This document shows positions 1-64,000 of a DNA stretch of 64,000 nucleotides, piece by piece (positions within the stretch are counted from its first letter, which is position 1; each line of letters starts with the position of its first letter). The notes below the pieces were generated by a model. The model searched no databases and had not been told where the DNA came from. It was given only the letters and a program-made list of their open reading frames with translations. The stretch spans positions 44,537 through 108,536 of the forward strand of contig JAZNVW010000016.1 in NCBI GenBank assembly GCA_045593025.1, read 5' to 3'. The stretch is from Ruminococcus sp. Its GTDB lineage: Bacteria > Bacillota > Clostridia > Oscillospirales > Acutalibacteraceae. The position numbers and the translations under genes were made by a program.

Positions 1-1807
1 TCCCATTGCGGTACTTATTGCCTACTCCTTCAACGACAGCAAATCCTCCGTCTGGAGCGGTTTCACCTTTGATTGGTACATAAAGCTGTTTCAGGACCAG
101 GCTATTATGACAGCTCTGGGCAACACGCTGATTGTTGCTTTGCTTGCGGCTGTTTTCTCAACTATACTGGGTACGGTTGCATCTTTGGGTATGTATAACT
201 TCAAGGGTACAACAAGAAAAGTGATTCAGACTGTATCCAACATACCAATTATCAATCCCGAAATTGTAACAGGTATGTCGTTGATGCTTCTGTTTGTTTT
301 TCTGGGACAGATTCTCCACTTTGAGAACGGCTTTGTTACCCTGCTTTTGTCCCATATAGGATTCTGTACTCCTTATGTTATACTTTCGGTTACACCTAAG
401 CTCAGACAGATGGACAACCACCTCTTTGAGGCGGCTCAGGATTTGGGCTGTACTCAGCTTCAGGCATTCTTTCAGGTTGTAATCCACGAGCTTCTTCCCG
501 GTATTGTTTCCGGTTTTCTTATAAGCTTCACTTACTCCCTTGATGACTTTATCATCTCTTTCTTCACAAGCGGAAAAATGCAGACTCTCCCCATTGAGAT
601 TTACACTATGCTCAAAAAGAGAGTTTCTCCGAAAATCAATGCTTTGTCTACAATCCTCTTTGTAATTATCTTTGCTGTACTTATCATCACCAACATCTCC
701 GGTGCAAATAAGGAAAAGAAAAACAAAGAAGTAAACAACGCAAATAACGGAAAGAAGATGCTTTGTCTGGCACTTGCTCTTATTATTCTTTTAGGAGGAA
801 TTGTGGGCTACTCCAGATGCTCAAACTACACTGCAGTAATTAACGTTTTCAACTGGGGTGAAAACATTGCAAACGGTGAAGACGGTACTCTTGACGTTAT
901 TGCAGAGTTTGAGAAAAAATACAATGTTAAAGTCAATTACAACGAATATGAGTCCAACGAGGAAATGTACGCAAAGCTTCAGAACGAAAGCTACGATGTT
1001 ATCATTCCTTCCGACTATATGATTGGCAAACTGATTGCAGAGGATATGCTTCTTCCCCTTGACTTTGACAACATCCCCAACTATAAAAACATTGCAGACG
1101 AATACAAAAATCTGCCCTATGACCCGAATAACGAATACTCTGTACCCTATACCTGGGGCGTTGTGGCACTTTGTTACAACGAGAATATGGTGTCCGGCGA
1201 GGTTACAGGCTTTGATGCTCTCTGGAACGAGGCTGATAAGGGAGAAATCTTGATGTTCAACAACAGCCGTGATGCACTTGCCATTGCAATGCAGAGGCTG
1301 GGAATTGACCCTTCAAACCCCACAAAAGAGGATATCGACAAGGCTTGCGAGCTTCTTAAAGAGCAGAAACCTCTTGTTCAGAACTATGTAATGGACCAGG
1401 TTTACGACCTTATGGAGTGTGACCAGTCTGCTATTGCTCCTTATTACGCAGGCGACATCTATTATATGATGGATAACAACGAGGCTCTTAACTACTGCCT
1501 GCCCGAAGAAGGCACAAACTTCTTTGTTGATGCTATGTGTGTTCCCAAGAACGCAGAAAACCCCGAGCTTGCAGAAATGTTTATAAACTTTATGCTTGAA
1601 CCTGAGGTTGGAGTTTCCAACAGCGAGTACATCGGATATGCCTCTCCCAACAAAGAAGCGGTAGCTCTCCTTGACGAGGAAATAAGAAACAACATACTTA
1701 TCTATCCTCCCAAAGAATACCTTGATAAATGCTATATGTACTCAAACACTCCTGCTGACATTTACAATTACATGCAAGAGAAGTTCATTGAAGCATCCAC
1801 AAGCTGA
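1..1807 (+). CDS. ABC polyamine-type transporter permease (PotC-like, 5' end outside window) fused to a PotD-like spermidine/putrescine-binding domain
   Basis: The frame is open from base 2 (..FNDSKSSVWSGFTFDWYIKLFQDQAIM..), so the Met at 107 is internal. It has the EAA-loop motif FEAAQDLGC, a K/N-rich linker and a hydrophobic anchor LCLALALIILLGGIVG. A solute-binding-protein-like region follows (YDVIIPSDYM, VPYTWG). Confidence 0.8.
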   Translation, partial: PIAVLIAYSFNDSKSSVWSGFTFDWYIKLFQDQAIMTALGNTLIVALLAAVFSTILGTVASLGMYNFKGTTRKVIQTVSNIPIINPEIVTGMSLMLLFVFLGQILHFENGFVTLLLSHIGFCTPYVILSVTPKLRQMDNHLFEAAQDLGCTQLQAFFQVVIHELLPGIVSGFLISFTYSLDDFIISFFTSGKMQTLPIEIYTMLKKRVSPKINALSTILFVIIFAVLIITNISGANKEKKNKEVNNANNGKKMLCLALALIILLGGIVGYSRCSNYTAVINVFNWGENIANGEDGTLDVIAEFEKKYNVKVNYNEYESNEEMYAKLQNESYDVIIPSDYMIGKLIAEDMLLPLDFDNIPNYKNIADEYKNLPYDPNNEYSVPYTWGVVALCYNENMVSGEVTGFDALWNEADKGEILMFNNSRDALAIAMQRLGIDPSNPTKEDIDKACELLKEQKPLVQNYVMDQVYDLMECDQSAIAPYYAGDIYYMMDNNEALNYCLPEEGTNFFVDAMCVPKNAENPELAEMFINFMLEPEVGVSNSEYIGYASPNKEAVALLDEEIRNNILIYPPKEYLDKCYMYSNTPADIYNYMQEKFIEASTS

Positions 1808-1853
1808 TAACAAAACAAAGCACCTGACATTTCAAATCTGTCAGGTGCTTTTT

Positions 1854-2345
1854 CTATTGATATGTAAAGTCTGCCGAAAGGTTTATTTCTTCAATAGAAA
1901 TATTTTGTATATTGCCCTTGCTGTCTGTAGTGGCTTTGTAGTGACCGCTTGCACACTCTCCTTCATACAAGGCAACGCCATCGGAAAAGGATGTGCACTC
2001 CTCAACTCGCGACAGAGCACAGAACACATTGTATAAAGCCTCTGCAAAACATTCCTTTGGTAAATAGCCTTTCTGAGTTTTGCAGTGAAGTCCGTCATAG
2101 ATAAGCTCAAAGCCGTCGCTCCACTTGTAGGTAAGTCCCCATAACTCATCGGGAGTGGTAACCTTCACCGAAGCAGCCCCCTGCATAGTAGAGGAAATCT
2201 CTGCTTCTAAGCCTTTTAAGGCATAGTCATCAGAAATTCTGACCTTTGCCGAAAAATCAAGCACAGGGTTCAAAGGCTTTTGAGCCGTGCAACCTGTAAC
2301 TCCTGCTATAAAAATACATAATATTGCTAAAAAAAGTCTTTTCAC
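1854..2345 (-). CDS. hypothetical lipoprotein
   Basis: ORF 1854..2360. An internal GTG at 2345 is preceded by GAGG and gives MKRLFLAILCIFIAGVTGC, a lipobox-type signal peptide. No family recognised. Confidence 0.55.
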   Translation of the reverse strand: MKRLFLAILCIFIAGVTGCTAQKPLNPVLDFSAKVRISDDYALKGLEAEISSTMQGAASVKVTTPDELWGLTYKWSDGFELIYDGLHCKTQKGYLPKECFAEALYNVFCALSRVEECTSFSDGVALYEGECASGHYKATTDSKGNIQNISIEEINLSADFTYQ

Positions 2346-2389
2346 GCAAAGCCTCAGCAAAACAAACTTACATTAAACATCACTTTGTT

Positions 2390-3262
2390 TCAGCTTAAGC
2401 ATTCCTTTATGGCTTTTGGAATTCTTTCTGTTATATCTGAAGGAATAAGGGAGTACTCGGTAAGCTCTTCCTTTGCAATATCCCCTGCAAGACCGTGAAG
2501 ATATGCACCAGCCACAGCAGAAAGGGCAGGGTCTGCTCCTTGTGCCATCAAGGCCCCTATCATTCCCGAAAGCACATCACCGCTTCCTGCTACTGCCATT
2601 CCTGCATTGCCTGTGGGGTTCATATATCCATCGGAGTTTTTACTTGCAATCAGGGTGTCTTTGCCTTTGAGCACAAGGGTGACACCGTATTCATCAGCAA
2701 AGTTTTGTGCAACTGATACGCGATTCTCTCTGATATAGGATGATGCAAAACCTGTAAGTCTTGACATTTCACCCTCGTGAGGAGTAAGAACCAAAGGATA
2801 CACTCTGTCCTTCAGAATATGTATATGCTTTGACAGAGCATTTATGCCGTCAGCATCAAGCAAAAGCGGGGTTTTGCATTCACTGATAAGAGATATAACC
2901 AGCTCCTCGGTATCAGCACACAGCTTACTTCCGCACCCCATTACCACTGCATCTGCCTTATTGGCATATTTAATAATTTCCTTTATTGCGTCAGAGCTTA
3001 TTGCACCATCTTCATTTTCAGGGAGTACCAGAAAAACTGCCTCAGGCACACAGGCTGATACAATAGGATAAATACTCTTTGGCACAGCTACACGCACAAA
3101 CCCTGCACCTGTACGCAGTGCTGCTTTTGCGCACAACACAGCGGCTCCAGCCATAGAGTAACTGCCGCACACACAAAGCAAAGAGCCTACGCTGTATTTA
3201 TTGGCGCAGGCTTGTCTTTGGGGCAATATTTCTTTGACAATCCTTTTATCTGTAACTGTCAT
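2390..3262 (-). CDS. nnrD: ADP-dependent NAD(P)H-hydrate dehydratase (YjeF C-terminal/carbohydrate-kinase type)
   Basis: 290 aa with motifs typical of the YjeF_C family: KYSVGSLLCVCGS, LTPHEGE, GNAGMAVAGSGDVLSG. Confidence 0.8.
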   Translation of the reverse strand: MTVTDKRIVKEILPQRQACANKYSVGSLLCVCGSYSMAGAAVLCAKAALRTGAGFVRVAVPKSIYPIVSACVPEAVFLVLPENEDGAISSDAIKEIIKYANKADAVVMGCGSKLCADTEELVISLISECKTPLLLDADGINALSKHIHILKDRVYPLVLTPHEGEMSRLTGFASSYIRENRVSVAQNFADEYGVTLVLKGKDTLIASKNSDGYMNPTGNAGMAVAGSGDVLSGMIGALMAQGADPALSAVAGAYLHGLAGDIAKEELTEYSLIPSDITERIPKAIKECLS

Positions 3263-3271
3263 ATTATCACC

Positions 3272-3823
3272 TTATTTTCTATTGTAGAAAAACTTAATAA
3301 CCATTTCACGGGTCATATAAGGACGCATACCCTCGATAATCTTCTGATTCGGAGAGAAAATCAGAAGGCACTTGCCCTTGCCGCTTTCGCGGTATACACA
3401 GTAGTAGCTGTCTGCTTCATTACCGTTTGAGCAATCGCGGGTGCGGGCGTATCTTGCAGAAGGGATATTGTCGCCTTCAATCTTGCCCATATCCTCTATG
3501 GAGTTTATTTCCATCTTTACAAACTTTTTGCGGTTTTTCTTGTTGATAACCTTATCAATATAGAAGATATTGCCCATTACAGAGTAATCAAACTCAACCT
3601 TGTTAATGCGTGGCAGTGCAATTATCAGCACAGTTACTGCCACAACTGCCACGATGAAGGTCAGCATAAGGAAGAAAATCTGTACAGTCGGGTCTGCAAT
3701 TACACAATATACTAAAATAAAGAGAACTTCAATCACAGCAAAAAAGCTAATCAGCAATGCAGAGATAAGCTTCTGCTTAATTCCCGACTGCCGTTTTACA
3801 ACCTGTTCGCAAAAAGTATCCAT
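3272..3823 (-). CDS. hypothetical membrane protein
   Basis: ORF 3272..3832. The ATG at 3823 has a GGTGA RBS 5 nt upstream. Two adjacent hydrophobic helices (LISALLISFFAVIEVLFILVY.., FFLMLTFIVAVVAVTVLIIAL). No family recognised. Confidence 0.5.
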   Translation of the reverse strand: MDTFCEQVVKRQSGIKQKLISALLISFFAVIEVLFILVYCVIADPTVQIFFLMLTFIVAVVAVTVLIIALPRINKVEFDYSVMGNIFYIDKVINKKNRKKFVKMEINSIEDMGKIEGDNIPSARYARTRDCSNGNEADSYYCVYRESGKGKCLLIFSPNQKIIEGMRPYMTREMVIKFFYNRK

Positions 3824-3949
3824 AAATTTCACCTGTCCTAAGAATAATCTGATATTAAGTATAGCACATCAATTCTGTTTTTTCAACAAAACACTTGCCA
3901 AATTAACAATTTAGTGATAATATTATTTTTGATATTGTAGTGAAACGCT

Positions 3950-4203
3950 ATGACGAAGAAAGTAACTTTATCAAAGCTTTGCTAAAGAGAATGGTTGTCA
4001 CAGGCTGAGAGCAACCAGCAACGCAGATAAGGCGAAGTTCCCTTCTGAGCGGTGAGGCTGAAATTTTCAGTAGGTCTTGACGGCAGACCCCGTTACAGGT
4101 CGCAGGAGTGTTTGCTTCTTTGACTAAGCAAAAATCAGGGTGGTACCACGGATATTATTCGTCCCTGCGTGTGAGTTTCACGCAGGGCATTTTTATTTTT
4201 TTT
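3950..4203 (+). promoter_or_regulatory. T-box leader (tRNA-sensing riboswitch) controlling pheST
   Basis: Conserved T-box sequence AAUCAGGGUGGUACCACGG at 4131-4150. It overlaps a terminator stem CCCTGCGTG/CACGCAGGG (4163-4190) followed by a T-run (4191-4203). An AGAGA-containing Stem I region lies upstream, and UUC triplets are present at about 4038-4050. The 5' limit is approximate. Confidence 0.8.
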
Positions 4204-4216
4204 ACGGAGGAAACTT

Positions 4217-5269
4217 ATGGACGAGAAAATCATTGCATTAAAAAATGAAATCACCGACAAAGTCGCAGCTGCAAAAGACACAGCAGAGCTTGATGCAAGG
4301 CGTGTTGAGTATCTGGGCAAAAAGGGCAGCATTACAGCCCTTCTGAAGGGTATGAAAGACCTTTCGGCAGAAGAAAAGAAAACCTTTGGTGCAAAGGTAA
4401 ACGAACTTAAAGAATATGCCACACAACTTATTGAGGATAAAACTCAGGAACTCAAGGACCTGGAAATCCAAAAAGAGCTGGCTTGTATGCCCCTCTTTGA
4501 CATCACCACCCCTGCAAACCTTGACCGCGGTTCTTATCACCCCATTACACTGGTACAGCGTCAGTGTGAGACTATCTTCAAATCCATGGGTTTTGCAGTT
4601 ATCGACTACCCCGAGGTAGTTACCGACTATGAGTGCTTTGGGGCTCTCAATATCCCCAAGCACCACCCTGCCCGCGATATGCAGGACACCTACTATCTCG
4701 ACAACGGTCAGCTTCTTAAGTCCCACACCTCTGCCGCACAAAATGCAATTCTTAAGAAGTACGGCAAGAATCTTATAGAAAACGGTGTGCCCATCAAGGC
4801 TATCTTCCCCGGAAGATGCTTCCGTAATGAGGCAACCGATGCCTGCCACGAAAACACCTTCTTCCAGATGGAGGGTGTTATGGTTGACAAGGATATTTCT
4901 ATCTCCAACCTTATTTACTTTATGAAAACTATGCTTTCCGAGGTGTTCAGAAAAGACATCAAGGTACGTTTGCGTCCCGGCTTCTTCCCCTTTGTTGAGC
5001 CCGGTTTTGAGCTTGACATCAGCTGTCTTATCTGCGGCGGTGAAGGCTGTCCCTCCTGCAAGCAGAGCGGTTGGCTGGAGCTTTGCCCCTGCGGTATGAT
5101 TCACCCCAACGTACTCAGAGAGGGCGGTATTGACCCTGAGGAGTACACAGGCTTTGCCTTTGGACTTGGACTTACAAGACTTGCTATGATGAAGTACGGA
5201 GTTAAGGACATCCGCGACCTGAACTCAGGCAAGCTTAAAGTGCTTGAGCAGTTTACAGACGACGAATAA
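4217..5269 (+). CDS. pheS: phenylalanine--tRNA ligase alpha subunit
   Basis: 350 aa with class II aaRS motifs (HPARDMQDTYY, FPGRCFRNE, GFAFGLGLTRLAM). RBS GGAGG lies upstream. Confidence 0.95.
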   Translation: MDEKIIALKNEITDKVAAAKDTAELDARRVEYLGKKGSITALLKGMKDLSAEEKKTFGAKVNELKEYATQLIEDKTQELKDLEIQKELACMPLFDITTPANLDRGSYHPITLVQRQCETIFKSMGFAVIDYPEVVTDYECFGALNIPKHHPARDMQDTYYLDNGQLLKSHTSAAQNAILKKYGKNLIENGVPIKAIFPGRCFRNEATDACHENTFFQMEGVMVDKDISISNLIYFMKTMLSEVFRKDIKVRLRPGFFPFVEPGFELDISCLICGGEGCPSCKQSGWLELCPCGMIHPNVLREGGIDPEEYTGFAFGLGLTRLAMMKYGVKDIRDLNSGKLKVLEQFTDDE

Positions 5270-5283
5270 GGAGGGTATAAGAT

Positions 5284-7653
5284 ATGTTATTATCGATGAA
5301 TTGGATTGAGGATTTCGTAGACCTAACCGGTCTTGACAAACTCGAACTTATCCATAAACTTTCACTTTCAACTGCTGAGGTTGAAAACGAGATTTTCTTC
5401 AAGGGTGCAGACCTTTCAGGCGTTGTAGTTGCAGAGATTATGTCTGTAGAGGAACATCCCGAGTCAAAGAAACTTCACCTGTTGAAAGTTGACGCAGGCG
5501 ACGGAAAGCTTACCGATGTTGTCTGCGGTGCACCTAATGTAAGAGTTGGTATGAAGACCGCCTTTGCAAAGGTTGGTGCAAAACTCGGCGAAATTGAGAT
5601 TGCTCCCAGACCCCTTGCAGGTTTTATGTCCCATGGAATGTGCTGCTCGGAAGCTGAAATCGGTATTTCCGACGACCACTCAGGCATTATCGACATCACA
5701 GAAGACGCCAAAAACGGCACCGACATCAAAGAGCTTTATGCTATTGACGACATCGTATTTGAAATTGACAACAAGTCACTTACAAACAGACCTGACCTGT
5801 GGAGCCACTACGGCTTTGCCCGTGAGTTTGCAGCACTTGCAGGCAGAGAGCTTAAAGCTCTTGAGTGCGAGGAGCTTACTCAGTATGACAATCTCAAAAA
5901 GATTGATATGAAAATTCTGGACCCTCTGTGCCAGAGATACTCCTGTATGCAGGTTGAAAACATCACCCGCTCTGTAAGCCCCGTTAATATGAGAATCCGC
6001 CTTTTCTACTGCGGTATGAGAGGCATCAACTTCCTTGCTGACCTGACAAACTACCTTATGCTTGAGGTTGGTCAGCCTATGCACGCTTTTGACTCCAGAA
6101 AGGTTGAGAAAATCCGAATCAAGCGTTTTGACACTCCCTTTACTTTCCAGACTTTGGATGGTGTTGAGCGTAACATTGACGAGAACACACTTATGATTTG
6201 CAACGACAACACACCTGTTGCCATTGCAGGTATTATGGGCGGTCTGGACAGCGAGATTGTTGAGGACACCACAACCCTCACCCTTGAATCTGCTACCTTT
6301 GACGCGGTTTCTATCCGCAAATCCACAGTTCGTCTCTCCCACAGGACAGACGCTTCCATGCGTTATGAAAAGTGCCTTGACCCTGAGATGACAACTCTTG
6401 CTATCGGCAGGTTTATAAATCTTCTGAAGAAATATGACAACGGTGCTCAGGTTGTATCCGCTCTCACAGACGAGTACGCATACAAGTATGACACAGTAAC
6501 TCTTGACTTTGACAAGAAGTTTGTTGACCGCTACACAGGCATTGAGATAAGCAACGAGACTATCGTTAAAACTCTCACCGATTTAGGCTTCAAGGTAACA
6601 CTTGAGGGTGACAGCTTCTCTGTTATTGTTCCCTCTTGGAGAGCAACAAAGGATGTTACCATCAAGGCTGACATCATTGAGGAAATCACCCGTATTTACG
6701 GCTACGATAACTTTGATATCAACACCACACGTTCTCCCCTGTACCCTGTTCGTGCAGAAGCAGTAAAGAATAACGAGGACAGAATCAAAGATATTCTTGT
6801 AAAGAAATATAACCTCCATGAGCTTCACTCCTACGTATGGGCATACAATGACGAGATGAAGGCTCTGGGTATTCCTGTTGAGGAAAATGTCAGACTTGCA
6901 AACGCTACAAACCCCAACATTGAAACCCTGAGAAATTCTATCATCCCCACTCAGCTTTGCCAGCTTAAAACAAACACAGGCTATGGTGCTGACTTTGGTG
7001 TGTTTGAGGTAGGCAGAGTTATCAAGGGTCTGAAAGAAGACGGTCTTTGCAACGAGCAGAAGATGCTCGCAATTACTCTGTTCAGCAAGACCAAGGATAT
7101 GAAGGAGCTGTACCTTGAGCTTCGTGATATTATTGCAGTTATTGCAAGCGACTTAAAACACAAAACTCTCAGCTACCAAAAGGCAGAGCCTAAACACACA
7201 TACGAGCACCCTGTAAACCTTAACACCATTCTCATTGACGGCAAAGAGATTGGTACAATCGCTATTCTGCACCCTGTTGTAAGCAGAAATATCGACAAGA
7301 AGGCAAACATTGTATTTGCTGAGATTGATATGAGTGCTTTCACCGAGGCTGAGGTTGCTCCCATTGTATATGACGAGCCTTCCAAGTTCCCCTCTATGAC
7401 CTACGACATCAGCGTAGAGATTCCTGCAGGTGTACTCTTTGAAAGCCTTGAGAAGTGCTGGATGGACGAAGGCAAGGGTATTCTCAAAAGCACACGCATC
7501 GTAGATACCTACGATACCGAAGAAATTCACTCTATTACAATCCGCTTTGAGTTCTCCTCAAACGAGAGAACACTTTCAAGTACTGAGATTCAGGAGATTA
7601 TGGATAAGGTTATCAAGAATCTTTCTGCAATCGGTGTCACATTGAGAGGATAA
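5284..7653 (+). CDS. pheT: phenylalanine--tRNA ligase beta subunit
   Basis: 789 aa with an N-terminal tRNA-binding domain (VVVAEIMSVEEHPESKKLHLLKVD), B3/4 and B5 regions and a C-terminal FDX-ACB-like domain. It lies immediately downstream of pheS. Confidence 0.95.
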   Translation: MLLSMNWIEDFVDLTGLDKLELIHKLSLSTAEVENEIFFKGADLSGVVVAEIMSVEEHPESKKLHLLKVDAGDGKLTDVVCGAPNVRVGMKTAFAKVGAKLGEIEIAPRPLAGFMSHGMCCSEAEIGISDDHSGIIDITEDAKNGTDIKELYAIDDIVFEIDNKSLTNRPDLWSHYGFAREFAALAGRELKALECEELTQYDNLKKIDMKILDPLCQRYSCMQVENITRSVSPVNMRIRLFYCGMRGINFLADLTNYLMLEVGQPMHAFDSRKVEKIRIKRFDTPFTFQTLDGVERNIDENTLMICNDNTPVAIAGIMGGLDSEIVEDTTTLTLESATFDAVSIRKSTVRLSHRTDASMRYEKCLDPEMTTLAIGRFINLLKKYDNGAQVVSALTDEYAYKYDTVTLDFDKKFVDRYTGIEISNETIVKTLTDLGFKVTLEGDSFSVIVPSWRATKDVTIKADIIEEITRIYGYDNFDINTTRSPLYPVRAEAVKNNEDRIKDILVKKYNLHELHSYVWAYNDEMKALGIPVEENVRLANATNPNIETLRNSIIPTQLCQLKTNTGYGADFGVFEVGRVIKGLKEDGLCNEQKMLAITLFSKTKDMKELYLELRDIIAVIASDLKHKTLSYQKAEPKHTYEHPVNLNTILIDGKEIGTIAILHPVVSRNIDKKANIVFAEIDMSAFTEAEVAPIVYDEPSKFPSMTYDISVEIPAGVLFESLEKCWMDEGKGILKSTRIVDTYDTEEIHSITIRFEFSSNERTLSSTEIQEIMDKVIKNLSAIGVTLRG

Positions 7654-7676
7654 ACAAATCGAATATTGTTTCTCAC

Positions 7677-7710
7677 AAGGCTCCCTTTACACAAGGGAGC
7701 CTTACATTTG
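7677..7710 (+). terminator. putative intrinsic terminator after pheT
   Basis: 11-bp stem AAGGCTCCCTT/AAGGGAGCCTT (7677-7687 and 7693-7703). The T tail is weak. Confidence 0.45.
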
Positions 7711-7837
7711 CAACAAAACTGTTATATATTTAGGCTTGAATTCTATGAAAATATATAGTATAATTAATGTGGTATCAGATTTCAACTATTTCTGATACAT
7801 CCATATCCTATAATATATGTAATTGGAGGTGTTTCGG

Positions 7838-8083
7838 ATGTTGGATAAAACTATGGTATTCTCCCTTGGCGGTGACAGAGATGATGAGATGAAGCGTGCA
7901 CTTATGATTGTGTATGATGCTCTGAAGAAAAAGGGCTACAATCCTATCAACCAGATTGTAGGCTACATTCTCTCTGAGGACCCTACCTACATCACCACCT
8001 ACAACAACGCCCGGAATATCATTTCTAAAATTGACAGAGACGACCTGCTGGAGGCTCTTGTCAAATCATACATCAAGAGCTAA
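7838..8083 (+). CDS. ireB: IreB-family regulatory phosphoprotein (UPF0297)
   Basis: Sequence ..VYDALKKKGYNPINQIVGYILSEDPTYITTYNNARNIISKIDRDDLLEALVKSYI is typical of UPF0297/IreB. The ATG at 7838 follows a GGAGG RBS, so the listed start at 7823 is probably too early. Confidence 0.8.
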   Translation: MLDKTMVFSLGGDRDDEMKRALMIVYDALKKKGYNPINQIVGYILSEDPTYITTYNNARNIISKIDRDDLLEALVKSYIKS

Positions 8084-8097
8084 CGGAGGAATATATT

Positions 8098-8388
8098 TTG
8101 GCTAATAAAGAATTTTTCACATACAAAGGCAAGCCCCTTGTGCGCTGCGGTGACGAGTTGTATTACGGCTCAATGTCAGACAGATTTGTTATCCGTATGC
8201 AGGTAAAAACCAAAAAGGAAGTTAACGGTCTGCAGGTTGCAGACAAGGTTGCAATCCAGCTTCTGTGCACAGACCCCGATTTGAGCCCCAGAAAACAGAT
8301 TGTCAAGGTTTCTGAAAAGTCCGGTCTTTTCCTTGCTATGGATATTGCAGATATCTGGCTTCAGCGTGCACTCTCTGCAGAGGCTTAA
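8098..8388 (+). CDS. hypothetical protein
   Basis: 96-aa ORF with a TTG start 7 nt after GGAGG, followed by a strong terminator. No family recognised. Confidence 0.5.
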   Translation: MANKEFFTYKGKPLVRCGDELYYGSMSDRFVIRMQVKTKKEVNGLQVADKVAIQLLCTDPDLSPRKQIVKVSEKSGLFLAMDIADIWLQRALSAEA

Positions 8389-8400
8389 AAACAAACACAA

Positions 8401-8438
8401 CAGCCGTGGATGTAAAAATCCACGGCTGTTTTTGTTTT
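8401..8438. terminator. bidirectional intrinsic terminator
   Basis: 10-bp stem CAGCCGTGGA/TCCACGGCTG with T-rich tails on both strands. It sits between convergent genes. Confidence 0.7.
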
Positions 8439-8477
8439 ATATTATATTATTGAAAGAAGCTCCCTTCAAGATGAAGC

Positions 8478-8843
8478 TTACCGCTTATCAAGGTAAGTTT
8501 TTATAGCCTCAAGAGTGGTATCACTGATTACGTGCTCCATACGGCAGGCATCAGAAGATGCGGTTTCCTCGTCAACGCCAAGGCTTGCAAGAAACTGTGT
8601 GAGCACTCTGTGGCGGTCGTAAATTTTCTCTGCTACTTCCCTGCCGATATCTGTCAGTCTGATAAACCCGTTTTCATCCACAGTTATGTAACCGCCGTCA
8701 CGCAAAAGCTTTACCGCACGGCTGACAGAGGGCTTGGAGTAGTTGCGATACTCTGCCACATCCAGTGAACGTACCGTGTTCATTTTGTTTGAAAGTATTA
8801 AAATGGCCTCAAGATACATCTCGCCTGATTCCTGTAGGGGCAT
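8478..8843 (-). CDS. DtxR/MntR-family metal-dependent transcriptional repressor (short form, no SH3-like domain)
   Basis: 121 aa with a winged-HTH plus dimerisation pattern (YLEAILIL.., VAEYRNYSKPSVSRAVKLLRDGGYI, HRVLTQFL). It is divergent from feoAB. Confidence 0.8.
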   Translation of the reverse strand: MPLQESGEMYLEAILILSNKMNTVRSLDVAEYRNYSKPSVSRAVKLLRDGGYITVDENGFIRLTDIGREVAEKIYDRHRVLTQFLASLGVDEETASSDACRMEHVISDTTLEAIKTYLDKR

Positions 8844-9030
8844 ATCCGCGACCTCCTGCTTGTTAATTATTTATTTTATAATACCACATTCTATGCTTTA
8901 TTTCAAGTAAACAGCATATTTCATTCAAATAAATCATAATTAGTTTTGGATACTTTATTTATAAATCATCTGAATTTTTGCAATCTCATTGCAAAATCCG
9001 ACAAAAAACCAAAAAAGTGCACACAATCAC

Positions 9031-9059
9031 TTGACAAATACTGGAACATAGGTTATTAT
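9031..9059 (+). promoter_or_regulatory. sigma-A-type promoter for feoAB
   Basis: TTGACA (9031-9036), a 17-nt spacer, then TATTAT (9054-9059). Confidence 0.5.
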
Positions 9060-9063
9060 TGTA

Positions 9064-9117
9064 TCCAGTTAGCCACTGCTAACTGGATGTTTCAACTAAC
9101 AGTTAGTCATCGCTAAC
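9064..9117. promoter_or_regulatory. two palindromic operator-like sites (TTAGC-N4/5-GCTAA), candidate DtxR-family boxes
   Basis: TCCAGTTAGC-cact-GCTAACTGGA (9064-9087) is a perfect 10-bp inverted repeat. CAGTTAGtcatcGCTAAC (9100-9117) follows. Both lie just downstream of the -10 element. Confidence 0.5.
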
Positions 9118-9188
9118 AACCATAAACTTCTTGTTTTTACACAGACAGAATTCTTAAAATAATTCACCTTGTCTGTCGGGAGGAATAT

Positions 9189-9410
9189 ATGAAAACACTA
9201 AAAAATGCAAAAATCAAAGAAACCGTGAAGGTTGTTAAGGTTCACGGAGAAGGCGCCATCAGACGCAGAATTATGGATATGGGCATTACAAAGGGTGTTG
9301 AGGTTTATATCCGCAAGGTAGCACCTTTAGGCGACCCGATTGAAATAACTGTCCGAGGATATGAGCTTTCACTGCGTAAAGCTGACGCGGATATGATAGA
9401 AATAGAATGA
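9189..9410 (+). CDS. feoA: ferrous iron transport protein A
   Basis: 73 aa with the FeoA SH3-like pattern (RRIMDMGITKGVEVYIRKVAPLGDPIEI). Confidence 0.9.
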   Translation: MKTLKNAKIKETVKVVKVHGEGAIRRRIMDMGITKGVEVYIRKVAPLGDPIEITVRGYELSLRKADADMIEIE

Positions 9411-9414
9411 CACG

Positions 9415-9464
9415 TTCAGGGGAAGCCCCTGAATTTTTCCAGAATACAGTTAGCATCTGCTAAT
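9415..9464 (+). promoter_or_regulatory. feoA-feoB intergenic hairpin with T-run, plus a third TTAGC-N4-GCTAA site
   Basis: Stem TTCAGGGG/CCCCTGAA (9415-9434) is followed by TTTTT. CAGTTAGCatctGCTAA then lies at 9448-9464. Confidence 0.4.
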
Positions 9465-9484
9465 CAAGAAAGTGAGGAAACGCA

Positions 9485-11632
9485 ATGAGCATTACCATCG
9501 CTCTGGCGGGTAACCCGAACTCGGGTAAAACCACCCTGTTTAACGCACTCACAGGCTCCAACCAGTACGTAGGAAACTGGCCCGGAGTTACTGTTGAGAA
9601 AAAGGAAGGCAAACTTAAGAAAGACAGCTCGGTTATCATCACCGACCTGCCCGGAATTTACTCCCTCTCTCCCTATACGCTTGAAGAGGTTGTGGCAAGA
9701 AACTACCTTATAAACGAGCGTCCCGATGCTATTCTGAACATCGTTGACGGCACAAACCTTGAGCGAAATCTTTATCTTACTACTCAACTTATGGAGCTGG
9801 GAATCCCCGTTGTCATTGCCATCAATATGATGGACCTTGTCAGAAAAAACGGAGACATCATTGATACAGAAATACTTGGTAAGCGGTTGGGTTGCAAGGT
9901 GGTGGAAATTTCCGCTCTCAAATGCGACAGCATCGATGAAGCCGCAGATTTAGCCGTTGAAGCAGCAAAGAAAGGCTCGGTTACTCCCCGTCACATATTC
10001 TCAGGTGTTGTGGAGCATGCACTTGCTCACATTGAAGAAGCCGCCATCCACAATATGCCCGAAGACCAGCAGAGATGGTACTCTGTAAAGATTTTTGAAC
10101 GCGACGAAAATGTACTTGAGTTCTTAAGTCTTAACGAAAACGTTGTAAAGCATATGGAAAGCGACATAAAAGCTGTTGAAGAAATTCTTGATGACGATGC
10201 TGAAAGCATCATCGTCAATGAAAGATACAACTATATTGTCAGCATAATGCAGGTATGTTACAAGAAAAAACACAAGAACAAAACAACAGTGTCTGACAAA
10301 ATCGACAGTATTGTTACAAACAGGTTTTTGGCTCTGCCGATTTTTGCGGTGATAATGTTCATTGTTTACTATCTTGCCATCGGCTCAATAGGCAACTGGA
10401 CAGTAGGTTTTATGAACGACACTCTGTTTGGTGAGTGGATTATCCCTGCAGTAAACTCCCTGCTCGAAACCCTCAACTGTCCTGCGTGGCTAGTCGGCCT
10501 TGTGTCTGATGGTATTGTAAGCGGTGTAGGTGCGGTCCTGGGCTTTGTACCGCAGATGTTTATACTCTTCCTTCTGCTTTCACTTTTAGAGGACTGCGGA
10601 TATATGTCGCGTATTGCCTTCATTATGGATAAGCTTTTCCGCAAGTTCGGACTTTCGGGAAAAAGCTTTATTCCGCTGCTTGTAGGTGTAGGTTGCGGTG
10701 TGCCGGGAGTTATGGCTTCCCGTACAATCGAAAATGAACGTGACCGCAGAATGACAATTATGACAACCTGCTTTATTCCTTGCGGTGCCAAGATGCCCAT
10801 TATAGGTTTGTTTGCAGGCGCAATATTCGGCGGAAGCGGATTAGTTGCTGTATCTGCCTACTTTATAGGAATTGCCTCTGTTATTGTATCAGGCATTATC
10901 TTAAAGAAGACTAAAATTTTTGCAGGTGACCCCGCTCCCTTTGTAATGGAGCTCCCTGCCTACCACGCACCTGTAGCACGCAATATTTTCCGTGCTACCT
11001 GGGAAAGAGGCTGGTCCTTTATAAAAAAAGCCGGCACAGTAATCCTGCTTTCAACCGTTCTTTTGTGGTTCTTACAGGGATTCGGCTTTACTAACGGAAG
11101 TTTCGGTATGGTTGAAAGCAACGATGATTCACTCCTTGCATTCATCGGAAACCTTATTTCCTTTATTTTTATTCCCTTAGGCTTTGGCAACTGGCAATCA
11201 ACCGTTGCTACAATCACAGGACTTATGGCAAAGGAAGGTGTGGTTTCAACCTTTGGTGTGCTCCTTGACGTAGCAGGCGAAGTAAACGAAGCCTCATCTG
11301 CACTGCACTCAGCTGTTTCTCAGCACTTTGGCAATAACGGTGTTGTTGCTTTCAGCTTTATGGCATTCAACCTTCTGTGTGCTCCCTGCTTTGCGGCTAT
11401 GGGTGCAATCAAAAGAGAGATGAACAGTGCAGGCTGGACCTTCTTTGCCATAGGCTATATGACTGCATTTGCTTATGCTGTATCTTTGATGATTTATCAG
11501 TTCGGTTCCTGGTTTACAGGCGGCGGCAACATCATCGGTACCATAATAGCGGCAATCATACTTATATTTATGATTTATATGCTTGTGCGTCCTTACAAAG
11601 AATCCACACGACTTACAAAGAAACTCAAATAA
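9485..11632 (+). CDS. feoB: ferrous iron transporter B (GTPase + permease)
   Basis: 715 aa with G-domain motifs GNPNSGKTTLFN and DLPG, plus a polytopic C-terminal region. Confidence 0.95.
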   Translation: MSITIALAGNPNSGKTTLFNALTGSNQYVGNWPGVTVEKKEGKLKKDSSVIITDLPGIYSLSPYTLEEVVARNYLINERPDAILNIVDGTNLERNLYLTTQLMELGIPVVIAINMMDLVRKNGDIIDTEILGKRLGCKVVEISALKCDSIDEAADLAVEAAKKGSVTPRHIFSGVVEHALAHIEEAAIHNMPEDQQRWYSVKIFERDENVLEFLSLNENVVKHMESDIKAVEEILDDDAESIIVNERYNYIVSIMQVCYKKKHKNKTTVSDKIDSIVTNRFLALPIFAVIMFIVYYLAIGSIGNWTVGFMNDTLFGEWIIPAVNSLLETLNCPAWLVGLVSDGIVSGVGAVLGFVPQMFILFLLLSLLEDCGYMSRIAFIMDKLFRKFGLSGKSFIPLLVGVGCGVPGVMASRTIENERDRRMTIMTTCFIPCGAKMPIIGLFAGAIFGGSGLVAVSAYFIGIASVIVSGIILKKTKIFAGDPAPFVMELPAYHAPVARNIFRATWERGWSFIKKAGTVILLSTVLLWFLQGFGFTNGSFGMVESNDDSLLAFIGNLISFIFIPLGFGNWQSTVATITGLMAKEGVVSTFGVLLDVAGEVNEASSALHSAVSQHFGNNGVVAFSFMAFNLLCAPCFAAMGAIKREMNSAGWTFFAIGYMTAFAYAVSLMIYQFGSWFTGGGNIIGTIIAAIILIFMIYMLVRPYKESTRLTKKLK

Positions 11633-11645
11633 AGGAGCTGATAGT

Positions 11646-11843
11646 ATGTTACAATGGCTCAGTGCAAATATAGGCACTATTGCAGTATGTGCCGTATTGA
11701 TAACGATTATTACTGCAATCATCATTTGTCTTATCAGAAATAAAAAACAAGGCAAAAACTCCTGCAATTGCGGTTGCGGATGCTCAGGCTGTGCTATGAA
11801 GGACACTTGTCACCCTCAGGCAAACAAGCCTTCTGAAAACTAA
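11646..11843 (+). CDS. FeoB-associated Cys-rich membrane protein
   Basis: The ATG at 11646 follows AGGAG. One TM helix is followed by CNCGCGCSGC, as in the small Cys-rich proteins found downstream of feoB in Firmicutes. Confidence 0.75.
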   Translation: MLQWLSANIGTIAVCAVLITIITAIIICLIRNKKQGKNSCNCGCGCSGCAMKDTCHPQANKPSEN

Positions 11844-11868
11844 TATTTTCCTTTCTACATATTCATAT

Positions 11869-11919
11869 AAAGCAAACCTCACAAAGTCCGGTGTTTCATA
11901 CATCGGGCTTTGCTTTTTT
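11869..11919 (+). terminator. putative intrinsic terminator after the feo operon
   Basis: Outer stem AAAGCAAA/TTTGCTTT (11869-11876 and 11909-11916) followed by a T-run. Confidence 0.5.
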
Positions 11920-12021
11920 CTGCAGAATTTATGCTTTACACTGGACTAAACCGCAAATCTGTGATATTATAAAAATGATATTCAAAATTCTACGTAGCCT
12001 TTGCTACAGGGAGGAAATTAT

Positions 12022-12648
12022 ATGAATAAAGCATTCAGAGTTCTTTTCGGTATTTTGGCATTTATCCTGTGCTGTTCAATGCTTTTTACGTTGGCAGGAT
12101 GTAACAACGGTAAAAAGCCGGGCAGCAATCCCAACAACACAAATAACAACACTGTCACCGACACAAAAACTCACCAAAATCCTATTTATGACAAAGAAGG
12201 TAACGAAATTCCTCAGCCTTCTGACAATGACGAGGAAGGCTGGTTCTCTGTGGAGGTTGCCAACCAGTTTGCTGTTCCTTCTTTTACTCAACCTGACAAC
12301 ACAAAGGTTGTAACCAAACCCCAGCGTAACGAGCTGTATCTGAAAGGCGACAAAAACGCTTTCAAAAATACAGTTTTGTATGCTTTTCAGGCGGTAAGAA
12401 TCAACGATGCAGTTTATCTGCCCGAATTAGGAAAAGGTGAAGACGGAATCGCCAAGGTAACCGCTCTTAACAAAATCACTTACATTGATTCAAATACCCT
12501 TTTCCCCACAGGCGACATCACATCCATAAACCTTATTTATAAAGCAGGTCACAAAGCGTACGAGTGTGCTGTTTCTTATGATATTGATACAGAACAGGTT
12601 TACATAGCACTTAACGACAGAACCGAGCTTTACTACGACCTGATGTAA
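12022..12648 (+). CDS. hypothetical lipoprotein
   Basis: The ATG at 12022 follows GGAGG. Signal peptide and lipobox are MNKAFRVLFGILAFILCCSMLFTLAGC. Confidence 0.6.
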   Translation: MNKAFRVLFGILAFILCCSMLFTLAGCNNGKKPGSNPNNTNNNTVTDTKTHQNPIYDKEGNEIPQPSDNDEEGWFSVEVANQFAVPSFTQPDNTKVVTKPQRNELYLKGDKNAFKNTVLYAFQAVRINDAVYLPELGKGEDGIAKVTALNKITYIDSNTLFPTGDITSINLIYKAGHKAYECAVSYDIDTEQVYIALNDRTELYYDLM

Positions 12649-12671
12649 CAAACCTTTGAAAGAGGCTTAAT

Positions 12672-14309
12672 ATGGCAACTAAGAAAAACACAAAAACTTC
12701 TCAACCCAGACTGAGGTTAACAGTACGTCACGCACTGACAGACATTTATGTAATTCTTCTTTTTACATTCTTCCCTCTGTTCCTCTCAAATTATTACGCC
12801 GCCGCAAGACGCGATAAGTTCTGGTCTTTCATTATCATCACCGGAGCAATCGGTCTTGCTGTAGGAATTATCTCCATTGTAAATCATTTTACTAAAGACA
12901 ACCCTTATAACCAAAAGCTCAATACTTATCGCGACCCTTTTAAGCTGAGCATTACCGACATCGGCTTCTTTGCTTTTGCAGGGGTTTCACTTGTTTCTAC
13001 CCTTACAAGCGGAAGAATTCTGCACTGTCTTATGGGACTTTCCTCAGGTGCCAGTAACGGACGTAACATCGGTCTTATTACAATAATTCTCCTGCTTGGG
13101 GCATATATGATGATATCCCGTTTTTACTTTAATAAAAAGATTGTTTACTATTGCATCTTCGGCGGTATCACAATTCTGAGTTTCCTTGCTATTGTAAACT
13201 ACTACTATATGGACCCGCTGGGACTTTTCAAGGCTTACGAAGGCTCCTCAAACTATGATACAGTAATCAACGACTTCACCTCTACCATAGGAAATAAAAA
13301 CTATCTTTCTGCCATCATTTGCGTGTCTCTGCCCTTCTCCTTCGGTATGGCTGTTGCCACAGAGGACAGGATAATGAGAATCGTGGCACTTCTGAGCACA
13401 GGTCTGCAGTTTATGGGACTGATTGTTGCTACCAGTGACGGCGGATTCCTTGGTTGCTTTGCCGCTTTTGCAGTTATGGCTGTAGTTGTAAGCCGAAGCC
13501 GCAAAAAGCTTATGAGATATTGCATCAGCTTTGCCGTTATGATGGCTTCAGCAAAAATTCTTTGGCTTTTTGACCTTATTATGAAAGGTAAATCCAAGGG
13601 TTACTCCAGCTTTTCAAAGTTCTTTTTAAGCAGTAACTATGTATACATAATTCTTGCTGTGTTTGTACTTATAGCTATAGCACTTTATCTAACAGGCAAA
13701 GGCAAAGAAAGCGACGAGCTTCCCAAGGGCATCTTCTGCGGGTTGATTGTTCTTGTGTGCCTTGCGGTGCTTGGCTTTATGGGACTTATGATATACTACA
13801 CCTTCATCGATACCGCAACTCCCCTTACAGGCACAATGAAATTCTTCCGCTTTAATATGTACTGGGGTACTCACAGAGGCTATTTCTGGATAAACTCCAT
13901 TGAAGTTTACAAGGGGATGAACCTGTGGCAGAAGCTTTTTGGTGCAGGTCCCGAAACTTTCTACTTTATGTTTAAGCCTTATTTCTCTGAAATGAGCAAG
14001 CTGTTTAACGAAGGCTCCTGCAACGCGGCACATAACGTATACATCAACTATCTTGTAACTCAGGGTGCCTTGGGACTTGCTGCTTATCTGCTCTTTGTAG
14101 GCAGTACAATCGTGCGAAGCATCAAAAACTCAGGACACAATCCCCTTGCACTGATTTGTGCATTTGTAATTGTTGCTTATGCTGTTCAGGACGTTGTAAA
14201 CATTGCAAACCCTGTAAATGTTCCCTGGTTCATTATTTTCATAGCGCTTAATGAATCAACTAACCTTCGTGCAAACTCCACCTTGGAACTGCGCGAAAAC
14301 AACTTCTGA
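12672..14309 (+). CDS. O-antigen ligase/polymerase-like (Wzy_C-type) polytopic membrane protein
   Basis: 545 aa with about 12 hydrophobic segments. The loop with AHNVYINYLVTQGALGLAAYLLF resembles the Wzy_C signature. Confidence 0.65.
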   Translation: MATKKNTKTSQPRLRLTVRHALTDIYVILLFTFFPLFLSNYYAAARRDKFWSFIIITGAIGLAVGIISIVNHFTKDNPYNQKLNTYRDPFKLSITDIGFFAFAGVSLVSTLTSGRILHCLMGLSSGASNGRNIGLITIILLLGAYMMISRFYFNKKIVYYCIFGGITILSFLAIVNYYYMDPLGLFKAYEGSSNYDTVINDFTSTIGNKNYLSAIICVSLPFSFGMAVATEDRIMRIVALLSTGLQFMGLIVATSDGGFLGCFAAFAVMAVVVSRSRKKLMRYCISFAVMMASAKILWLFDLIMKGKSKGYSSFSKFFLSSNYVYIILAVFVLIAIALYLTGKGKESDELPKGIFCGLIVLVCLAVLGFMGLMIYYTFIDTATPLTGTMKFFRFNMYWGTHRGYFWINSIEVYKGMNLWQKLFGAGPETFYFMFKPYFSEMSKLFNEGSCNAAHNVYINYLVTQGALGLAAYLLFVGSTIVRSIKNSGHNPLALICAFVIVAYAVQDVVNIANPVNVPWFIIFIALNESTNLRANSTLELRENNF

Positions 14310-14336
14310 TTTCTTTAACAGAAAAATAGCATAATT

Positions 14337-14383
14337 AATATTCCTTCTGTGAAATATACTTTGCAGAGGGAATATTTTATTTG
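14337..14383 (+). terminator. intrinsic terminator
   Basis: 13-bp stem AATATTCCTTCTG/CAGAGGGAATATT with one mismatch, followed by TTATTTG. Confidence 0.6.
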
Positions 14384-14413
14384 CATAAAGGCTCAAAAAT
14401 ATGCTCATATTTA

Positions 14414-14442
14414 TTGACAGATTGAGCTCTTGGGTGTAAAAT
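14414..14442 (+). promoter_or_regulatory. sigma-A-type promoter
   Basis: TTGACA (14414-14419), a 17-nt spacer, then TAAAAT (14437-14442). Confidence 0.5.
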
Positions 14443-14487
14443 AAATTGTTCGCAAACGAAACTCTAATTTGTGAAAGGTTGATATTT

Positions 14488-15669
14488 ATGCATTACACAG
14501 GAGTAACCTCCAGAGGTATCATCTGCCCTATTTTTCAGCAGGGTGACGACCTGGTAGCAGCTATTGTAAAGAGTGTTACCGATGCCGCCAAGAACGAGGG
14601 CTTTGAGCTTCAGGACAGAAATATTATCGGTGTTACAGAGGCAGTTGTAGCTCGTACTCAGGGCAACTACGCTACCACCGACCAGATTGCTGCAGATATC
14701 CGTGCTAAATTCGGCGGTGAGGAAATGGGTATTGTATTCCCCATTCTCAGCCGTAACCGTTTTGCTATACTCCTGCGCTCTATCGCAAAGGGTTGCAAGA
14801 AGCTTTATGTTCAGCTTTCATACCCTTCTGACGAAGTAGGCAACTCCTTCATCACATACGACCAGATTGACGAAAAGGGAGTTAACCCCTACTCAGACAG
14901 CTTCAACGAAGAAGAATTCAGAGCTGTTTTCGGATATGATACAAAGCACACCTTCACAGGTGTTGACTACATCGAATACTACAAGAGCCTGGGCGACAAC
15001 ATTGAGATTATCTTCTCCAATGACCCCAGATACATTCTCAAATACACAAAGAATGTTCTCAACTGTGACATTCACACCCGTTTCCGCACACAGCGTCTCT
15101 TAAAGGCAGCAGGTGCAGAGAAGGTTTACAGAATGGATGAAATCCTCACAGAAAGCATTGACGGTTCAGGATTCAACCCCGAGTACGGACTTTTAGGCTC
15201 TAACAAGGCTACTGAGGACAAGGTTAAGCTCTTCCCCCGTGACTGTCAGGAGTTTGTGGACAGACTTCAGGCTGAGATGTTCAAGGCTACAGGTAAGATG
15301 ATAGAATGCATGGTATACGGCGACGGCGGTTTCAAAGACCCTGTAGGCGGTATCTGGGAACTGGCTGACCCTGTTGTTTCCCCTGCTTTCACTCCCGGTC
15401 TTGCAGGCAAGCCCAACGAGCTTAAGATGAAATACTTTGCTGATAACGACTTCTCCGACCTTTCAGGCGAAGAGCTTGCAAAGGCTATGAAGGAAATGAT
15501 TAAAGCTAAAGACGGCGACCTTGTAGGTAATATGCAGTCTCAGGGCACAACACCCAGACAGCTTACAGACTTACTCGGCTCTTTGTGTGACCTTACAAGC
15601 GGCTCTGGTGACAGAGGCACACCCGTAATTCTCATTCAGGGTTACTTTGACAACTACGCTACAGAATAA
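14488..15669 (+). CDS. CofE-like (F420-0:gamma-glutamyl ligase family) protein
   Basis: The ATG at 14488 follows GAAAGG. The N-terminal pattern (TSRGIICPIFQQGDDLV...IIGVTEAVVARTQGN) resembles the F420-ligase fold family. The assignment is tentative. Confidence 0.45.
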   Translation: MHYTGVTSRGIICPIFQQGDDLVAAIVKSVTDAAKNEGFELQDRNIIGVTEAVVARTQGNYATTDQIAADIRAKFGGEEMGIVFPILSRNRFAILLRSIAKGCKKLYVQLSYPSDEVGNSFITYDQIDEKGVNPYSDSFNEEEFRAVFGYDTKHTFTGVDYIEYYKSLGDNIEIIFSNDPRYILKYTKNVLNCDIHTRFRTQRLLKAAGAEKVYRMDEILTESIDGSGFNPEYGLLGSNKATEDKVKLFPRDCQEFVDRLQAEMFKATGKMIECMVYGDGGFKDPVGGIWELADPVVSPAFTPGLAGKPNELKMKYFADNDFSDLSGEELAKAMKEMIKAKDGDLVGNMQSQGTTPRQLTDLLGSLCDLTSGSGDRGTPVILIQGYFDNYATE

Positions 15670-15677
15670 TCAAACAA

Positions 15678-15707
15678 AACCTCTTCCGACTTCGGAAGAG
15701 GTTTTTA
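15678..15707 (+). terminator. intrinsic terminator
   Basis: 11-bp stem AACCTCTTCCG/CGGAAGAGGTT with loop ACTT and tail TTTTATT. Confidence 0.75.
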
Positions 15708-15804
15708 TTATCCCTTGAACAAGGGGTTGACTTTTTGATTTCAGCGTACTAAAATGAAGTTGCAGGAAACAACATCTGTTGTAAAAAACGAAAGGGTGAT
15801 ATTT

Positions 15805-16152
15805 ATGAAAAAGACTTCTATTCTTCTGGCGGTTGTTCTTATTCTCTCTATGCTTCTGTGTGCTTGCGGCGGTGGCGGCGGCAAGAACTCACTTATAGGC
15901 ACTTGGTCAGGTACACAGGAAGGGGTTTTAATCTCCATGACTTTCAACGAAGACAAGACAGGCAGTATGGCTGTTATGGGCGGTCTTATCAGTGCAGGCT
16001 TTACCTACACCGATGACGGTAGCAAGCTTGTTCTGACACCTGACGAAGGTCAGGAAGACTACATCTCTTTTTCAGAGATTACATACACCATTGACGGTGA
16101 CACTATGACCGTGACCGGCGACGGAGATACCCTGACACTTACAAGACAGTAA
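15805..16152 (+). CDS. hypothetical lipoprotein
   Basis: The ATG at 15805 gives MKKTSILLAVVLILSMLLCACGGGG, a lipobox signal peptide. Confidence 0.6.
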   Translation: MKKTSILLAVVLILSMLLCACGGGGGKNSLIGTWSGTQEGVLISMTFNEDKTGSMAVMGGLISAGFTYTDDGSKLVLTPDEGQEDYISFSEITYTIDGDTMTVTGDGDTLTLTRQ

Positions 16153-16166
16153 ACTTATAAAAAATC

Positions 16167-16207
16167 AAGCCTGGTGCAGTACAAAAACTGCATCAGGCTT
16201 TTTGTTT
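16167..16207. terminator. bidirectional intrinsic terminator
   Basis: 13-bp stem AAGCCTGGTGCAG/CTGCATCAGGCTT with one G-T pair and T-runs on both sides. It sits between convergent genes. Confidence 0.65.
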
Positions 16208-16640
16208 ACAGATATTTAGTCATAAGCAGAGCATCTTCCCGAGGATTTGAATAGTAACCCTTTCGCACACCTATCTCCTCAAATCCTGCTTTTCTGTAAA
16301 GATTTGAAGCAGGAATGTTGGAAACTCTTACCTCCAGAGTTACAAAGGTCAGAGAGTTTTCTTTTGCCTGTAAAAGCAAAGCTTCTGTAAGATTCTGTGC
16401 GATTTTTCTGCGACGGTATTCGGGCAGAACCGCCAAGTTAGTAAGACTGCCTTCGTCAAGCACCCACTCCAGAGCTATGTAGCCTGCAAGGGTGTCTTGG
16501 TCAAAAAATCCGAGCACACAGGCATTGGTGCTTTTGAGAAGAGCTTTCACAGTATCTTCGCTCCAAGGGCTCTGAAAACAGCTTTCTTCCACCCTGCAAA
16601 TATCCTTGAGATGTTCCTCGTTTAACTTTACTATGGTCAT
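16206..16640 (-). CDS. rimI: ribosomal-protein-alanine N-acetyltransferase (GNAT)
   Basis: 144 aa with the GNAT core (LAVLPEYRRRKIAQNL, TLEVRVSN.A..LY.K.GF). Confidence 0.8.
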   Translation of the reverse strand: MTIVKLNEEHLKDICRVEESCFQSPWSEDTVKALLKSTNACVLGFFDQDTLAGYIALEWVLDEGSLTNLAVLPEYRRRKIAQNLTEALLLQAKENSLTFVTLEVRVSNIPASNLYRKAGFEEIGVRKGYYSNPREDALLMTKYL

Positions 16641-17077
16641 ATTTCCTCTCTGAGCCTCTCTATAAGGATTCTTACAGCTTCTTCTATTTCTGCCCTACAC
16701 AGATTATAAACTCCCTGTGAGGCACCGTAGGGGTCAGATATACCGCCTTTATCTTCTGCAAGGACATATATCTTCTCAGAAGGCACCGAGTAAGAACAAA
16801 GCACCTCTTTGTGCTCCGGTGTCATCACTGCAACAAGAACATAATCGTCAATATTAATATCCTCAACAGATGTGGCTGTAAAATCAGAAATATCAATACC
16901 GATTTCTTCCAAAGCATTGACAGCGTTCTTTGATACAGGCAAACCTGTCAAGGTACATATTCCTGCAGAATCTGACACAAAGGGCAGGTTTTCCTTTTTA
17001 CATATATGATTAAATATCCCCTCTGCCATAGGACTGCGGCAGGTGTTGCCTGTACAGACAAAAAGTATCTTCTTCAT
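16637..17077 (-). CDS. low-molecular-weight protein tyrosine/arginine phosphatase
   Basis: P-loop motif ILFVCTGNTCRSPMAE. The ATG at 17077 (MKKILFV) avoids overlap with the polA stop at 17091. Confidence 0.8.
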   Translation of the reverse strand: MKKILFVCTGNTCRSPMAEGIFNHICKKENLPFVSDSAGICTLTGLPVSKNAVNALEEIGIDISDFTATSVEDINIDDYVLVAVMTPEHKEVLCSYSVPSEKIYVLAEDKGGISDPYGASQGVYNLCRAEIEEAVRILIERLREEI

Positions 17078-17090
17078 AGTGTTCCCTTCA

Positions 17091-19649
17091 TCAGCCTTTT
17101 GCATCATACCAGGTTGCACCCATTGAAGCTTCTGCCACCAAAGGAACAGACAGCTTCACTGCATTCTCCATTTCCTCCTGAAGCACCATTGCCGCACGCA
17201 TAGCCTCGTGAACGGGTGCTTCAACAATAAGCTCGTCATGAACCTGCAAGATGAGCCTTGATTCCATACCCTCTGCTCTGAGCCTTTCTTCAACTCTTAT
17301 CATTGCAATCTTGATGATATCAGCCGCTGTGCCCTGAATAGGCATATTACGTGCTACTCTCTCTCCAAAGGAACGTGTTATATGATTGGTTGCCGTTAGC
17401 TCGGGCAGGTAACGTCTTCTGCCGAAAATGGTTTCAACGTAACCTGTAATTCTTGCATTCTCAATAACGTTCTTCATATAAGAATCAACGCCTGAATAAT
17501 GCTCAAGATAATTCTTTATATACTCAGAAGCTTCACGGTTTGTAACCCCGATATCCTTTGCAAGCGAAAAAGCACCGATACCGTAAACAATACCGAAGTT
17601 TACTGCTTTTGCACGGCTACGCATCAGAGGGGTAACCATATTCACAGGCATTCTGAACACTTCGGAAGCCGTTACTGTGTGAACATCTGTATTATCAAGG
17701 AAAGCTTTGCGCATATTGTCATCCTTTGCAATATCCGCCAAAACTCTTAATTCTATCTGAGAATAATCCGCATCTACAAGAACACAACCCTCTTTTGCAA
17801 CAAAGAACTTTCTGAGTTCTCTGCCAAGCTCGGTTCTGACAGGAATATTCTGCAGATTAGGCTCTGTGGAGCTTATTCTGCCTGTGCGTGTTTCCTTCTG
17901 ATTAAAGCTTGAGTGAATACGTCCGTCTTCGGCAATAACCTTTGTAAGTCCTTCACAGTAGGTAGATTTAAGCTTTGCATAGGTTCTGTATTCAAGGATA
18001 AGTCCCACCACAGGATGATAGCTTCTCAGAGACTCCAACACCTCTGCATTTGTGGAATATCCGCTCTTTGTCTTTTTCTTTGCAGGAAGACCGAGTTTTT
18101 CAAACAATGCCACTCCAAGCTGTTTAGGGGAGTTTATGTTGAACTCGTAACCTACGCTTTCGTAAATTTCCTGCTCAAAGTTTTTAAGCCTCTCACCGAT
18201 GTACTCACCGTATTTTTCAATTCCCTCACGGTCTACCGCAAAGCCTGAGTTCTCCATTCTTGCAAGTACCTTTGCAAGAGGGAGCTCTATAGTATCAAGG
18301 AGAGTTTTCTGATTCTTCTCTAAAATTTCTTTCTGAAGCTTTTTTGACAGTTCAGGCAAAGCACAAAAAGCAGGGTCAACACCCTCACCCTCAACCTCAG
18401 GGACAGAAACCCTGTACTCAGCACAAAGACGCTCAGGGGAATAATCGGAGGAGGAAGGATTGAGTAGATATGCACCCAAGGACACATCAAACTGAGCTAA
18501 ATCAAGCTCTATACCCTGCTTGTCTGCATAAGCATAAACAGGCTTGCTGTCATAAAATACTTTCTTACCTGAAAAGCCGAGGAAGTCGCAGAAAAGCTTT
18601 TCATCTTCAGTAACGAAAACAGTCTCACCGGTATAGACGCAAAGGCGTGTAAACTTGCCCTCGTTAAACTTCACATCTGCTACAGCATCCTCAGTAATGA
18701 TAAATTCCTCTGCTCCCTTTACTGTCACAACCTTGATAGTTGGCACCTCTGCCTGCTTCTCAGTATTTGCAGGAGTAACTGCGTGAAGTCCGAACTTCTC
18801 AATAAGCTTGAAAAGCTCAAGACGTGCCATATATCTTGCTGCCTTTTCAGGCTCTGTCATATTTACTCTGTAATGTTCAAAGTCAGTATCAACAGGCACC
18901 TTGCGGAAAATCTCACCCAACATAAGGCTGAGATACGCATTGTCTTTGTCTGCTAAAAGCTTCTTTCTCACGGATTCTCTGATTTCAGCGGAATCAATGT
19001 TTTCATAAACGCCGTCAAGACTTCCGAATTTTGAAATCAGCTCACAGGCACCCTTAGGTCCGATTCCTGCCACTCCGGGAATATTATCTGAGGTATCGCC
19101 CTGCAAAGCCTTGATGTCAATAAGACGCACAGGCACAACCCCATACTCCTCCATAACCTTCTCTTTGTCATAAATCACCGCTGTGGGTGTTCCTTGCTTA
19201 GTGGAAGCAAGACGAACCGATACCTTGTCCGATACAAGTTGCAAAGAGTCCCTGTCTCCTGTTGCAATGACGCACTCATCACCCTGTTCTTCGCAACTTC
19301 TTGCAAAGGTTCCCAGGATATCATCAGCTTCGTAACCCTCACAGCTTACAATGGTATAGCCCAAAAGTACTAAAAGTTCCTTTAAGGGTTCAACCTGAGA
19401 AGCCAACTCCTCGGGCATACCTTTGCGGTTTGCCTTGTATCCCGAGTATGCTTTGTGACGAAATGTAGGCGCTCTTAAATCAAAAGCTATAGCTACAGCC
19501 TCAGGGTTAGTATCTGCCTTTATTTTCTCAAGCATTGTCAGAAATCCGTAAATCGCGTGGGTGTACTGTCCGTCCTTTGTGGTTAAAGGGCGGATTCCGT
19601 AATAAGCACGATTCAGGATACTGTTGCCGTCAACTGCCAATAATCTCAT
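17091..19649 (-). CDS. polA: DNA polymerase I
   Basis: 852 aa with an N-terminal 5'-nuclease (LLAVDGNSILNRAYY, GDTSDNIPGV) and Pol A motifs (DYSQIELRVLA, RSRAKAVNFGIVYG, QVHDEL). Confidence 0.95.
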   Translation of the reverse strand: MRLLAVDGNSILNRAYYGIRPLTTKDGQYTHAIYGFLTMLEKIKADTNPEAVAIAFDLRAPTFRHKAYSGYKANRKGMPEELASQVEPLKELLVLLGYTIVSCEGYEADDILGTFARSCEEQGDECVIATGDRDSLQLVSDKVSVRLASTKQGTPTAVIYDKEKVMEEYGVVPVRLIDIKALQGDTSDNIPGVAGIGPKGACELISKFGSLDGVYENIDSAEIRESVRKKLLADKDNAYLSLMLGEIFRKVPVDTDFEHYRVNMTEPEKAARYMARLELFKLIEKFGLHAVTPANTEKQAEVPTIKVVTVKGAEEFIITEDAVADVKFNEGKFTRLCVYTGETVFVTEDEKLFCDFLGFSGKKVFYDSKPVYAYADKQGIELDLAQFDVSLGAYLLNPSSSDYSPERLCAEYRVSVPEVEGEGVDPAFCALPELSKKLQKEILEKNQKTLLDTIELPLAKVLARMENSGFAVDREGIEKYGEYIGERLKNFEQEIYESVGYEFNINSPKQLGVALFEKLGLPAKKKTKSGYSTNAEVLESLRSYHPVVGLILEYRTYAKLKSTYCEGLTKVIAEDGRIHSSFNQKETRTGRISSTEPNLQNIPVRTELGRELRKFFVAKEGCVLVDADYSQIELRVLADIAKDDNMRKAFLDNTDVHTVTASEVFRMPVNMVTPLMRSRAKAVNFGIVYGIGAFSLAKDIGVTNREASEYIKNYLEHYSGVDSYMKNVIENARITGYVETIFGRRRYLPELTATNHITRSFGERVARNMPIQGTAADIIKIAMIRVEERLRAEGMESRLILQVHDELIVEAPVHEAMRAAMVLQEEMENAVKLSVPLVAEASMGATWYDAKG

Positions 19650-20830
19650 AATTTATACATCACATCCACTACTTCCCCGTTTCTCACATAAACACGGGGG
19701 ACACGTTTTGAAACTGCACAAATGATTTCATAATTTATTGTATCGGCAAGGCTTGCCAGCTCACTTGCAGTAGGCGTATTATTCTCACCATTTGAGAACA
19801 CCACAACCTCATCACCGATTTTTACATCTTTAATGTGGGTAACGTCTATCACAGTCTGGTCCATACAAACTCTGCCGAGAATTTTTGCTTTCTCACCTTT
19901 TACTGTCATATATCCTTCTTTTGAAAGATTGCGGAAGTATCCGTCAGCATAGCCGATAGGTACAGTTGCAACCACCATATCATCCTGAGCTTCAAAGGTT
20001 CTGCCGTAGCTGACTGTTGAACCTTTGCGAAGCTTCTTGACAAAAGCTATTGAAGTTTTGAGAGTAAGTGCGGGCTTCAGTTTAATTGCAGCCTCCAATG
20101 CAGGATTGGGAGCAAGACCGTAAAGAATAATTCCTGCTCTGACCATCGAAAGGTGAGCGTCCTTGTAATACTCCACGGCACCGCTGTTTGCGTGATGGAC
20201 AAGAGGAAATGTAACACCTCTTTGTGCAAGAGATTTCACTGTATGCTCAAAAGCTTCAAGCTGTCTGAGAGTATATTCCTTGCCATCTTCTCCCTCGTCG
20301 GAAACTGCAAAGTGTGCCATAATACCGCAAGGCTTCAAACCAGGCAGAGAACAAGACAGCGCAATCTCGTCAAGTGAAGGATTATCCTCAGGGAAGCTCT
20401 GGCACATAAAACCGATACGGCTCATACCTGTGTCAATTTTTATGTGTATATCAACACATACCCCTGCTTTTTCTGCATTTTCTGACAGAGCTTTTGCATA
20501 GTCAAGTCCGTACACAGCCTGAGTAATATTATTCTCAGCAAGAGTGTGTGCAAGAGAAACAGGAGTATAGCCTAAAATAAGCACAGGTTCATTGATGCCG
20601 TGCTCACGAAGTTCCAAGGCTTCGTCAATATTGGAAACCGCAAAGAAATCTGCACCGAGGCGTGAATAAAGCTGTGCAAGCTTTACCGCACCGTGGCCGT
20701 AGCCGTCTGCCTTGACAACACAGCAAATCTTTTTATCCTTGCCAACATAAGCACGGATTGCATTGAAATTTTCTTCAAGAGCACGAAGGTCAACCTCTGC
20801 CCATGTACGCTTTATTATATCCAATTCCAT
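19646..20830 (-). CDS. alr: alanine racemase
   Basis: 394 aa with the PLP-lysine motif CCVVKADGYGHG and the C-terminal pattern RVCMDQ. Confidence 0.95.
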   Translation of the reverse strand: MELDIIKRTWAEVDLRALEENFNAIRAYVGKDKKICCVVKADGYGHGAVKLAQLYSRLGADFFAVSNIDEALELREHGINEPVLILGYTPVSLAHTLAENNITQAVYGLDYAKALSENAEKAGVCVDIHIKIDTGMSRIGFMCQSFPEDNPSLDEIALSCSLPGLKPCGIMAHFAVSDEGEDGKEYTLRQLEAFEHTVKSLAQRGVTFPLVHHANSGAVEYYKDAHLSMVRAGIILYGLAPNPALEAAIKLKPALTLKTSIAFVKKLRKGSTVSYGRTFEAQDDMVVATVPIGYADGYFRNLSKEGYMTVKGEKAKILGRVCMDQTVIDVTHIKDVKIGDEVVVFSNGENNTPTASELASLADTINYEIICAVSKRVPRVYVRNGEVVDVMYKL

Positions 20831-20977
20831 TTATATTCCTCCTGACTTTTTCATCAGAATAAAGGATAAGTAAAATTCACATAGATACCTATGTTAATTA
20901 TATTACTAAGGTGTAAATAAATCAATATTTAAGTCAAATAAAAAGCCTTCTCCAATAAAGGAAAAGGCAAATAGAAT

Positions 20978-21769
20978 TTATTCTGATTTGGTTTTTCTGC
21001 GGTGAATCACAAGATATAAAGCCACACCTGCAAGGGTAAGAAGGCTTATCCATTGTGATGTGGAAAATATAAGGACACGCCCCCTTATTTCATCACCTCG
21101 CAGAAATTCAAGGAAAAACCTGAGCACAGCATAAGCACTCAGATAAAGCACCATAAGTTTTCCTGTAAATTTCCCTTTGAGCAAGAAAATCAAAAGTACT
21201 GAAAACAAAATCAGAAGGCAGAAAGCTTCCAATAATTGAACGGGAAACCGAAAAATATGCTCGCTTGCTCCCGAGGGAAGCACCCTGCCATCTATGCCGT
21301 GTTTCCACTCTATTCCGTAGCAACAGCCTGCGAAAAAGCACCCTACTCTGCCAAAAGCGTGAAATAGCGGAATAAGCACCGAAAAGGTATCTGCCATTTT
21401 TCCTGCAGGATAATGATTTTTGCGAATCCACAGAAAGCCTGCAAGCAGTCCGCCGTAAAGCCCGCCGTAGAAAACCATTCCGCTTGCTACGTCGTAGATA
21501 TATCTAAAAAACTCCCATTTATTCTCAAAGCTGTCATAATGGGAAAAGGCAGAAATAATATCGCCTGTACGGGTCAGTGCATACAGAAGCTTTGCTCCTA
21601 TAAAAACACCTATTCCGCCTATCATTGCAGTCAGGAGCACATCGTAAAAATCCAAATCTTTTTTCTTTGAGAGAACAAATCCTACTACGCCTGCCACCAG
21701 CACACCAAGCAGTGATATAAGTCCGTAAACAGGAAGTTCCAATCCGAATAGATACACATAAGGATGCAT
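20978..21769 (-). CDS. lgt: prolipoprotein diacylglyceryl transferase
   Basis: The Lgt pattern (HAFGRVGCFFAGCCYG) and a polytopic profile. The ATG at 21769 follows AGGAGA, so the listed TTG at 21790 is probably too early. Confidence 0.9.
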   Translation of the reverse strand: MHPYVYLFGLELPVYGLISLLGVLVAGVVGFVLSKKKDLDFYDVLLTAMIGGIGVFIGAKLLYALTRTGDIISAFSHYDSFENKWEFFRYIYDVASGMVFYGGLYGGLLAGFLWIRKNHYPAGKMADTFSVLIPLFHAFGRVGCFFAGCCYGIEWKHGIDGRVLPSGASEHIFRFPVQLLEAFCLLILFSVLLIFLLKGKFTGKLMVLYLSAYAVLRFFLEFLRGDEIRGRVLIFSTSQWISLLTLAGVALYLVIHRRKTKSE

Positions 21770-21773
21770 AGGC

Positions 21774-22184
21774 TTATCTCCTGCTGTCAAGGTAGCTTTG
21801 CAGAATTACCGTTGCCGCAACTGCATCAATAACCGCCTTGCGTTTTTTGCCGCGGGTGTTGGTTTCGTTTAAGTATCCGTGAGCAGTCACTGTTGTGCAT
21901 CGCTCATCCCAAAGAACAGTTTCAAGCCCTGTAGCCTCTGAAAGTTCCTGAGCAAAAGCACGGGCATTTTGAGCACTTTCGCCCTCTGAGCCGTCCATAT
22001 TGCGGGGAAGTCCCACAACCAAGAGTTCGGCTTTGATTTCTTTTGCCTTGCCTGCCACTTTCTCAAGGAGCACCTCTCTTTTGTGCTCAGAGATTACTGC
22101 CACAGGAGATGCAAGGTATTCTGTTTTGTCCGAAGCGGCAATGCCTGTTCTGGCTTTGCCAAGGTCAACTGCCATAATAATCAT
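21774..22184 (-). CDS. ruvX: Holliday-junction-resolvase-like nuclease YqgF/RuvX
   Basis: MAVDLGKARTGIA...LVVGLP.NMDG pattern. The start is ambiguous (22193, 22184 or 22175). Confidence 0.85.
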   Translation of the reverse strand: MIIMAVDLGKARTGIAASDKTEYLASPVAVISEHKREVLLEKVAGKAKEIKAELLVVGLPRNMDGSEGESAQNARAFAQELSEATGLETVLWDERCTTVTAHGYLNETNTRGKKRKAVIDAVAATVILQSYLDSRR

Positions 22185-22195
22185 GAGTTTCACCC

Positions 22196-23521
22196 TTAAT
22201 ATTCAATATAAACAACAATAACAGATTCCTGTGAAACTTCCTCTGTTGTCACATACTCATTACTGATCGCATTGCCAGAAAGCATAGTATTTGCTTTGTC
22301 AATGCAAGTAAAGATTGCATAATCCCCACTGTAAAAAAGATTGTTGCTTGCATCTTCATAATCAAGGTAATAGGGGTCTATATAAAGATAAATCTCTTCT
22401 TTATTGCTGTTTACGGCATCAACCATAGCTTGTGCAATACTGTTAATATTCTCTTCGTCAAATCCCGTTACCGTAACCGAGTTGTGTGAATAAAAGCTCA
22501 TTGTGTCGCTGTCGCAGTCAGGAATAAAGATATTGAAGTTTACAGCGCTTGAACCCTCACCAACTATTTCATCAGAACTAAGCTCTTCATAGAGAGGCAA
22601 AATACTGCGGTCTGAAAGCAACTGCTCTGTTGTAATATTGAAATGATTATAAGAAGCACCGTCCTGTCCTTTATCATCCCAGGTTACATCTGTGTAGTAC
22701 CAATCCCCGTCAAGATTAACGCTGTTCCACATATGAAGTTCATTATTACCTCTGCCGTAAACGCAGTAGCTCTCTATACCCAAAAGGCTGAGCATAAGCT
22801 GAGTAGCACGGCTGTAGCCTTCGCAGACAGCTACCCCGTCAACTATTGCACCAAGGCTTGTGTACACATTGATGTTTCCGTCTGTTCGCTGTTCTTCATC
22901 TGCGTACTTGCAAACTTCAATGAGCTTGTCGTGAACATACAACTCTCTGTCAAACTGCGAAAGATTACCCGGTAAACCAGAAAACATCGCTTTTAAGCCT
23001 GCGTGCATTTTCTTTAGATTATCTTCTGCCGCTTGTGCACTCATAGTTGAAGCCACCTGCAGATAAGTTTCAGAGGAGCTTGTATAATAAGAGAAAGAGC
23101 TATCAATCCAGAACACCTGGGGGTTATCAAAGACAAAGGCGGAAATTACAAAGTGAAGTTCTGCCTCGTGAAGCTGTGTGTTTTTCAAAGTTACAGGCAG
23201 AATGTTATATGATTCATCCTCTTCATCCTGTGAAATATAAAACACGTTTTGTTCAAGAAACTTGTAACATTCCCTCTGGGCATCACTTTCAAGGCTTTCG
23301 TATCCTTTTGCAAGCTCTGCTTTGGTATACAAATCCATACTGAAATCAAGAAGGCTCTTATCTATTCTGTCGTAGCCTTCGTATTCTTCAAAGGATGTTT
23401 GCAAATCAGTTGAATGTTCTGTTATGTCAGCTGATGAAGTCGGTGTATTCTCAGGCGTGCAGGCGCAAAAGCTCAGCACTAAAACCAAAACCAACGCCAA
23501 TGAAACAAAGCGTTTTCTCAT
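22196..23521 (-). CDS. lipoprotein with a transglutaminase-like cysteine-peptidase core
   Basis: Signal peptide and lipobox LVLVLSFCAC. A Cys...His...Asp-type core is present: GVAVCEGYSRATQLML, ELHMWNSVNLDGDWYYTDVTWDD. Confidence 0.65.
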   Translation of the reverse strand: MRKRFVSLALVLVLVLSFCACTPENTPTSSADITEHSTDLQTSFEEYEGYDRIDKSLLDFSMDLYTKAELAKGYESLESDAQRECYKFLEQNVFYISQDEEDESYNILPVTLKNTQLHEAELHFVISAFVFDNPQVFWIDSSFSYYTSSSETYLQVASTMSAQAAEDNLKKMHAGLKAMFSGLPGNLSQFDRELYVHDKLIEVCKYADEEQRTDGNINVYTSLGAIVDGVAVCEGYSRATQLMLSLLGIESYCVYGRGNNELHMWNSVNLDGDWYYTDVTWDDKGQDGASYNHFNITTEQLLSDRSILPLYEELSSDEIVGEGSSAVNFNIFIPDCDSDTMSFYSHNSVTVTGFDEENINSIAQAMVDAVNSNKEEIYLYIDPYYLDYEDASNNLFYSGDYAIFTCIDKANTMLSGNAISNEYVTTEEVSQESVIVVYIEY

Positions 23522-23596
23522 ATACTCTCCTAAGTTTCTTAATGGAAATAAAGGGACAGCAAAGTGTGCTGTCCCTTTGAGTTATTATTCAGTAAA

Positions 23597-25363
23597 TTAC
23601 TTGCTGAGTCTTTCTTTGAGGGAGTTAAGCTGAGCTCTGAGCTCCTCGGGAAGTCTGTCGCCAAACTTAGCATAGAACTCCTCGATGCCTGCTGTCTCGC
23701 CAAGCCACTTCTGGTTGTCAACCTCAAGGATGCTCTTGAGAACATCGATGTCCATATCAAGACCTTCAAGGTTGATGTCCTCTGCTGCAGGAACGTAACC
23801 GATAGCAGTCTCAGTAGCATCAGCCTCGCCGTTGCAACGCTTAACAATCCACTCAAGAACACGGAAGTTGTCACCAAATCCGGGCCAGAGGAAGTTGCCT
23901 TCGTCGTCAAGACGGAACCAGTTAACGTTGAAGATTTTGGGAGCCTTCTCACCGAGAACCTCACCCATATCAATCCAATGCTTGAAGTAGTCACCCATGT
24001 GATAACCGCAGAAAGGAAGCATTGCCATGGGGTCACGGCGAACAACACCAACTGCACCTGTTGCAGCAGCTGTTGTCTCGGAAGCCATAATAGAGCCTAC
24101 GAACACACCGTTGTTCCAGTCTCTTGACTGGTAAACAAGGGGAGTTGTCTGAGCACGTCTGCCGCCGAAGATGATTGCGGAAATCGGAACACCCTGAGTT
24201 GAATCAAACTGGTCGCTGATGCAGGGACAGTTCTTTGCAGGAGCAGTGACACGGCTGTTGGGATGTGCACCCTTCTTGTCACTCTCTTTGCCGTTCCAGG
24301 GCTCGCCAATCCAGTCAACTGCATTTGTGGGAGGATTCTTGTCGAGACCTTCCCACCATACTGTATTATCATCAAGGTTGTGAACTACGTTTGTGAAGAT
24401 TGTGCCCTGCTGAGTTGAAGCAAGAGCGTTGGGGTTAGACTTAACGTTTGTACCGGGAGCAACGCCGAAGAAGCCGTTCTCAGGGATGATAGCATAAAGT
24501 CTGCCGTCGGGACCCTTACGCAACCAGGCAATATCATCACCTACTGTCCAAACCTTGTAGCCCTTTGCTCTGTAGCCCTCGGGAGGAATGAGCATAGCCA
24601 GGTTAGTCTTACCGCAAGCGGAGGGGAATGCTGCGGAAACGTAGGTTACGTTGCCATCGGGGTCTTCAATGCCAAGGATGAGCATATGCTCTGCCATCCA
24701 CTCGTTCTGCTTGCCAAGGTAGGAAGCAATACGAAGAGCAAAGCACTTTTTGCCGAGAAGAACGTTACCGCCGTAACCGGAGTTAACGGAGATGATGTAG
24801 TTATCCTCGGGGAAGTGACAGATGTATCTCTTCTCCTCGTCGATATCGCAACGGGAGTGAAGACCTTTAACCCAGTCCTCACTGTCGCCCAGTGTATCAA
24901 GTACAGCCTTACCTGTACGTGTCATAATATCCATGTTGAGAACAACGTAGATGGAGTCGGTAACCTCAATACCAATCTGAGAGAGAGGTGAGCCGATGGG
25001 GCCCATGGAGTAAGGGATGATATACATTGTTCTGCCTTTGTAGCTGCCGCGGGCAATGTCAAAGAGCATCTCATAAGCCTTCTTGGGGTCCATCCAGTTG
25101 TTTGTAGGACCTGCGTCCTCCTCGTTCTTGGAGCAGATGAAAGTTCTGCCCTCTACACGAGCTACGTCGTTAACAGCTGTACGGTGGAGGTAACAGCCGG
25201 GAAGTTTCTCCTGGTTAAGCTTAATCATTTCGCCTGTCTCGCAAGCCTGTGCACGGAGTGCTTCAACCTGCTCACGGCTGCCGTCAATCCATACTACCTC
25301 ATCAGGTGTAAGGAGAGCCTTCATTTCATCAAGCCAATTGAGAACTGATTTGTTGTTTGTCAT
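23597..25363 (-). CDS. pck: phosphoenolpyruvate carboxykinase (GTP-dependent)
   Basis: 588 aa with GTP-PEPCK signatures (AAFPSACGKTNLAM, FGVAPGT, WEGL, NWFR.D..G.FLWPGFG.N.RVL.W). Confidence 0.95.
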   Translation of the reverse strand: MTNNKSVLNWLDEMKALLTPDEVVWIDGSREQVEALRAQACETGEMIKLNQEKLPGCYLHRTAVNDVARVEGRTFICSKNEEDAGPTNNWMDPKKAYEMLFDIARGSYKGRTMYIIPYSMGPIGSPLSQIGIEVTDSIYVVLNMDIMTRTGKAVLDTLGDSEDWVKGLHSRCDIDEEKRYICHFPEDNYIISVNSGYGGNVLLGKKCFALRIASYLGKQNEWMAEHMLILGIEDPDGNVTYVSAAFPSACGKTNLAMLIPPEGYRAKGYKVWTVGDDIAWLRKGPDGRLYAIIPENGFFGVAPGTNVKSNPNALASTQQGTIFTNVVHNLDDNTVWWEGLDKNPPTNAVDWIGEPWNGKESDKKGAHPNSRVTAPAKNCPCISDQFDSTQGVPISAIIFGGRRAQTTPLVYQSRDWNNGVFVGSIMASETTAAATGAVGVVRRDPMAMLPFCGYHMGDYFKHWIDMGEVLGEKAPKIFNVNWFRLDDEGNFLWPGFGDNFRVLEWIVKRCNGEADATETAIGYVPAAEDINLEGLDMDIDVLKSILEVDNQKWLGETAGIEEFYAKFGDRLPEELRAQLNSLKERLSK

Positions 25364-25508
25364 ATTGATAAAACTCCTTTCGGTGTATTTACATAGATTG
25401 ACCTAAAGTCATATATATTGTACCATAAAGCCTCATTCATAGCAATATATTTTTTGTTATATAAATGTTAAGCTTTTAACAAATTTTTATCATTTTTCAC
25501 AAAAGTAT

Positions 25509-26519
25509 TTACCGATAATCTATAGGGAGAGTTGCAACTGCATTAAGGTCAGTTTGAGCTACATTTGAACTCAAGAATTCATAGTAACCCTGAGAGCCGA
25601 CCATTGCCGCATTATCTCCGCAAAGCGAAAGCTCGGGCACATAGAGTTTGTATCCTTTTTCTTTACAAATTCTTTCAAGTTCACGGCGTAAAAGTCTGTT
25701 TGCAGAAACTCCGCCTGCGGCAACAATAGTCTTAACACCCAAGTCTTCTGCCGCTTTGAAAAGGTTATCTGTCAGACACTCAACAACAGCTCTTCTGAAA
25801 GATGCGCATAAGTCCTCTTTGCAGATTTCTTCACCCTTCTGCTGTGCATTATGCAAGAGATTAATAACCGCTGTTTTAAGTCCCGAAAAGCTGAAGTCAT
25901 AAGGTGAGCCTGCCACTGTGGGACGAGGCAGAACATAGGCTTTGTCGTTGCCTTCTTCTGCCACCTTGTCAAGTTCGATTCCGCCGGGATAAGGCATGCC
26001 CATAGTACGTGCCGCCTTGTCAAAGGCTTCGCCTGCCGCATCATCACGGGTTTGACCGATTACACGCATTTTTGTGTAGTCCTCCACCATAACTATGTGG
26101 CTGTGTCCGCCGGACACCACAAGGCAGAGAAAAGGAGGTTTGAGTTCTTCAGAGCTTATGTAATTGGCGGCGATATGAGAACGCAGATGATGAACAGGAA
26201 TCAGCGGTTTGTTTGTTGCAAGAGAAAGTCCCTTTGCAAAATTCACTCCTACAAGCAAAGCTCCGATAAGTCCCGGTGCAAAGGTAACTGCTATTGCATC
26301 AATATCCGAAAGTGAAAGCTGAGCCTCTGTGAGAGCTTCTCTTACCACAGAAGAAATCGACTCTGCGTGTCTTCTGGACGCAATCTCAGGCACAACGCCT
26401 CCGTAAAGTCTGTGTTCCTCAACCTGAGATGCCACCACTGAAGAAAGCACCTTCCTGCCGTCTTCAACTACTGCAGCTGCGGTTTCGTCACAGGAGGATT
26501 CTATACTTAAAATTCTCAT
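25509..26519 (-). CDS. tsaD: tRNA N6-adenosine threonylcarbamoyltransferase
   Basis: 336 aa: MRILSIESSCDETAAAV, GPGLIGALLVG-like motif, VSGGHS, AAGGVSAN. Confidence 0.95.
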   Translation of the reverse strand: MRILSIESSCDETAAAVVEDGRKVLSSVVASQVEEHRLYGGVVPEIASRRHAESISSVVREALTEAQLSLSDIDAIAVTFAPGLIGALLVGVNFAKGLSLATNKPLIPVHHLRSHIAANYISSEELKPPFLCLVVSGGHSHIVMVEDYTKMRVIGQTRDDAAGEAFDKAARTMGMPYPGGIELDKVAEEGNDKAYVLPRPTVAGSPYDFSFSGLKTAVINLLHNAQQKGEEICKEDLCASFRRAVVECLTDNLFKAAEDLGVKTIVAAGGVSANRLLRRELERICKEKGYKLYVPELSLCGDNAAMVGSQGYYEFLSSNVAQTDLNAVATLPIDYR

Positions 26520-26742
26520 ACATCTTCCCCTTTCCCGGAAAGTTTACAGTAATCACTAAAATCAAAAACCGAAAAATTCCACATTATATATTCAGTATAT
26601 CACAAACTCAAGCCCCGCACAATCATAATTACAACAAAACAAGGCAAAATAATTTACAAAACCTCATAGACTTTATTAAGATAAAGTAGTATAATACAGT
26701 TACAGGCAAATCCTGTAAAATAATAAGAGGATGTGAAAACAA

Positions 26743-27369
26743 ATGAAATTCACAGACAAGGTCAAAGAGACCTCAAAAAACACAAAACGCGAAATAGCCT
26801 TTGTGGACATAGCGTTGCTTCTTTTGGGCGTGCTGATGATAATTTTTCCCGAACAATCTGCAGATATCATCTGCATTGCAATCGGTGCAATCCTCGGCAT
26901 CTGGGGACTGGTGAGACTTATCACCTACTTTGCATCAGGCAAGGTTGAATCCTTCGGCTCCTTTGCTCTGGTTCAGGGTGCCGCACTCATCGGCTTCGGC
27001 GTACTGTTTATCATTCAGCCTGACATTCTGACTTCTTTTCTCTTTGCAGTACTTGCCATCGTGCTGATTGTAAGCGGTGTTATGAAGCTTCAGTATGCAG
27101 TTGACTTCCTTCGCCTCAAAGCAAAGTTCTGGTACATTTCCCTTCTGGGTGCAATAATCTCCATAACTCTGGGGGCAATCGTATTTTTTAATCCCTTCAC
27201 TGCAGCCAAGTGGCTTATGCTGTTCATCGGACTTTCTCTTACACTCAATGCTCTGTGGGATATAATTTCTGTAATTATCCTTACAAGAACCACAAAGAAA
27301 TTCATAAACACCAACGAGACGATGATAAACACAGATGCCTCAAAAGTTGAAGACACTGACGTTGAATAA
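26743..27369 (+). CDS. HdeD/DUF308-like membrane protein
   Basis: 208 aa with six hydrophobic helices in the repeated pattern typical of DUF308. Confidence 0.55.
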   Translation: MKFTDKVKETSKNTKREIAFVDIALLLLGVLMIIFPEQSADIICIAIGAILGIWGLVRLITYFASGKVESFGSFALVQGAALIGFGVLFIIQPDILTSFLFAVLAIVLIVSGVMKLQYAVDFLRLKAKFWYISLLGAIISITLGAIVFFNPFTAAKWLMLFIGLSLTLNALWDIISVIILTRTTKKFINTNETMINTDASKVEDTDVE

Positions 27370-27380
27370 TTCTCAAACAA

Positions 27381-27418
27381 AAAGCCTGCTTCTTTTTCTG
27401 AAGCAGGCTTTACTTTTG
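27381..27418. terminator. bidirectional intrinsic terminator
   Basis: 12-bp stem AAAGCCTGCTTC/GAAGCAGGCTTT between convergent genes. Confidence 0.7.
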
Positions 27419-27430
27419 CCGTAAATGTGA

Positions 27431-27961
27431 TTAGCCGAAGATTTCTTTGTAATCCGCTCTTGCCTTGCGGATAATATCCAGAGCTTTTTCTCTGCCGCTG
27501 ACTTCGTTTACAGCGGTATTTTTGTTCTCCAGATTCTTGTAAACCTTGAAGAAGTGCTTCATCTCATCAAAGATGTGCACAGGCAGGTCGGTAATATCCT
27601 GATACTGATTGTAGCTGGGGTCACCGAAAGGAATTGCAATGATTTTATCATCGCACCTGTCGTTGTCAATCATAGTTATAACACCGATAGGATAAGCCCG
27701 CACAAGTGTTAAGGGAGCCAGAGGCTCAGAGCACAGGAGAAGCACATCAAGGGGGTCTTCGTCCTCACCGTAGGTTTTAGGAATAAAGCCGTAGTTTGCA
27801 GGATACTGAGTTGAAGTGTAAAGTATTCTGTCAAGCATAATACAGCCAGTTTCCTTATCAAGTTCATATTTAGTTTTGCTGCCCTTGGAGATTTCTATAA
27901 CACAAACAAAATCATCGGGTTTAATTCTTTTTGCAGCAATGTCGTGCCAGATATTTGACAT
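27431..27961 (-). CDS. ppa: inorganic pyrophosphatase (family I)
   Basis: 176 aa with the signature YPANYGFIP.T.GEDEDPLDVL...D.KIIA. Confidence 0.95.
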   Translation of the reverse strand: MSNIWHDIAAKRIKPDDFVCVIEISKGSKTKYELDKETGCIMLDRILYTSTQYPANYGFIPKTYGEDEDPLDVLLLCSEPLAPLTLVRAYPIGVITMIDNDRCDDKIIAIPFGDPSYNQYQDITDLPVHIFDEMKHFFKVYKNLENKNTAVNEVSGREKALDIIRKARADYKEIFG

Positions 27962-28042
27962 ATACGTCTCCCCTTACATAGTAATGGGACTATTATAACA
28001 CCCTATTCCCAAAAATGCAAGTTTTTAGAACCAATCCTGCAA

Positions 28043-28083
28043 AAAAAGAGCAGACTGAGAGTACTCAATCAGCTCTTTTTTTA
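28043..28083. terminator. putative terminator after the RyR operon
   Basis: Imperfect hairpin AGAGCAGACTGAG..CTCAATCAGCTCT flanked by A- and T-runs. Confidence 0.5.
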
Positions 28084-28089
28084 TAGCAA

Positions 28090-28374
28090 TCAATCTTCTT
28101 TTGTAATCTTGTATCCCATAGATACAATCAACTTCACGGTTTCCATTGCTGTGTTGCGGTCGTAGTCCTTTTCGCTTTCAGAAAGCTCTGAATATGGCAC
28201 AAGACTCGGTGTGGTCTTTTTTGTATCATCGCGGAATTCTCCGTATGTCCAACCTTCATCGATTCTTCCCTTTGCCCATACCTCATGGACATTCTCTGCA
28301 ATTTTCTCAGACAGCAAGAGCAAATCCTGAGAAAGCACCACAGAACTCGTATCCGCAGGTTTTGGTGTATACAT
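28090..28374 (-). CDS. stand-alone RyR (ryanodine-receptor repeat) domain protein
   Basis: AENVHEVWAKGRIDEGWTYGEFRDDTKKTTPSLVPYSELSESEKDYDRNTAMETVKLI matches the RyR-repeat pattern. The ATG at 28374 is 6 nt after AAGGAGG; the ATG at 28380 abuts the RBS. Confidence 0.75.
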   Translation of the reverse strand: MYTPKPADTSSVVLSQDLLLLSEKIAENVHEVWAKGRIDEGWTYGEFRDDTKKTTPSLVPYSELSESEKDYDRNTAMETVKLIVSMGYKITKED

Positions 28375-28394
28375 ATTCATCCTCCTTCAGTAGT

Positions 28395-30872
28395 TTACTG
28401 AATCTTCAGAGTTTTATTCTCAGCATCCAGTTCATAAGGACTGTCGTATGCTTTATAAATGCAACATTTGCCCGAGGCTCTCTCAATTGCCAGCTTGTGC
28501 AGATATAAAGAGACTGCATCAAGCCTGTCAAAATTCTCTGCTTTTATACGAGCCAAATCAAGATTTGCATCCTTGCTTATTTCTGCCGGCATACCTGCTT
28601 CACACTCAATTTTGGGTGCATACTCATCACACTCTACAAGGCATGGATGAAGTTTCAAAGAAAGTTCCTTTGTCTTGTTTTTACCTGCAAAAGCAAAGGC
28701 ATCAAGCTGTGACTTTGTAGGCAAAGTAAATCCGCCTGTTCGGATAAAGGCGTTCCAGCGTCTGTGTTCAAGCCAGATAAGACGGTAATAAAGGTTTCTT
28801 CGTTCTTCTTGTGAAGGCAGGTTATCAGTCTTTGAAACAAGCTCACTGCAAACCAAACGAAGGTAATTGTTGAACACTTCGGGACTTTCTGATGCATTAT
28901 TGGCACCGTCAAAAACCTTTGACTTGGTTATTGCTCCTGCAGAAAAATATTTATAAGGTATATGCAAACCTCTTGCGATAGATGACCAGTATCCGTACTC
29001 GTCATCCACAAATCTTGTCATTTCCTTTTTGCCGTATACCTTATCTTCAGAGATTCTCTTTATGTATGTCTCGTTAAGCTCCATTGCTGTGCCGTAAGCT
29101 TTGGACATAAACACGTTTTCATAATTATACACATCGGCAAAATTACCGAAAGCATTCATATAAACCTTCTTGTTGTTCTGTTGTAAATTCAAGGTAGTAC
29201 AAACACCCTTGTCAAAAACAACATAGTTTATTACTGCTCTTCTGTTTGTTCTGTCTGTAAGCAAATCTCTGCCGATATACTGTCCGATTTTGTTTGCGAC
29301 AAATATGTTGTTTTCATCAGAACCAATAGCAACCACAAAGTAATCAGAATCGCACAATGCAAATTTATCGCCGTCAAATCTTGCTCTGAGGGCATCATAG
29401 AGGTTGCCTGTCATAACATCTGCCTGCTTATAGCGCAGAGTAAAATAAGGCTTTGCCTGCTCATCGGAATTACAGTAGATGCTTAAAAGTTCCGAAGATG
29501 CTGTTGATGCTTCTGTTTTGAGAATATCTGCATTAATCAGATTAACTCTGTTTCTGAAAGACTCCTCACTCTCCTGAGATACCACATTTATAAACAGGTT
29601 AACGTCAAGCATCTGACCCATCCAGTAAGTTGCAAGAAACATCTGCATACCAATCAGTCCGCTACCGATAACAGTAACGTTCAGAGTTCTGTCCTTTTCG
29701 CCTTCTCTTAAGTTTCTTCCCACCAAGGGCTCATAAAGGGGAACGTCGGAAAGAAGGTTATAAACAAGGTTTTTGTAGCCGTCGATAACTCTGAAAACAG
29801 GAAGCTTTCTGTTGTCTGCACCATATTCATTTTTCAGCTTAGTACTTATTCTGCCAACAAGCTCGTTAGCAGAAGGACTGTTTGAAAACAGGTACACATT
29901 TGAATCCAACAAGCACTCTTCTGCATCACTCTGAGATAACAAAGACATTGTGTGCAGGTTGTTTTCCTGATTCTCGTTCATAATCAGAAAATTAAGTCTT
30001 GTTCCCAACAGTTTGCGCAAGAAGCCTCTTACCTTTATATGGGCAATGTCTTCATCCATACAGAAAGCACCCATAGCCTTTGCTCCTGACAAAAGCTTAA
30101 CCGCCTCTTCGCATTCACAATCAGTATTCACGGAAGCAAAAATAAAAACAGGTTTCTTAATTTTACGTTTAGCTTTTTTGCTTACACTTGCTTTGCTGTC
30201 ATTGTCCTTTGCAAAATCAAAGTACAAATCTTCATCCAGAAGTCTGGATGAAACGATGTTTTTTTCGCCCTTTTCCTTTGCAGATTTGTAATTATTCATA
30301 ATACTCTGTGCAAGGGCAAAGGAGCTTTCGTTAAGCTGTGAAAAAACATAAAACTCATCCCAGAAAGGCAGAAGTCTTAATTTCATTCTGGGGAATATCT
30401 TTGTGAGTATATCAAAGATGATTGCGCCTCCTGCCACAGGTGCCAGCACAGTAACAATAGCCGCGTGAATTCTGTATATCTGTGTAACCCAAGGATATGA
30501 AGAAAAGATGCCCTGCTTCATACTGCGTGCCACAACTACAAACAAATTGTAATCTTCATCAACAGCAAAGGTACGCAAAGTCTGCACCAGACTTCGTACA
30601 ACGGACTCGCCCCAGTGAAGCATCACGGAATTATCTCCGATTGAATCTATAAAACCTGCATCGGAAACACCTGCTATAAGTGTATTATTAATATAAACTC
30701 CTGTTGCAAGTCTCAGAAGAAAAATAGAAACAAACAAGCCTGCAGAGAAAATAAGCAGATTTGTACTCACAGACATCTCTTTATTCTTTGTAAAGAAAAC
30801 TAAGGTCAGCACCGTACAAAATGCAAACACCAGCCAGGACGAAAGAAGCAGAACAAAAATCGTACTTGCCAT
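28395..30872 (-). CDS. polytopic membrane protein with a Rossmann-like (TrkA_N-type) segment and a C-terminal RyR-like module
   Basis: The ATG at 30872 lies 5 nt after GGAGG. The N-terminus has about 5 hydrophobic helices and a K-rich linker. It carries a glycine-rich dinucleotide-fold motif NVTVIGSGLIGMQ. The C-terminus (LIWLEHRRWNAFIRTGGF...LKLHPCLVECDE) echoes the EHxRW...hP.LV core of RyR repeats. Confidence 0.6.
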   Translation of the reverse strand: MASTIFVLLLSSWLVFAFCTVLTLVFFTKNKEMSVSTNLLIFSAGLFVSIFLLRLATGVYINNTLIAGVSDAGFIDSIGDNSVMLHWGESVVRSLVQTLRTFAVDEDYNLFVVVARSMKQGIFSSYPWVTQIYRIHAAIVTVLAPVAGGAIIFDILTKIFPRMKLRLLPFWDEFYVFSQLNESSFALAQSIMNNYKSAKEKGEKNIVSSRLLDEDLYFDFAKDNDSKASVSKKAKRKIKKPVFIFASVNTDCECEEAVKLLSGAKAMGAFCMDEDIAHIKVRGFLRKLLGTRLNFLIMNENQENNLHTMSLLSQSDAEECLLDSNVYLFSNSPSANELVGRISTKLKNEYGADNRKLPVFRVIDGYKNLVYNLLSDVPLYEPLVGRNLREGEKDRTLNVTVIGSGLIGMQMFLATYWMGQMLDVNLFINVVSQESEESFRNRVNLINADILKTEASTASSELLSIYCNSDEQAKPYFTLRYKQADVMTGNLYDALRARFDGDKFALCDSDYFVVAIGSDENNIFVANKIGQYIGRDLLTDRTNRRAVINYVVFDKGVCTTLNLQQNNKKVYMNAFGNFADVYNYENVFMSKAYGTAMELNETYIKRISEDKVYGKKEMTRFVDDEYGYWSSIARGLHIPYKYFSAGAITKSKVFDGANNASESPEVFNNYLRLVCSELVSKTDNLPSQEERRNLYYRLIWLEHRRWNAFIRTGGFTLPTKSQLDAFAFAGKNKTKELSLKLHPCLVECDEYAPKIECEAGMPAEISKDANLDLARIKAENFDRLDAVSLYLHKLAIERASGKCCIYKAYDSPYELDAENKTLKIQ

Positions 30873-30890
30873 AAAATCCTCCAAAAATTA

Positions 30891-33800
30891 TTAGTCAACA
30901 GAATCAAAGACCTCTTTAATCTCCGCTCCTGTAAGCTGACTGCGCTCAAGCAAAGCATTAACCAAAGCATCTATCTTTGCTTTGTTTTCAAGCATTATTG
31001 CCATTGTGTTGTCCAGTTCAGTCTTAAGCACGCTGTTGACAGCTTTTCTCACGTCATCTCCAAGCTGTGTCATATCCACTTGGTTTACGTCCATTACCGA
31101 AAGACCGAATTCCTCACTCATACCCCAGGAACATATCATATGCATAGCATAATAAGTGGCTGTTCTCAAATCAGAGGAAGGACCTGTGGAAACTCCGTCC
31201 TCTTCCCCATAATACATAAGCTCAGCACAACGCCCGGCAAGAGAAGTACGGATATTATTGATAACATCTTTTTTGGTATTAACCATTTTATCCTCGTTAT
31301 CATCGTGCATCATATATCCGCCGTGATTGCCGCGGGACACAATGGTAACATAAGAGGGGGTTTCTCCTGAAAGGTAGCACAGCAGGGTGTGTCCTGCCTC
31401 GTGTCTTGCAGTACGCAGTACAGATTCCTCGCTGTACTTTTTACTGTCACCGCTGTTAAATTCCTCAAAAGCCTCATCCAGAACTTCATCGGTAATTTTT
31501 CGCTTACCTTCTCTGAGCGCAGAACGAAGCGAAAGTTCCAGCACAGAGTCAAGATTAGCAAGGCTCTGTCCCATTGAACGCACAGCAATATTCTTTATAG
31601 TTTCCTCACTGATTTCAAAGAGAGGATTCTTTGCAATTTTTGCTCTGAGGTGCTCTTCACGGCTGTCCTTAGAAGGCAAACCAATATAAATCCGTCTGTC
31701 AAAACGTCTCATAAGAGCAGGGTCTAAGCTCTTGGCATTTCCCGAAACAACATCAAAGTTTGTCGCCGCAAGAACAAACACAGGCTTTGAAGAATCTGTT
31801 CTGAAGCCGTCCATCTCTGTGAGGAAAGCAGTCAGAGTTGCTTCACGCTCAGGGTCGGAGTAGCCTGTCCGCTCCTTTGCAATAGCATCTATTTCATCAA
31901 TAAAGATAATGGCAGGAGCGTACTTTCTTGCAAGTGCAAACAGCTCGTGCACCGCCTGTTTGCCTGCACCCATACTGCCCTTTAAGAAGTCATTGCCTTC
32001 CTGAGAAATAAAGGTAACATCAGATTCTCCTGCAGTAGCCTTGGCAAGAAGAGTTTTACCTGTGCCCGGAGGGCCGTACAGAATAATACCCTTGGGTGCT
32101 TTAATTCCTGTACCTGCATACTTTCTGGGATTCTTCATATAATCAATGAAGAACTGCAACTCCTCTTTGGCATCCTCGGCACCGCGTACATCAGAGAATT
32201 TCACATCAGGCTTGGACAGTCTTCCCATAATGCTGTCCCTGTCCTCTGCGTCAACTGCAGTATCCATATACAAATCAAAGAGCCTTATTACAGCTTTCTT
32301 ACCGTCTGCAGATATTGTCTGTCCTGTGGAGAACTTAATCATCTTGTTGGCTCTTGCAAGTTCTTTGAGAGTATACTGATAATGAATCTGGCTCTGCACC
32401 ATATTAAGCTGAGCTCTCAAAGCATCTGCATCATCAATATTTTCAATAATACCCTTACTGCCTTCTTTGTTGAGAGAAACAACCTCCTCTAAACTGAGAG
32501 GGTTTGAAGGAAGTTGCAGAACAAAAACAGGAATGTCTGTCTCCTTGGTAACATATCTAAACAAAGCTCTGCCGTCTGTTTCCATATCCTCAACATTGAG
32601 GTAATCTGTGATTTTCTGAGTAGCACCGAAATAAAAATCACAGATACAGGCACTTATTTTATTCTCCTTTATAATTTTTACTGCTTCTTCATAACCGCAG
32701 GCAGTATGTACAACCAAGTTATCCGACGCAGACTTAATCAAATCGGAAGTTTTGCTGTCTGCATATACAAGAAGCTCTACATCCGATGATGCTTCATACA
32801 TAGCCTCAATCTCAGGTTTGTCATCGGGAACTTCAACCTCAATGCTGATGCTCTCAATGTCCGCAACGCTATGCTGTGAATTTTCTGTTCCGATAAGTCT
32901 TAAAAGTTCAAAGAACTCGTTATCAAAGAAGGCTTTTGAGCGACTGCTGACAGAACGTGCGTCTGCGAGCCCTCCCTCGGAATAAAGTATTGAAGGATAC
33001 AATCTTTCGTCTATAGTTATAGAGTATCCGAACTTTTCTTTCACTTCTTCAACGTGGGTTTCAATATTCCTCTTTGCAAGCTTAATCAAATCACAGGCAC
33101 TCATATGATTAAACATAATAACATTGCCTGTTGCAAAACGGGAACATATAGCCGCAGGGAAGAAAGGCTCCTTGGTGTTGGGGTCAATGTCATTTTTCAA
33201 AGCATTAATAATAACCTTGGGTGAAACGTCTGAGAAAACTGTCTGCTCAGAATTTTCATACAAAGGTCTGCCTGCGTTGGTGGTAAATATAATTATTGCA
33301 TCCTTAAAGGACACATATTTCCTTGTTTTCTGGTCAAGACATCTGCCTGCATCCAGAATCTGCAGAAATTGATGTATAACCTTAAGGTGTGCTTTTTCAA
33401 TCTCATCGAAAAGGATAATACACTTAGGATGCTTATCCACAAATTCTGTCAACTGTCCCTGCTGTGCACCCTTATACACATCATCAGAACCGCAAAGTCC
33501 CACCAGAGAATCCTCATCGGAATAATCACTCATATCAAAACGCTTATAAGCTTCTCTGTCATACCCCAGATGTTCTCTGAGCTGTTCTGCAACAAAGGTT
33601 TTACCTACTCCGGGAGGTCCTGCAAAAAGAAAAGTTGCACGGGGTCTGCGGCGGTCCTTTTCCGTCATATCAGAAATCACAGCCTTAAAAAGCCCCTGTA
33701 TAACAGAATTTACTGCGTGGTCCTGTCCGAAAACACAGGAAAGAAGCTTTTTTCTTACCTTTTTCAGGTTTTCAAGTTCCCTTGCAAGCTGAACTCTGGG

Positions 33801-34379
33801 AGGCTCTGAATCCTTGTGTTCCTGCACAGAAACAGGCTGTGCTCCTTTAGCTTTATCAAAGACAAATACAGCGTCCGAATCAAGCTCGCCATCTTTGTTT
33901 GAACTGACTTCGCCCGAAGAAGACTTGTCATCCTGATGAGTTTCTGATTCAACACAGATTTCTTTACCTGTCACAAAGCATTCAATTAAATCAGTAGGCT
34001 TCTGGAGTATACAATCAATGAGTGTATCTGCTGTAATCAGCTCTTTGCCCTTCTCTGAAGCTGACTTGTTTGCACGAGACACAAGAATCTGATACTGTAT
34101 TGTTGCATCAAAGTCATTGCAAGGTTTATTCGCAACTGCAGTTGCAAGCTGAGAAATCCTCTCTGAAACATTACCCTCAAAAGGCTTAACCAGTGCTTTC
34201 AGAGCTTCAAATTCCTCTTGTAAAAACTTCTCCTTTATACAATCGCCGTTCATCGCATAAAAAGCGTTCAGAATAACAACCGAAAAAATATCCTCAACGG
34301 TTGCAACAGAGCCACCCCTTGCACCGGCAATCTCCTTTGCCTTATCCAATGCATATTCTAAGAAAGGACTAAAATTCAT
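30891..34379 (-). CDS. soluble chimeric AAA+ protease: Clp_N-like N-domain + ClpA/B D2-type AAA + receiver-like insert + FtsH-type AAA + M41 metallopeptidase
   Basis: The ATG at 34379 follows GGGTGG. First Walker A is FLFAGPPGVGKTF with ILFDEIEKAH and FTTNAG (AAA_2 type). Second module is ILYGPPGTGKTLLAKA, IIFIDEIDA, LDPALMRRFDR (FtsH type). A zinc site ARHEAGHTLL (HExxH) follows. No TM helix is seen. Confidence 0.75.
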   Translation of the reverse strand: MNFSPFLEYALDKAKEIAGARGGSVATVEDIFSVVILNAFYAMNGDCIKEKFLQEEFEALKALVKPFEGNVSERISQLATAVANKPCNDFDATIQYQILVSRANKSASEKGKELITADTLIDCILQKPTDLIECFVTGKEICVESETHQDDKSSSGEVSSNKDGELDSDAVFVFDKAKGAQPVSVQEHKDSEPPRVQLARELENLKKVRKKLLSCVFGQDHAVNSVIQGLFKAVISDMTEKDRRRPRATFLFAGPPGVGKTFVAEQLREHLGYDREAYKRFDMSDYSDEDSLVGLCGSDDVYKGAQQGQLTEFVDKHPKCIILFDEIEKAHLKVIHQFLQILDAGRCLDQKTRKYVSFKDAIIIFTTNAGRPLYENSEQTVFSDVSPKVIINALKNDIDPNTKEPFFPAAICSRFATGNVIMFNHMSACDLIKLAKRNIETHVEEVKEKFGYSITIDERLYPSILYSEGGLADARSVSSRSKAFFDNEFFELLRLIGTENSQHSVADIESISIEVEVPDDKPEIEAMYEASSDVELLVYADSKTSDLIKSASDNLVVHTACGYEEAVKIIKENKISACICDFYFGATQKITDYLNVEDMETDGRALFRYVTKETDIPVFVLQLPSNPLSLEEVVSLNKEGSKGIIENIDDADALRAQLNMVQSQIHYQYTLKELARANKMIKFSTGQTISADGKKAVIRLFDLYMDTAVDAEDRDSIMGRLSKPDVKFSDVRGAEDAKEELQFFIDYMKNPRKYAGTGIKAPKGIILYGPPGTGKTLLAKATAGESDVTFISQEGNDFLKGSMGAGKQAVHELFALARKYAPAIIFIDEIDAIAKERTGYSDPEREATLTAFLTEMDGFRTDSSKPVFVLAATNFDVVSGNAKSLDPALMRRFDRRIYIGLPSKDSREEHLRAKIAKNPLFEISEETIKNIAVRSMGQSLANLDSVLELSLRSALREGKRKITDEVLDEAFEEFNSGDSKKYSEESVLRTARHEAGHTLLCYLSGETPSYVTIVSRGNHGGYMMHDDNEDKMVNTKKDVINNIRTSLAGRCAELMYYGEEDGVSTGPSSDLRTATYYAMHMICSWGMSEEFGLSVMDVNQVDMTQLGDDVRKAVNSVLKTELDNTMAIMLENKAKIDALVNALLERSQLTGAEIKEVFDSVD

Positions 34380-34530
34380 ACAAACCACCCTTGTTCTCTA
34401 TACTACCTTAATTGTAAAACCATCTGAAATAACATTATGATATACTTGTTAATATTTTACAAAACATACCCTTTATTGTCAACACAGATTAACAGAACAA
34501 TGTAACTTTCAGGGGTTTTGTGTCAAAACA

Positions 34531-34568
34531 AAAACCACATCGGAATTTGACGTATCCGATGTGGCTTT
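34531..34568 (-). terminator. intrinsic terminator after the MATE gene
   Basis: On the minus strand, stem CCACATCGGA/TCCGATGTGG followed by TTTTT. Confidence 0.7.
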
Positions 34569-34570
34569 TA

Positions 34571-35962
34571 TCATTCTGTTTTATTTTTTAGAGGATTCCA
34601 TTTTTCCCTGAGCCAATGCACAAGAAACATTGTAAACAGCAATAAATTATGCAGTATCATACAGCCCCAGGCAGAAACAAGTCCCAAGTCCAGAATCTGA
34701 GTACATACAAAAGTGCCCACAATACGTATTCCCCACATACCTATTATATTGAATATAAAAGGCGTCAGGGTTTTTCCAAGACCTTGAAGCATACCTTCGA
34801 TAACGATTGAAACGCCATAGAAAGGCTCAGACACAGCCACCATTCTCAACACCAATGCACCAAGAATAATAACCTGATTGTCCTGCGAAAACAAACGCAT
34901 CATAGAAGGAGCAAAAACAAACAGCAGACTACCCGAAATAATCATCAGCACTGTCTCAATAAACATAATCATTCGTGCAAGACTGTGAAGACGCCTTGAA
35001 TCCTTTGCACCCAAAGCGTTACCTGCCAGGGTTGCCGCCGCAGTCTGCATTCCGTAGCCGGGTATATAGAAAGCTGACTCAACGGTGTTAGCTATAGTAT
35101 GAGCCGCGGTCGATATTTCTCCCAAAGAATTAATCATCGAAGCAAAGGCAACATAACCAAATGAAGTTGCAAACCTCTGCATCATATTGGGAAGTGCCAC
35201 CCTGAGGCACGGCTTCAGAATTTCTTTATCGGGCTTGATTGAATTGCCCACAGGAGAGATTTCCTTGTGTCTGAACAATGTAACCGTCATTAATATACCG
35301 CCGACAGTAAAGGCGACGGCACTGGCTAACGCCGCACCCTCAACTCCCAGATTTGCTCCCCACAATGTAAATGTGCTGTTAAACACCTTCACCTGACGCA
35401 CAGGATAAATCAACAGCAAATTGAGAATCACATTGATTATGTTTACAAACACACCTACAAGCATAGGTTTTTTAGTATCTCCTGAAGCTCTTAGCACCGT
35501 ACCGAAAATTATACTGGCAGTACGAAAAAGCATAGGCGAATAAAGGATAAAAAAATACCTTGCCGCAAGATGCTGAACATTCCTGTCAACCTGCATCCAC
35601 ACAGGAACAAAAGAGCTAAGCGAAAGAGTAAGTGCTGTAAAGAAAACACCTGCAACAATTACCGCAAGCACCGCCTGAGCTGAAGCTCTGCGGGCAAGCT
35701 CCTTTTTGCCTGCACCCAAGGAACGGGCAATAAAGGAAAGAAAGCCAACCCCCAAAGCAGAAATACTGGAATTAACAAGCCAATTCACCGTAGTGGTAGA
35801 ACCAACCGCAGCGGTAGCCTGTGTACCCAACGCACCCACCATTGCCGTATCTATGTACTGCACCGCCGTATGCATAAGCTCCTCAAGCATAGTAGGCCAG
35901 GCAAGAAGAAAAATTGTTCCTATCATACCCCATTCAATTTTAAGCTTTACTTTCTTAGTCAT
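34571..35962 (-). CDS. MATE-family efflux transporter
   Basis: 463 aa with 12 TM segments. The N-terminal WPTMLEELMHTAVQYIDTAMVG motif is typical of MATE/NorM transporters. Confidence 0.9.
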   Translation of the reverse strand: MTKKVKLKIEWGMIGTIFLLAWPTMLEELMHTAVQYIDTAMVGALGTQATAAVGSTTTVNWLVNSSISALGVGFLSFIARSLGAGKKELARRASAQAVLAVIVAGVFFTALTLSLSSFVPVWMQVDRNVQHLAARYFFILYSPMLFRTASIIFGTVLRASGDTKKPMLVGVFVNIINVILNLLLIYPVRQVKVFNSTFTLWGANLGVEGAALASAVAFTVGGILMTVTLFRHKEISPVGNSIKPDKEILKPCLRVALPNMMQRFATSFGYVAFASMINSLGEISTAAHTIANTVESAFYIPGYGMQTAAATLAGNALGAKDSRRLHSLARMIMFIETVLMIISGSLLFVFAPSMMRLFSQDNQVIILGALVLRMVAVSEPFYGVSIVIEGMLQGLGKTLTPFIFNIIGMWGIRIVGTFVCTQILDLGLVSAWGCMILHNLLLFTMFLVHWLREKWNPLKNKTE

Positions 35963-36109
35963 AAAAACCTCAAAACATTAATCCCTGTAGAAAAACATCA
36001 CTATAATAGAGTACAAAAATCCCCACCATTTGTCAACCTCAGGCACAAAAACAGCCTGCGTAGAAAATACACAGGCTGTTATAGATGTTTCGCTTGTCAA
36101 AAGATAAAA

Positions 36110-37507
36110 TCAGACAAGACTTTTAATCCAGTTCCAGATTGTAAAGTTATCAGCAAAAGGATAGGTAAATATTCCGATAAAGAATATTATAATAATAACC
36201 GCAGGGAGCACATAGGTAAGATACGGTTTCATCCACTTTTTAAGTTTCAGACCCTTACCTGCATTTGCCTCTGCTATAAAGTTATCAAAGCCCCAACCCT
36301 TGCGGCTTACGCAGAAAAGCACATAACAAAGTGCACCCAGGGGCAAAAAGCAGTTAGATACAAGAAAATCCTCCAAATCCAGAACCGAGGAACCGGAAGC
36401 AAAAGGCTCAAAAGATGACCAAAGGTTAAAGCCCAGAGCACAAGGCAAGGAAAGAACAAGGACTGCTAATCCGCAGATAACACAGGACTTAATTCTTCCC
36501 CAGTTTGTAAGTTCACGGACAGATGCCAGAATATTCTGAAACACGGCAATAACCGTAGACATAGCCGCAAAGAACATAAACAGGAAGAAAAGTGAGCCCC
36601 ACCATCGGCCCCCGAGCATATTGTTAAACACCTTTGCCATTGCCACAAACAGCAGTTTAGGACCTGATGTAGGCTCTACATCGAAGGTAAAGCAAGCAGG
36701 GAAAATAATAAGTCCTGCAGTAATAGCTACAAAAGTATCAAGTACAAGAATGTTTATGCTCTCACCCACAAGTGAGCGTTCTTTGCCTATATAGCTTCCG
36801 AAAATCGCCATCGAACCGATACCCAAACTCAGAGTAAAGAATGCTTGGTTCATAGCACCAACCACAACAGAGCCGTTGATTTTTGAAAGTTCAGGCTTCA
36901 AGTAGAAAGCAAGTCCCTCTTTTGCACCCTCAAGAGTGAAACTGTTCACAGCCAGAACCACCATAAGAGCAAGCAGCAACAGCATCATATACTTGGTAAC
37001 TCGCTCAACTCCGTTTTGCAAACCAAAGGAAAGAACAATAAAACCAAGTACTACAACAATTGCCATAAAGCCAACCATTACAGCAGGACTTGCTTGCATA
37101 TCTGTGAAAAGCTTTGCTGATGCTTCATTCGTAATACCTGTCATTTTACCGCTTAAGAAGCTTACAAAGTAATAAAGTATCCACCCTGAAACAGATGTAT
37201 AAAACATCATAAGCAAGATATTTGCAATCAACGTAGCATATCCGTGAATATGCCATTTCTGACCGGGCTTTTCAAGTTTCTGATAAAGCATAACAGGGCT
37301 TGCCTGACTTGCTCTGCCCAGTGAAAACTCCATAACCATAACAGGAAGTCCCAGCATAAACAGAAAAATAAGGTAAATCAGTACAAACGCACCGCCACCG
37401 TACTGTCCTGCCATCCAAGGAAACTTCCATACGTTTCCTACACCTATCGCACAGCCTGCACTGAGGAGTATAAATCCAAGTCGGCTGCCTAATCTTTCAC
37501 GCTCCAT
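36110..37507 (-). CDS. sodium-dependent neurotransmitter:sodium symporter (SNF/NSS) family transporter
   Basis: MERERLGSRLGFILLSAGCAIGVGNVWKFPW is the canonical NSS N-terminus. The listed start at 37618 runs through the promoter and terminator, so the ATG at 37507 is preferred. Confidence 0.9.
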   Translation of the reverse strand: MERERLGSRLGFILLSAGCAIGVGNVWKFPWMAGQYGGGAFVLIYLIFLFMLGLPVMVMEFSLGRASQASPVMLYQKLEKPGQKWHIHGYATLIANILLMMFYTSVSGWILYYFVSFLSGKMTGITNEASAKLFTDMQASPAVMVGFMAIVVVLGFIVLSFGLQNGVERVTKYMMLLLLALMVVLAVNSFTLEGAKEGLAFYLKPELSKINGSVVVGAMNQAFFTLSLGIGSMAIFGSYIGKERSLVGESINILVLDTFVAITAGLIIFPACFTFDVEPTSGPKLLFVAMAKVFNNMLGGRWWGSLFFLFMFFAAMSTVIAVFQNILASVRELTNWGRIKSCVICGLAVLVLSLPCALGFNLWSSFEPFASGSSVLDLEDFLVSNCFLPLGALCYVLFCVSRKGWGFDNFIAEANAGKGLKLKKWMKPYLTYVLPAVIIIIFFIGIFTYPFADNFTIWNWIKSLV

Positions 37508-37535
37508 AAAATCACCTGATAAAATAGATATAATG

Positions 37536-37564
37536 ATTTTATCAAATCGCAGGCTCATAGTCAA
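37536..37564 (-). promoter_or_regulatory. sigma-A-type promoter for the SNF transporter
   Basis: On the minus strand: TTGACT, a 17-nt spacer, then TAAAAT. Confidence 0.5.
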
Positions 37565-37570
37565 TGGAAA

Positions 37571-37606
37571 GAAAAAATAAAACTCAGATATCGTAATCTG
37601 AGTTTT
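37571..37606 (-). terminator. intrinsic terminator
   Basis: On the minus strand, 10-bp stem AAAACTCAGA/TCTGAGTTTT followed by a T-run. Confidence 0.7.
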
Positions 37607-37633
37607 ACTGAAAAACACCTTATAAAAAACGTA

Positions 37634-38158
37634 TTAAGCTAAGGCACGATTATTACGGACAATAAGTTCCCTGCAATCTTCCCACGAGCCCTCAGTGAAT
37701 CTTGATTTATACACACGAATAGTCGTTTTTGCTTTAAGCCTGAGAGAAACCAAATCATTGTTTTCCTCAATAGCTACAATATCAGAGTAATCGTATGTCA
37801 TCATTGTCTTTTCTTCTTTAAGAACGATTACATCCTCCTCAAACAAAATAGTCCTTATCCAAGTATCCTTACCATATGTCTGACAAAGGATTTTATATTG
37901 GCGTTTCGTAATTAAAGCAGGAAAAATAAACGCCCGATACAAGCAAAACAAAGCTGTCCAAACAAAAAAGAATGCGTAAAGATACATCGCTACGTATAAA
38001 GACAATGAACCAAGTACTACGCAAGCACCTGCCAACACACACCAAATAATAAAAATTACAAGACGCCTGCCTCTATATCGTCCCTCTTTCTCCCATTGTT
38101 TAAGAATTCTATAACTGATCTGATACTCGTTTTTCAAAATAATCACCCTTAAAAACAC
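37634..38158 (-). CDS. YcxB-like membrane protein (hypothetical)
   Basis: 174 aa with two N-terminal TM helices and a beta-rich C-terminus, resembling the YcxB/DUF family. The start codon is uncertain (GTG at 38158 or downstream). Confidence 0.45.
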   Translation of the reverse strand: MFLRVIILKNEYQISYRILKQWEKEGRYRGRRLVIFIIWCVLAGACVVLGSLSLYVAMYLYAFFFVWTALFCLYRAFIFPALITKRQYKILCQTYGKDTWIRTILFEEDVIVLKEEKTMMTYDYSDIVAIEENNDLVSLRLKAKTTIRVYKSRFTEGSWEDCRELIVRNNRALA

Positions 38159-38225
38159 AGAAATTATTTTCTATTATAGTATATATCAAGCAATAGTCGA
38201 ATGCAATAGTTTATCTAAAAATAAA

Positions 38226-38312
38226 ACACAAAAAAGCACACATCCAAATGGATGTGTGCCACATGGCTCCCACAGCCCATATCGAACCAACGACAACTTC
38301 TCTTGCAGTGCC
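38226..38312 (-). pseudogene. degenerate tRNA 3'-remnant with its own terminator hairpin (older copy of the 38503-38593 unit)
   Basis: The minus strand reads GGCACT..AGTTGTCGTTGGTTCGAtatgggctgTGGGAGCCA, followed by hairpin GCACACATCC/GGATGTGTGC and a T-run. The anticodon arm is deleted and the T-stem cannot pair. Confidence 0.55.
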
Positions 38313-38502
38313 TAAAATCGCAATTATATGTTAATTAAATCTTAGGTATTCACCATCTCAGAAATCCATATCAGCAAAACAACATTTGCGATTATGACCG
38401 CTGCGCCTTTTCGCCCTCCCTGTATCCGCCACTGGCGGCGGTCTGGCTCAACGCAGTTAACAGCATCGTCTGTTAACAAACACATAAAATACAACATAAC
38501 GC

Positions 38503-38533
38503 AAAAAAAGAACACATCCAAATGGATGTGTTC
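38503..38533 (-). terminator. intrinsic terminator downstream of the tRNA-Asn fragment
   Basis: On the minus strand, stem GAACACATCC/GGATGTGTTC followed by TTTTTTT. Confidence 0.7.
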
Positions 38534-38537
38534 TACA

Positions 38538-38593
38538 TGGCTCCCCCAGTTGGACTCGAACCAACGACAACTCGGTTAACAGCCGAGTGCTCT
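38538..38593 (-). tRNA. tRNA-Asn(GUU) 3' fragment (56 nt: half of the D-stem, anticodon arm, variable loop, T-arm, acceptor 3' strand, CCA); the 5' ~20 nt are missing
   Basis: The minus strand reads AGAGCACTCGGCTGTTAACCGAGTTGTCGTTGGTTCGAGTCCAACTGGGGGAGCCA. The anticodon loop is CUGUUAA, the T-arm GTTGG-TTCGAGT-CCAAC is intact, and the upstream sequence has no matching acceptor 5' strand (TCCCCCA). Confidence 0.75.
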
Positions 38594-38646
38594 CGGCTGC
38601 GTATTGATATATACCCTAATTTAAGGGTTTTCTTAATTCCCATTAA

Positions 38647-40266
38647 TTATGTTAGAAACTGCTCATAGGATGAGTCCATAAGAATTTCTATCTTATAACC
38701 CTTCCCCACTGTAATCTCTTTGAAGAGTCTACAGATTATCATTTTCTTTCTCTCAAGTGATGCTGTGTCAAATTCATCAGCCCAGCTAACGAACTCCTCG
38801 TAGTAGACATCGATGTTTTTCAGTTCAACTTCAGTATTCCTGAGTTTGCTCTGTTTCTCAGATATCTTTCTCGCATTTTCTGTTATCTTGGCTTTTGTAT
38901 TCTCAATTGCCATAGATAACACATCGGGAGTAAACTTGCTGTCACCTATCAAGGCATTTGCGATTTCTTCTGTAAGTTCACCGAGTTTTCTTTTCAGAGT
39001 TTCGGATTCCTTTTCGAGCTTCTTAATCTCCTGCCTTATCTGTGATAACTGAGCTCTGAATTTCTTTTCGATTGCAGCATCCTTGGGAGTAGCTTTGATC
39101 CTCTCGAAACATTTGTGCAGGACTTCAATAACATAGTCATCAACTATCTGAGCTGAATATACAGACTGTCCGTCACATTCATTTCTTTTCATAGCTTTTC
39201 CTGAACATAAGTATCTGTATTTTCTTGTGCTGTTATGTACGACACCATCTTTTGTTCTGTATGTGTCCATACTACTGTTAGCACATAATCGTTGACCGCA
39301 ATGAGCACAGTAAATATTACCACCTATCATTGTTGAGGACTTTGACCTTTGACTCATTTGTGTTCTCTCATCGTTCTTGAGTTTTCTTTGATCAAGTATT
39401 CTCTGAGCCTGTTCAAACAATGAGTCGCTAATGATTTGCAGTTCTACGATTCGTTTGGATTTTACTCCGCCCCTTACATAGAAGCCACAGTATAGAGGAT
39501 TCTGTAAGATTCGCTTAATAGTATTTGACTGGAATTTAGAACCGTTATGTGTCCGTATTCCCATACTATTAATATACTCTGCCATAACATAAGAACCCAA
39601 GCCCTCTTTTACGGTCTTTTCGAATATCATTCTGACAATCTCCGCCTCATCGGGGTCGACCTCCAGTGTCATAAGTTCCTTTCCTTTTTTATTTACGACA
39701 CCGCTTTTTACAAGTCGATATCCGAAAGGAGCACATCCGCCTGTATAGAATCCATCTTCAACTAACTGATGGAGGCGAGTCTTTACACGCATTGATGTCT
39801 TTTGACTTTCACCGTTGGCCTGCCAGAATCTTATGTAGTTCATGAGCTTGTCAACATGGCTGTCCATTCTCTGTTCGCCTTCGTTGACACTCCATACTTC
39901 TATACCGTGCTGAATGAACCATTCAACAACGAACGGGGTTTCATTGTCGATTCGTCCTATTCTGTCAAACATAAACACGAGAAGTATATCGAACTCTTTG
40001 TTTTCCGCTGCAGTTTTCAATTCCTGAACAGCATCTCGGTCATTGGCTGATACTTTATATCCCGAAATGCCTTGTTCTTGGTATTCTTTCTTAATCACCC
40101 ATCCGGGGTGTTGAGCTGCAAATTCTCTGCAAGCCTGCCTCTGCATTGGAATGTCATTCTTATCAACCTGTCCTTTGGTTGATACTCTATAAAGACAGTT
40201 GACGATTTTTGTTTCTACAAGTGGCGGCACAAATGCCGGAAATACTGTCGGTACGGTTGAGCCCAT
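38647..40266 (-). CDS. large serine recombinase (resolvase/invertase catalytic domain + recombinase/Zn-ribbon + coiled-coil)
   Basis: 539 aa with the catalytic motif LYRVSTKGQ, then FDRIGR, the Cys cluster CAHCGQRL...C and a C-terminal coiled coil. RBS GAGGT lies upstream. Confidence 0.9.
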   Translation of the reverse strand: MGSTVPTVFPAFVPPLVETKIVNCLYRVSTKGQVDKNDIPMQRQACREFAAQHPGWVIKKEYQEQGISGYKVSANDRDAVQELKTAAENKEFDILLVFMFDRIGRIDNETPFVVEWFIQHGIEVWSVNEGEQRMDSHVDKLMNYIRFWQANGESQKTSMRVKTRLHQLVEDGFYTGGCAPFGYRLVKSGVVNKKGKELMTLEVDPDEAEIVRMIFEKTVKEGLGSYVMAEYINSMGIRTHNGSKFQSNTIKRILQNPLYCGFYVRGGVKSKRIVELQIISDSLFEQAQRILDQRKLKNDERTQMSQRSKSSTMIGGNIYCAHCGQRLCANSSMDTYRTKDGVVHNSTRKYRYLCSGKAMKRNECDGQSVYSAQIVDDYVIEVLHKCFERIKATPKDAAIEKKFRAQLSQIRQEIKKLEKESETLKRKLGELTEEIANALIGDSKFTPDVLSMAIENTKAKITENARKISEKQSKLRNTEVELKNIDVYYEEFVSWADEFDTASLERKKMIICRLFKEITVGKGYKIEILMDSSYEQFLT

Positions 40267-40380
40267 TTTTACCTCGCTTTCATAATGAAAGTACCGACAC
40301 TATTCTGAATTATGTGAGATTTCTCTCACTCAGTATTATATAACAATAATACTAATAAAGCCAGATAATATCGGTACTTA

Positions 40381-40554
40381 TTATAAAGTTTTACACATTC
40401 TGCTTTCGAATGCATCAAGTAAAAGTTCTTCAACTTCTTTTAATGCCTTCGAGGTGCTTTCTTTTAAAAAATAGACAGTAACATTTCCACCTTCGAGGGT
40501 TATTGTATGTTCCTGATCCACATCTTCTCTGTATCGCATAGATTTCATAGTCAT
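40381..40554 (-). CDS. small hypothetical protein, TnpW-like (tentative)
   Basis: 57-aa ORF not in the supplied track: MTMKSMRYREDVDQEHTITLEGGNVTVYFLKESTSKALKEVEELLLDAFESRMCKTL. Its position next to a serine recombinase and its T.Y/V...LL pattern resemble clostridial TnpW proteins. Confidence 0.35.
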   Translation of the reverse strand: MTMKSMRYREDVDQEHTITLEGGNVTVYFLKESTSKALKEVEELLLDAFESRMCKTL

Positions 40555-40564
40555 TCTCCATTCG

Positions 40565-42835
40565 TTAAGTAAAATAATCTTCCGTTTTCACTGATTTCAT
40601 AAATTCAGAAACTTCTTCAATGTTTCTTATTACAGGATATTTTTCCATTGCTTTGAACACTTTGCCTGTATATGACAAGGCTCTTGCCCTTGGGTCAAGT
40701 ATAGATACAACTCCTGTATCCGTTTCACTTCTGATGAGTCTGCCTACACCCTGCCTGAGTTTAATCAGCATATTCGGGGTACAATATCTGTTTATATACT
40801 CTTTCACATAAGCACAGCGATCCTTCTTTTCTTCCATCAGAACGTTTCTTATAGGGAAAGGCAACCTGACGATTATAACAGATGAAAGTCTATCACCGAC
40901 ACAATCTACACCTTCCCACATTGAACCTGAAGCAAACAAAATACCATTGTCTGACTTTTTAAAGTCTGAAATAACATTGTTAGTACCTCTTGTCATTTTG
41001 AACAGCTTATATTTCGAGAGCTTGTCCGCAAGCTTTCCGTATACTGTTTCCAACATTCTGTATGAAGTGAAAAGTATTGCCGTGTGTCCGTTAGTAGCTT
41101 TTATTATCTTTTCGATCTCTGTTGAGATTCTTTTGATATACTGCTCATTCTTGTTATCGGGAAACGGCAGTCCATGCGGAGCATATAATCGTGCATTCTC
41201 CCTGTAATTAAATGGAGACTCTGTTTTGGATTCTAAAATCAATCGGCTTTCAATATCTGCCAGACCCTTTTCTTCTTTGAAGAACTCAAAGTCTGTACCG
41301 TCTGACATCGTTCCGCTTGTCAGCACATAGCTTACATTTCTATCCCAAACGCTGTCTTTAAGTTGTTTGGTAATATCTCTTGGCACACTGCAAATGTACA
41401 TTTCGTTATTCTCGTCTGTATTTATCCAGACGATATTTGAAATATCATCTTTAAGGGCTGTCAGTTTTGTAATCAAACTCTTTCCTGTTATGGGCAAATA
41501 ATAATTTGCTCTGACTTTCAGATCTTCAATGCTGACAATTGTGTTTGCCATCTTATCAATAAGCGATGCGAGTGTTTTTCCAACATTGATAACAGTATAA
41601 CTATCCTCATCGGCATCAGAAAGTCTGCGAGAGCTTTTTATATATCTGAACAATTCATTATGGGTTTTATGTGCCATAGCAATTAAGTATTTATACTCTT
41701 GTATTCTTTTCTTATCCGAACACAACGTATGTACCGCATTGAGATATTCGGGAATATCACTTTCACAAAGAACTTCGCCAAATGTTGTTTCAGCCGCTTC
41801 TATCAGTTTATGTGCTTCATCTACCACAACAAAGTAACTATCTTTGATAACTCCTTTTTTACCCGGTACTCTGTTCTTCTGTGATGCAAGATACATATTG
41901 TGGTTTGTCACCTGAAAATCAATGCCAACTTCTTCTGTAGCATCTGATATATATTGTACATATCTGCAGAGTGAACGCTTTGCGCAACCTGAGCACGAAC
42001 CTTTTACGCAAATCCTGCTTTTGACGGCATTAGAAATTGTAATTTTATCAAGGTCAATATTGCTGTCGTTTTTAATCTTGGTTTCCAATGCAAAGATTTT
42101 TCTGCTGTTATTATCGGGATACTTGAGAATATTGGTAAGATAATCTTTATATCTATAAGAACACAGAAAATGTTCCTTACCTTTTCTAAGTACCGCCTTT
42201 AATGGCTTTGGAATTATCCTAAAACTCATCAGCATTGCCGACAGCTTCGGAATCTCCTGTTCCACTAAAGCTTTCTGCAATTCAATGCTCGATGTGGTAA
42301 TTGTAACAGGCATATCCTGTCCGTATTTTCTTTTATATACAAGTCTTGCTACAAGACTCGCAACCATATATGCAAGAGTTTTACCTGTACCGACCTCCGC
42401 TTCGCAGATGGCAACCTGTTTTTCTGTAAGACCTTTATACATTGTTTTTGCAAGGTCTATCTGAGCTTTTCTGATGTTGTAGCCGTAGCTTGGCATAACT
42501 ACATTGAAAATGGTATCTACCATTCCGATGGGATTATCAACCATCTCCTGAACAGTATCAACCTGACGGTTATCTTTTACTGTTTCCAATATATATGGTA
42601 TAAGTTGAGTGGCAGTTTCTTCTGTAAACTGTTCGCACGGCTTAACTGTTGTCACTACCTCAGAATCACCTGTAGCTTTATCGATAGCTATATATCTGAT
42701 CTGATTTCTGAGTGCAATATGATAAATGATAAATCTATCTTCAAAGGTAAAGTCGTACTCTCCCCCATAATAGGCTTTATCGCAATTAACGTAACTTTCA
42801 AATAACTCATGATCACTATATGTAAATTCAAACAC
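40565..42835 (-). CDS. DinG/XPD (Rad3)-family Fe-S DNA helicase
   Basis: Walker A is CEAEVGTGKTLAYM and the DEAH box is VVDEAHKL. A four-Cys cluster ICVKGSCSGCAKRSLC lies between them. C-terminal motifs are ILFASGSMWEGVD and QGVGRLIRSETD. The GTG at 42835 has an AAGGAGAA RBS 6 nt upstream; the listed extension to 43018 looks non-coding. Confidence 0.8.
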   Translation of the reverse strand: MFEFTYSDHELFESYVNCDKAYYGGEYDFTFEDRFIIYHIALRNQIRYIAIDKATGDSEVVTTVKPCEQFTEETATQLIPYILETVKDNRQVDTVQEMVDNPIGMVDTIFNVVMPSYGYNIRKAQIDLAKTMYKGLTEKQVAICEAEVGTGKTLAYMVASLVARLVYKRKYGQDMPVTITTSSIELQKALVEQEIPKLSAMLMSFRIIPKPLKAVLRKGKEHFLCSYRYKDYLTNILKYPDNNSRKIFALETKIKNDSNIDLDKITISNAVKSRICVKGSCSGCAKRSLCRYVQYISDATEEVGIDFQVTNHNMYLASQKNRVPGKKGVIKDSYFVVVDEAHKLIEAAETTFGEVLCESDIPEYLNAVHTLCSDKKRIQEYKYLIAMAHKTHNELFRYIKSSRRLSDADEDSYTVINVGKTLASLIDKMANTIVSIEDLKVRANYYLPITGKSLITKLTALKDDISNIVWINTDENNEMYICSVPRDITKQLKDSVWDRNVSYVLTSGTMSDGTDFEFFKEEKGLADIESRLILESKTESPFNYRENARLYAPHGLPFPDNKNEQYIKRISTEIEKIIKATNGHTAILFTSYRMLETVYGKLADKLSKYKLFKMTRGTNNVISDFKKSDNGILFASGSMWEGVDCVGDRLSSVIIVRLPFPIRNVLMEEKKDRCAYVKEYINRYCTPNMLIKLRQGVGRLIRSETDTGVVSILDPRARALSYTGKVFKAMEKYPVIRNIEEVSEFMKSVKTEDYFT

Positions 42836-43256
42836 TTTTGATTCTCCTTTTCTTCGATATATGAGCAACAGAATGGTATGCAGGAACCAGATCGGCTCCT
42901 GCACAGTAGTTCTATTGCTCATTAAATAAATTAGAGCATTCGAAAAGATGTAGAGTATCTCGCAGCATTTGTTATACCTTAAGGAATAACCGAGCTTCAT
43001 ATATAATGCAACAGGCATCCGCTCTCAGCCTGAACCACTATATCCCGTATCGCAAGGGCTGTGCCAACAGAAGTATCATTATTACCCACCGAGGTCATGG
43101 CTAATTGAGAGTCTGCTGTTTATCTCTCAACTCGGCACATAGTTTATCGCTCTCTCTTTCGAGGTCTTGGCGCCTATGCCCGACAGCTTTCCTTTCGGCT
43201 CTGTGGGTATTACCCTCTACATCCGTTTATTCAATTTTCAAAGTGCAAAGAAGGAT
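42836..43256 (-). ncRNA. candidate structured non-coding RNA or cis-element (class unknown)
   Basis: 421-nt gap between co-directional genes with nested helices. On the plus strand: CCGAG..TTGAGAG-12 nt-CTCTCAA-CTCGG (43090-43134). On the minus strand: GGCACAGCC..GGCTG..TGCC (43016-43067) and two GAAA-loop mini-hairpins (CCGAAAGG, CTCGAAAGAG). No convincing ORF. Confidence 0.3.
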
Positions 43257-43739
43257 TTATAAAACCCTCTCATATGTACAGGAACGAAAATCGGGTTTTG
43301 TACCCCCTAAATCAAAAATATTTTTTAATTTTTTTAAAATTCTCTCTTTTCTGTGCTGAATGACAGCTTTGCACACACCAAATCTATCTGCACACTCTCG
43401 GATTGTTAGACCTTCGCCATATAGCAAATCAATCAATTTTCTTTCTTTAATTGCTAATCGGCTTTTTGCAAATCTAAGTCGTTCTAATCTTTCATTGTGA
43501 ATAACCATTTCTTCAAGATCGAAGTTCTCATCTTCATATTCATGAAACTCATCTTCCGAATCATCGTCATCGCCTATTAAGCAACTCGTCGGATATGTAT
43601 GGGTTATGTATTTAAGGTCGCTTTTTTCAATTCGCCAGATTCCTCTGCGGAACTCATCGTAAACTTCTTTTGTAACAGGAACGGTTTCTTCCGTGCCAGT
43701 TGCAGGATTGAAAGTAATAATTGCGTAAGTTTTACTCAT
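43257..43739 (-). CDS. sigma-70 region-4-like HTH protein (mobile-element-associated)
   Basis: 160 aa. The C-terminus (LAIKERKLIDLLYGEGLTIRECADRFGVCKAVIQHRKERILKKLK) matches a sigma region-4 / LuxR-like HTH. The middle is acidic. No region 2 is recognised. Confidence 0.6.
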   Translation of the reverse strand: MSKTYAIITFNPATGTEETVPVTKEVYDEFRRGIWRIEKSDLKYITHTYPTSCLIGDDDDSEDEFHEYEDENFDLEEMVIHNERLERLRFAKSRLAIKERKLIDLLYGEGLTIRECADRFGVCKAVIQHRKERILKKLKNIFDLGGTKPDFRSCTYERVL

Positions 43740-43740
43740 A

Positions 43741-43799
43741 TCTTTAATCTCCTTAAAATTTTTGATTTTTGTCTTTGATCAAAAATTGGAGATTAAGGA
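43741..43799 (-). promoter_or_regulatory. 59-nt hairpin or dyad that sequesters the RBS of the sigma-like gene
   Basis: The outer 12-bp stem pairs 43741-43752 with 43788-43799 and contains GGAG. The inner 10-bp stem is AATTTTTGAT/ATCAAAAATT. The start codon lies at 43739-43737. Confidence 0.45.
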
Positions 43800-43852
43800 T
43801 AACGAGCAATATATGGTTGCCACTTCTTGTTCATAGCGTTTTACCAAAAAGA

Positions 43853-43920
43853 AAAAGCCGAACATTTAGGTCAGAATCTATCTTATATAAGATAGTTCAT
43901 AACGCTAAATGTTCGGCTTT
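43853..43920. repeat. 68-nt nested palindrome
   Basis: AAAAGCCGAACATTTAG...CTAAATGTTCGGCTTT encloses the perfect palindrome CTATCTTATATAAGATAG. Confidence 0.7.
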
Positions 43921-44093
43921 AAGAACGCTTTGCAGTTTGCCGTTAAACACACAGGTAATAAACTATCTGCTTTTCAGATAGTTCCGACTGTAGTGTTCGG
44001 CAGGTTGGTGTCGCACAACTTTATAAAAAGCTATGAACCCATGGGCGCGAGACGCTCAATGTCCGTATTATTCAATTGTCCTTTCTAATAAAT

Positions 44094-44270
44094 TTATGCA
44101 ATTCTATATTTAATCCCACGGCCTCTACGCAAAGATAAGTCTACTCTTACTCTGCGATGACAGTTTGGGCATTTCACTTCAACTACACCTGAGGTAGCAC
44201 CTATTTTGTCAAGTACACGCCAATTACAATTGGGGCATCGCTTTATAACCTCAATCTTCACTTCGTTCAT
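44094..44270 (-). CDS. small Com-like CxxC...CxxC zinc-ribbon protein
   Basis: 58-aa ORF not in the supplied track: MNEVKIEVIKRCPNCNWRVLDKIGATSGVVEVKCPNCHRRVRVDLSLRRGRGIKYRIA. Its ATG overlaps the stop of the ImmA-like gene (ATGA). Confidence 0.55.
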   Translation of the reverse strand: MNEVKIEVIKRCPNCNWRVLDKIGATSGVVEVKCPNCHRRVRVDLSLRRGRGIKYRIA

Positions 44271-44875
44271 GATATACCTCCATAAACATCTAACAATGCA
44301 GTAGGATTATCCAACTGTTCTCTGTCAAGTAAACCTAAATATTTCATTCTGATTGCCAATACTTTTTTTGATACTCCAAGGTATTCCGATAGCATTGAAA
44401 ATCGTTTATATACATCTTGAAAATAAAATCTGTTAACACAACTGATTTTATCTCCCAACCCAAACAGGAACATACCTTTCTGAACAAGGTCTTTAGGTAG
44501 CAACAATGCAGAGGCAAGTGTATTTGCCTGCCATTCTTCCCAATCCTGAATAGGTTTTAAATTATCCGTTTCTGTTTTATAAAAATGTAGTCTTTCTGAT
44601 GCCGTTACTACACCATACTCTTTCGGAAACATCATCTTAAAGACTTGATGCGCCCCTTCATGAGCTTTAGTGAAGTTGCATCTTCCAAGTTTGCTGATAT
44701 CTGTTTGTAATGATATTTCAATAACAACCGTTTTGCCATCCAAACACAGAATATACTCCTCATCCGTTTCGTCATACACTAACACATCGACCTCATCAAA
44801 AGATGTCAGCCCGAGTATGGATTCGTCTGACGACAAATGTACATACTCTATATTCAGTTTAAGAACCTTTTTCAA
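44267..44875 (-). CDS. ImmA/IrrE-family zinc metallopeptidase (N-terminus possibly frameshifted)
   Basis: HExxH motif is KAHEGAHQVF, with the downstream E..AN.LA..LLLP pattern. The only in-frame start is the TTG at 44875. A 30-codon ORF in another frame (44889-44981) looks like the missing N-terminus. Confidence 0.65.
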   Translation of the reverse strand: MKKVLKLNIEYVHLSSDESILGLTSFDEVDVLVYDETDEEYILCLDGKTVVIEISLQTDISKLGRCNFTKAHEGAHQVFKMMFPKEYGVVTASERLHFYKTETDNLKPIQDWEEWQANTLASALLLPKDLVQKGMFLFGLGDKISCVNRFYFQDVYKRFSMLSEYLGVSKKVLAIRMKYLGLLDREQLDNPTALLDVYGGIS

Positions 44876-45207
44876 AAGGACATCAGGATCAATCCTGTAT
44901 AGTTCTCTGTATTTTATTTCTGTATTCTCCTAAGATTTGCTCTGCTATTTCTTCAATATTAGTTCTTGATAGCATCTTCACTGTTATCCCTCTATTCGAT
45001 ATATTTTTATGATTTCTTTGTTTATAACAAAAACTCTATATTGATAGAACGACTTTCCTATTTCTATCCCAGCGTTTACTTAAAACTATCCAAAAGAAAA
45101 ACATTGATCGAACAACCGTTCTTCATTTGGTTACATAACACCAGAATGTTTGTTCGATTTCAATATGCAACTCCCAAAAAGTTACAAATTTGTTATTTTG
45201 TACAAAT

Positions 45208-45252
45208 ATAAAAAAGAAAAAGTAGCAAGCCTGCACTACAACCTTGCTACTT
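45208..45252 (-). terminator. intrinsic terminator closing the T7SS/kinase gene string
   Basis: On the minus strand, stem AGTAGCAAG/CTTGCTACT followed by TTTTCTTTTT. It lies 16 nt after the kinase stop. Confidence 0.7.
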
Positions 45253-45267
45253 TCATAAAACTTCTAT

Positions 45268-46791
45268 TTACTTAATCTTTGCTCCACACGCGAAACAATA
45301 TCCAGAGTTTCTTTTTACAACAGCTCCGCATAAAGGACAAGACTTCATCGATTCTATCGAAGTCCGATCTATCGGTTTCTTCTTATCCTCTGAAGTCGCC
45401 TTAATTACAATTGGTGCTTCTTGATGCTTGTGTGGTATATCTTGTTTTATCTTTACAGTTTTATAACATACACTACAATAACGCTGAGACTTCTGCATAA
45501 TTGCACCACAATATTCGCAGCATACCGTAACATTATTTTGACTACTCGTTGTTTTTATATCAACAACCACTTTATCCTCTACATCTGTTGAGTTATGAGA
45601 AACTTCATCAGTAACCATTGAAGTTTCTGTTTCTATGCTTGTTGAATCTATGTCATCAAGCATAACAACTGTAGTATCTTCTACTTCGGACTCTTCTATT
45701 AACACTGTTTCTTCGTTCTGCTCTGTTTCCTCTAGAAACAAAGTAGCATCCGAGTTATCGTCAGGATGAAGAGCAATCTCATCAGAATCATCGCAATTAA
45801 TTACTATATTTGATATTCTTTCTTTGTCGTTCCCATCTAAAACATCTTTAAGAACACCCACAAGCTCATGAACATTTTGATATCTGTCCTTATATGATAT
45901 AGATAAACCTTTCATGAGAACATTCTCTTGATCAATCGTTATATCAGCATTAAACTTAGATGGTTTTTCTAAGCAATCATCAAAAACTCTCTCCATTGCA
46001 TCGTCTGGTGTTACACCTGTTATACACCTATATATTGTCGCACAGAGAGCATAAATGTCAGTCCAAGGTCCTTGTATCCCCTTTGAACGATACTGTTCTT
46101 CCGGAGCGTAACCTGGTTTTAACATTATTGAAAGACTTCTTCTATCTTCAAAATTAACATCTCTAGCAGCACCGAAATCCATCAGCTTTAATGTACCATC
46201 TTTTAGCAACATAATATTATCTGGACTAATATCTCTATGTATTAACCCTCTATTATGCACCTTTCCAAGAGACTCTAATAATGGCAACATCTTACTGATA
46301 ATATCAGTATAATCAAACACTGAATTCTCTTTAAGATACTCTTTAAGTGTTATTCCATCCACAAACTCCATAACAATATATGCAGTATTATTAGCCTCAA
46401 AGTAATCTCGAACATCAACTATATTTTTATCACCAGAGAATTTCGCAAGCACTCTTGCCTCACTTAAGAATTTACTCTTTCCATTCATAAAATACTCTGA
46501 GTGCTTTGTTCCTGATATCGTTATATCAGAGGTTATTTCCCCATATCTATTCGCATAACCGCTCGGATAGAATTCTTTAACAGCTATTCGCATATCAAGA
46601 TTTAAATCTCTACCAATATATGTAATACCAAAGCCACCTTCACCAAGTGCTTTACCTACCAAATATCTATTATTTAGAATTGTTCCAGGCTTTAGGTGGT
46701 GAGGAGAAGTACTTTCTAAACCTAACTTTTTACAATTCTCGCATACATCTTCATTACACTTGTGCATACAATTGTAGCAATAATTGTCCAT
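45268..46791 (-). CDS. cytoplasmic Hanks-type Ser/Thr kinase flanked by zinc ribbons
   Basis: N-terminal CYNCMHKC..CENC. Kinase motifs are GEGGFGITY, AVKEF, HRDISPDNIML, DFGAA and GYAPEEQ. An acidic linker follows, then two C-terminal CxxC...CxxC ribbons. No TM helix. Confidence 0.9.
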   Translation of the reverse strand: MDNYCYNCMHKCNEDVCENCKKLGLESTSPHHLKPGTILNNRYLVGKALGEGGFGITYIGRDLNLDMRIAVKEFYPSGYANRYGEITSDITISGTKHSEYFMNGKSKFLSEARVLAKFSGDKNIVDVRDYFEANNTAYIVMEFVDGITLKEYLKENSVFDYTDIISKMLPLLESLGKVHNRGLIHRDISPDNIMLLKDGTLKLMDFGAARDVNFEDRRSLSIMLKPGYAPEEQYRSKGIQGPWTDIYALCATIYRCITGVTPDDAMERVFDDCLEKPSKFNADITIDQENVLMKGLSISYKDRYQNVHELVGVLKDVLDGNDKERISNIVINCDDSDEIALHPDDNSDATLFLEETEQNEETVLIEESEVEDTTVVMLDDIDSTSIETETSMVTDEVSHNSTDVEDKVVVDIKTTSSQNNVTVCCEYCGAIMQKSQRYCSVCYKTVKIKQDIPHKHQEAPIVIKATSEDKKKPIDRTSIESMKSCPLCGAVVKRNSGYCFACGAKIK

Positions 46792-46805
46792 ATAAGCACG
46801 CCTCC

Positions 46806-47513
46806 TTAATTCACAAATAAAGCAATTGCCGAATGATTATCATTATTTTCAGGCATCACACGCTCTAACAAAGCTCTCATTTTCTTTAGCCAATCTTGCG
46901 AAGATTTCGAGCTGTTCAACAAACCAATCATTTCTTGTTCAGTAATATTTTCCCAGAAACCATCTGAACACAAAAGCAACGCATCACCTTGTTCCAGAGA
47001 GGAACTGGTCAAATCAACTTTAACCTTCTCTTTACTACCTAAAACTCGAATAAGTTTATTTCGATCCTTATGTCCCCTTATCTGCATTGCGTCAATTTCA
47101 CCCATCAAAACTGCCATTTGCGAGACACTATGATCCGTTGATTGAAATTTTATTGTGCCATTTCTAAAATGATACACCCTGGTATCCCCAACTGTCGCAA
47201 ACAAACAGTTATTTTCTTCTATCCATACGATAGAAATTGTTGTTTTCATTTTATTCTCTTGGTTTTGTTCTAAGATACTCATATTTGCTTTTTCGACAGA
47301 GTCTAAAAGCAACGATTCTGACAAAGGCATATTATGTAAGCAATTATTTATAGTTGTTGTAGCAAGTCTGGATGCAACTTCTCCCGAATCGTATCCACCT
47401 AGTCCATCTGCAACTATTGCCACCAACTGATTGCACCCTTCAATCAGACTCACAAAATCTTCATTATTTTTTCTACCGCCTACCGCTGAGTAGTATGATG
47501 CATCTATATTCAT
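46806..47513 (-). CDS. PP2C-family Ser/Thr phosphatase
   Basis: 235 aa with motifs GGRKNNEDF, VADGLGGYDSGEVAS, LLLCSDGFWE and DNHSAI. Confidence 0.9.
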   Translation of the reverse strand: MNIDASYYSAVGGRKNNEDFVSLIEGCNQLVAIVADGLGGYDSGEVASRLATTTINNCLHNMPLSESLLLDSVEKANMSILEQNQENKMKTTISIVWIEENNCLFATVGDTRVYHFRNGTIKFQSTDHSVSQMAVLMGEIDAMQIRGHKDRNKLIRVLGSKEKVKVDLTSSSLEQGDALLLCSDGFWENITEQEMIGLLNSSKSSQDWLKKMRALLERVMPENNDNHSAIALFVN

Positions 47514-47546
47514 AACATCGTTCCTTGTTTTTTATAGCTATTTAAA

Positions 47547-48356
47547 TCATTTGTTTTTTATAAAAACAGCAACATTGCAATTGTACTTTTCAGAAAGTTC
47601 TCTTTCCATTTCTTCCGCTAACTCGCTTACATATTCATATTTGTCGTTTTCATAATCATCATTAGGAATATTACCATTTTCATCGTATTCAATACCATAT
47701 GAAATTTCAAATACCAAAGAATCGTTAAAAGCTCTCATTCTGTTTATGGCTTTATAATCATAGATAATCTCATAGACATCATCATTAGATGTGTCTAACT
47801 TAACAAAAATGATATTTTTCCATGTTTCCTCAACTATTGAAATAATGTCTTTAGTAATGGTTAATTGATTTTGATCATTTACTGATGAGAAAAACACCTC
47901 TAATTGCTCATCTGATAATCTTTCAATATAGGCATTATTTCTAATACTGATATTGCACCGCCCACAAGATCCAATTTTGCTGTACACTGAAACATCAACT
48001 TGAGGGAAATTGCTTGAATAATCATCAAGTTTCTTTTGAAAGTCGTCAATTGAAGCAATAGAATTAAGATAAAAATTCATAGTTGCTAAATATGCCGCCT
48101 GTATCTTTTGATATTTGCTTTCCTTAATTGTCTCAAAAACAACACCCTTCTTCTTTGCATGATCAATATCATGTCCCAAAGGATAAATGTTATTTGCCTC
48201 GTCTATATCCAACGGAAAAATTTGCAATGTACATATCACATTAGAACTCTCCTTTATACATCCTTTATTGACACTAAAAAATTCTACCATTACACCGAGA
48301 ACAAGAAATAAAATTATAAAACAAAAAACGGTTATTCTAAGTGTAATTCTATTCAT
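47547..48356 (-). CDS. hypothetical N-terminally anchored protein (candidate immunity/accessory protein)
   Basis: 269 aa with one N-terminal TM helix (ITVFCFIILFLVLGVMVEFF). Its start overlaps the stop of the upstream papain-like effector by 4 nt. No family recognised. Confidence 0.4.
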   Translation of the reverse strand: MNRITLRITVFCFIILFLVLGVMVEFFSVNKGCIKESSNVICTLQIFPLDIDEANNIYPLGHDIDHAKKKGVVFETIKESKYQKIQAAYLATMNFYLNSIASIDDFQKKLDDYSSNFPQVDVSVYSKIGSCGRCNISIRNNAYIERLSDEQLEVFFSSVNDQNQLTITKDIISIVEETWKNIIFVKLDTSNDDVYEIIYDYKAINRMRAFNDSLVFEISYGIEYDENGNIPNDDYENDKYEYVSELAEEMERELSEKYNCNVAVFIKNK

Positions 48357-49468
48357 GAGTTATACCTTGATTGCTGAAATTCAATTCTCATATTTTCATC
48401 GAAATCATCAGGATCAATGTAATACGCCCCCCCCCAAGACGAAACCTTATACATTTTTTTCCCATTAATTGTCGAAACACCTGTAATCACCATAGCATGA
48501 CCACCATCACGTGTGTCAACAAGATTTCCTTCATGATTACGAAGTCGCAAAGGACTAATTGCAACAACAATTTCGCCTTGTTCAGACAATTCTTCATAAT
48601 TATCGACTGTTACATCTAAATTAATTATATCAACTTTAATTTTTTTGACTTTTAAATAGTTTTCCCACCTTGTCTCACTGGTTCTTTTTGTTAATCCATA
48701 TGTTTCTCCATCAATTTCACCCTCAACACAATAAAAATCCAACATAACTAAATCATAATTTGGATAACCATTTTCATCGTACATTGAAAACCCAAAATCT
48801 TTTGCAAATAAGTCCTCTCGTCCAATATACTGACCAAAAATGGTATTAACCCAAGCCATATAATTACAGCCTTCACTATTCATTTCCGAAAGCAAATCAG
48901 CAATTCTCTCATCAGGTAATTCCGGAAAATATCTTCTTACAATACTTCGCAATTGATCTCTATCTCCGCGACCCCAACGTCTTGCAGCAGATCCCTGATT
49001 ACCTCCATAATGCAACCCATCATCATGAGTATATGATGGATTGATAAATCCGGTTAATATGTTCTCCAATTTAACCCAAACCGCATCAAAAGTCGTAATG
49101 TTATCTGTTGAAAACCCATTATTGTTTGGGTTGGCTATATTAGATAATATATGTATACACTTATGAAATTGTGTTATTGCTTGTAGTAGAGCATCAAATG
49201 CATTATTATAAGAGGAATCAATAATATTTACATTCGTAAAAATATTTTCAATATTTGACCGAGTGGTATTATTTTTATCAATTACTTTTCTATGATATTC
49301 ATTCACGTTACTTATGTAATTCTTTATATTTAATACTCCTATCCACGACTGAAAATCATACCATCTGTCTCCAAACCAATCAGTAAAATCACTAAGTTTC
49401 TCATTCTCAACTTCCGAAACCATTTGCAGTAATTCACCTTTTGATCTTTCCGAAAAATCCCTATACAT
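48353..49468 (-). CDS. putative T7SS effector: shared N-terminal domain + C-terminal papain-like cysteine peptidase
   Basis: The N-terminal ~115 aa are paralogous to ORF 49533..51065. The C-terminus has NSEGCNYMAW (Cys), DGGHAMVITG (His) and VSSWGG, the order and context seen in papain-fold peptidases. Confidence 0.5.
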   Translation of the reverse strand: MYRDFSERSKGELLQMVSEVENEKLSDFTDWFGDRWYDFQSWIGVLNIKNYISNVNEYHRKVIDKNNTTRSNIENIFTNVNIIDSSYNNAFDALLQAITQFHKCIHILSNIANPNNNGFSTDNITTFDAVWVKLENILTGFINPSYTHDDGLHYGGNQGSAARRWGRGDRDQLRSIVRRYFPELPDERIADLLSEMNSEGCNYMAWVNTIFGQYIGREDLFAKDFGFSMYDENGYPNYDLVMLDFYCVEGEIDGETYGLTKRTSETRWENYLKVKKIKVDIINLDVTVDNYEELSEQGEIVVAISPLRLRNHEGNLVDTRDGGHAMVITGVSTINGKKMYKVSSWGGAYYIDPDDFDENMRIEFQQSRYNS

Positions 49469-49532
49469 GGTTTTTCACATCCAAACATATAACTATTTCT
49501 TTGCCAACGCAACAATCGTCTTAAACGCAAGG

Positions 49533-51065
49533 TTAAATATTAAGCGTTAAATCCTCTAGTCGCTCAATTTCTTCCTCAATTTTTGCTATCATATCTCTCG
49601 TGCATTGTTTATCTTCTGAACTAGCAAAAATCGCACTCACGCTATCCAACGCATTTTCCATAACTGTAATAATTGCTTTGTATTCTTGTATTTTTGCTGC
49701 TTTCGCAAGTTCAAAATATGTTCTACATTGTTCTGCATCATAATTGGAATAATCCCCAGAGTTAACTTTATTTCGATAGTACTCATATTTCTCAACTAAT
49801 CCATAGGAGTATTGCTGTGTAGAATATACACTTCCAATATTGTCTGTAGTATCTGTTAGTCCAATTACCGAAGATGATATATCCTTTGTGTCAATAAACA
49901 AGTCCAACAAAGGCAAGGCTTTATCTATACCCTTATCAATACCCATTTGGGCAAGCTTTTCAATACCATCATGTGCTGCCGATATGTACTGATTGCGATA
50001 TTCCCACAACAAGGAATCCACAACCTTGTTTACAGTTTCGTTATCATATCCTCCATCTATTAACGCTTTTTTTATTGCTTCAAGATACTTCACATCTTCA
50101 GTATAATCATTAAATACTTTAGTAATCATTTGAGTAGAAATGTCATAAATATCAACTGCATCACTATAAGCCCCCAAAGTGCTTTCCACATCTTTGGTCA
50201 TACTTTGAATAAACTGTAAGTTTTCTGATTGACATAACCATTTTAAGTAATCTGACTCTGTTATATCTTTTATGTCAATCTCTAATATTTCTGCTATCTT
50301 TGCCTCAGTAATATCTTCACCCAAATCAAGTGTAAGTCCAATAATCTTCTCACCAATCTTAAATTCTTCTGGTTTTAGTGCTTTTGTGTATTCTTGGGTA
50401 AAATCGGAAGCAACATGCTTATTATCTAAAACTTGTGAAATCAACTCTAAGATACTCTTTTTCACAATTGTCTCATTAACATCATCACCAATATCAAACA
50501 ACAAGCTCGTCATATTCTCAATCCAGTTAGCTGTCCAACCAACAGCTATTGCATCTAAGTCAGTATTACGCGAGTCAATAAATATACCTGTAAAATCAAC
50601 ACCAAGCAATTTGGGGCATACTTCCTCTGTAGGTGCAGTAAAATACTCCATAGACTCAGTAAGGAGTTCGGATAATTCTGCCATGGAATCCGATATAAAC
50701 TCCCCTCTAAAACACCCATTTGACGGATTAACAAGTTGGCACAACTCTTCCATATATCGCTTAATTATGCCAAACTGTGTATTATTCTGCTGTAATATTG
50801 TAGAATATCTACCATCAAGATTAGTAACTGCATTAAATATTCTGCCTATAGTATCTTTTGTCGTGTTGTTCTTATCAATGACTTTTCTATGATACTCATT
50901 AACATTATCAATATAGTTTTTGATATTTAATACACCAATCCACGATTGAAAATCATACCACCTATCTCCAAACCAGTCAGTCAAATCATGGAGTTTCTCA
51001 TTTTCAACATCAGAAACCATTTGAAGCAATGTATTATAGGAATTCTCAGAAAAATCTCTATACAT
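49533..51065 (-). CDS. putative T7SS substrate/effector: shared N-terminal domain + long helical C-terminal region of unknown function
   Basis: 510 aa. The first ~80 aa are about 80% identical to ORF 48353..49468 (MYRDFSE..DWFGDRWYDFQSWIGVLNIKNYI.NVNEYHRKVIDKNNTT). There is no TM helix and no recognised catalytic motif. Confidence 0.5.
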   Translation of the reverse strand: MYRDFSENSYNTLLQMVSDVENEKLHDLTDWFGDRWYDFQSWIGVLNIKNYIDNVNEYHRKVIDKNNTTKDTIGRIFNAVTNLDGRYSTILQQNNTQFGIIKRYMEELCQLVNPSNGCFRGEFISDSMAELSELLTESMEYFTAPTEEVCPKLLGVDFTGIFIDSRNTDLDAIAVGWTANWIENMTSLLFDIGDDVNETIVKKSILELISQVLDNKHVASDFTQEYTKALKPEEFKIGEKIIGLTLDLGEDITEAKIAEILEIDIKDITESDYLKWLCQSENLQFIQSMTKDVESTLGAYSDAVDIYDISTQMITKVFNDYTEDVKYLEAIKKALIDGGYDNETVNKVVDSLLWEYRNQYISAAHDGIEKLAQMGIDKGIDKALPLLDLFIDTKDISSSVIGLTDTTDNIGSVYSTQQYSYGLVEKYEYYRNKVNSGDYSNYDAEQCRTYFELAKAAKIQEYKAIITVMENALDSVSAIFASSEDKQCTRDMIAKIEEEIERLEDLTLNI

Positions 51066-51088
51066 AGCTATCTTCCTTTCATAAACAA

Positions 51089-51358
51089 TTAACCATTCAC
51101 AATCTTGTCTGCGGCTTTGCTATCACTTGAAACATAGCTATCTCGTGTGTTTTGTAAAAACAGGATTGTATTCGACACAAGTTCTCCAAAACAATTATTT
51201 AGGGATTCATACATTGATGCAATCTCCTCTAATTTATTAACAGTTTTACCGCCACCAACAGTAACGGGTGGCGTAGTGCTTACTAAGTCACACCTTGTTT
51301 GCAAGCTTCTTAATCTTCCTATGGAATTATTTATTTCATCAATATTAATATTAATCAT
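51089..51358 (-). CDS. small helical T7SS-associated protein (DUF3130/TIGR04197-like, tentative)
   Basis: 89 aa with a helix, a Gly/Thr-rich turn (TTPPVTVGGGKT), then a second helix. It lies immediately upstream of the effector genes. Confidence 0.4.
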   Translation of the reverse strand: MININIDEINNSIGRLRSLQTRCDLVSTTPPVTVGGGKTVNKLEEIASMYESLNNCFGELVSNTILFLQNTRDSYVSSDSKAADKIVNG

Positions 51359-51378
51359 AGTTCAAAACTCCACCTAAT

Positions 51379-51666
51379 TTAAAATAAGAATTGATCTTCT
51401 ATATCAACACGCGTTAAAAATCCTTCTATTTCTCGTTTCGCATCTCTAGAAACAAGACCAATTTGACTTTTTAGCTGATTAACATATGAAATGTATGTAC
51501 TCAGTGCATTTGAAACTTCGCCGCTCATAATGGCTTTAGCTTTTACTTCTTCTAAAATTTCAACATAATCTACAATAAATGTATCAAGTTGTTCACCCTG
51601 TGACTCGAAATAGGCACCCATACTTCTACAATATTCATCATCAATAATAAGTTCGTTACTAGCCAT
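51379..51666 (-). CDS. small helical T7SS-associated protein
   Basis: The ATG at 51666 follows AAGGAGGGAG. 95 aa, predicted all-helical and acidic. Confidence 0.4.
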   Translation of the reverse strand: MASNELIIDDEYCRSMGAYFESQGEQLDTFIVDYVEILEEVKAKAIMSGEVSNALSTYISYVNQLKSQIGLVSRDAKREIEGFLTRVDIEDQFLF

Positions 51667-51683
51667 AATTCTCCCTCCTTCTT

Positions 51684-52268
51684 TTAAGTTGCATAGCGCA
51701 ATTGGTTTTCCCAATACACTTTACGTTGTCTGCGATAAGACAATTTTGAATTCGTATCATTGAGTTGACTATTACATGAGTTAATATCTCGTCTTGTCCT
51801 ATCTATTTGTCCATTTACAGAATTAATGCGATTATTCAAATCATCTATTTCTCTTTGTATAGATGAAATTTTATTATTAACCACATTAATTGCTGAAGTT
51901 AATCCATTATATGCATGCCTATATTCAGAACCTGATAACAACGACTGCATTCCATTAACATACGATGAAATAAACTTAAGGTTCAGTTGTCTAGAAAAGT
52001 GCACATTAAATCTGCTAATACGTCTAGATTGTCTATCAGCAAACTGTGTCTGTAAATTTTGATACTTACTTTTAAGATGACTTAATTCATCAATTTGATT
52101 TCTTAGTCCACTAATCTGATTCCTCAAACTATCAATTTGTGAATAGCACTGATTCAACTGAGAATTATAAGTATTAATTCTATCATTCAATCTACCAATA
52201 TCTCTTAAATATTGGTTAATTAAATTTTCGTTGTATCGAATATTATTACGAACCTCTTGCTTTGTCAT
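51684..52268 (-). CDS. coiled-coil protein (YwqH/DUF5082-like, tentative)
   Basis: 194 aa with N/Q/R/I-rich heptad repeats at both ends (LNDRINTYNSQLNQCYSQIDSLRNQISGLRNQIDEL; IQREIDDLNNRINSVNGQIDRTRRDINSCNSQL). Confidence 0.45.
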   Translation of the reverse strand: MTKQEVRNNIRYNENLINQYLRDIGRLNDRINTYNSQLNQCYSQIDSLRNQISGLRNQIDELSHLKSKYQNLQTQFADRQSRRISRFNVHFSRQLNLKFISSYVNGMQSLLSGSEYRHAYNGLTSAINVVNNKISSIQREIDDLNNRINSVNGQIDRTRRDINSCNSQLNDTNSKLSYRRQRKVYWENQLRYAT

Positions 52269-52411
52269 CGCTCGCTCCTCCTACAAAGAATTTTAATATA
52301 TAAACTGCACTAAGCAGGTATTTTCTATCTCATATAATTATCTATGGTACATGGCTAAGGCATTGGCAAGTTATATCAACTAATAACTCACCAATGCCAC
52401 CACATGGATTT

Positions 52412-52720
52412 TTAACCCTTGCGTGTGAACTGACTATTGATATTACGATCAGTTTCTTCAAGGATTTTAGCGGTTTCTCTGAGGTTATGTGCGATTTCCT
52501 CGAATAACTCTACAGCATTTGTAAAGGTTTTAGTTTTTATCTCGTTATATCTACTTCTGTAGCCTTCCATTGCTGCACCTTCCCATTCACCTTCAAGTGT
52601 AACAAGAAGCCTGTCCATATTGCTGATTAAAGTTCTCATCTCTTCTGCACGTCTATCGACCTCACCAGCTCTTGTCCTCATCACTTCAGGTTTCATTCTG
52701 ATAGTACCAGAACCAGCCAT
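52412..52720 (-). CDS. esxA: WXG100-family secreted protein (EsxA-like)
   Basis: About 100-aa helical hairpin with a central W-E-G (LEGEWEGAAMEGY). The ATG at 52720 is 8 nt after AAGGAGG. It lies directly downstream of essC. Confidence 0.85.
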   Translation of the reverse strand: MAGSGTIRMKPEVMRTRAGEVDRRAEEMRTLISNMDRLLVTLEGEWEGAAMEGYRSRYNEIKTKTFTNAVELFEEIAHNLRETAKILEETDRNINSQFTRKG

Positions 52721-52780
52721 AATATTCACCTCCTTATAATTTATTCTATAGGAAATTAGTCTCCGACCAATTTTCTAACA

Positions 52781-55700
52781 TCAAGAATCGGGTTGTTCTT
52801 TTGCTTTTACCAACTTAAGTTTAACAACATTATTATCATGAATATAGTAAGCATCTCCAACCTCAAGGCGTTTTCGATTATTTCGTATATCTTCATACGG
52901 AACATCAAAGGGTTTCAGATTATCAAGATCCTCAAAGAACAAAAGATGTTGTTCCTGCTTAACAGTTCTTATAGGTTCCGGAGCATCATATGACACAGAA
53001 GAATTAGAATAATTCGAGAAGATAATAGCGACATTCATACCTTTAAAACGAGATACAATATCATTAAACATGTCTAGAATGCTATAATCTTCACTAATCT
53101 TTTTGGCTACATCATTGTTTTGAATTATCATCAAAAGCAATTCAGAATTACCATTAATGCTTCCATTCTCGATCAAAGTGTTATATCGTTCTGTTAAAAC
53201 GGAATGCCATTCCTGTATAATATCAGTAACCTTATCAACACCTAAAGAATATGTAGTTACTAACTTACTTTCTTTAAAGCACTCAAGTTTTCTAGTAACA
53301 TCATCAAACAATACAACTTTCGCAGGATTGGTTTCAATATTGGATTCCAGAACATCGAATAAATACGCTAAGAAGTTTTTATGACCAGTGTTCGCTTTAC
53401 CGCACAGTCCTATGATTCCTAACTGAGAAATGTCTAAATAATAAGGCTCAACATCTTGATAGGTTAAACCAACAGGAACTTTGTATCCTTCCGATTGTGC
53501 ATCGAACTCATATTTTATCGCATCCATTGTTAAAACTGTCGGAATATAAGGAATTTGTTTAGCTTTTATGCCAATATATTTATCATTAATATTAATAACA
53601 AACTCTTGCATTTGCTGAACTCGTGCATACTCTTTTTCACCTTCAAAAGCTAAGTAGGTTTGACACTCAAGGATTCTTTTATCGACCTCTAATATGCAAC
53701 GTCCAGGCACCTCATCGGGTTTTAATGTTACATGATCAAATAACGCAGAGTATTCTGATGTATCATTACAACACAAGGCCATCTTGTTAGCAAAGTTAGA
53801 TAAATATCTATATCCGATACCAGTTGTCTGAGAGTTTGTAACAATAGTAGATATACCCACCGATAATCCTTCTCTTAAAATATTCAACAAGCTGTCATCA
53901 TCTGCAAGATACAACTCGATAAGAGCTGTTAGATTATCAATCATTAAATATATATGAGGTAGGTCACTATATCCAGCTTCAACATACGAAGAATATGAAC
54001 TAACGCCTACAGAAACGAGTCTTTCTTTTCTCGTTAATATTTCCGAAAATAAAAGCTTAAACATATTCTTTAGCTTTTCATCATCAGAAGAGCACACAAC
54101 CCCACCAACATGATTTAAATTCTCAAAGTTTTTCAATACCATTGAACCAAAATCTAGAATATAAATGGTAGATTCTTTGGGAGACGATGTTGAGGCAATC
54201 GTTCTTATTAAACTTTGTAAAATATTAGTTTTACCATTTTGTGCTGATCCTAAAACAAATGTATTTTTATTATCAAAATCCATTGATGCTACTCCCTGAA
54301 TTTGGTTGTCCGGATCATCGTAAATACCCAGGCCTATCAAGCTATTTTTCTTCATATTGGCTTTTGAATATTCAATATGTTTTGGTAGTGATGGCAAACA
54401 AATATTAGGCAACCTACTTATACCTTTTACTCCACAATAGTTATGTACATACTCGACGATTGATTCTAACTGTGTAAAAACAGAACCAGATGTCTTTTTC
54501 TTCTTTTGAACATAAATCGGGGTTCGTTTTCCAGCCGCACTCACCTCAAATAATGCAAATTCTTTAATTTCGGCTTCTGCCATTTTTTCAGGAGCACCAC
54601 TATACGCAGACTGAAACAATTCGAACACCTCGTTGTTTCCCACCTGTAAATAAGCGCGACCAGGTTCCTTTATTTCCGCCGCCAATGGAGATTTAATAAC
54701 CTCATTACTATCCTCTTGGCTTTGAACTTTTAAACACAGTTTAAATTTAGAGTTACTCCAGATCTGTTCATCGACCTGACCAGATGGCTTCTGTGTTGCT
54801 AATATTAAGTGAACACCTAAACTTCGACCAATTCGTGCTGCTGATATCAACTCTTTCATAAACTCTGGTTGTTCAGCTTTAAGTTCAGCAAACTCATCTA
54901 CAATAAGTACTAAATGAGGGATTGGAACCGATACTTTTCCTGCTTTATACTTTTGTATATATTTATCTATATGGTTTACCTCAGCCTCAGCAAATAGCCT
55001 TTGTCTCTTCTGCAACTCAGCTTTTATAGATTTAAGAGAACGATCAATCTCTTTTCCATCAATATTTGTAATTGCGCCAAGCATATGTGGCAAATCCTTA
55101 AACTGATTGGCCATTCCACCGCCCTTAAAGTCAATAATCACAAATGCTACTTCGTAAGGATGGAATATGGTTGCAATTGACAATATGTAGGTTTGTAAAA
55201 TCTCGGACTTACCCGATCCAGTGGTACCTGCAACCAAACCATGAGGGCCATGTGCTTTATCATGCAAATCCAAAGAGATAATTCCTGTTTTTGTAACACC
55301 TATTGGTGCCGCCATAGACTGAAAAACTTTAGAATTTGCCCATCTTTGATCAAGGTTCAAATCGTCAACCATTAATATTCCAAACATTTCAAAAAGTGAA
55401 ATGTTTTTTGTAAGAGCACCCTCTAACGATATTTCCTCTGTAAATATTGGTGCTAATAAGTTTACGATTTTTTTTGCATCTTCATCGCTTATTCCATTAT
55501 AAGTAAAATCAACTGTATCGTCCTGATTATTAGAATTGACTAATCTGCCCTTATTATAAGAATCAACAAAAATCAACTGTGAGCATCCTTGCGGAATTTT
55601 GCTTTTTTCTTCCGCCATAAATACAAACGTCGCTGCAAGGTCTTTTAGTTTGTTTACATAGTTGGATAACGGATGTGTTTGAAAGCCACATTCATCATAG

Positions 55701-57295
55701 AAGAATACTATAATATGAGGCGCTTTATCAGCTTGCGAATTTTGTGAACGTTGTGTTAGTTCATTATACAAATAATCGAACGTACGACTCTTACTTTCAT
55801 CGTCAACAGCGATATTTCTATATGATGTTGCTTCGTTATATACATGAGGTAAAAATCTTAACCAACTAATCTTAGGAGCATTTTCTTTTGCAGCTACAAA
55901 GAACAATTGTACATCAGTATAATACTGGCGAGCACAAATATCGATTATTAGGTTCTTCATGATAGAAAAACGACAATCCATATTTCCAATTATACCAATT
56001 GCGTTACTTTCTCGAAACTCACAAACAACGGGTGCATTTTCTAATGCTGAAAATTCCTGAGACACCTGTTGTGGTATTAACTGTAAATCATCTTCAACTT
56101 CTAAGCATTCTTGTTTTTTGTATTCAACATCTCTAGATGGCGTAACGCTACCTAATCCCAATCGCACTTGCAGGAAATCATCATCAAATATTCGTCTATC
56201 AAACAAATCACTAGAATAATCTATGAATCTCGTATACTCCGTTGATATATCTAAATACATCTGTTCTAAAGCTTGTCTTTCTTCATCTCTATATTTAGAT
56301 ATATCCGAACGCTTTCTTTCTATATATTTATTGTATTTTTCTATTCTCTCTTCGTTTTGTTTTTTAAACTCAACCTTATTTTGAATCGCGGTCATAACAG
56401 CTGTTACAATTGCCATTCCTCCAGAAATAAGGCTAAACACCACCATAGTACCGCCCATAGAAGCCATCAAGCCAGACGCCACTAACATACCTAGTGATGG
56501 TAAAAGACTCATCAACAAATTAGATTTTGCTTTTTGCGGTTTTGGAGGCGGATCAAGAACCTCGATTTTATCCGTATTTAAGACTGTCCTAATTCTAGTA
56601 TTACGACTAAATTTCGGATAGTTATTAGGGTTCGGATAATCAGTATAGGATAGTCCGTTTACAAATAAGTCTCCTCTAATTTCTGTCCACAAAATGTCAT
56701 TCTTATAGTAAAAATTAAAATCAGATATTGAGAAAAAATCCCCGTTCTTCACTACGCATCCGCTTATAGCTCTTGAACCATTATAGTAAACACCATATGT
56801 CGCTTTCCTGATTTGCAAATCAAAGCCTTTTGAGGATTTTTGTAATTCTATAACATCATCTTTAACAAAAGCACTCTTAAGCTTCACCTGACAATAATCA
56901 TCTGTTCCTATTCTAATCGAAGAACAACCAACAAGACTAATCGCTCTTTCATACTTAATTTTGCTATTGTTAAAATCAATTAGAAATTCTATTGTGAAAG
57001 CATCTATATTCGATTCTACGTATCTAATCGTAAATAAATCCCCATGCTTTGGAGAAAGTGCCATAAGCTTTCTACTATCTCCTACTGAAAAATAAAAGCT
57101 ATCAGAACACAACAAAGTCCACTCATTATTCTTCTTAATAAAATTAAGTTCAATTGGTTCAAAGAACAAATCTCTGTGTAATCTAAAATCACAACCTACA
57201 CTTGTACCTAATTTCGCTTCATTTTTACCAATAGGCAACTCAAATTCTTTATATAAATTTTTGTTTGATATTATTATTTTATATCTGTACTCCAT
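52781..57295 (-). CDS. essC: type VII secretion FtsK/SpoIIIE-family ATPase EssC
   Basis: 1504 aa with N-terminal FHA-like repeats and two TM helices (LLMSLLPSLGMLVASGLMA.., VVFSLISGGMAIVTAVMTAI). Three P-loop domains are present: GTTGSGKSE with IVDEFAEL, GSAQNGKTN, and the degenerate GKANTGHKN. Confidence 0.95.
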   Translation of the reverse strand: MEYRYKIIISNKNLYKEFELPIGKNEAKLGTSVGCDFRLHRDLFFEPIELNFIKKNNEWTLLCSDSFYFSVGDSRKLMALSPKHGDLFTIRYVESNIDAFTIEFLIDFNNSKIKYERAISLVGCSSIRIGTDDYCQVKLKSAFVKDDVIELQKSSKGFDLQIRKATYGVYYNGSRAISGCVVKNGDFFSISDFNFYYKNDILWTEIRGDLFVNGLSYTDYPNPNNYPKFSRNTRIRTVLNTDKIEVLDPPPKPQKAKSNLLMSLLPSLGMLVASGLMASMGGTMVVFSLISGGMAIVTAVMTAIQNKVEFKKQNEERIEKYNKYIERKRSDISKYRDEERQALEQMYLDISTEYTRFIDYSSDLFDRRIFDDDFLQVRLGLGSVTPSRDVEYKKQECLEVEDDLQLIPQQVSQEFSALENAPVVCEFRESNAIGIIGNMDCRFSIMKNLIIDICARQYYTDVQLFFVAAKENAPKISWLRFLPHVYNEATSYRNIAVDDESKSRTFDYLYNELTQRSQNSQADKAPHIIVFFYDECGFQTHPLSNYVNKLKDLAATFVFMAEEKSKIPQGCSQLIFVDSYNKGRLVNSNNQDDTVDFTYNGISDEDAKKIVNLLAPIFTEEISLEGALTKNISLFEMFGILMVDDLNLDQRWANSKVFQSMAAPIGVTKTGIISLDLHDKAHGPHGLVAGTTGSGKSEILQTYILSIATIFHPYEVAFVIIDFKGGGMANQFKDLPHMLGAITNIDGKEIDRSLKSIKAELQKRQRLFAEAEVNHIDKYIQKYKAGKVSVPIPHLVLIVDEFAELKAEQPEFMKELISAARIGRSLGVHLILATQKPSGQVDEQIWSNSKFKLCLKVQSQEDSNEVIKSPLAAEIKEPGRAYLQVGNNEVFELFQSAYSGAPEKMAEAEIKEFALFEVSAAGKRTPIYVQKKKKTSGSVFTQLESIVEYVHNYCGVKGISRLPNICLPSLPKHIEYSKANMKKNSLIGLGIYDDPDNQIQGVASMDFDNKNTFVLGSAQNGKTNILQSLIRTIASTSSPKESTIYILDFGSMVLKNFENLNHVGGVVCSSDDEKLKNMFKLLFSEILTRKERLVSVGVSSYSSYVEAGYSDLPHIYLMIDNLTALIELYLADDDSLLNILREGLSVGISTIVTNSQTTGIGYRYLSNFANKMALCCNDTSEYSALFDHVTLKPDEVPGRCILEVDKRILECQTYLAFEGEKEYARVQQMQEFVININDKYIGIKAKQIPYIPTVLTMDAIKYEFDAQSEGYKVPVGLTYQDVEPYYLDISQLGIIGLCGKANTGHKNFLAYLFDVLESNIETNPAKVVLFDDVTRKLECFKESKLVTTYSLGVDKVTDIIQEWHSVLTERYNTLIENGSINGNSELLLMIIQNNDVAKKISEDYSILDMFNDIVSRFKGMNVAIIFSNYSNSSVSYDAPEPIRTVKQEQHLLFFEDLDNLKPFDVPYEDIRNNRKRLEVGDAYYIHDNNVVKLKLVKAKEQPDS

Positions 57296-57306
57296 AATAT
57301 CACCCC

Positions 57307-57561
57307 TTATTCCGTGTAATAAATAACACTTCCATTACGAATTCCATATTCCTTTAGCGTTTTGTTACCTCTAAGAAGTGCTATTGGATTTTCAGATTTC
57401 AAATAGCATTTCTTAATGTCTGTTGTATCGATATTCAGTCTATAAGCCGTATTAAGTCCAATCACCAACTCTGTTGCAGTTATATCAAGTGGCACTTCAA
57501 TATCAACACTGGTATTATTCTTAGCGTTATTAAAAATCACAATTGCTTTATCATTATTCAT
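57307..57561 (-). CDS. esaB: YukD/EsaB ubiquitin-like T7SS protein
   Basis: 84 aa: VDIEVPLDITATELVIGLNTAY...TLKEYGIRNGSVIY fits the beta-grasp YukD pattern. It lies directly upstream of essC. Confidence 0.8.
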   Translation of the reverse strand: MNNDKAIVIFNNAKNNTSVDIEVPLDITATELVIGLNTAYRLNIDTTDIKKCYLKSENPIALLRGNKTLKEYGIRNGSVIYYTE

Positions 57562-57572
57562 ATATATACCCC

Positions 57573-58631
57573 TTAAATAATCAAATAGGCAATTTTTTGT
57601 ATATCTTTATCGTTTGATAAATCGTTAATAGATATATCATCATAAGCGGAGTAGTGTCCTATATAATCAACAACACTGTATTTTTTATTAATCGCAGGAG
57701 AGATCAAATAATTAGGTGCATCATCAACAAAGTTATTACACACAAAAATAAACTTATCACTCGTAACCCCATTCAAATTCGATACTAGTAGATTTGTTGC
57801 TTTTACCGAATACTTGCTCTGTGAAGTAACAACAACAACTTTATCTGCTATATCAATCAAACGAACTTGTTCCTCATCAAATGCCGACTCTACATCAATT
57901 ACTATACAATCGTATTCACCGCTGTTTTTTGCAGAAACAGCAATGTTTTCATACACACTAAAATCTATGCCATAAGACATCAACGCCGTTTTAAAGGGTG
58001 GTAAATAGCTAAACTCTTCTTTTCTCACCACATGCTTGATTGCCGAGTATATATTAGTGTTTTCCATTGTCAATTTTGCATACACATCCGAAGCTGCAAT
58101 TGGCTCTTGATTCACAAGCAAAGACTGAAAACATTGCAGTCTTGCGGCATTTATATACAGAACTCTTTTATAATTCTTACTCAAATACGAACAAATACCA
58201 AGTGCAACAGTAGTTTTACCTACACCTCCGGAAGCCGAGCATACGAGTGCTATCTGCGTTTCCTTGTGTTCAACATCCTGCAATTCTAACGAGGATGAAC
58301 CTTTTCCGCTAATAACATTAAAAATCTCTTTAAGACTTGTATATTTATATATAAATGTTATATTTGATGGTTTTTCTATTTGCTGTGAAGGTTGTTCAGT
58401 CATAACAAAGATATTACCTATATTATGTAAACTAAGCGATGAAGAGTATAACTCTTCAGAAACAACCAAAATATCTACTTTTTGAGGAGCAGAAAAAACT
58501 TCATCAAAAAAAATCCTATCGGTTATTATTTCTAAATCAATATTATCATAATATTTTTCTATAAATCGTTGCTGCAAAGGTATTATGTACTTACTATCAG
58601 TATCAGCAATAATAATTCTTGGATTAACCAT
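57573..58631 (-). CDS. CpaE/TadZ-like protein: receiver-like N-domain + ParA/MinD-class ATPase
   Basis: The N-terminus (RIIIADTDSKYI...VDILVVSEELY) has a CheY-like topology. The Walker A is IALVCSASGGVGKTTVALG and the Walker B-like motif is CIVIDVES. Confidence 0.7.
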   Translation of the reverse strand: MVNPRIIIADTDSKYIIPLQQRFIEKYYDNIDLEIITDRIFFDEVFSAPQKVDILVVSEELYSSSLSLHNIGNIFVMTEQPSQQIEKPSNITFIYKYTSLKEIFNVISGKGSSSLELQDVEHKETQIALVCSASGGVGKTTVALGICSYLSKNYKRVLYINAARLQCFQSLLVNQEPIAASDVYAKLTMENTNIYSAIKHVVRKEEFSYLPPFKTALMSYGIDFSVYENIAVSAKNSGEYDCIVIDVESAFDEEQVRLIDIADKVVVVTSQSKYSVKATNLLVSNLNGVTSDKFIFVCNNFVDDAPNYLISPAINKKYSVVDYIGHYSAYDDISINDLSNDKDIQKIAYLII

Positions 58632-58647
58632 TGTTATTCACCCACTC

Positions 58648-59565
58648 TTATCCAATAATAACTTTAAACTCACTGTTGGCAAGTCGAACGATATCACCAT
58701 TTTTAATCAAAAAGATTTCACCTGACGACACTCTTTCTCCATTAATATAGGTTCCATTAACACTGCCTAAATCTGTAATACTATACCTACCGTTATGTTG
58801 CATTATTTTGCAATGTGAGCGACTTATCATTTTGTTATAAGGAACAACTCCATCTACAACGCCTTGCTTTTTACCTATAGTAAATTCATCTTTAGTAACA
58901 TATATTTCAAGAGGAAATGAAGGATTCAATGAAACTAACTTCATAACCATATTCTCTCTTACAACATCATCAGATTTATTGCCACCCTTAGAATCTGCAA
59001 AACCAGCAGTTTTTACTTTATTATAAAGATTTTCTAACGATATCAATCCATTTGACAAATCAGCAGCTAATTGAAAAGTCTGAGACGATGATAATGAAGG
59101 TATATTCTGAATAAGTTTTATCAAATTTGAGCGTAGTGTATTCTCAAATGAAGCAGTATCAACAAACAATCTTTTTGTTATAGGCAGATAAACCAATCCA
59201 ATTTTATAAGTTGCAGGATCAAAATATATTTGATTTAAGGAAAGATCTATGTTCTGACAAGATAAAAAACCATTACTTTTAACTGAAATTATGTCATCAA
59301 GCAAATTCTTTACAATATTTAAAAAAGTTTTAGAATCTAAAGAATACAAAACACTTTCAAGAGACTTATATCCATCGGTTAAATAATAAAGCTGAACTTT
59401 CCCATTAAACAATGCTTTTACACATTTAATAAATGTGCCGTCCTCCTGGCTTTGCAGAACTTTATACTCAGTTAAAGAAAAAATGTCATTTTCATTTATC
59501 ACATAAGCAAAATTTTCACCACACACCATTTCGCTCAAGACACCATTTTCAACTAAAACATTCAC
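58648..59565 (-). CDS. FHA-domain protein with an uncharacterised ~190-aa N-terminal domain
   Basis: The C-terminus (FTIGKK...ISRSHCKIMQHNGRYSITDLGSVNGTYINGERV) is a canonical FHA domain with the R/S/H/N core residues. The N-domain is not recognised, and there is no TM helix. Confidence 0.85.
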   Translation of the reverse strand: MNVLVENGVLSEMVCGENFAYVINENDIFSLTEYKVLQSQEDGTFIKCVKALFNGKVQLYYLTDGYKSLESVLYSLDSKTFLNIVKNLLDDIISVKSNGFLSCQNIDLSLNQIYFDPATYKIGLVYLPITKRLFVDTASFENTLRSNLIKLIQNIPSLSSSQTFQLAADLSNGLISLENLYNKVKTAGFADSKGGNKSDDVVRENMVMKLVSLNPSFPLEIYVTKDEFTIGKKQGVVDGVVPYNKMISRSHCKIMQHNGRYSITDLGSVNGTYINGERVSSGEIFLIKNGDIVRLANSEFKVIIG

Positions 59566-59640
59566 TAAGAATACCCCCTAAACCATTAAGCTGTTTATCA
59601 CAAGTTAAACTGTAAGAGCTTATAATTTAACTTCTAATAA

Positions 59641-59680
59641 ACAAATCTTTCCTCCCGTGCAGAGTAAATCTGCACGGGAG
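59641..59680 (-). terminator. putative (possibly partial) terminator after the PASTA kinase gene
   Basis: 11-bp stem CTCCCGTGCAG/CTGCACGGGAG. The downstream minus-strand tail GAAAGATTTGTTTATT is only moderately T-rich. Confidence 0.5.
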
Positions 59681-59712
59681 ACAAACATGTTAATCCAATT
59701 AGAAACACATAA

Positions 59713-62700
59713 TCAACCAGAATATTTAAACTGTGCTATCCAACCCCATTTTCCGTTATAATTTATGTATCCCCAAATGTAAGTTCCATCCCAATAGTTT
59801 CCATATACCGACAATGTTACACCTTGTCCTACCGTACCAAGCGAAGAATAACCGGTTCCCGCTCCAGAACGAATATTATAAGTTGTATTAGTTGTAAATG
59901 ATGGACTCTTAACCGTAACCCTACATTGAGCAGTATTTCCATTGTATGTCGTTACAGTTAAGTATGCGATATTAGAAGAAGTTGCAGTGGAAGATGTTGA
60001 ATCTGTTCCAACCGCACACACAACTCCACTACCATCCCACACATTGCCTTTTACATAAATTATTTTATTATCACTTGAGGACAGGCTCAATGAATGAGGT
60101 CTGTATACAGACGCACTATATGTTGCTTTTTGTGTTCCATTTAAATAAACATAAACAGATGCTGTCTTTGTTGTGTTATAGTCTATCAAACAAGGTGTTA
60201 CAGTAATAGTTGCTACATTACCACTTTGACTAACAGACGTTGTCACTACACTTGTATTACTACTAGAGGCAGTAACTTTGGTTGCAGAGGAATTTGTTGT
60301 AACTGTAAATTTCTTAGGTGTGCGATCCCATGAATGACTTACAGAGATACTAACCTCTTCACCAACATATACTGTACTTGAATAATCTGTTATTTCGATT
60401 CCAGTGTCAAGCACCTTGAATGAACCACTATAACTACTCATACTAACAATACTGTCGTTGCTTACACTAACAGTAAATGTCGTTGTTTTGCCTCCGTAAC
60501 TAACTGTAATTGTTTTTGTTCCGGAGGAAGAGAACCCACCTGTTGGCGAACAACTAAATCCGTTTGAAATTGTCTTTGTGGAACCATTATTATATTTAGC
60601 TGTTAATGTCAAACCTGAATCATTAAATGATTCGCCCACATAATACGAAGTCTTTGATGGTTTACTCTTAACTGTAATTGACGACAACTCAAGCTTTGAT
60701 ACAGATACAGTGAATGTTGTTGTTTTACCTTCATAAGTAACTGTAATTGTTTTAGTACCTGAAGAAGATAACGATGTTGGTGAACAACTGAATCCACTTG
60801 AAATTGTCTTAGATGTACCATTATTGTATTTAACAGTTAATGATAAACCCGAAGTGTTAAGCGTATCGCCTTCATAATACGAAGTTTTTGTAGGTCCACT
60901 CTTAACCGAAATAGAGGAAACAACCACATCTTCCACATACACTGTGAATGTTGTTGTCTTTCCTTCATAAGAAACCGTGATTGTTTTTGTACCTGATGAA
61001 GACAATGTTGTTGGTGAACAGCTAAAACCACTTGTTATGGTTTTTGTCGTTCCGTTGTTACACTTAACAGTTAGAGATAATCCGGATGTATTAAGTGTTT
61101 CACCCTTATAGTAGGATGTCTTTGTAGGTTTGTTATTAACTGATATAGAAGTAGGCTCAACCTTCTCAACATTAACTGTAAATGTTGTCGTAAATCCTTC
61201 ATAAGAAACCGTGATTGTTTTTGTACCTGATGAAGACAATGTTGTCGGCGAACAACTAAAACCACTTGTTATAGTTTTTGTTGTTCCATTGTTATACTTA
61301 ACACTCAAAGACAAACCAGAAGTATTAAGAGAATCCCCTTCATAGTAGGATGTCTTTGTAGGTTTGTTTTGAATACTTATAGAAATAGGATCTACTGATT
61401 TAACATTAACTGAAAATGTTGTTGTTTTACCATTGTAAGTTACTGTAATTGACTTTGTACCAGACGAAGATAACTTTGTTGGTGTGCAACTAAAACCAGT
61501 TGTAACAATTTTTGTTGTTCCATTATTATATGTTTCTGTTAAAGTCAATCCAGATGTATCGAGTGTATCACCCACATAATAAGATGTTTTTGAGGGATTA
61601 CTCTTAACAGATATATATGCTGGAAGAACTTTCTCAACGTTAACTGTAAACTTTGTTGTTTTACCCTCGTAACTTACCGAAATCGTCTGTGTTCCGGACG
61701 CCGTTAAAGTTGTCGGAGAGCAAGTAAAATCATTGAAAATAGTTTTTGAAGTTCCATCATTATATTTTGCAACAAGCGATAAACCTGATGCATTTAATGT
61801 ATCTCCCACAAAATAATCTGTTATACTAGGCTCTGTTCTAACTGAAATTTCAGTCACTACTATTTTAGTCCAATGAGCATACAAGGTTTGCGAAGAAGTG
61901 ATTTCTACCTTTGACGATGATGTAATATTAGAACCGCCACTCGCAGAGGTATACCAACCATCAAAGATGTAACCACTTCTTATAGGTGTTGGCAATGTTC
62001 CGTATGTAGATGCATATACAACATTTTTACTTGATGTCGCTACACTACCACCATTTGCATTAAAGGTTACTGTATATCCCTTTTCACTCCAGTGAGCATA
62101 CAAGGTTTGATTGCCTGCTGTTGTATACTTTGATTCCGAAAGGATTTCAGTTCCGCCGCTCGCCGATGTATACCATCCAACAAATGTATATCCTGAACGA
62201 CTAACAGTTTCAAGGTCACCATATTTTGACCCATAAGAAACTTTCTTAGATGAGGGTGCTGCTCCACCACCATTTGTATTAAAAGACACTGTATATTCAT
62301 TAGCCGTCCATTGGGCATACAATGTATGGCTTGAAGGAGTTGTTACGATTGTACTTGAGGTAACCTTAACACCGCCTGACTTAGCGGAATACCAACCTTT
62401 AAATGAATATCCTTCTCTTTCAGGAGTAGGAAGCTCGCCATAACCTTCATTCAAATAAAGCGTATTACTGCCGTTGCTAACAGAACCTCCATTAGCATTA
62501 AAAGAAACGTTAATGGGCTGTTTTCCTTTGCTCACATATATAATAATTGTTGAATTCGGCAACTGAGCTGTGCCAGCCTTTGGCGACTGACTAATAACCT
62601 TACCTGCGGCAACTGTAGAATCATAGTTTTCCAGCACTGTTACTTTAAATCCTTGTCCCTTAAGAATACTAGTGGCATCAGATTCGGATTTTCCTACTAC

Positions 62701-64000
62701 ATTTGCTACATCAATTGTTTCACGTCCACTTGAAACAGTAAGCGTTATTTCGTCTCCTCGCTTTACTGCTGTTCCTAACGCTGTACTCTGACTAATAATT
62801 TTTCCTTCTTCTACGTTATCCGTCTTTTTGTATTCAACATAAACAACTAAACCTTTGCTTGTAAGCATAGCTTCTGCACTCTCTAAGCTATCTCCTACAA
62901 CATCGGGCATTTCGAATGCTGATGGGCCAAGAGAAATGGTCAGAGTGATTTTTGTGCCTTCCTCAACTTCATCTCCCGCATTAATACTCTGTGCAATTAC
63001 AGAACCCAACGCAACATTATCATCGTATTTTTCTACGATTTCAGGCTCTGAAAGTCCAGCTTTAAGCAACTTTGCAATCGCATCATCTTTTGAATCCCAG
63101 ATTACATACGGAACTGTGGAGACTCCATTTTCTGGCGATACAACATCCTTACCACTACTTACCATAAGTTCAACGGTTCCATTGATATCCATATAAGAAC
63201 CACCAACCGGAGTTTGGAGTATTATCTTTCCGGCAGGAATGTATTCTGATTCTATGGTTCCTTCTGCTGATGCAAGGAGTTGTCCTTCTTCAATTAATTC
63301 AAGTGCTTCATCCTTGTATAAACCTTCTACTTCCGGAACTACCACAATGCCCTCGGGAATTACAATCTCTTGAGTAAACTTTGAAAAATTAATAACACCA
63401 GTAACAAGCAAAAGTCCCAAGCAAACGATTATTACTAAAAGCGAAGGAATTAAAATCTTCAACCATAACGGCCAACTTAATCTGTCAATCAATTTAATTT
63501 TGCCATATATTCGTTTGGGTGGTGTTGGCGAAGTTAACTCTTGAATAAACGCTTCAATAGTTGGAGTTCTATCTTCAATTCTCACATTCAAAGCATTCAA
63601 GATAGCATTTTCACGAGATTTAGAAATCCCCTTGTTAAGCTTATGCGGATTAACCAAAACATCAGTACGCTTTGTTTCGTACTTAACACGCCTTTCCATC
63701 GCATCGGGAGGCGTTTCCCCTGTGACCATCCTGTATAATGTAGCAGCAAGAGAGTAAACATCCGTATGAGGGCCGTGGTCTCCCCTGCTTCTATATTGTT
63801 CTTCTGGTGAATATCCCTGCTTAATTACTACAGTCAAGCTTCTGCTGTGTGAAGTTGTCGCATAGCGAGAAGCACCAAAGTCTATGAGTTTAATCTCGCC
63901 ATCATCTGTAAGGAATATGTTATCGGGTGCAATATCCCTATGTAATATGCCCTCTGCATGAACAGCCTGTAATGATTCCATGACAGGCATCAGCATAGCT
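59713..64000 (-). CDS. PASTA-type Hanks Ser/Thr kinase (5' end outside window) with a greatly extended ectodomain
   Basis: The window starts mid-kinase (HRDIAPDNIFL, DFGAS, GYSPEEQ) and one TM helix follows (WLKILIPSLLVIIVCLGLLLV). About 4 PASTA units follow. Then come 3 Listeria-Bacteroides-type repeats (NANGGS...GY.F.GWY...LYA.W), 6 Ig-like repeats, a further beta-rich region and a C-terminal SH3b-like domain (YNIRSGAGTGYSSLG..). Confidence 0.9.
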   Translation of the reverse strand, partial: AMLMPVMESLQAVHAEGILHRDIAPDNIFLTDDGEIKLIDFGASRYATTSHSRSLTVVIKQGYSPEEQYRSRGDHGPHTDVYSLAATLYRMVTGETPPDAMERRVKYETKRTDVLVNPHKLNKGISKSRENAILNALNVRIEDRTPTIEAFIQELTSPTPPKRIYGKIKLIDRLSWPLWLKILIPSLLVIIVCLGLLLVTGVINFSKFTQEIVIPEGIVVVPEVEGLYKDEALELIEEGQLLASAEGTIESEYIPAGKIILQTPVGGSYMDINGTVELMVSSGKDVVSPENGVSTVPYVIWDSKDDAIAKLLKAGLSEPEIVEKYDDNVALGSVIAQSINAGDEVEEGTKITLTISLGPSAFEMPDVVGDSLESAEAMLTSKGLVVYVEYKKTDNVEEGKIISQSTALGTAVKRGDEITLTVSSGRETIDVANVVGKSESDATSILKGQGFKVTVLENYDSTVAAGKVISQSPKAGTAQLPNSTIIIYVSKGKQPINVSFNANGGSVSNGSNTLYLNEGYGELPTPEREGYSFKGWYSAKSGGVKVTSSTIVTTPSSHTLYAQWTANEYTVSFNTNGGGAAPSSKKVSYGSKYGDLETVSRSGYTFVGWYTSASGGTEILSESKYTTAGNQTLYAHWSEKGYTVTFNANGGSVATSSKNVVYASTYGTLPTPIRSGYIFDGWYTSASGGSNITSSSKVEITSSQTLYAHWTKIVVTEISVRTEPSITDYFVGDTLNASGLSLVAKYNDGTSKTIFNDFTCSPTTLTASGTQTISVSYEGKTTKFTVNVEKVLPAYISVKSNPSKTSYYVGDTLDTSGLTLTETYNNGTTKIVTTGFSCTPTKLSSSGTKSITVTYNGKTTTFSVNVKSVDPISISIQNKPTKTSYYEGDSLNTSGLSLSVKYNNGTTKTITSGFSCSPTTLSSSGTKTITVSYEGFTTTFTVNVEKVEPTSISVNNKPTKTSYYKGETLNTSGLSLTVKCNNGTTKTITSGFSCSPTTLSSSGTKTITVSYEGKTTTFTVYVEDVVVSSISVKSGPTKTSYYEGDTLNTSGLSLTVKYNNGTSKTISSGFSCSPTSLSSSGTKTITVTYEGKTTTFTVSVSKLELSSITVKSKPSKTSYYVGESFNDSGLTLTAKYNNGSTKTISNGFSCSPTGGFSSSGTKTITVSYGGKTTTFTVSVSNDSIVSMSSYSGSFKVLDTGIEITDYSSTVYVGEEVSISVSHSWDRTPKKFTVTTNSSATKVTASSSNTSVVTTSVSQSGNVATITVTPCLIDYNTTKTASVYVYLNGTQKATYSASVYRPHSLSLSSSDNKIIYVKGNVWDGSGVVCAVGTDSTSSTATSSNIAYLTVTTYNGNTAQCRVTVKSPSFTTNTTYNIRSGAGTGYSSLGTVGQGVTLSVYGNYWDGTYIWGYINYNGKWGWIAQFKYSG
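60463..61851 (-). repeat. six tandem ~231-bp (77-aa) Ig-like coding repeats inside the kinase gene
   Basis: Repeat unit is ..ISVKS.PSKTSYY.GD.L.TSGL.LT.KYNNGT.KTI.SGFSCSPT.LSSSGTKTITV.YEGKTTTFTV.V. Echo ORFs appear in another frame at 60609-61265. Confidence 0.8.

Follow-up and report, generated by a model that had tools for sequence, protein, structure and literature searches.

The window, that is, the whole stretch of 64,000 nucleotides that was analysed, contains a real, widely conserved and undescribed three-gene module of gut Clostridia, encoding an AAA+ metalloprotease (gene A), a membrane protein with predicted Rossmann and RyR-like domains (gene B) and a stand-alone RyR repeat (gene C). 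Our best explanation, offered tentatively, is a nucleotide-sensing module with exchangeable parts, encoded by the host and serving in conflict (anti-phage defence or abortive infection) or in stress. The original prediction recognised no named system here, and none emerged from the present analysis: PADLOC matched only the generic AAA ATPase domains of gene A in the operon, and the literature search yielded no paper naming or describing the three-gene module. The genes and their flanking signals are as follows.

34525–34568, minus strand: terminator of the upstream MatE gene, bounding the operon (GCCACATCGGA-loop-TCCGATGTGG, then a T-run, after the MatE stop)
34454–34482, minus strand: candidate sigma-70 promoter of the operon (TTGACA-17 nt-TAAAAT, 11/12 matches)
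30891–34379, minus strand: gene A, soluble AAA+ metalloprotease, 1162 aa from ATG (Pfam; in order N-domain, AAA_2, probable pseudo-receiver, FtsH-type AAA, Peptidase_M41)
28395–30872, minus strand: gene B, 825-aa membrane protein combining three TM helices and a pair of TrkA/RCK-like Rossmann domains with a divergent, RyR-like C-terminal end (predicted by remote homology and structure model)
28090–28374, minus strand: gene C, single canonical RyR repeat, 94 aa plus stop (Pfam RyR, PF02026, E = 4e-36, 124 bits, cut-off 27)
28043–28083, minus strand: candidate intrinsic terminator 3′ of gene C (AAAAAAAGAGCTGATTGAGTACTCTCAGTCTGCTCTTTTTTT; hairpin and T-run, inner stem detected by the scan)

As originally predicted, the three genes are co-directional (34379–30891, 30872–28395 and 28374–28090) with intergenic gaps of 18 and 20 nt, and they form one tightly spaced unit. 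The gene A stop codon TAA at 30893–30891 is followed by 18 nt containing GGAGG and then by the gene B ATG at 30872; gene B stops at 28397–28395, and GGAGG lies upstream of ATGAATATG. An alternative ATG for gene C is present at 28380, the second ATG at 28374 being better spaced from GGAGG. The terminator of the upstream gene and the candidate terminator behind the operon, both part of the same prediction, were located as hairpins with T-runs, the upstream one at about 34566–34525. In the closest relative (L174), the MatE terminator is conserved and the −35/−10 block is also kept, there 5′ of a Can2-like gene. Synteny at the chromosomal site, with MatE on one side and pyrophosphatase/TsaD on the other, extends to five relatives, and neither an integrase nor a tRNA lies next to the operon.

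The domains of gene A were assigned as listed below.

33930–34379, minus strand: N-terminal helical domain, residues 1–150, weakly Clp_N-like
33162–33647, minus strand: first ATPase module, AAA_2/Hsp100 D2 type, residues 245–406 (Pfam PF07724, 129 bits)
32445–32780, minus strand: predicted receiver (CheY-like) fold, about residues 534–645 (AF2 model mb38afa106088, pLDDT 83)
31677–32087, minus strand: second ATPase module, classical/FtsH-type AAA, residues 765–901 (Pfam PF00004, 158 bits; kept in homologues)
30909–31433, minus strand: Peptidase_M41 with HEAGH, residues 983–1157 (Pfam PF01434, 102 bits; motif conserved)

No TM helix was predicted in gene A, indicating that it has no membrane anchor. 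Its earlier description as a 1162-aa soluble protease built from Clp and FtsH parts holds for solubility and for the Pfam assignments of AAA_2, AAA and Peptidase_M41, but less well for Clp_N: among PDB entries, the family profile of the N-domain was closest to that of ClpA (E = 0.011) and to ClpC2 (E = 0.031), and Pfam Clp_N was matched by 1 of 20 family members. The N-domain is the most variable part of the protein, with a mean column identity of 36%, and 13–22% to more distant subfamilies. The two Walker A/B sets are kept across 30 homologues, as is HEAGH (residues 993–997), the AAA_2 motifs GPPGVGKT and ILFDEIEKAH are invariant among homologues, and both ATPase rings are predicted to be active. 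When the receiver model was searched with Foldseek, the top matches were all response-regulator receiver domains (TM-score 0.74–0.83 to target). Asp581 at the end of beta3 is invariant, the acidic pair is missing, as are Thr and Lys, and a family-specific motif, YLNxEDxE..R, is invariant; the domain, which the original prediction had overlooked, is probably a pseudo-receiver.

Like FtsH, gene A places a classical AAA module ahead of an M41 zinc peptidase bearing HEXXH, but it lacks the transmembrane anchor and periplasmic domain and adds an upstream N-domain, an Hsp100 D2-type AAA_2 ring and the receiver-like domain. With ClpA/ClpB/ClpC (Hsp100/Clp), it shares a helical, weakly Clp_N-like N-domain, AAA_2 and two ATPase modules per chain; unlike them, its first module is of the D2 type and its second of the FtsH type, the peptidase is fused, the M-domain is absent and a receiver fold lies between the rings. 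An FtsH-type AAA+ protein has also been recruited into the predicted MoxR-vWA ternary conflict systems, which need MoxR and vWA partners and in which the first FtsH-type domain of the FtsH component is inactive (Kaur et al. 2020, PMC7159879), whereas both rings of gene A are predicted active. Neither MoxR nor vWA was found in the Pfam-annotated loci or among the scanned recurrent neighbour families.

Three regions of gene B were delimited.

30393–30872, minus strand: membrane region, predicted TM residues 1–29, 33–61 and 134–160 (Kyte–Doolittle scan; long helices in the model)
29148–29690, minus strand: predicted second Rossmann domain, about residues 395–575, with GSGLIG (GxGxxG; strand–helix alternation in the model)
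28398–28811, minus strand: putative C-terminal RyR-like module, about residues 688–825 (WLEHRRW...KLHPCLVEC...D.LD.VS)

Gene B belongs to a family of 2826 clusters at 50% identity. The claim that it is a polytopic protein with a GxGxxG segment and a RyR-like end is essentially borne out by the three predicted TM helices, GSGLIG and EH.RW, but gene B itself had no match in Pfam, PDB or PADLOC, and the RyR and Rossmann assignments come through remote homology and the model. In the AF2 model (m56759a52368a; pLDDT 80, pTM 0.74), the top Foldseek matches were TrkA 4j9u and the CASTOR and Slo1 gating rings, at modest TM-scores of 0.37–0.41 to target. The membrane region carries the motifs SLVQTLRTF.(V/M)DEDY and LAPVAGGAIIFDIL and the invariant residues R54, S94, D105, P145 and G149; no K+ selectivity-filter motif could be read in residues 1–170. 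Within the second Rossmann domain, T400, G403 and G405 are invariant and E434 nearly so, S432/E434 are conserved after beta2, and relatives gave TrkA_N matches below threshold. The EH.RW motif is universal in the superfamily. Shorter relatives match Pfam RyR at the equivalent position (E 7e-5 to 0.011) and retain all six ligand-contact residues of RyR Tad, and profile–profile comparison of the subfamily in the window gave a weak direct RyR match (E = 0.005, probability 7%).

The gene B model resembles TrkA/KtrA and the RCK gating rings (TrkAH, MthK, Slo1, CASTOR), its best structural matches, in its tandem Rossmann domains and GxGxxG, but differs from them in its TM-scores, in matching no Pfam TrkA_N, in lacking a pore domain with selectivity filter and in its added RyR-like end. 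Its N-terminal TM helices and putative cytosolic nucleotide sensor, and the co-occurrence of a Can2/Card1-like CARF nuclease in relatives, also recall nucleotide-signalling membrane effectors (type III CRISPR Cam1, Cap1, Csx23 and CorA; Thoeris/CBASS TM effectors). In those, however, the sensor is CARF, SAVED or Macro, whereas that of gene B would be Rossmann/RCK-like and RyR-like; CRISPR-cas, TIR and CD-NTase are absent from its operon, and its activity is putative.

Gene C is the predicted stand-alone RyR-domain protein, as its Pfam match confirms. In the PDB, its profile matched B. thetaiotaomicron 3NRT (E = 5e-44) as well as RyR repeats from animals, and the mean column identity was 69% over 24 loci. 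The original statement that no function has been established for bacterial RyR-repeat domains is outdated, because two 2026 preprints show that phage RyR domains bind or hydrolyse, with nanomolar affinity, the Thoeris signals 2′/3′cADPR (PMC13232231; doi 10.64898/2026.06.04.730250). Gene C retains the ligand-pocket residues H30, W33, R48 and D72 and swaps two ligand-contact residues (His to Thr55 and Lys to Tyr71); both replacements are near-invariant in its clade, and therefore the ligand may differ.

Gene A is encoded by 309 of 185,579 species genomes (~0.17% of species representatives), all Clostridia, and partners were counted at 71 protease loci from species-representative genomes, again all Clostridia. 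A gene B relative was present in 34 of the 71 (48%) and the small RyR gene in 18 (25%), with 53 lacking the latter; the two genes were associated (odds ratio 8.9, P = 8e-4). The full triad occurred in 15 loci (21%) and recurs in distant genomes, with gene B down to 20–35% identity, so that the triad is conserved as a neighbourhood. A Can2/Card1-like CARF nuclease was encoded on the same strand within four genes at 20 loci (28%), directly upstream of the protease at 11, and 17 loci had none of the four recurrent partners. The protease is the sole invariant component, gene content being otherwise mix-and-match: at a few loci (L033, L065, L083) gene C directly follows the protease without gene B, and at others (L002–L004, L195) the partner of gene B is another AAA+ ATPase, one that lacks a protease domain. 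The predicted coupling of RyR proteins to the protease is seen in the tight operon and the recurring triad, but it is modular rather than obligate, because gene B relatives often occur without the protease. All five syntenic relatives have the Can2/Card1-like nuclease in the same operon and the window does not; by this comparison, the window operon is a reduced form of a four-gene operon whose lineage lost the Can2-like gene and kept the rest.

TIR-kinase, TIR-STAND, NACHT and ADP-ribosylglycohydrolase genes are occasional neighbours. The flanks are mostly housekeeping genes, with TIR_2 in 2 of 138 sampled neighbours, and the suggested enrichment near defence islands was not seen among these 138. 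A search of 2.9 million viral contigs turned up a single, marginal match to gene B and no complete protease; the operon genes are not phage-borne. No signal-generating enzyme (TIR, Cas10, CD-NTase) was detected in the operon by Pfam or PADLOC or among the window-scan matches listed, no CRISPR array was found, and the operon contains no CRISPR-cas.

Starting from gene order, domains, conservation and ligand-site residues, we infer the ligand, the membrane activity, the protease substrates and the role in immunity as follows. Gene B, anchored by its three helices, with its dinucleotide-type Rossmann site and RyR-like pocket facing the cytoplasm, would be a membrane effector gated by ligand, disturbing the membrane once it binds an adenine-nucleotide signal, most plausibly one derived from ADP-ribose. 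Gene C would form a soluble RyR-repeat dimer for the same ligand class and might serve as a buffer or threshold setter, a signal-degrading enzyme or a ligand-dependent adaptor. Gene A, the invariant core, would work in the cytosol as a two-ring AAA+ unfoldase with an M41 metalloprotease in the same chain and the pseudo-receiver as regulatory domain, and may control its partner effectors (gene B here, and the Can2-like CARF nuclease as well in relatives) by ATP-dependent unfolding and proteolysis, leading to activation, removal or reset. The signal would come from outside the operon, and ligand gating of the proteolysis is pure conjecture. Activation or release by proteolysis has a working analogy in CalpL-CalpT-CalpS and in bacterial gasdermins with their proteases, where a protease is likewise encoded beside a nucleotide sensor and/or membrane effector; those proteases are Lon-like, caspase-like or subtilisin-like, whereas gene A is an AAA+ M41 enzyme with a sensor in trans and putative cleavage.

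Can2 and Card1 are cA4-activated immune effectors, and patchy distribution with mix-and-match gene content is typical of conflict systems. We counted for a conflict module the tight operon with its conserved promoter, triad conservation and the RyR–gene B association; the Can2/Card1-like partner and the TIR, NACHT and ADP-ribosylglycohydrolase neighbours; cADPR binding by phage RyR domains and the ligand residues in gene C and short gene B relatives; the gene B layout, which mirrors known membrane effectors, and its fold, which matches nucleotide-gated TrkA/RCK rings; and the patchy distribution, variable gene content, variable protease N-domain and non-phage-borne genes. Counted against it were the lack of a signal synthase in the operon and of a CRISPR array, the housekeeping flanks, the restriction of PADLOC matches to generic AAA domains, Thr55/Tyr71 of gene C, the weak RyR-like end of gene B in the window, the frequent gene B relatives without protease and the 17 partnerless protease loci. 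The original preference for a stress or conflict system over housekeeping gains from the nuclease (5/5 syntenic relatives, 28% of loci) and the occasional TIR/NACHT genes, but not from the flanks.

The protease could instead be the effector and, like the cA4-activated CalpL protease, degrade host or phage proteins or a regulator once gene C, with the RyR end of gene B, senses a nucleotide and switches it on or targets it via the N-domain or pseudo-receiver. The invariance of the protease, the loci with gene C straight behind it and the receiver-like domain before the FtsH-type ring (compare NtrC/NtrX-type regulated AAA+ proteins) argue for this, and the conservation of gene C would suit a fit to both ligand and conserved partner. 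We nevertheless consider it unlikely: most protease loci lack the small RyR gene and 17 lack all recurrent partners, the receiver has no phospho-acceptor environment, and the usual partners, themselves effector-like (nuclease, membrane protein), are left unexplained. Somewhat less likely still is toxin–antitoxin-like control with no dedicated second messenger, in which gene B (joined in relatives by the Can2-like nuclease) would be toxic and kept low by constant AAA+ proteolysis until infection or stress, through ATP/ADP or NAD+ changes at the Rossmann and RyR sites, halts degradation. It is consistent with an operon without synthase, with RCK/TrkA domains being ATP/ADP sensors (PMC6987127) and RyR Repeat12 binding ATP (doi 10.64898/2026.06.04.730250), and with the pairing of gene B with a protease-less ATPase, which suggests unfolding as the shared need; yet the window lineage dropped the Can2-like gene and kept the rest, and this reading does not account for a separate RyR protein being so strongly conserved.

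FtsH-type proteases are classical quality-control enzymes, and a lineage-specific housekeeping role in membrane-protein quality control or ion homeostasis, with an FtsH paralogue and a TrkA-like regulated transporter, would suit the flanks, the synteny over five related genomes and the resemblance of the gene B fold to TrkA and Slo gating rings. We rate it about as improbable as toxin–antitoxin-like control, given the rarity of the system, its highly variable gene content, the Can2-like, TIR and NACHT partners, a gene B with only three TM helices and no selectivity-filter motif, and a protease without membrane anchor. Far less credible is that the RyR protein is counter-defence cargo of a mobile element, a Thoeris-signal sponge in the manner of phage RyDEP and RyR Tad among unrelated cargo, although the only characterised RyR domains of the bacterial world are phage anti-Thoeris sponges and glycosidases (PMC13232231; doi 10.64898/2026.06.04.730250) and 146 phage records hold distant RyR homologues. 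Against it stand the viral-contig result, the syntenic position and the absence of an adjoining integrase or tRNA. Gene C shares PF02026, HxxW, the basic residue and the pocket Asp with phage RyDEP (anti-Thoeris glycosidase) and RyR Tad (sponge) (PMC13232231; doi 10.64898/2026.06.04.730250), but it is host-encoded in an operon with a protease and a membrane protein and has Thr55 for the phosphate-binding His and Tyr71 for Lys. The phage homologues are <60% identical to it, mostly 35–50% over half the length; B. thetaiotaomicron 3NRT and the RyR repeats of animals resemble it more closely than these homologues do.

The three co-directional minus-strand ORFs lie at exactly the positions of the original prediction, and the three-gene feature is real and conserved, with artefact excluded. 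Gene A encodes a protease, gene B a membrane protein and gene C a small RyR-domain protein; the three are referred to below as the triad. The following features define the operon.

34379–30891, minus strand: gene A, ATG at 34379 and TAA stop at 30893–30891, 1162 aa
Gene A–gene B junction, minus strand: 18 nt including GGAGG, followed by the gene B ATG at 30872
28397–28395, minus strand: gene B stop, with GGAGG downstream and then ATGAATATG
Upstream of the operon: MatE terminator, a hairpin and T-run bounding the MatE gene
34482–34454, minus strand: candidate operon promoter, TTGACA, 17 nt, TAAAAT, near-consensus, downstream of the MatE hairpin
28083–28043, minus strand: candidate operon terminator, a hairpin and T-run closing the unit

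For the start of gene C, the second ATG (28374) has normal spacing from the GGAGG that follows the gene B stop. The terminator–promoter block is almost base-for-base identical in the closest relative (homologous locus L174), which argues that the promoter is real. No CRISPR-like repeats were found in the window by repeat scan, and the tRNA scan of the window was negative.

Relatives of the protease-specific region were found in 309 of 185,579 species (one genome per species). The best 80 of the 309 were all from Clostridia (Oscillospiraceae, Acutalibacteraceae, Ruminococcus and others), most of them MAGs from the guts of herbivores. ORFs were called and their products clustered in the retrieved loci, and neighbours were counted at 71 protease loci if they were co-directional with the protease and no more than four genes away. 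A gene B superfamily member stands beside the protease at 34 of the 71, YbjN-like small proteins (~158 aa, usually a tandem pair) at 21, a Can2/Card1-like CARF nuclease at 20 and a small RyR gene at 18; the full triad occurs at 15, and 17 loci carry the protease without any of these partners. The Can2/Card1-like assignment is based on a profile match to Can2 7bdv (E = 1e-5) that includes the CARF half. In uncorrected Fisher tests, the small RyR gene shows an association with two of these partners: gene B (odds ratio 8.9, P = 8e-4) and the Can2-like gene (odds ratio 5.4, P = 0.005). Intergenic gaps are short overall, with a median of ~26 nt between protease and gene B. The neighbourhood is thus conserved in other genomes, and the original prediction, which would have fallen had the triad been confined to this genome, survives on this point. 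All five syntenic relatives (L001, L012–L014 and L174) share the order MatE, Can2-like nuclease, protease, gene B, RyR, pyrophosphatase, DUF308 and TsaD. The Can2-like ORF is missing from the window, where it has been cleanly lost with the promoter retained (window 34380–34570 compared with L174:506–1931); what the window carries is a four-gene operon reduced to three genes.

Other recurrent neighbours were observed in these loci. The weakly matched YbjN-like tandem pair lies directly upstream of the protease, at 70–220 nt, in L006:914–1884, L033:6871–7844, L024:8312–9282 and ~18 others, and YbjN-like proteins also accompany gene B and a different AAA+ ATPase in L002–L004; they could be adaptors or chaperones. 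A ~368-aa protein with weak zincin-like metallopeptidase matches is paired with a ~153-aa protein (L015:12652–13764; L005:5847–6335-type neighbours), and a 1734-aa protein with a transglutaminase-like core is found with 680–760-aa and DUF5640 neighbours (L036:2100–7304). At L008:6973–9811, L005:3712–5483 and L196 the protease is broken up over two or three ORFs, which are either pseudogenes or frameshifted assemblies. At L005:6537–9563, a complete NAD salvage set (nicotinamidase-like Isochorismatase, NAD synthase, NMNAT-like CTP_transf_like and NAPRTase) comes after a gene B relative that is accompanied by a NERD protein and the split protease. Since RyR domain ligands are NAD-derived, this single case is suggestive.

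Gene C is a canonical single RyR repeat, matching PF02026 with 123.7 bits (cut-off 27.4) over profile positions 1–91. Its PDB profile matches are B. thetaiotaomicron 3NRT (E = 5e-44) and the repeats of animal RyR1/2/3. It is also the most conserved of the three products, with a mean column identity of 69% over 24 loci; in the same comparisons the protease has ~45% identity and gene B 20–35%. PF02026 domains of phages either hydrolyse 2'/3'cADPR or bind it at nanomolar affinity, and their ligand pocket is common to the animal RyR Repeat12 domain; this binding and cleavage of Thoeris cADPR signals was demonstrated in mid-2026, solely in phage counter-defence proteins (two 2026 preprints: PMC13232231; doi 10.64898/2026.06.04.730250). 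The ligand contacts of RyR Tad (H129, W132, K147, H154, K170 and D171), a crystallographically characterised phage sponge, were used as the reference. When gene C was aligned to gp68 of phage CB1, H30, W33, R48 and D72 were retained, and Thr55 and Tyr71, both nearly invariant within the clade, stand at RyR Tad His154 and Lys170. By far the nearest phage record is MT836850.1, an 8.5-kb unannotated 'Bacteriophage sp.' contig from human faeces, encoding a RyR repeat that shares 59% identity with gene C across 97% of its length; mis-binning of a bacterial fragment may explain this contig.

Searches of Pfam, PDB sequences and PADLOC returned nothing for gene B. Three TM helices are predicted (residues 1–29, 33–61 and 134–160), and the AF2 model built from 21 homologues (pLDDT 80, pTM 0.74) contains two Rossmann-type domains. 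The best Foldseek matches of this model were TrkA 4j9u (E = 4e-4, TMt 0.39) and the CASTOR and Slo1 RCK gating rings. TrkA_N had no Pfam match in the window protein and is matched below threshold by its relatives (E 0.001 to 0.03). The second Rossmann domain carries an invariant GxGxxG (GSGLIG conserved) and a conserved Glu after beta2, the signature of a putative adenine-dinucleotide site. Gene B lacks the pore selectivity filter of K+ channels gated by RCK: GYG/GFG (TVGYG-like) is absent from residues 1–170, and only three TM helices are predicted.

Every member of the gene B superfamily has EH(R/M/C)RW near the C-terminus. PF02026 gave no Pfam match in the window gene B, and five shorter relatives match RyR below threshold at the homologous position (E 7e-5 to 0.011, profile positions 18–73); by alignment, the shorter relatives retain all six ligand-contact residues of RyR Tad. 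The C-terminus of the window subfamily is an inserted, more derived version, WLEHRRW...KLHPCLVEC...D.LD.VS. Compared directly with the RyR alignment by hhalign it matched weakly (E = 0.005, probability 7%), with HxxW and HP.LV in register, while the full-length homology between the window gene B and the shorter relatives is certain (hhalign E = 8e-40). Because the direct profile–profile match is weak, the RyR-like call is based on transitive homology; the description of gene B as a Rossmann/RyR-like membrane protein holds as remote homology and fails at the level of Pfam membership in RyR. A first word-indexed search returned 22 gene B homologues and was misleading when compared with an exhaustive profile search, which found 2826 clusters (50% identity) at E ≤ 1e-3 and 1024 at E ≤ 1e-30. 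The claim that gene B is rare was dropped after this result, and gene B belongs to a large unannotated family that has no Pfam model.

Gene A is a soluble hybrid ordered as N-domain, Hsp100 D2-type ring, pseudo-receiver, FtsH-type ring and M41 peptidase. Pfam matches place AAA_2 at residues 245–406, AAA (PF00004, 158 bits) at 765–901 and Peptidase_M41 (PF01434, 102 bits) at 983–1157, with HEAGH at 993–997, so that the FtsH combination of AAA and Peptidase_M41 with HEXXH is present. The FtsH-type N-terminal TM anchor and periplasmic domain are absent, with no hydrophobic segment above threshold, and the N-terminal domain is helical and soluble. Across 30 homologues, HEAGH is kept together with both Walker A/B pairs, from which both rings and the peptidase are predicted to be active. 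The N-terminal 150 residues form the most variable stretch; the best PDB matches of the N-domain family profile are a weak likeness to ClpA-N (E = 0.011) and ClpC2 (E = 0.031). Clp_N had no Pfam match at E ≤ 0.01 in the window protein and was matched at E = 0.006 in one of 20 family members. The AF2 model of residues 505–735 (pLDDT 83) matched receiver domains of response regulators in Foldseek, with TM-scores of 0.74–0.83 to the target. Despite this CheY fold, the beta3 Asp alone is invariant; the acidic pair, Thr and Lys of receivers are not conserved in the family, and a conserved family-specific YLNxEDxE..R loop stands where the phospho-acceptor environment usually sits. For these reasons the modelled domain is best called a pseudo-receiver. 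A signal synthase with a TIR-like or cyclase-like fold had been considered for this domain and was dropped, the fold being that of a receiver.

The original prediction did not recognise the operon as any named system, and this was borne out. PADLOC-DB v2.0.0 returned only generic AAA-domain matches for gene A (IetA, PDC-M37B, DolB and TRIP13) and none for genes B and C, and literature searches that paired RyR with FtsH or TrkA, CARF with FtsH, and PF02026 with defence turned up no paper on the protease, gene B or the operon. Thoeris requires a TIR-domain ThsB synthase and a ThsA-type effector in one locus, whereas the three proteins here have no TIR, SIR2, SLOG or Macro match; TIR genes adjoin some related loci. 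A type III CRISPR ancillary module requires a CARF/SAVED sensor beside cas10/CRISPR, whereas the window operon has no CARF gene; no cas genes are annotated in the Pfam-annotated relative loci or were found among the recurrent families scanned elsewhere. The ternary systems of Kaur 2020 combine MoxR AAA+ and vWA partners with an FtsH-type protein whose first domain is inactive (PMC7159879). Gene A instead keeps Walker A and B in both modules, and this assignment was rejected because MoxR and vWA were absent from the Pfam-annotated loci and from the recurrent neighbour families scanned. The operon is classified as a candidate sensor–effector conflict module with a protease.

With operon anatomy, conservation and pocket residues observed as described, the most likely reading, which we hold tentatively, is a host nucleotide-sensing conflict or stress module. 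What we infer of its ligand, membrane activity, substrates and immune role is as follows. Gene B would act at the membrane as an effector whose gating depends on its Rossmann and RyR-like sites. Gene C would bind ligand as a soluble protein, in the role of buffer, degrader or adaptor, and may pair with the single repeat of gene B, mimicking a two-repeat RyR domain. Unfolding or degradation of partner effectors would fall to the protease, the conserved core. Three observations speak against the conflict-module reading: no signal synthase is encoded in the operon, the flanking genes are mostly housekeeping, and pocket residues are altered in gene C. It is unlikely that a signal-activated protease is itself the effector, and somewhat less likely again that the operon is a messenger-independent proteolytic toxin control sensing the ATP/NAD state. 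Gene B is modular. Most gene B relatives in gene B-seeded metagenome loci lack the protease and neighbour transglutaminase-like giant proteins, a TIR-kinase, another AAA+ ATPase or a Can2 fusion.

Lineage-specific housekeeping is given the same low probability as toxin control. The flanks of the module are mostly housekeeping (138 neighbours sampled, with TIR_2 and ADP-ribosylglycohydrolase at two each), so enrichment near defence islands was not demonstrated; TIR, NACHT and ARH genes are abundant in some loci. Mobile counter-defence cargo is very improbable. A phage-borne protease or gene B was not found in viral contigs, which gave generic AAA_2 matches and one marginal gene B match only, and a phage or MGE origin was rejected on this result.

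A more specific form of the nucleotide-sensing module, which we regard as possible but doubtful, would be the first host-side RyR-domain immune pathway, with RyR pockets serving as alarm receptors for adenine nucleotides (ADP-ribose-derived or related). One pocket would be fused to a TM-Rossmann effector and one free-standing, and the soluble Clp/FtsH-hybrid AAA+ protease would license or reset the effectors, namely the membrane protein and the Can2-like nuclease. If so, phages would have captured their RyR sponges from host receptors of this type, and the RyR Repeat12 pocket of animals would go back to an ancient nucleotide sensor of immunity. Interest in this locus is heightened by how recently RyR domain ligands were discovered; it is a compact host RyR system in which a conserved free RyR repeat and a large unannotated membrane family ending in a putative RyR pocket are both linked to a soluble AAA+ protease of unusual build, and in relatives also to a CARF nuclease. 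Were it nucleotide-responsive, it would provide a new receptor class and a new protease-controlled logic for bacterial immune signalling, and would join the cOA (CARF) and ADPR-type (RyR) messenger families in one operon.

Elsewhere in the window, PADLOC on the 42 other proteins gave kinase families only among the matches listed (25 of 61 families). The region 38600–64000 has low GC (33–38% versus ~42% elsewhere) and probably represents an integrated element or a type VII secretion-like cluster. Its first genes encode a serine recombinase (38650–40266) and a DinG-like helicase (40568–43018), and it also contains a Ser/Thr kinase with a double zinc ribbon (45271–46791), a 1504-aa EssC-like FtsK/SpoIIIE ATPase (52784–57295), a ParA/MinD-like ATPase (57576–58631) and a PASTA/Big_3 kinase running past the window end. 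The gene B loci L006 and L007 also lie near FtsK/WXG100 genes.

Follow-up and report, generated by a model that had tools for sequence, protein, structure and literature searches.

The minus-strand gene at 30891..34379 of the window (the whole stretch of Ruminococcus sp. DNA analysed here, 64,000 nucleotides) encodes, as judged from its sequence, a soluble zinc metalloprotease of the AAA+ class with a complete set of catalytic residues, which represents an undescribed Clostridia family; a literature search found no paper describing this domain architecture. The chain starts with a head that weakly resembles Clp_N, which is followed by an AAA+ module of the Clp NBD2 type (D1), a domain with the receiver fold, a helix with a beta-hairpin, an AAA+ module of the FtsH type (D2) and an M41 peptidase domain. 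To our knowledge, all well-studied AAA+ proteases either have one ring fused to the peptidase (FtsH, Lon) or pair a one- or two-ring Clp ATPase with a separate ClpP. The family breaks both plans by placing a Clp NBD2-type motor ahead of an FtsH-type motor-peptidase in one soluble chain. In addition, a probable switch domain with the receiver fold separates the two motors, and in one subclade the FtsH-type ring has lost the residue that grips the substrate. These departures make the family a natural experiment on the division of labour and the switching of putatively stacked AAA+ rings. The reading that we favour, with a probability of only a little over one half (about 0.55), is that the protein is an active double-ring protease working in a conflict module linked to nucleotide sensors. 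The features of the gene are as follows.

30891..34379, minus strand: whole protease gene, coding for 1162 aa in which the two AAA+ modules precede an M41 peptidase; stop codon at 30891-30893
34454..34482, minus strand: promoter-like TTGACA-17-TAAAAT (11/12 matches), about 75 nt 5' of the protease ATG
33969..34379, minus strand: all-alpha N-terminal domain, weakly Clp_N-like, residues 1-137
33810..33947, minus strand: disordered acidic/Ser-rich linker, residues 145-190 (pLDDT <50, poorly conserved, of varying length in the alignment)
32880..33800, minus strand: D1, Clp/Hsp100 NBD2-type AAA+ module, residues 194-500
32430..32780, minus strand: receiver-fold (probable pseudo-receiver) domain, residues 534-650
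32259..32429, minus strand: long helix (651-676) and long beta-hairpin (679-707) leading into D2, from the model
31440..32216, minus strand: D2, FtsH-type classical AAA+ module, residues 722-980
31959..31988, minus strand: degenerate D2 pore-1 loop FLKGSMGAGK, residues 798-807, from the alignment to T. thermophilus FtsH
30894..31433, minus strand: M41 zinc peptidase domain, residues 983-1162, with HEAGH at 993-997, E1053 and the third zinc ligand D1070

The open reading frame is unbroken over 30891..34388 and with its GTG start would give 1165 aa. Starting from the ATG at 34379, the protein has 1162 aa; this ATG is preceded at 6-7 nt by the Shine-Dalgarno-like AAGGGTGG, and for this reason the limits 30891-34379 given in the preliminary description are correct. 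The promoter-like site lies 3' of a hairpin and T-run that close the MatE gene. All of the motifs quoted in that description were located, namely GPPGVGKT (254-261), LFDEIEKAH (323-331), GPPGTGKT (769-776), FIDEIDA (826-832), RRFDR (891-895) and HEAGH (993-997). Its statement that the protein lacks a transmembrane helix also agrees with our results: none is predicted, the Kyte-Doolittle scan stays below 1.6 (the highest 19-residue mean, 1.54, falls in a stretch that includes charged residues), and the N-terminus is modelled as a soluble helical domain. Taken from the sequence comparisons, the domain E-values and the conservation across homologues lie far beyond chance.

The first AAA+ module had been assigned to the AAA_2 type, and this is borne out by Pfam (AAA_2 at 245-406, 1.8e-37) and by the top PDB matches, which are the NBD2 of ClpE, Hsp104, ClpC and ClpB. 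D1 aligns with the NBD2 of the Hsp100/Clp proteins (ClpB, ClpC, ClpE, ClpA, Hsp104), reaching 7e-37 with that of ClpE, and residues 199-449 correspond to profile positions ~440-680 of ClpA and 549-749 of ClpB. The shared elements are the Walker A motif (254-261), the pore-loop Tyr (Y302, invariant in 35 homologues), a DE(I/V)EKAH Walker B motif (D325/E326), sensor-1 (N368), the Arg finger (R414) and a GAR-like sensor-2 motif, here ADAR (R475). However, Hsp100/Clp proteins have NBD1 followed by NBD2, whereas this protease has no NBD1 and its second module, ~230 residues away from D1, is of the FtsH type. Hsp100 proteins place the classical-clade ring first and the NBD2-type ring second; in this protease it is the other way round. 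The middle (coiled-coil) domain is missing, since there is no NBD1 into which it could be inserted, and so is the ClpP-docking IGF/IGL loop, as no [IL]G[FLM] tripeptide occurs anywhere in D1. Clp ATPases work with a separate ClpP, whereas here the peptidase is fused to the motor. Regarding the head, which was modelled as seven helices (pLDDT ~85), the earlier label Clp_N-like is upheld weakly, because a Pfam search gave no match (Clp_N included) and the best PDB match of the family profile, the ClpA N-domain in the repeat register, has E=0.0065; the ClpC2 and ClpB N-domains match less well (E=0.2-0.8).

Over their whole length, the last 440 residues can be aligned with the cytosolic region of FtsH from T. 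thermophilus (2DHR), A. aeolicus (4WW0) and T. maritima (2CE7), at 32-37% identity (phmmer 1.6e-76; Foldseek target TM-score up to 0.79). This alignment, together with Pfam AAA/PF00004 at 765-901 (1.9e-46) and Peptidase_M41 at 983-1157 (5e-29), supports the proposed FtsH-type second module followed by an M41 domain. In common with FtsH, D2 has Walker A (769-776) and Walker B (D828/E829) motifs, MDGF (856-859) and a second region of homology with two arginines (R891/R892), and the peptidase domain has HEXXH and the later Glu and Asp. N874 is a further motif residue of D2. HEAGH, E1053 and D1070 align to T. thermophilus FtsH; thus the zinc site, described earlier as apparently intact, is complete with D1070 as its third ligand. 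The Walker A/B motifs, arginine fingers, sensor residues, HEAGH, E1053 and D1070 are all invariant in 35 homologues. On the other hand, FtsH has two transmembrane helices flanking a periplasmic domain, and the protease has neither; instead it carries ~720 extra N-terminal residues that include the second ATPase. The second region of homology reads RRFDR here and RPGRFDR in FtsH. Against the NCBIfam FtsH equivalog TIGR01241 the protein scores 346 bits, where the cutoff is 600, and the match spans residues 722-1154 only.

A further difference from FtsH lies in the D2 pore. In E. coli FtsH, the Phe of the pore-1 loop MFVG is essential. In the subclade to which this protease belongs, a Ser (Ser802, in G-S-M-G) occupies the position of this Phe; the aromatic residue is missing in 7 of 7 subclade members, and K[YF]xG is found in 26 of the 28 other family members. 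The pore-loop aromatic residues, which the preliminary description had proposed to confirm, are therefore present in the Clp-type ring (Y302) and lost from the FtsH-type ring of the subclade. Given this loss, it is probably the Clp-type ring that does the pulling on the substrate.

The segment between the two motors, described earlier as CheY-like, was modelled as a (beta-alpha)5 domain with a pLDDT of 82.8. In a Foldseek search against the PDB, nearly all of about the top 40 matches were receivers (E-values from 1.6e-5, target TM-scores up to 0.82), among them NtrX, LuxO, PmrA, MtrA and CheY. The receiver fold thus stands, but four of the five signature residues are not conserved. These residues are an acidic pair after beta1, the phospho-acceptor Asp after beta3, a Thr/Ser after beta4 and a Lys after beta5. 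Only the central Asp is kept, as D581, which aligns with the phospho-acceptor of receivers and is invariant in 35 homologues. At position 541 the 35 sequences have Ser (16), Asp (13) or another residue (6); at position 622, 33 of them have Gln or Glu; and the Lys after beta5 is absent in this set. With just one of the canonical five residues kept, the domain is probably a pseudo-receiver. Its residues 594-604 form an acidic motif peculiar to the family, L-N-[IV]-E-D-x-[ED]-S-x-x-R. No histidine kinase gene was found in the window operon or in the eight loci examined.

The best fold matches of the receiver-fold domain belong to NtrC-type regulators (NtrX 5M7N, NtrC1 1NY5/4L4U, LuxO), to whose receivers its sequence similarity is marginal (E ~0.07). 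As in these regulators, the receiver domain and a long helix lie directly N-terminal to an AAA+ module. In NtrC1 the receiver domain controls ring assembly. The NtrC-type AAA+ module is a sigma-54 activator, whereas here the downstream AAA+ module is a protease motor. PDB sequence and fold searches of the helix and beta-hairpin region detected no relative.

The protease is the first gene of a three-gene operon, with a gap of 6-18 nt to the next gene (depending on the start codon of the latter) and then one of 14 nt.

28395..30872, minus strand: operon partner of 825 aa, with three hydrophobic helices at the N-terminus, a weakly TrkA_N-like Rossmann region (GxGxxG) and a RyR-like repeat at the C-terminus
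28090..28380, minus strand: 96-aa single-repeat RyR-domain protein (PF02026, 3.7e-36)
28053..28070, minus strand: terminator-like hairpin just 3' of the RyR gene, end of the three-gene operon

These operon partners, which the preliminary description missed, are the main source of functional information. Proteins with the RyR domain (PF02026) bind or cleave 2'/3'cADPR immune signals via H..W, H and D residues (preprint PMC13232231). Like the phage RyDEP of that preprint, the 96-aa protein is a clear PF02026 member (123.7 bits, cutoff 27.4) and keeps the H..W and Asp positions, and the HE.W and E-Y-D-R motifs are conserved. Its ligand set is incomplete, however, because all six small RyR proteins have Thr in place of the phosphate-binding His of RyDEP. 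Both operon partners retain the H..W motif. In the 825-aa partner the RyR-like repeat reads EHRRWN...KLHPCLV; the RyR-like and TrkA_N-like labels of this partner are weak (E=0.006 or worse). The operon sits among ordinary genes (MatE, SNF transporter, pyrophosphatase), and it contains no signal-producing enzyme (TIR, cyclase, Cas10) and no Card1-like gene. In PADLOC-DB 2.0 no defence model was matched by the three window proteins beyond generic AAA similarity: the protease matches IetA, PDC-M37B, DolB and TRIP13 through one AAA module each, and the other two proteins gave no match.

Gene context was sampled at eight independent loci. The 825-aa-type partner and the RyR protein follow the protease in six of them, a CARF-PD-(D/E)xK nuclease (Card1-like) adjoins it in five, and each locus has the pair, the nuclease gene, or both. 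The Card1-like neighbour is a full-length match to PADLOC CARF4--CARF_PDDEXK (1.7e-31). TIR, kinase, FHA, TerB and TerD genes recur near relatives, and a TIR-kinase neighbour matches defence kinases. The Card1/Can2 class comprises type III CRISPR ancillary nucleases, and the RyDEP class a phage anti-Thoeris enzyme or sponge; neither is known to be linked to an AAA+ protease. A precedent for a predicted conflict role of a two-AAA FtsH-type protein in bacteria exists in the vWA-MoxR ternary conflict systems of deltaproteobacteria, actinobacteria and planctomycetes, in which an FtsH-type ATPase with two AAA modules is a component (Kaur, Burroughs, Iyer, Aravind 2020, PMC7159879). There the two modules are both of the FtsH type, with the first one inactive, and they are paired with MoxR and vWA proteins (PMC7159879), whereas the present family occurs in Clostridia, is accompanied by RyR or CARF proteins and has as its first module one of the Clp NBD2 type with apparently intact motifs.

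Based on these comparisons, a working scheme may be proposed. By analogy with FtsH and the Clp ATPases, the protein would form hexamers. The head and D1, through Tyr302, would grip and translocate a protein substrate, and the M41 chamber would cut the translocated chain. D2, which keeps the residues for ATP binding, hydrolysis and the arginine fingers, probably holds the hexamer together and gates the chamber. The receiver-fold domain, placed directly before D2 as in NtrC-type activators, is likely to be an on/off switch, operated by a ligand or a partner protein, or else by some unusual modification, in place of classical His-Asp phosphotransfer. The protease would act as the proteolytic component of a module of the conflict or defence type tied to nucleotide sensors; once that module is triggered, the protease may degrade a target or regulate the effectors that are its own partners. 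This role appears the most likely because the proteases of relatives are flanked by RyR/Rossmann proteins and/or a Card1-like nuclease. A bolder version, which we regard as a tentative possibility, is that the protease forms the common core of a new immune or conflict system, encoded by several genes in gut Clostridia, that reads adenine-nucleotide signals. In such a system the sensors would be the RyR/Rossmann membrane protein with the small RyR subunit, and/or the CARF-PD-(D/E)xK nuclease, and the double-ring protease would execute or reset the response, switched via the pseudo-receiver domain. If true, this would be the first case of an FtsH-type AAA+ protease tied to immune signalling by nucleotides, and bacterial RyR domains would for the first time have a cellular (non-phage) role. 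In any case, since RyR and CARF domains read nucleotide signals, their conserved partnership with the protease suggests that regulated proteolysis is connected with nucleotide signalling in abundant gut anaerobes in an as yet unexplored way, and the family offers a handle on the cellular role of bacterial RyR domains.

It is also conceivable that the protein serves housekeeping quality control in the cytosol as a general disaggregase-protease, a ClpB/ClpC-like unfoldase feeding an FtsH-like chamber, with incidental neighbours. The intact catalytic motifs, the resemblance of the head and the NBD2-type ring to disaggregases, and the position of the operon amid metabolic and transport genes, syntenic with a relative locus, are consistent with this. 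However, the family is small and patchy and, by names, limited to Clostridia, occurring only in some of them; its middle region, which is family-specific, was found at E<=1e-3 in 341 clusters (249 at E<=1e-10) among 1.84 billion representatives at 50% identity. The gene is duplicated in tandem at one locus, and an N-terminal Ser/Thr kinase is fused in four of the six long variants examined, one of which also has WD40 repeats. CARF-nuclease, RyR, TIR and TerB neighbours recur in otherwise unrelated surroundings. Such patchiness, duplication, fusions and recurrent neighbours are unusual for core proteostasis genes and make this role unlikely, and the built-in receiver-fold domain speaks for triggered activity.

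FtsH is a protease of membrane proteins, and RCK/TrkA_N domains gate ion transport. The three-helix partner might anchor the protease in trans by recruiting it to the membrane, or be its regulated substrate, with the RyR proteins tuning a membrane transport or channel function by adenine nucleotide (NAD(H), ADPR, ATP), a physiological role and not one in conflict. The partner does start within 6-18 nt of the protease stop codon and accompanies it at most loci, it combines three transmembrane helices with a GxGxxG Rossmann region and an RyR-like end, and its soluble paralogues give a weak TrkA_N signal. We consider this rather unlikely: the membrane partner is lacking in two of the eight loci, where the soluble CARF nuclease alone stands beside the protease; partner homologues occur without a protease (two loci); no channel or transporter domain is recognisable in the partner; and the recurring neighbours are defence-type proteins.

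That the gene is a two-gene assembly chimera, or its product a pseudo-enzyme without catalysis, as the preliminary description had allowed, is hardly credible: the loss of the D2 pore aromatic is the sole pointer to a partial loss of function, Walker B, the arginine fingers and the zinc ligands are invariant, and the catalytic motifs are still carried by relatives at ~33% identity. The chimera was rejected, because the frame is continuous, the same fusion recurs in >120 full-length homologues (45-71% identity) from independent NCBI, ENA, JGI and Logan assemblies, and the family-specific middle region is carried by 341 clusters. Most carriers of the middle region are proteins of 1100-1240 aa.

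On the minus strand of the window, an uninterrupted ORF ends at 30891 and has two possible starts, GTG 34388 and ATG 34379. The GTG start gives the N-terminal length seen in homologues, but the spacing is better at ATG 34379, preceded at 6-7 nt by an SD-like AAGGGTGG; this start, adopted here, yields a product of 1162 aa and the coordinates of the preliminary description, and the 3-residue difference between the two is immaterial. All the motifs quoted in that description are found where it had placed them. In the 19-residue hydropathy scan, the highest mean is 1.54 and the stretch concerned contains charged residues; consequently, no TM helix is predicted, in agreement with the soluble protease proposed earlier.

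Segments of the window protease (product of 30891-34379, minus strand)
Residues 1-137, helical head (AlphaFold model)
Residues 145-190, disordered linker (AlphaFold model)
Residues 245-406, AAA_2 (Pfam, 1.8e-37), within the D1 module, which ends near residue 500 (AlphaFold model)
Residues 534-650, (beta-alpha)5 domain (AlphaFold model)
Residues 651-676, helix of 26 residues (AlphaFold model)
Residues 679-707, long beta-hairpin, with D2 and then the M41 domain C-terminal to it (AlphaFold model)
Residues 765-901, AAA (PF00004; Pfam, 1.9e-46)
Residues 983-1157, Peptidase_M41 (Pfam, 5e-29)

Residues 199-449 align to the second nucleotide-binding domain of ClpA, ClpB and ClpV (NCBIfam), and residues 722-1154 score 346 bits against the NCBIfam FtsH model, under its 600-bit equivalog cutoff. 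A word-indexed search retrieved more than 120 homologous proteins (1114-1188 aa, 45-71% identity over 80-100% of the query) with identical Pfam content, drawn from NCBI, ENA, JGI and Logan assemblies; where named, they are called just 'AAA family ATPase' and belong to Clostridia, Oscillospiraceae, Ruminococcaceae or Eubacterium MAGs, the organism names resting on this search and on a scan of genome contigs. In the alignment of 35 sequences that defines invariance here, the Clp/Hsp100 NBD2-type module D1 keeps Walker A (254-261), pore-loop Y302, Walker B D325/E326, sensor-1 N368, the Arg finger R414 and sensor-2 R475, and the FtsH-type module D2 keeps Walker A (769-776), Walker B D828/E829, MDGF (856-859), N874 and R891/R892. 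When D1 is aligned with NBD2 of ClpE, Hsp104 and ClpC (down to 7e-37), Y302 matches the pore-loop Tyr and R414 the Arg finger. In the peptidase, H993, E994, H997, E1053 and D1070 are invariant; residue-level alignment with T. thermophilus FtsH (1.6e-76) places HEAGH, E1053 and D1070 on its zinc-site positions, and the third zinc ligand, which had been left to be confirmed, is matched by D1070. The motifs are kept even at about 33% identity, in relatives from Acetatifactor (L004) and Ruminococcus (L003). Two doubts raised in the preliminary description fail on these results: an assembly fusion of two genes is countered by the similarly built homologues from four sources of assemblies, and a pseudo-enzyme by the invariance of the Walker B residues, Arg fingers and zinc ligands. 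The window protease, which combines two AAA+ modules with an M41 peptidase, is a real and conserved protein, predicted from its residues to be soluble and catalytically complete. An assignment to the IetAS, Dodola or PDC-M37 defence systems was discarded, each match spanning just one AAA module. The overall finding of the preliminary description is confirmed and its architectural reading supported, with refinements on the pseudo-receiver and the D2 pore loop.

The full-length AlphaFold model has a mean pLDDT of 76 and a pTM of 0.46, values that limit trust to the individual domains. Its C-terminal 450 residues resemble FtsH structures (Foldseek target TM-score up to 0.79). In Pfam at E<=10, the insert between the two modules has no meaningful match, and neither does the protein encoded by the next gene of the operon. 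A separate model of residues 500-728 (pLDDT 82.8, pTM 0.74) matches almost exclusively response-regulator receivers in Foldseek (E from 1.6e-5, target TM-score up to 0.82), led by NtrX, LuxO, PmrA, MtrA, KdpE, NtrC1 and CheY. On the basis of these models, the protease contains a receiver-fold domain. The corresponding sequence signal is marginal (E about 0.07-0.8) and aligns the invariant D581 with the phospho-acceptor Asp of receivers. The CheY-like segment claimed earlier thus stands as a fold, but D581 is the sole one of the five receiver signature residues conserved in the family: the acidic pair after beta1 varies, Gln or Glu stands in place of the Thr/Ser past beta4, and the Lys after beta5 is absent from the family alignment. 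The closer family conserves P617, E631/E632, S635 and G640 and, in an enlarged beta3-alpha3 loop, the motif L-N-[IV]-E-D-x-[ED]-S-x-x-R (594-604). Since just D581 is conserved and the remaining conservation is different and family-specific, the domain is named a pseudo-receiver or, alternatively, a receiver with atypical regulation. An NCBIfam PAN match begins at residue 660, and residues 651-707 were therefore also assessed as a possible OB-fold or PAN-like collar, an idea that found no backing in the PDB profile search or Foldseek and was dropped. For the head, Pfam at E<=10 gives no meaningful match; the best PDB match of its family profile is the ClpA N-domain (E=0.0065), with the repeats correctly in register, followed by the ClpC2 and ClpB N-domains (E=0.2-0.8), so that the proposed 'Clp_N-like' assignment is plausible, if weakly supported.

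The pore loops of the two modules have fared differently. The aromatic residue expected in both is present in D1, where the pore-loop Tyr occurs in 35/35 sequences, but is lost from D2 in the window's subclade (the window protein and its homologues P0002-P0007). Of the 28 wider-family members, 26 have K-[YF]-x-G as the D2 pore-1 loop, and in the subclade this loop is GSMG, GGMG, GGAA, GGAG or a 4-residue deletion; the Phe position of the FtsH MFVG motif is Ser802 in the window protease. This pore-loop Phe is essential to FtsH proteolysis, and its lack in D2 suggests that D1 is the translocating ring in the subclade. The subclade D2 may have been retained for assembly, ATP-dependent gating, or both.

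Among 1.84 billion representative proteins, a profile built on the receiver, helix and hairpin of the family-specific middle region matches 341 clusters at E<=1e-3; the count falls to 249 at E<=1e-10 and to 81 at E<=1e-30. The matches lie mostly at about residues 450-740 in proteins of 1100-1240 aa, and the family, found in Clostridia, comprises a few hundred clusters. Coverage of >=80% of D1 (AAA_2) plus the receiver region is reached by no phage or plasmid record, and hence there is no evidence of phage or plasmid carriage. Longer members (1500-2126 aa) have additional domains, an N-terminal Ser/Thr kinase being found in four of the six examined. The kinase-fused members, L003 3068-8896 (which also has WD40 repeats), P0258, P0235 and P0225, have 1600-2126 aa and the same AAA_2-receiver-AAA-M41 core; P0266 instead has a C-terminal RNase H1 N-terminal-type domain. 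The contig scan with the family sub-alignment patterns FDEIEKAH and LFAGPPGVG listed at least 600 matches, which are generic AAA_2 proteins from many phyla; among the matches listed were four useful distant full-length relatives (L003-L006), and the 45-71% relatives were not among them. Stand-alone AAA_2 modules with both motifs are common among these matches (L007-L082) in many phyla, including Verrucomicrobiota, Acidobacteriota, Bacteroidales and CPR bacteria, and align just to the first 170-310 residues of the query.

In the literature searched, whose coverage is incomplete so that absence of evidence only is meant, no description of a Clp-NBD2/receiver/FtsH-M41 fusion and no paper linking a protease to RyR or CARF proteins was found. 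The window protease is built of known parts in an arrangement undescribed in that literature. A two-module FtsH-type ATPase has been reported as a component of conflict systems (Kaur et al. 2020, PMC7159879); these differ in that the first FtsH-type module is inactive, the partners are MoxR and vWA proteins, and the host phyla are different.

The protease is gene 1 of a three-gene operon, the tightly spaced genes lying behind a promoter-like site.

Features of the window operon besides the protease gene
34482-34454, minus strand, near-consensus promoter-like site after the MatE terminator hairpin
28395-30872, minus strand, gene 2, the partner (825 aa)
28090-28380, minus strand, gene 3, the small RyR protein, a clear single-repeat RyR domain (3.7e-36)
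28070-28053, minus strand, terminator-like hairpin at the operon end

The partner has three hydrophobic helices, a GxGxxG Rossmann region and then a GSDENNI stretch, and its soluble paralogues have weak TrkA_N matches (E=0.006-0.04). Its C-terminus (EHRRWN...KLHPCLV) gives its sole PDB profile matches, which are RyR repeats (E=0.006-1). The RyR-domain ligand residues H75, W78, H100 and D117, numbered as in the phage protein RyDEP, are conserved family-wide, animal RyR repeats included (preprint PMC13232231). Both operon partners retain the H..W motif; the membrane partner retains the 'HP' His, where the small RyR protein has Thr, with the Asp retained. The small RyR protein may pair with the single C-terminal RyR-like repeat of the membrane partner. 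All the RyR proteins of 93-101 aa (window, L001, L002, L085, L086 and L090) have Thr at the RyDEP phosphate-binding His position. Identity between loci is 63-70% for the small RyR proteins, compared to only about 45% for the proteases of those loci. No signal-producing enzyme lies within the window operon, and the operon is surrounded by ordinary genes. A housekeeping disaggregase-protease is considered unlikely, and about as unlikely is a physiologically regulated protease anchored in trans for a membrane client.

Eight independent protease loci were compared (window, L001, L002, L083, L085, L086, L088 and L090). The partner and the small RyR protein lie 3' of the protease in six of them, a protein of about 410 aa (37-44% mutual identity) lies just upstream in five, and at least one of the two, pair or upstream protein, is present at all eight. 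The ~410-aa protein is a full-length match to PADLOC CARF4--CARF_PDDEXK (1.7e-31) and also to Pfam Card1_endonuc. Other recurrent neighbours are a TIR-Ser/Thr kinase matching defence kinases, an FHA protein, a TIR-STAND protein, TerB, TerD, a zincin-like protein and a soluble partner paralogue with weak TrkA_N and RyR matches. Nucleotide-sensor-type and defence-type genes recur in the family neighbourhood, and this context raises the interest of the protease beyond the fusion alone. Loss of the D2 pore-loop aromatic showed no relation to the presence of partner genes, which also occur with the aromatic-intact proteases of L085, L086 and L090.

In the preferred reading, the protease would serve a conflict-type module as its proteolytic arm, in the role of executor or of controller of the partner effectors. 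It would assemble as a hexamer, in which the head and D1 may engage and then translocate the substrate, and D2 may assemble or gate the M41 chamber. The receiver-fold domain could act as a switch by analogy with NtrC-type proteins, in which a receiver and helix control the AAA+ ring that follows them. The targets might be invader or host proteins, or the protease's own partners, the sequence leaving the direction of control undecided.

Several further arrangements were observed at these loci. L001, the locus of the 71%-identical relative, is syntenic with the window and has a Card1-like CARF-PD-(D/E)xK nuclease gene (6722-7966) between MatE and the protease; the window's 64 kb holds no copy, and a 190-bp intergenic region (34380-34570) occupies the equivalent spot. 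At L085 13625-15185, L086 13168-14843 and L002 17125-18274, the RyR gene is followed by genes for a ~365-aa zincin-like protein and a 153-aa TerB-like protein; in L002 the zincin-like region is fused C-terminally to a TIR-STAND protein. In L090 (1-6939), tandem paralogous double-AAA M41 proteases of 1150 and 1184 aa, with one small gene between them, lie upstream of the partner and RyR genes, and TPR, PspA-like and WXG100-like genes lie downstream. Protease-less partner homologues occur in two contexts (L089 7001-12026; L091 681-15427), one adjoining a SpoVK-like AAA protein (AAA + AAA_lid_6) and YbjN, and the other an EssC-like FtsK/SpoIIIE protein, a Gln_amidase toxin domain and TIR_2. The distant protease relative at L004 297-6050 is near a SpoVK-like AAA protein, a small RelA_SpoT alarmone synthetase and YbjN.

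Elsewhere in the window, the region 38647-63996, in which GC drops from ~0.42 to ~0.33 past 44 kb, could represent either a mobile island or a type VII-like secretion locus. It contains a large serine recombinase (38647-40266), a DinG-like helicase (40565-43018), a Ser/Thr kinase with a double zinc ribbon (45268-46791), two proteins without a Pfam match, an EssC-like FtsK/SpoIIIE ATPase of 1504 aa (52781-57295) and a ParA/MinD-like ATPase (57573-58631). At the window end lies a Pkinase-PASTA-Big_3 giant, which continues beyond it.

Follow-up and report, generated by a model that had tools for sequence, protein, structure and literature searches.

We consider it likely that the minus-strand genes at one end of the window (the whole 64,000-nucleotide stretch of Ruminococcus sp. 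DNA that was analysed) together encode a complete, probably functional T7SS that is not of the T7SSb type, comes closest to the class T7SSf, lies on a low-GC island, and works by the mechanism proposed below. All 14 genes named in the earlier note were found as placed, with gaps of 11-147 bp and no small membrane ORF in the intergenic gaps (Table 1). The terminator claimed at the operon end was borne out by folding, which gave -20 kcal/mol (z = -5.6) and a U-run behind the stem. It was not picked up by a consensus scan, probably because the plain 8-bp stem leaves a 13-nt loop that exceeds the limit of the scan. The serine recombinase neighbour and the AT-rich block were also real, with GC falling from 0.42 to 0.33 at the locus.

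Table 1. Features of the T7SS locus and its surroundings in the window
Feature	Positions	Strand	Basis or remark
14-gene co-directional T7SS cluster	45268-64000	-	Ruminococcus sp. window
K1, Hanks-type Ser/Thr PASTA kinase	59713-64000	-	Pfam, NCBIfam; N-terminus beyond window
FHA protein, DUF6382 + FHA	58648-59565	-	Pfam
TadZ-like two-domain ATPase (V), ParA/MinD class	57573-58631	-	AAA_31, CbiA
YukD/EsaB ubiquitin-like protein (B)	57307-57561	-	PF08817
EssC translocase ATPase (C)	52781-57295	-	TIGR03928, 1134 bits
WXG100, EsxA-like (A)	52412-52729	-	PF06013, TIGR03930
Coiled-coil partner protein, 194 aa, YwqH-like	51684-52268	-	sub-threshold PF16888
Small helical partner protein, ORF 111 aa	51379-51714	-	conserved cluster 12
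DUF5344-like partner protein, 89 aa	51089-51358	-	sub-threshold PF17279
Candidate secreted effector, 510 aa	49533-51065	-	N-domain shared with 371-aa protein
Candidate secreted toxin, 371 aa	48353-49468	-	shared N-terminal targeting domain
269-aa protein, candidate immunity protein facing cell wall	47547-48356	-	one N-terminal helix
PP2C/PPM Ser/Thr phosphatase (F)	46806-47513	-	PF13672, 55.7 bits
K2, soluble Hanks-type kinase with Zn ribbons	45268-46791	-	Pkinase 113 bits, DZR
Intrinsic terminator at operon end	45208-45256	-	folding + U-run
Large serine recombinase	38647-40266		adjoins T7SS locus

By their profile matches, EssC, YukD and the WXG100 protein are bona fide members of their families. 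EssC exceeded the cut-off of the Firmicutes EssC equivalog model TIGR03928 (1134 bits, cut-off 778) and was composed of two N-terminal FHA-like domains, two membrane helices (residues 260-278 and 286-304) and three FtsK-like ATPase domains, with two canonical Walker A motifs (690 and 1016) and a degenerate third. The FHA-like domains had no phosphothreonine pocket residues. In FHA2 of the EssCs of the family, the Arg, Ser, His and Asn of the pocket were never present, and an Asn-to-Tyr change (Tyr-Gly motif) was common to the family and to TsfC of T7SSf. YukD matched PF08817 with 39.5 bits (cut-off 27) and was 100% identical in the sister strain L001, and the WXG100 protein matched PF06013 with 55 bits and TIGR03930 with 59 bits. 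The TadZ-like ATPase combined a receiver-like N-domain with a ParA/MinD P-loop (Walker A SASGGVGKTT). Among PDB sequences it was closest to the TadZ entry 3fkq (E 1.4e-12), the match covering both domains over residues 5-275, and almost all of the 1344 homologues of the ATPase were 352 aa long.

Gene-neighbourhood conservation had been set beforehand as a test, and the order FHA protein, ATPase, YukD and EssC was kept in 77 of 79, 65 of 72 and 55 of 55 testable related loci, and was invariant across about 80 species-level genomes. The hosts were Lachnospiraceae, Oscillospiraceae, Clostridium and some Bacilli. The arrangement is therefore real and conserved, far beyond chance.

In line with the earlier note, EsaA, EssA and EssB were not matched by Pfam and NCBIfam profiles among the window ORFs, nor among the conserved neighbour families located up to 10 kb from 80 related loci. 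The only membrane proteins at the locus were EssC, K1 and the 269-aa protein; since the data are confined to the window, further membrane components may exist upstream of 64000 or elsewhere in the genome. The claim that an FHA protein stands in place of EssB needed revision, in that the top solved-structure matches of its modelled DUF6382 domain were YukC/EssB, and the replacement is not a simple one. The FHA protein has 305 aa and no membrane helix, and its DUF6382 domain modelled in AlphaFold as a pseudokinase (pTM 0.72) with medium confidence (pLDDT 75; residues 1-26 below 50). The top PDB matches of residues 1-195 in Foldseek were 6z0f (YukC/EssB), 9qks_C (221 residues, from the B. subtilis T7b core unit) and 8cba (the EssB-like TraF). 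The match to 6z0f had an E value of 2e-5, a TM score of 0.58, an rmsd of 6.6 A and 12% identity. The sequence profile of the domain matched neither EssB nor kinases, and the relation to EssB was seen at the level of the fold only. An EssB-shaped module thus models as present inside the FHA protein, where it is soluble and joined to FHA. The model of the full-length protein matched FHA domains, and the pocket residues S248, R249, H251, N270, G271 and T272 were kept, with Lys at the canonical FHA Arg position; a weak profile match to the T6SS FHA protein TagH was also obtained.

The first gene of the cluster had been called a PASTA kinase. It does encode a kinase with PASTA domains, but the plain label missed its size of about 1600 aa and its huge Ig-rich ectodomain of about 1200 aa. 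K1 carries a kinase domain with HRD, DFG and SPE motifs, four PASTA, three Flg_new and six Big_3 domains, a weak SH3_3 match, and one membrane helix (residues 181-199 of the part inside the window); the topology of its orthologues suggested that about 170 N-terminal residues are missing. The position of K1 is, in most relatives, the slot of an envelope protein of about 2000 aa, which resembles TsxI and is accompanied by small membrane proteins; the window has neither. K2 has a Zn ribbon at its N-terminus, double Zn ribbons at its C-terminus, no membrane helix, and intact G-loop, VAVK, HRD, DFG and APE motifs, and belongs to kinase cluster 5; 37 of 54 loci had a member of this cluster upstream. 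The PP2C phosphatase contained the motifs DGLGG and SDGFW and was 95% identical in L001, where it occupied the same 3' position. T6SS, which is controlled by threonine phosphorylation, likewise has genes for a membrane-bound Hanks kinase, a PP2C and an adaptor with FHA inside its secretion operon (PpkA/PppA/Fha), but that is an unrelated machine of the Gram-negative envelope, and the analogy would be functional only.

Over 142 aa, the N-termini of the two candidate effectors shared 58% identity (E 2e-43), whereas their C-termini were unrelated. The shared N-domain, which had no match to Pfam LXG, was found at the equivalent position in about 20 loci. Beyond it, the 510-aa effector was all-helical. 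The C-terminal domain of the 371-aa protein had an invariant Cys and His; there were 35 homologues and no sequence match in Pfam or PDB. As for the small partner proteins, the 194-aa protein matched PF16888 below threshold (29.3 bits, cut-off 33.7) and was kept at the equivalent position in 15 of 51 loci. The 111-aa ORF, with orthologues of 95-102 aa, had no family match in Pfam or NCBIfam and was found in 12 of 51 loci. The 89-aa protein also fell below threshold against PF17279 (24.7 bits, cut-off 27), and its orthologues in L001 and L002 matched PF17279 with no mark against the match. The 269-aa protein had a membrane helix at residues 6-24 and no family match in Pfam or NCBIfam, and was a singleton among 82 loci, which fits the expectation for variable cargo. 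In L001 the 3' part of essC and the effector module were swapped while the flanks were kept, the pattern of polymorphic T7SS toxin loci.

T7SSe and T7SSj share with the window a membrane-bound Ser/Thr kinase, a phosphatase of the PPM type and a DUF6382-FHA protein located in the cytoplasm (PMC11217815), and share with most relatives small single-pass proteins as well as a large protein that carries an N-terminal signal and is anchored at its C-terminus. A second DUF6382-FHA protein located upstream in relatives was 48-62% identical to the FHA region of TseJ. The window EssC shared no more than 26-28% identity with TseC and TsjC and has lost the phosphothreonine pocket that their FHA domains retain. 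Moreover, the window has a TadZ-like ATPase, which is not listed for these classes, and has no separate TsxI, TsxH or TsxK.

The locus could be an ordinary T7SSb with its EsaA, EssA and EssB genes upstream of 64000 or elsewhere in the genome, given that the window ends inside its first gene, so that the upstream region is outside the data, and that EssC passes the Firmicutes equivalog model. T7SSb (S. aureus Ess, B. subtilis Yuk/Yue) also resembles the window in an EssC with two FHA domains devoid of phosphothreonine-binding residues, YukD/EsaB and a single WXG100 protein, polymorphic toxins accompanied by small helical proteins and by immunity genes, a 3' part of essC that is swapped with the effector module between strains, and a pseudokinase-fold module (modelled, for the window) encoded beside essC. 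We regard this reading as very improbable. Besides the missing profile matches in the window and in the 10-kb surroundings of the related loci, the region upstream of the K1 orthologue in the closest relatives encodes kinases, FHA proteins and PP2C instead of EsaA, EssA and EssB, the window EssC was 28% identical to S. aureus EssC versus 33-34% (761 bits) to TsfC, its closest representative, and the genomic slot of EssB is taken by a protein whose modelled fold is EssB-like, without a membrane or extracellular part and fused to FHA. The window further adds a TadZ-like ATPase, two kinases and a PP2C, and B. anthracis has a working T7SS without EsaA, EssA and EssB (PMC11217815). A different objection is that the kinases and the phosphatase are general PrkC/Stp-like envelope signalling genes that flank a minimal T7SS by chance. 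Pairs of PASTA kinase and PP2C are usually housekeeping, PP2C and K2 lie at the 3' end of the locus past the variable cargo, and the human-gut contigs L091-L103 have a module of PP2C, kinase and PASTA kinase with FHA protein, ATPase, YukD and EssC absent within 10 kb downstream. We nevertheless find a chance association quite unlikely, as K1 (255 bits, Stk1 cut-off 450) and PP2C (166 bits, Stp1 cut-off 230) both scored under the equivalog cut-offs, 40 of 54 related loci across families had a kinase no more than 10 kb upstream, in L001, L004 and L009 the gene immediately preceding the FHA protein was a K1 orthologue, all genes share one strand, short gaps and a single terminator, and a core component has an FHA reader domain built in.

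The ranking of the locus as the top candidate for a novel system overlooked the in silico definition of T7SSc-j of Bacillota by Garrett, Higginson & Palmer in 2024 (PMC11217815). T7SSf, known from Clostridium acetobutylicum and C. felsineum as an in silico prediction only, comprises a WXG100 protein, YukD, an FHA-bearing EssC, a PPM phosphatase, a DUF6382-FHA protein and the TadZ-like ATPase TsfV (PMC11217815), and we found no paper with experimental characterisation of T7SSf-like systems. The window shares all six core parts, as well as substrate, partner-protein and immunity genes downstream of essC. It could therefore be a plain member of T7SSf, its differences being within-class variation unseen in the 22 TsfC sequences of the survey (PMC11217815). 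TsfC was the best-scoring representative both for the window EssC and for the EssCs of all 71 relatives, the FHA2 Tyr-Gly motif was found in both, and the authors were less sure of the components of T7SSf-j (PMC11217815). Plain membership is still unlikely in our view. TsfC was 31-35% identical to the family EssCs, whose minimum among themselves was 39%, and TsfC and TsiC, which belong to different named subtypes, reached 36%. In a neighbour-joining tree without support values, TsfC, a single sequence rebuilt from OCR text here and in the identity comparison, branched next to but outside the family. TsfJ has 468 aa and two membrane helices versus 305 aa and none here, and the survey found no kinase with T7SSf (PMC11217815), whereas the window operon has two with intact motifs, 40 of 54 loci have one upstream, and a large envelope protein was present in 46 of 54. 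Nine RefSeq accessions of family EssCs were absent from the lists of the survey, its TsfC list among them (PMC11217815). T7SSf is the nearest published class, from which the family differs by EssC divergence, a soluble FHA protein, and kinases and a very large envelope protein as usual neighbours. What stands of the variant proposed earlier is a T7SS without EsaA, EssA and EssB matches; its ranking as top candidate for a novel system, a simple replacement of EssB and the plain PASTA kinase are not supported.

In T7SSb, the YukC pseudokinase binds FHA2 of YukB, and YukD stabilises the contact (PMC12637312). For the non-T7SSb system favoured here, we propose that EssC would form an ATP-driven channel, and that its FHA-like domains, as they have no phosphothreonine-binding residue, would be phospho-independent docking sites for YukD and the DUF6382 pseudokinase-like domain. 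Such docking would mirror the B. subtilis YukB-YukC-YukD core unit, except that the EssB-like part is soluble. Threonine phosphates added by the two Hanks kinases and removed by PP2C would be recognised by the FHA domain of the FHA protein, so that assembly or firing may be phosphorylation-gated. K1 may sense the cell wall or a neighbouring cell via its PASTA and Ig-like ectodomain, and the TadZ-like ATPase may position or nucleate the machine. The cargo would be two polymorphic toxins with a common LXG-like N-terminal domain, escorted by the three small helical partner proteins, with the 269-aa anchored protein as the putative immunity factor for the 371-aa toxin. The family as a whole is a widespread gut-Clostridia branch, seemingly overlooked by the 2024 catalogue.

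The ORFs on the minus strand from position 45268 to the window end numbered 14 and were tightly packed, with gaps of 11-147 bp. The features are listed in the table below. Pfam and NCBIfam profile searches bore out every gene identity that the earlier note had assigned from the sequence alone. EssC comprised two FtsK_SpoIIIE stretches and two membrane helices; of the three P-loops claimed for it, two were canonical Walker A motifs (at 690 and 1016), and the third was degenerate. Catalytic motifs were kept in the PASTA/Big_3 kinase K1, the zinc-ribbon kinase K2 and the PP2C phosphatase. A hydropathy scan of the operon ORFs in the window gave one membrane helix for K1, two for EssC and a single N-terminal one for the 269-aa protein; the other ORFs had none. 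The terminator proposed for the cluster held up at -20 kcal/mol with z = -5.6 and a following U-run; a consensus terminator scan did not detect it.

Features of the secretion locus and of the adjoining block
Feature	Position	Strand	Evidence or remark
Large serine recombinase	38647-40266		Resolvase, Recombinase, Zn_ribbon_recom
DinG-like helicase	40565-43018		
Sigma-70 region-4 protein	43257-43739		
ImmA/IrrE-like M78 protein	44267-44875		
K2, kinase with zinc ribbons	45268-46791	-	profile searches
PP2C/PPM phosphatase	46806-47513	-	PF13672, 55.7 bits
269-aa protein		-	one N-terminal membrane helix
510-aa and 371-aa effectors	3' of small helical genes	-	no family match
Three small helical proteins	between WXG100 and effector genes	-	two with sub-threshold YwqH-like / DUF5344 matches
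WXG100 protein	52412-52729	-	PF06013, 55 bits; TIGR03930, 59 bits; 51 bp 3' of essC
EssC	52781-57295	-	TIGR03928, 1134 bits vs cut-off 778
YukD (EsaB/YukD ubiquitin-like)	57307-57561	-	PF08817, 39.5 bits
ParA/MinD-class ATPase	57573-58631	-	AAA_31 and CbiA matches; between FHA-protein gene and yukD
FHA protein, DUF6382 + FHA	58648-59565	-	Pfam
K1, Ser/Thr kinase	59713-64000	-	4 PASTA, 3 Flg_new, 6 Big_3, weak SH3_3; truncated by window end

An EssC-type ATPase with membrane helices and a WXG100 protein alongside, the general marks of a T7SS, were both present. Of the T7SSb components EssB, EsaA, EssA and EsaB, only EsaB/YukD was found in the window. The locus had been described as having no recognisable EsaA, EssA or EssB, and no window ORF matched these families in Pfam or NCBIfam. 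EsaA/YueB profiles also had no match in the conserved neighbour families of related loci. EssA/YueC had no profile match, and the intergenic gaps of the window contained no small membrane ORF. EssB/YukC as a full T7SSb protein was likewise without a profile match, and the FHA protein had no membrane helix. The T7SS of B. anthracis also lacks EssA, EssB and EsaA (PMC11217815).

The FHA protein had 585 homologues, and a scan of one genome per species gave 80 related loci. These belonged to Lachnospiraceae, Oscillospiraceae, Acutalibacteraceae, Clostridium (folliculivorans, nigeriense and polynesiense) and a few Bacilli (Ornithinibacillus, Niallia, Rossellomorea and Alloiococcus), and the best of the 80 species-level loci was only 60% identical. 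The gene order on which the original proposal depended was conserved: ORF clustering of all loci recovered FHA protein, ATPase, YukD and EssC in 77/79, 65/72 and 55/55 testable cases. A second sub-architecture (L007:15853-20723, L049:16085-21060 and L030:15967-19672) had a different gene set between essC and the WXG100 gene, encoding proteins of 110 aa (WXG100-like) and 138 aa, a protein of ~476 aa and several of 190 aa with two membrane helices each, and a 440-aa TPR protein; family assignments in this set were obtained for the TPR and WXG100 proteins only. Five Firmicute-type T7SS contigs (L003, L020, L021, L061 and L081) were assigned to MAGs of Gastranaerophilales, Muribaculaceae, Bacteroides and Bacteroidales, and RefSeq gives the source of EssC WP_289698725 as Bacteroides acidifaciens. 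These labels probably reflect mis-binning or contamination, not true transfer to Bacteroidota.

In most loci the conserved genes were preceded by an upstream module encoding a further DUF6382-FHA protein (longer than the first), a PP2C phosphatase and a membrane kinase, together with a single-pass protein of 170 aa, a multi-pass protein of 160 aa and a protein of ~2000 aa. Where at least 9 kb of upstream sequence was available, the large protein lay directly upstream of the FHA protein in 46 of 54 loci, and a kinase was found in 40 of 54. The ~2000-aa protein (cluster 4, in 41 of 54 relatives) had no match in Pfam or NCBIfam, and carried hydrophobic segments near residue 13 and about nine residues before the C-terminus. 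In the sub-branch formed by the window and the related loci L004 and L009, the slot of the large protein was occupied by K1. The K1 orthologues (L004:4772-8929, L009:3889-8922 and that of the window) had a common core of kinase, PASTA, Flg_new and Big_3 domains and differed at their tips, with BspA-type LRRs (LRR_5) in L004, and Big_3 plus SH3_3 in L009 and the window. Sequence comparison thereby indicates that the K1 tip is variable, as in adhesins. Upstream of K1 in L004, L009 and two metagenome relatives (L083 and L108) were a PP2C phosphatase, an FHA protein and another kinase. A metagenome scan with the N-terminal part of K1 yielded relatives at up to 80% identity. In the human-gut metagenome contigs L091-L103, a PP2C gene, a second PP2C-like gene and a kinase gene accompanied a PASTA kinase 49% identical to K1, and the 10 kb downstream contained no FHA protein, ATPase, YukD or EssC; the module of several kinases is therefore also found by itself.

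A full-text search found DUF6382 linked with type VII secretion in the survey of Garrett, Higginson & Palmer (Microlife 2024; PMC11217815). With the B. anthracis system as their starting point, these authors used the phylogeny of EssC and its gene neighbourhoods to define, in silico, eight further T7SS arrangements (T7SSc-j). Their T7SSf, from several Clostridia, has six parts, among them TsfC (an EssC whose FHA domains keep the phosphothreonine motif only in part), the PPM phosphatase TsfF, TsfJ (DUF6382 and FHA domains with two membrane helices) and TsfV (a TadZ-like receiver plus P-loop ATPase), and no linked kinase was found by the authors (PMC11217815). In T7SSe and T7SSj there are a kinase (TsxD), a phosphatase and a DUF6382-FHA protein of the cytoplasm, along with TsxI, a large envelope protein of Ig-like type, and small proteins that cross the membrane once; a TadZ-like ATPase is listed for neither (PMC11217815). 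Literature searches found no experimental work on T7SSe, T7SSf or T7SSj, or on T7SS in Lachnospiraceae.

To place the window EssC among these subtypes, six representative TsxC sequences were rebuilt from the OCR text of Figure S2 of PMC11217815. The window EssC aligned with TsfC over its full length at 34% identity and 761 bits, versus at most 545 bits with TsiC, S. aureus EssC, TseC, TsjC and TsdC. All 71 EssCs of the family gave the same ranking, with TsfC as the best. In a trimmed alignment, TsfC was 31-35% identical to family members, the minimum within the family was 39%, and identities between named subtypes were 21-36%. TsfC was sister to the whole family and not nested within it in a neighbour-joining tree that was without branch support and included one of the 22 TsfC sequences, derived from OCR text. 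Nine RefSeq EssC accessions of family members, six of them checked by search tool and three by reading the lists, were missing from the accession lists in Supplementary Data 5 of PMC11217815; for the window EssC itself no accession is recorded. The family appears to be uncatalogued.

In agreement with T7SSf, a phosphatase of the TsfF type (PF13672) was present, and the FHA region of the window protein was 38% identical to that of TsfJ; however, TsfJ has 468 aa and two membrane helices, whereas the window FHA protein has 305 aa and none. As to T7SSe and T7SSj, the window EssC was only 28% identical to TseC and 26% to TsjC, the FHA phosphothreonine pocket conserved in their EssCs was replaced, and TsxI and the small single-pass TsxH/TsxK were absent from the window. 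In the relatives, by contrast, the upstream DUF6382-FHA protein was 48-62% identical to the FHA region of TseJ, and the ~2000-aa protein had the same topology as that described for TsxI. With a core nearest to TsfC and an upstream module like that of T7SSe/j, the family therefore looks like a mosaic of a T7SSf-like core and a T7SSe/j-like upstream module. Of the earlier note's claim of a distinct, new T7SS, the distinction from T7SSb stood; the novelty of the general idea did not, in that this kind of system had already been published in silico (PMC11217815). An EssB-like module was present in disguise.

This module was recognised at the level of structure. In a fold search of the PDB, the AlphaFold model of the whole FHA protein (pLDDT 75.6) matched FHA domains only, and the N-domain (residues 1-195) was therefore modelled by itself (pTM 0.72). 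Its top match was 6z0f, the B. subtilis membrane pseudokinase YukC/EssB (E 2e-5, TM 0.58). Further top matches were 9qks_C, a chain from the T7b core unit of B. subtilis with 221 residues, a length that agrees with the resolved YukC pseudokinase domain described in PMC12637312, and the TraF N-domain 8cba; eukaryotic-type kinases ranked below these. TraF has been reported as a structural homologue of EssB/YukC. A sequence profile of the DUF6382 domain found neither a kinase nor EssB in the PDB, so the link to EssB is at the fold level only. For TsfJ, 'protein kinase domain' Foldseek hits are listed in the supplement of PMC11217815, the text of which does not draw the connection between TsxJ and EssB. 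In T7SSb, FHA2 of YukB is the docking site of the YukC pseudokinase, and the contact is stabilised by YukD (PMC12637312). The Arg, Ser, His and Asn of the phosphothreonine pocket were never present in FHA2 of the family EssCs; the window EssC had Thr, Lys, Val and Tyr at these positions, and the Asn-to-Tyr change was common to the family and TsfC. The FHA domain of the FHA protein itself kept S248, R249, H251 and N270-G271-T272, with the canonical Arg replaced by Lys. As modelled, DUF6382 is probably an EssB-like pseudokinase in detached form.

The best PDB sequence match of the ATPase, above MinD and Soj proteins, was 3fkq (E 1.4e-12, residues 5-275, spanning both domains), which we take to be the Eubacterium rectale TadZ structure, the one cited by the 2024 survey. 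The Walker A motif of the window ATPase was SASGGVGKTT, so the MinD/ParA signature lysine was absent. At E <= 1e-5 the ATPase had 1344 homologues, nearly all of exactly 352 aa. As with TsfV, a TadZ-like atypical receiver plus P-loop ATPase was thus encoded among T7SS genes. A Tad pilus locus was ruled out, the TadZ-like ATPase being the sole Tad part and flanked by T7SS genes, and so was a remnant made up of pseudogenes, every ORF being intact, tightly spaced and syntenic with relatives.

The effectors of 510 aa and 371 aa were 58% identical over their first 142 residues and shared nothing beyond. About 20 loci encoded this N-domain 3' of the small helical genes, and the C-termini attached to it varied. 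The LXG domain PF04740 had no match at E <= 0.1 in either effector; in their common N-domain, unrelated C-termini and small helical partner genes upstream, however, the two resembled LXG polymorphic toxins. The C-domain of the 371-aa toxin (48353-49051) had 35 homologues, all from proteins of ~370 aa, with an invariant Cys (EGCxYMA) and His (GGHAMVITG), and no Pfam or PDB sequence match; our guess is a new Cys-His hydrolase toxin. In the ORF clustering of related loci, the 269-aa protein was found at the window locus only. Anchored at its N-terminus, it would lie on the outer side of the membrane, as would fit immunity against a wall-acting toxin.

The cargo was further compared with that of a sister strain, represented by the 12.5-kb Logan contig L001 (ATPase 99% and YukD 100% identical). 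The end of K1, the FHA protein, the ATPase, YukD and EssC residues 1-200 were 97-100% identical between the two, with EssC residues 1-200 at 97-99%; past residue 200, EssC identity was 51-92% in a mosaic pattern. Between L001:3715-11768 and window 47514-57295, DNA similarity was lost inside essC and returned at the PP2C gene. L001 encoded different partner proteins and a different effector of 404 aa with a 152-aa neighbour. In both strains the PP2C gene lay at the 3' end, followed directly by K2 in the window, and L001 ends at PP2C. By this pattern of DNA similarity, strains exchange the effector module and the 3' portion of essC together, as a single unit. It corresponds to the swapping of essC variants with effector modules that is known from S. 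aureus and Listeria.

Housekeeping genes, including those for PEPCK, TsaD, a pyrophosphatase, and MatE and SNF transporters, extended to ~38 kb. At 28395-34388 (-), a 1165-aa protein with AAA_2 (Clp-like), AAA and Peptidase_M41 (FtsH-like) domains, followed by an 829-aa ORF without a Pfam match, made up an unusual double-AAA FtsH-like pair. The low-GC block said to adjoin the serine recombinase was evident, GC dropping from 0.42 to 0.33 exactly at that gene. The recombinase and the GC drop thus put the locus on an acquired island, of which 38647-45211 looks like one end. The genes for the recombinase, the helicase, the sigma-like protein and the M78 protein had no counterpart beside the 80 related loci, and the idea that the island genes are a mobile-element context conserved with the T7SS was therefore rejected.

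We consider it likely that the locus is a T7SS with an EssC/YukD/pseudokinase-FHA core that exports LXG-like polymorphic toxins, and hold the individual steps of its mechanism with less confidence than this overall identity. EssC, YukD and the pseudokinase-FHA protein would form the core unit, the TadZ-like ATPase would position it, kinase and phosphatase signalling would gate export, and the exported cargo would be LXG-like polymorphic toxins. A more doubtful, tentative reading is that of an uncatalogued subtype widespread in gut Clostridia, in which a soluble pseudokinase-FHA adaptor takes the EssB role, the TadZ-like ATPase places the machine, and, in the window sub-branch, a giant PASTA/Ig-ectodomain Hanks kinase with a variable adhesin-like tip replaces the TsxI/EsaA-type envelope-spanning protein. 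If this were true, sensing of the cell wall or of neighbours would switch on toxin firing directly.

T7SS toxins shape competition among Gram-positive bacteria, and nearly all mechanistic work concerns T7SSa and T7SSb. Since the 2024 survey showed other architectures in Bacillota, a T7SS without EsaA, EssA and EssB is no longer surprising. What is new here is an architecture common in gut Lachnospiraceae, Oscillospiraceae and Clostridium, with over 1300 homologues of the ATPase and some 80 genomes at the species level, which seems to be missing from that survey and joins parts that it assigned to three subtypes. The DUF6382 protein, as a probable detached EssB-like pseudokinase, offers a concrete and testable model for the assembly of the EssC core unit in these variants and for its coupling with Ser/Thr phosphorylation. 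Current views of T7SS are extended by these results, not overturned, and a tractable question of regulation is indicated.
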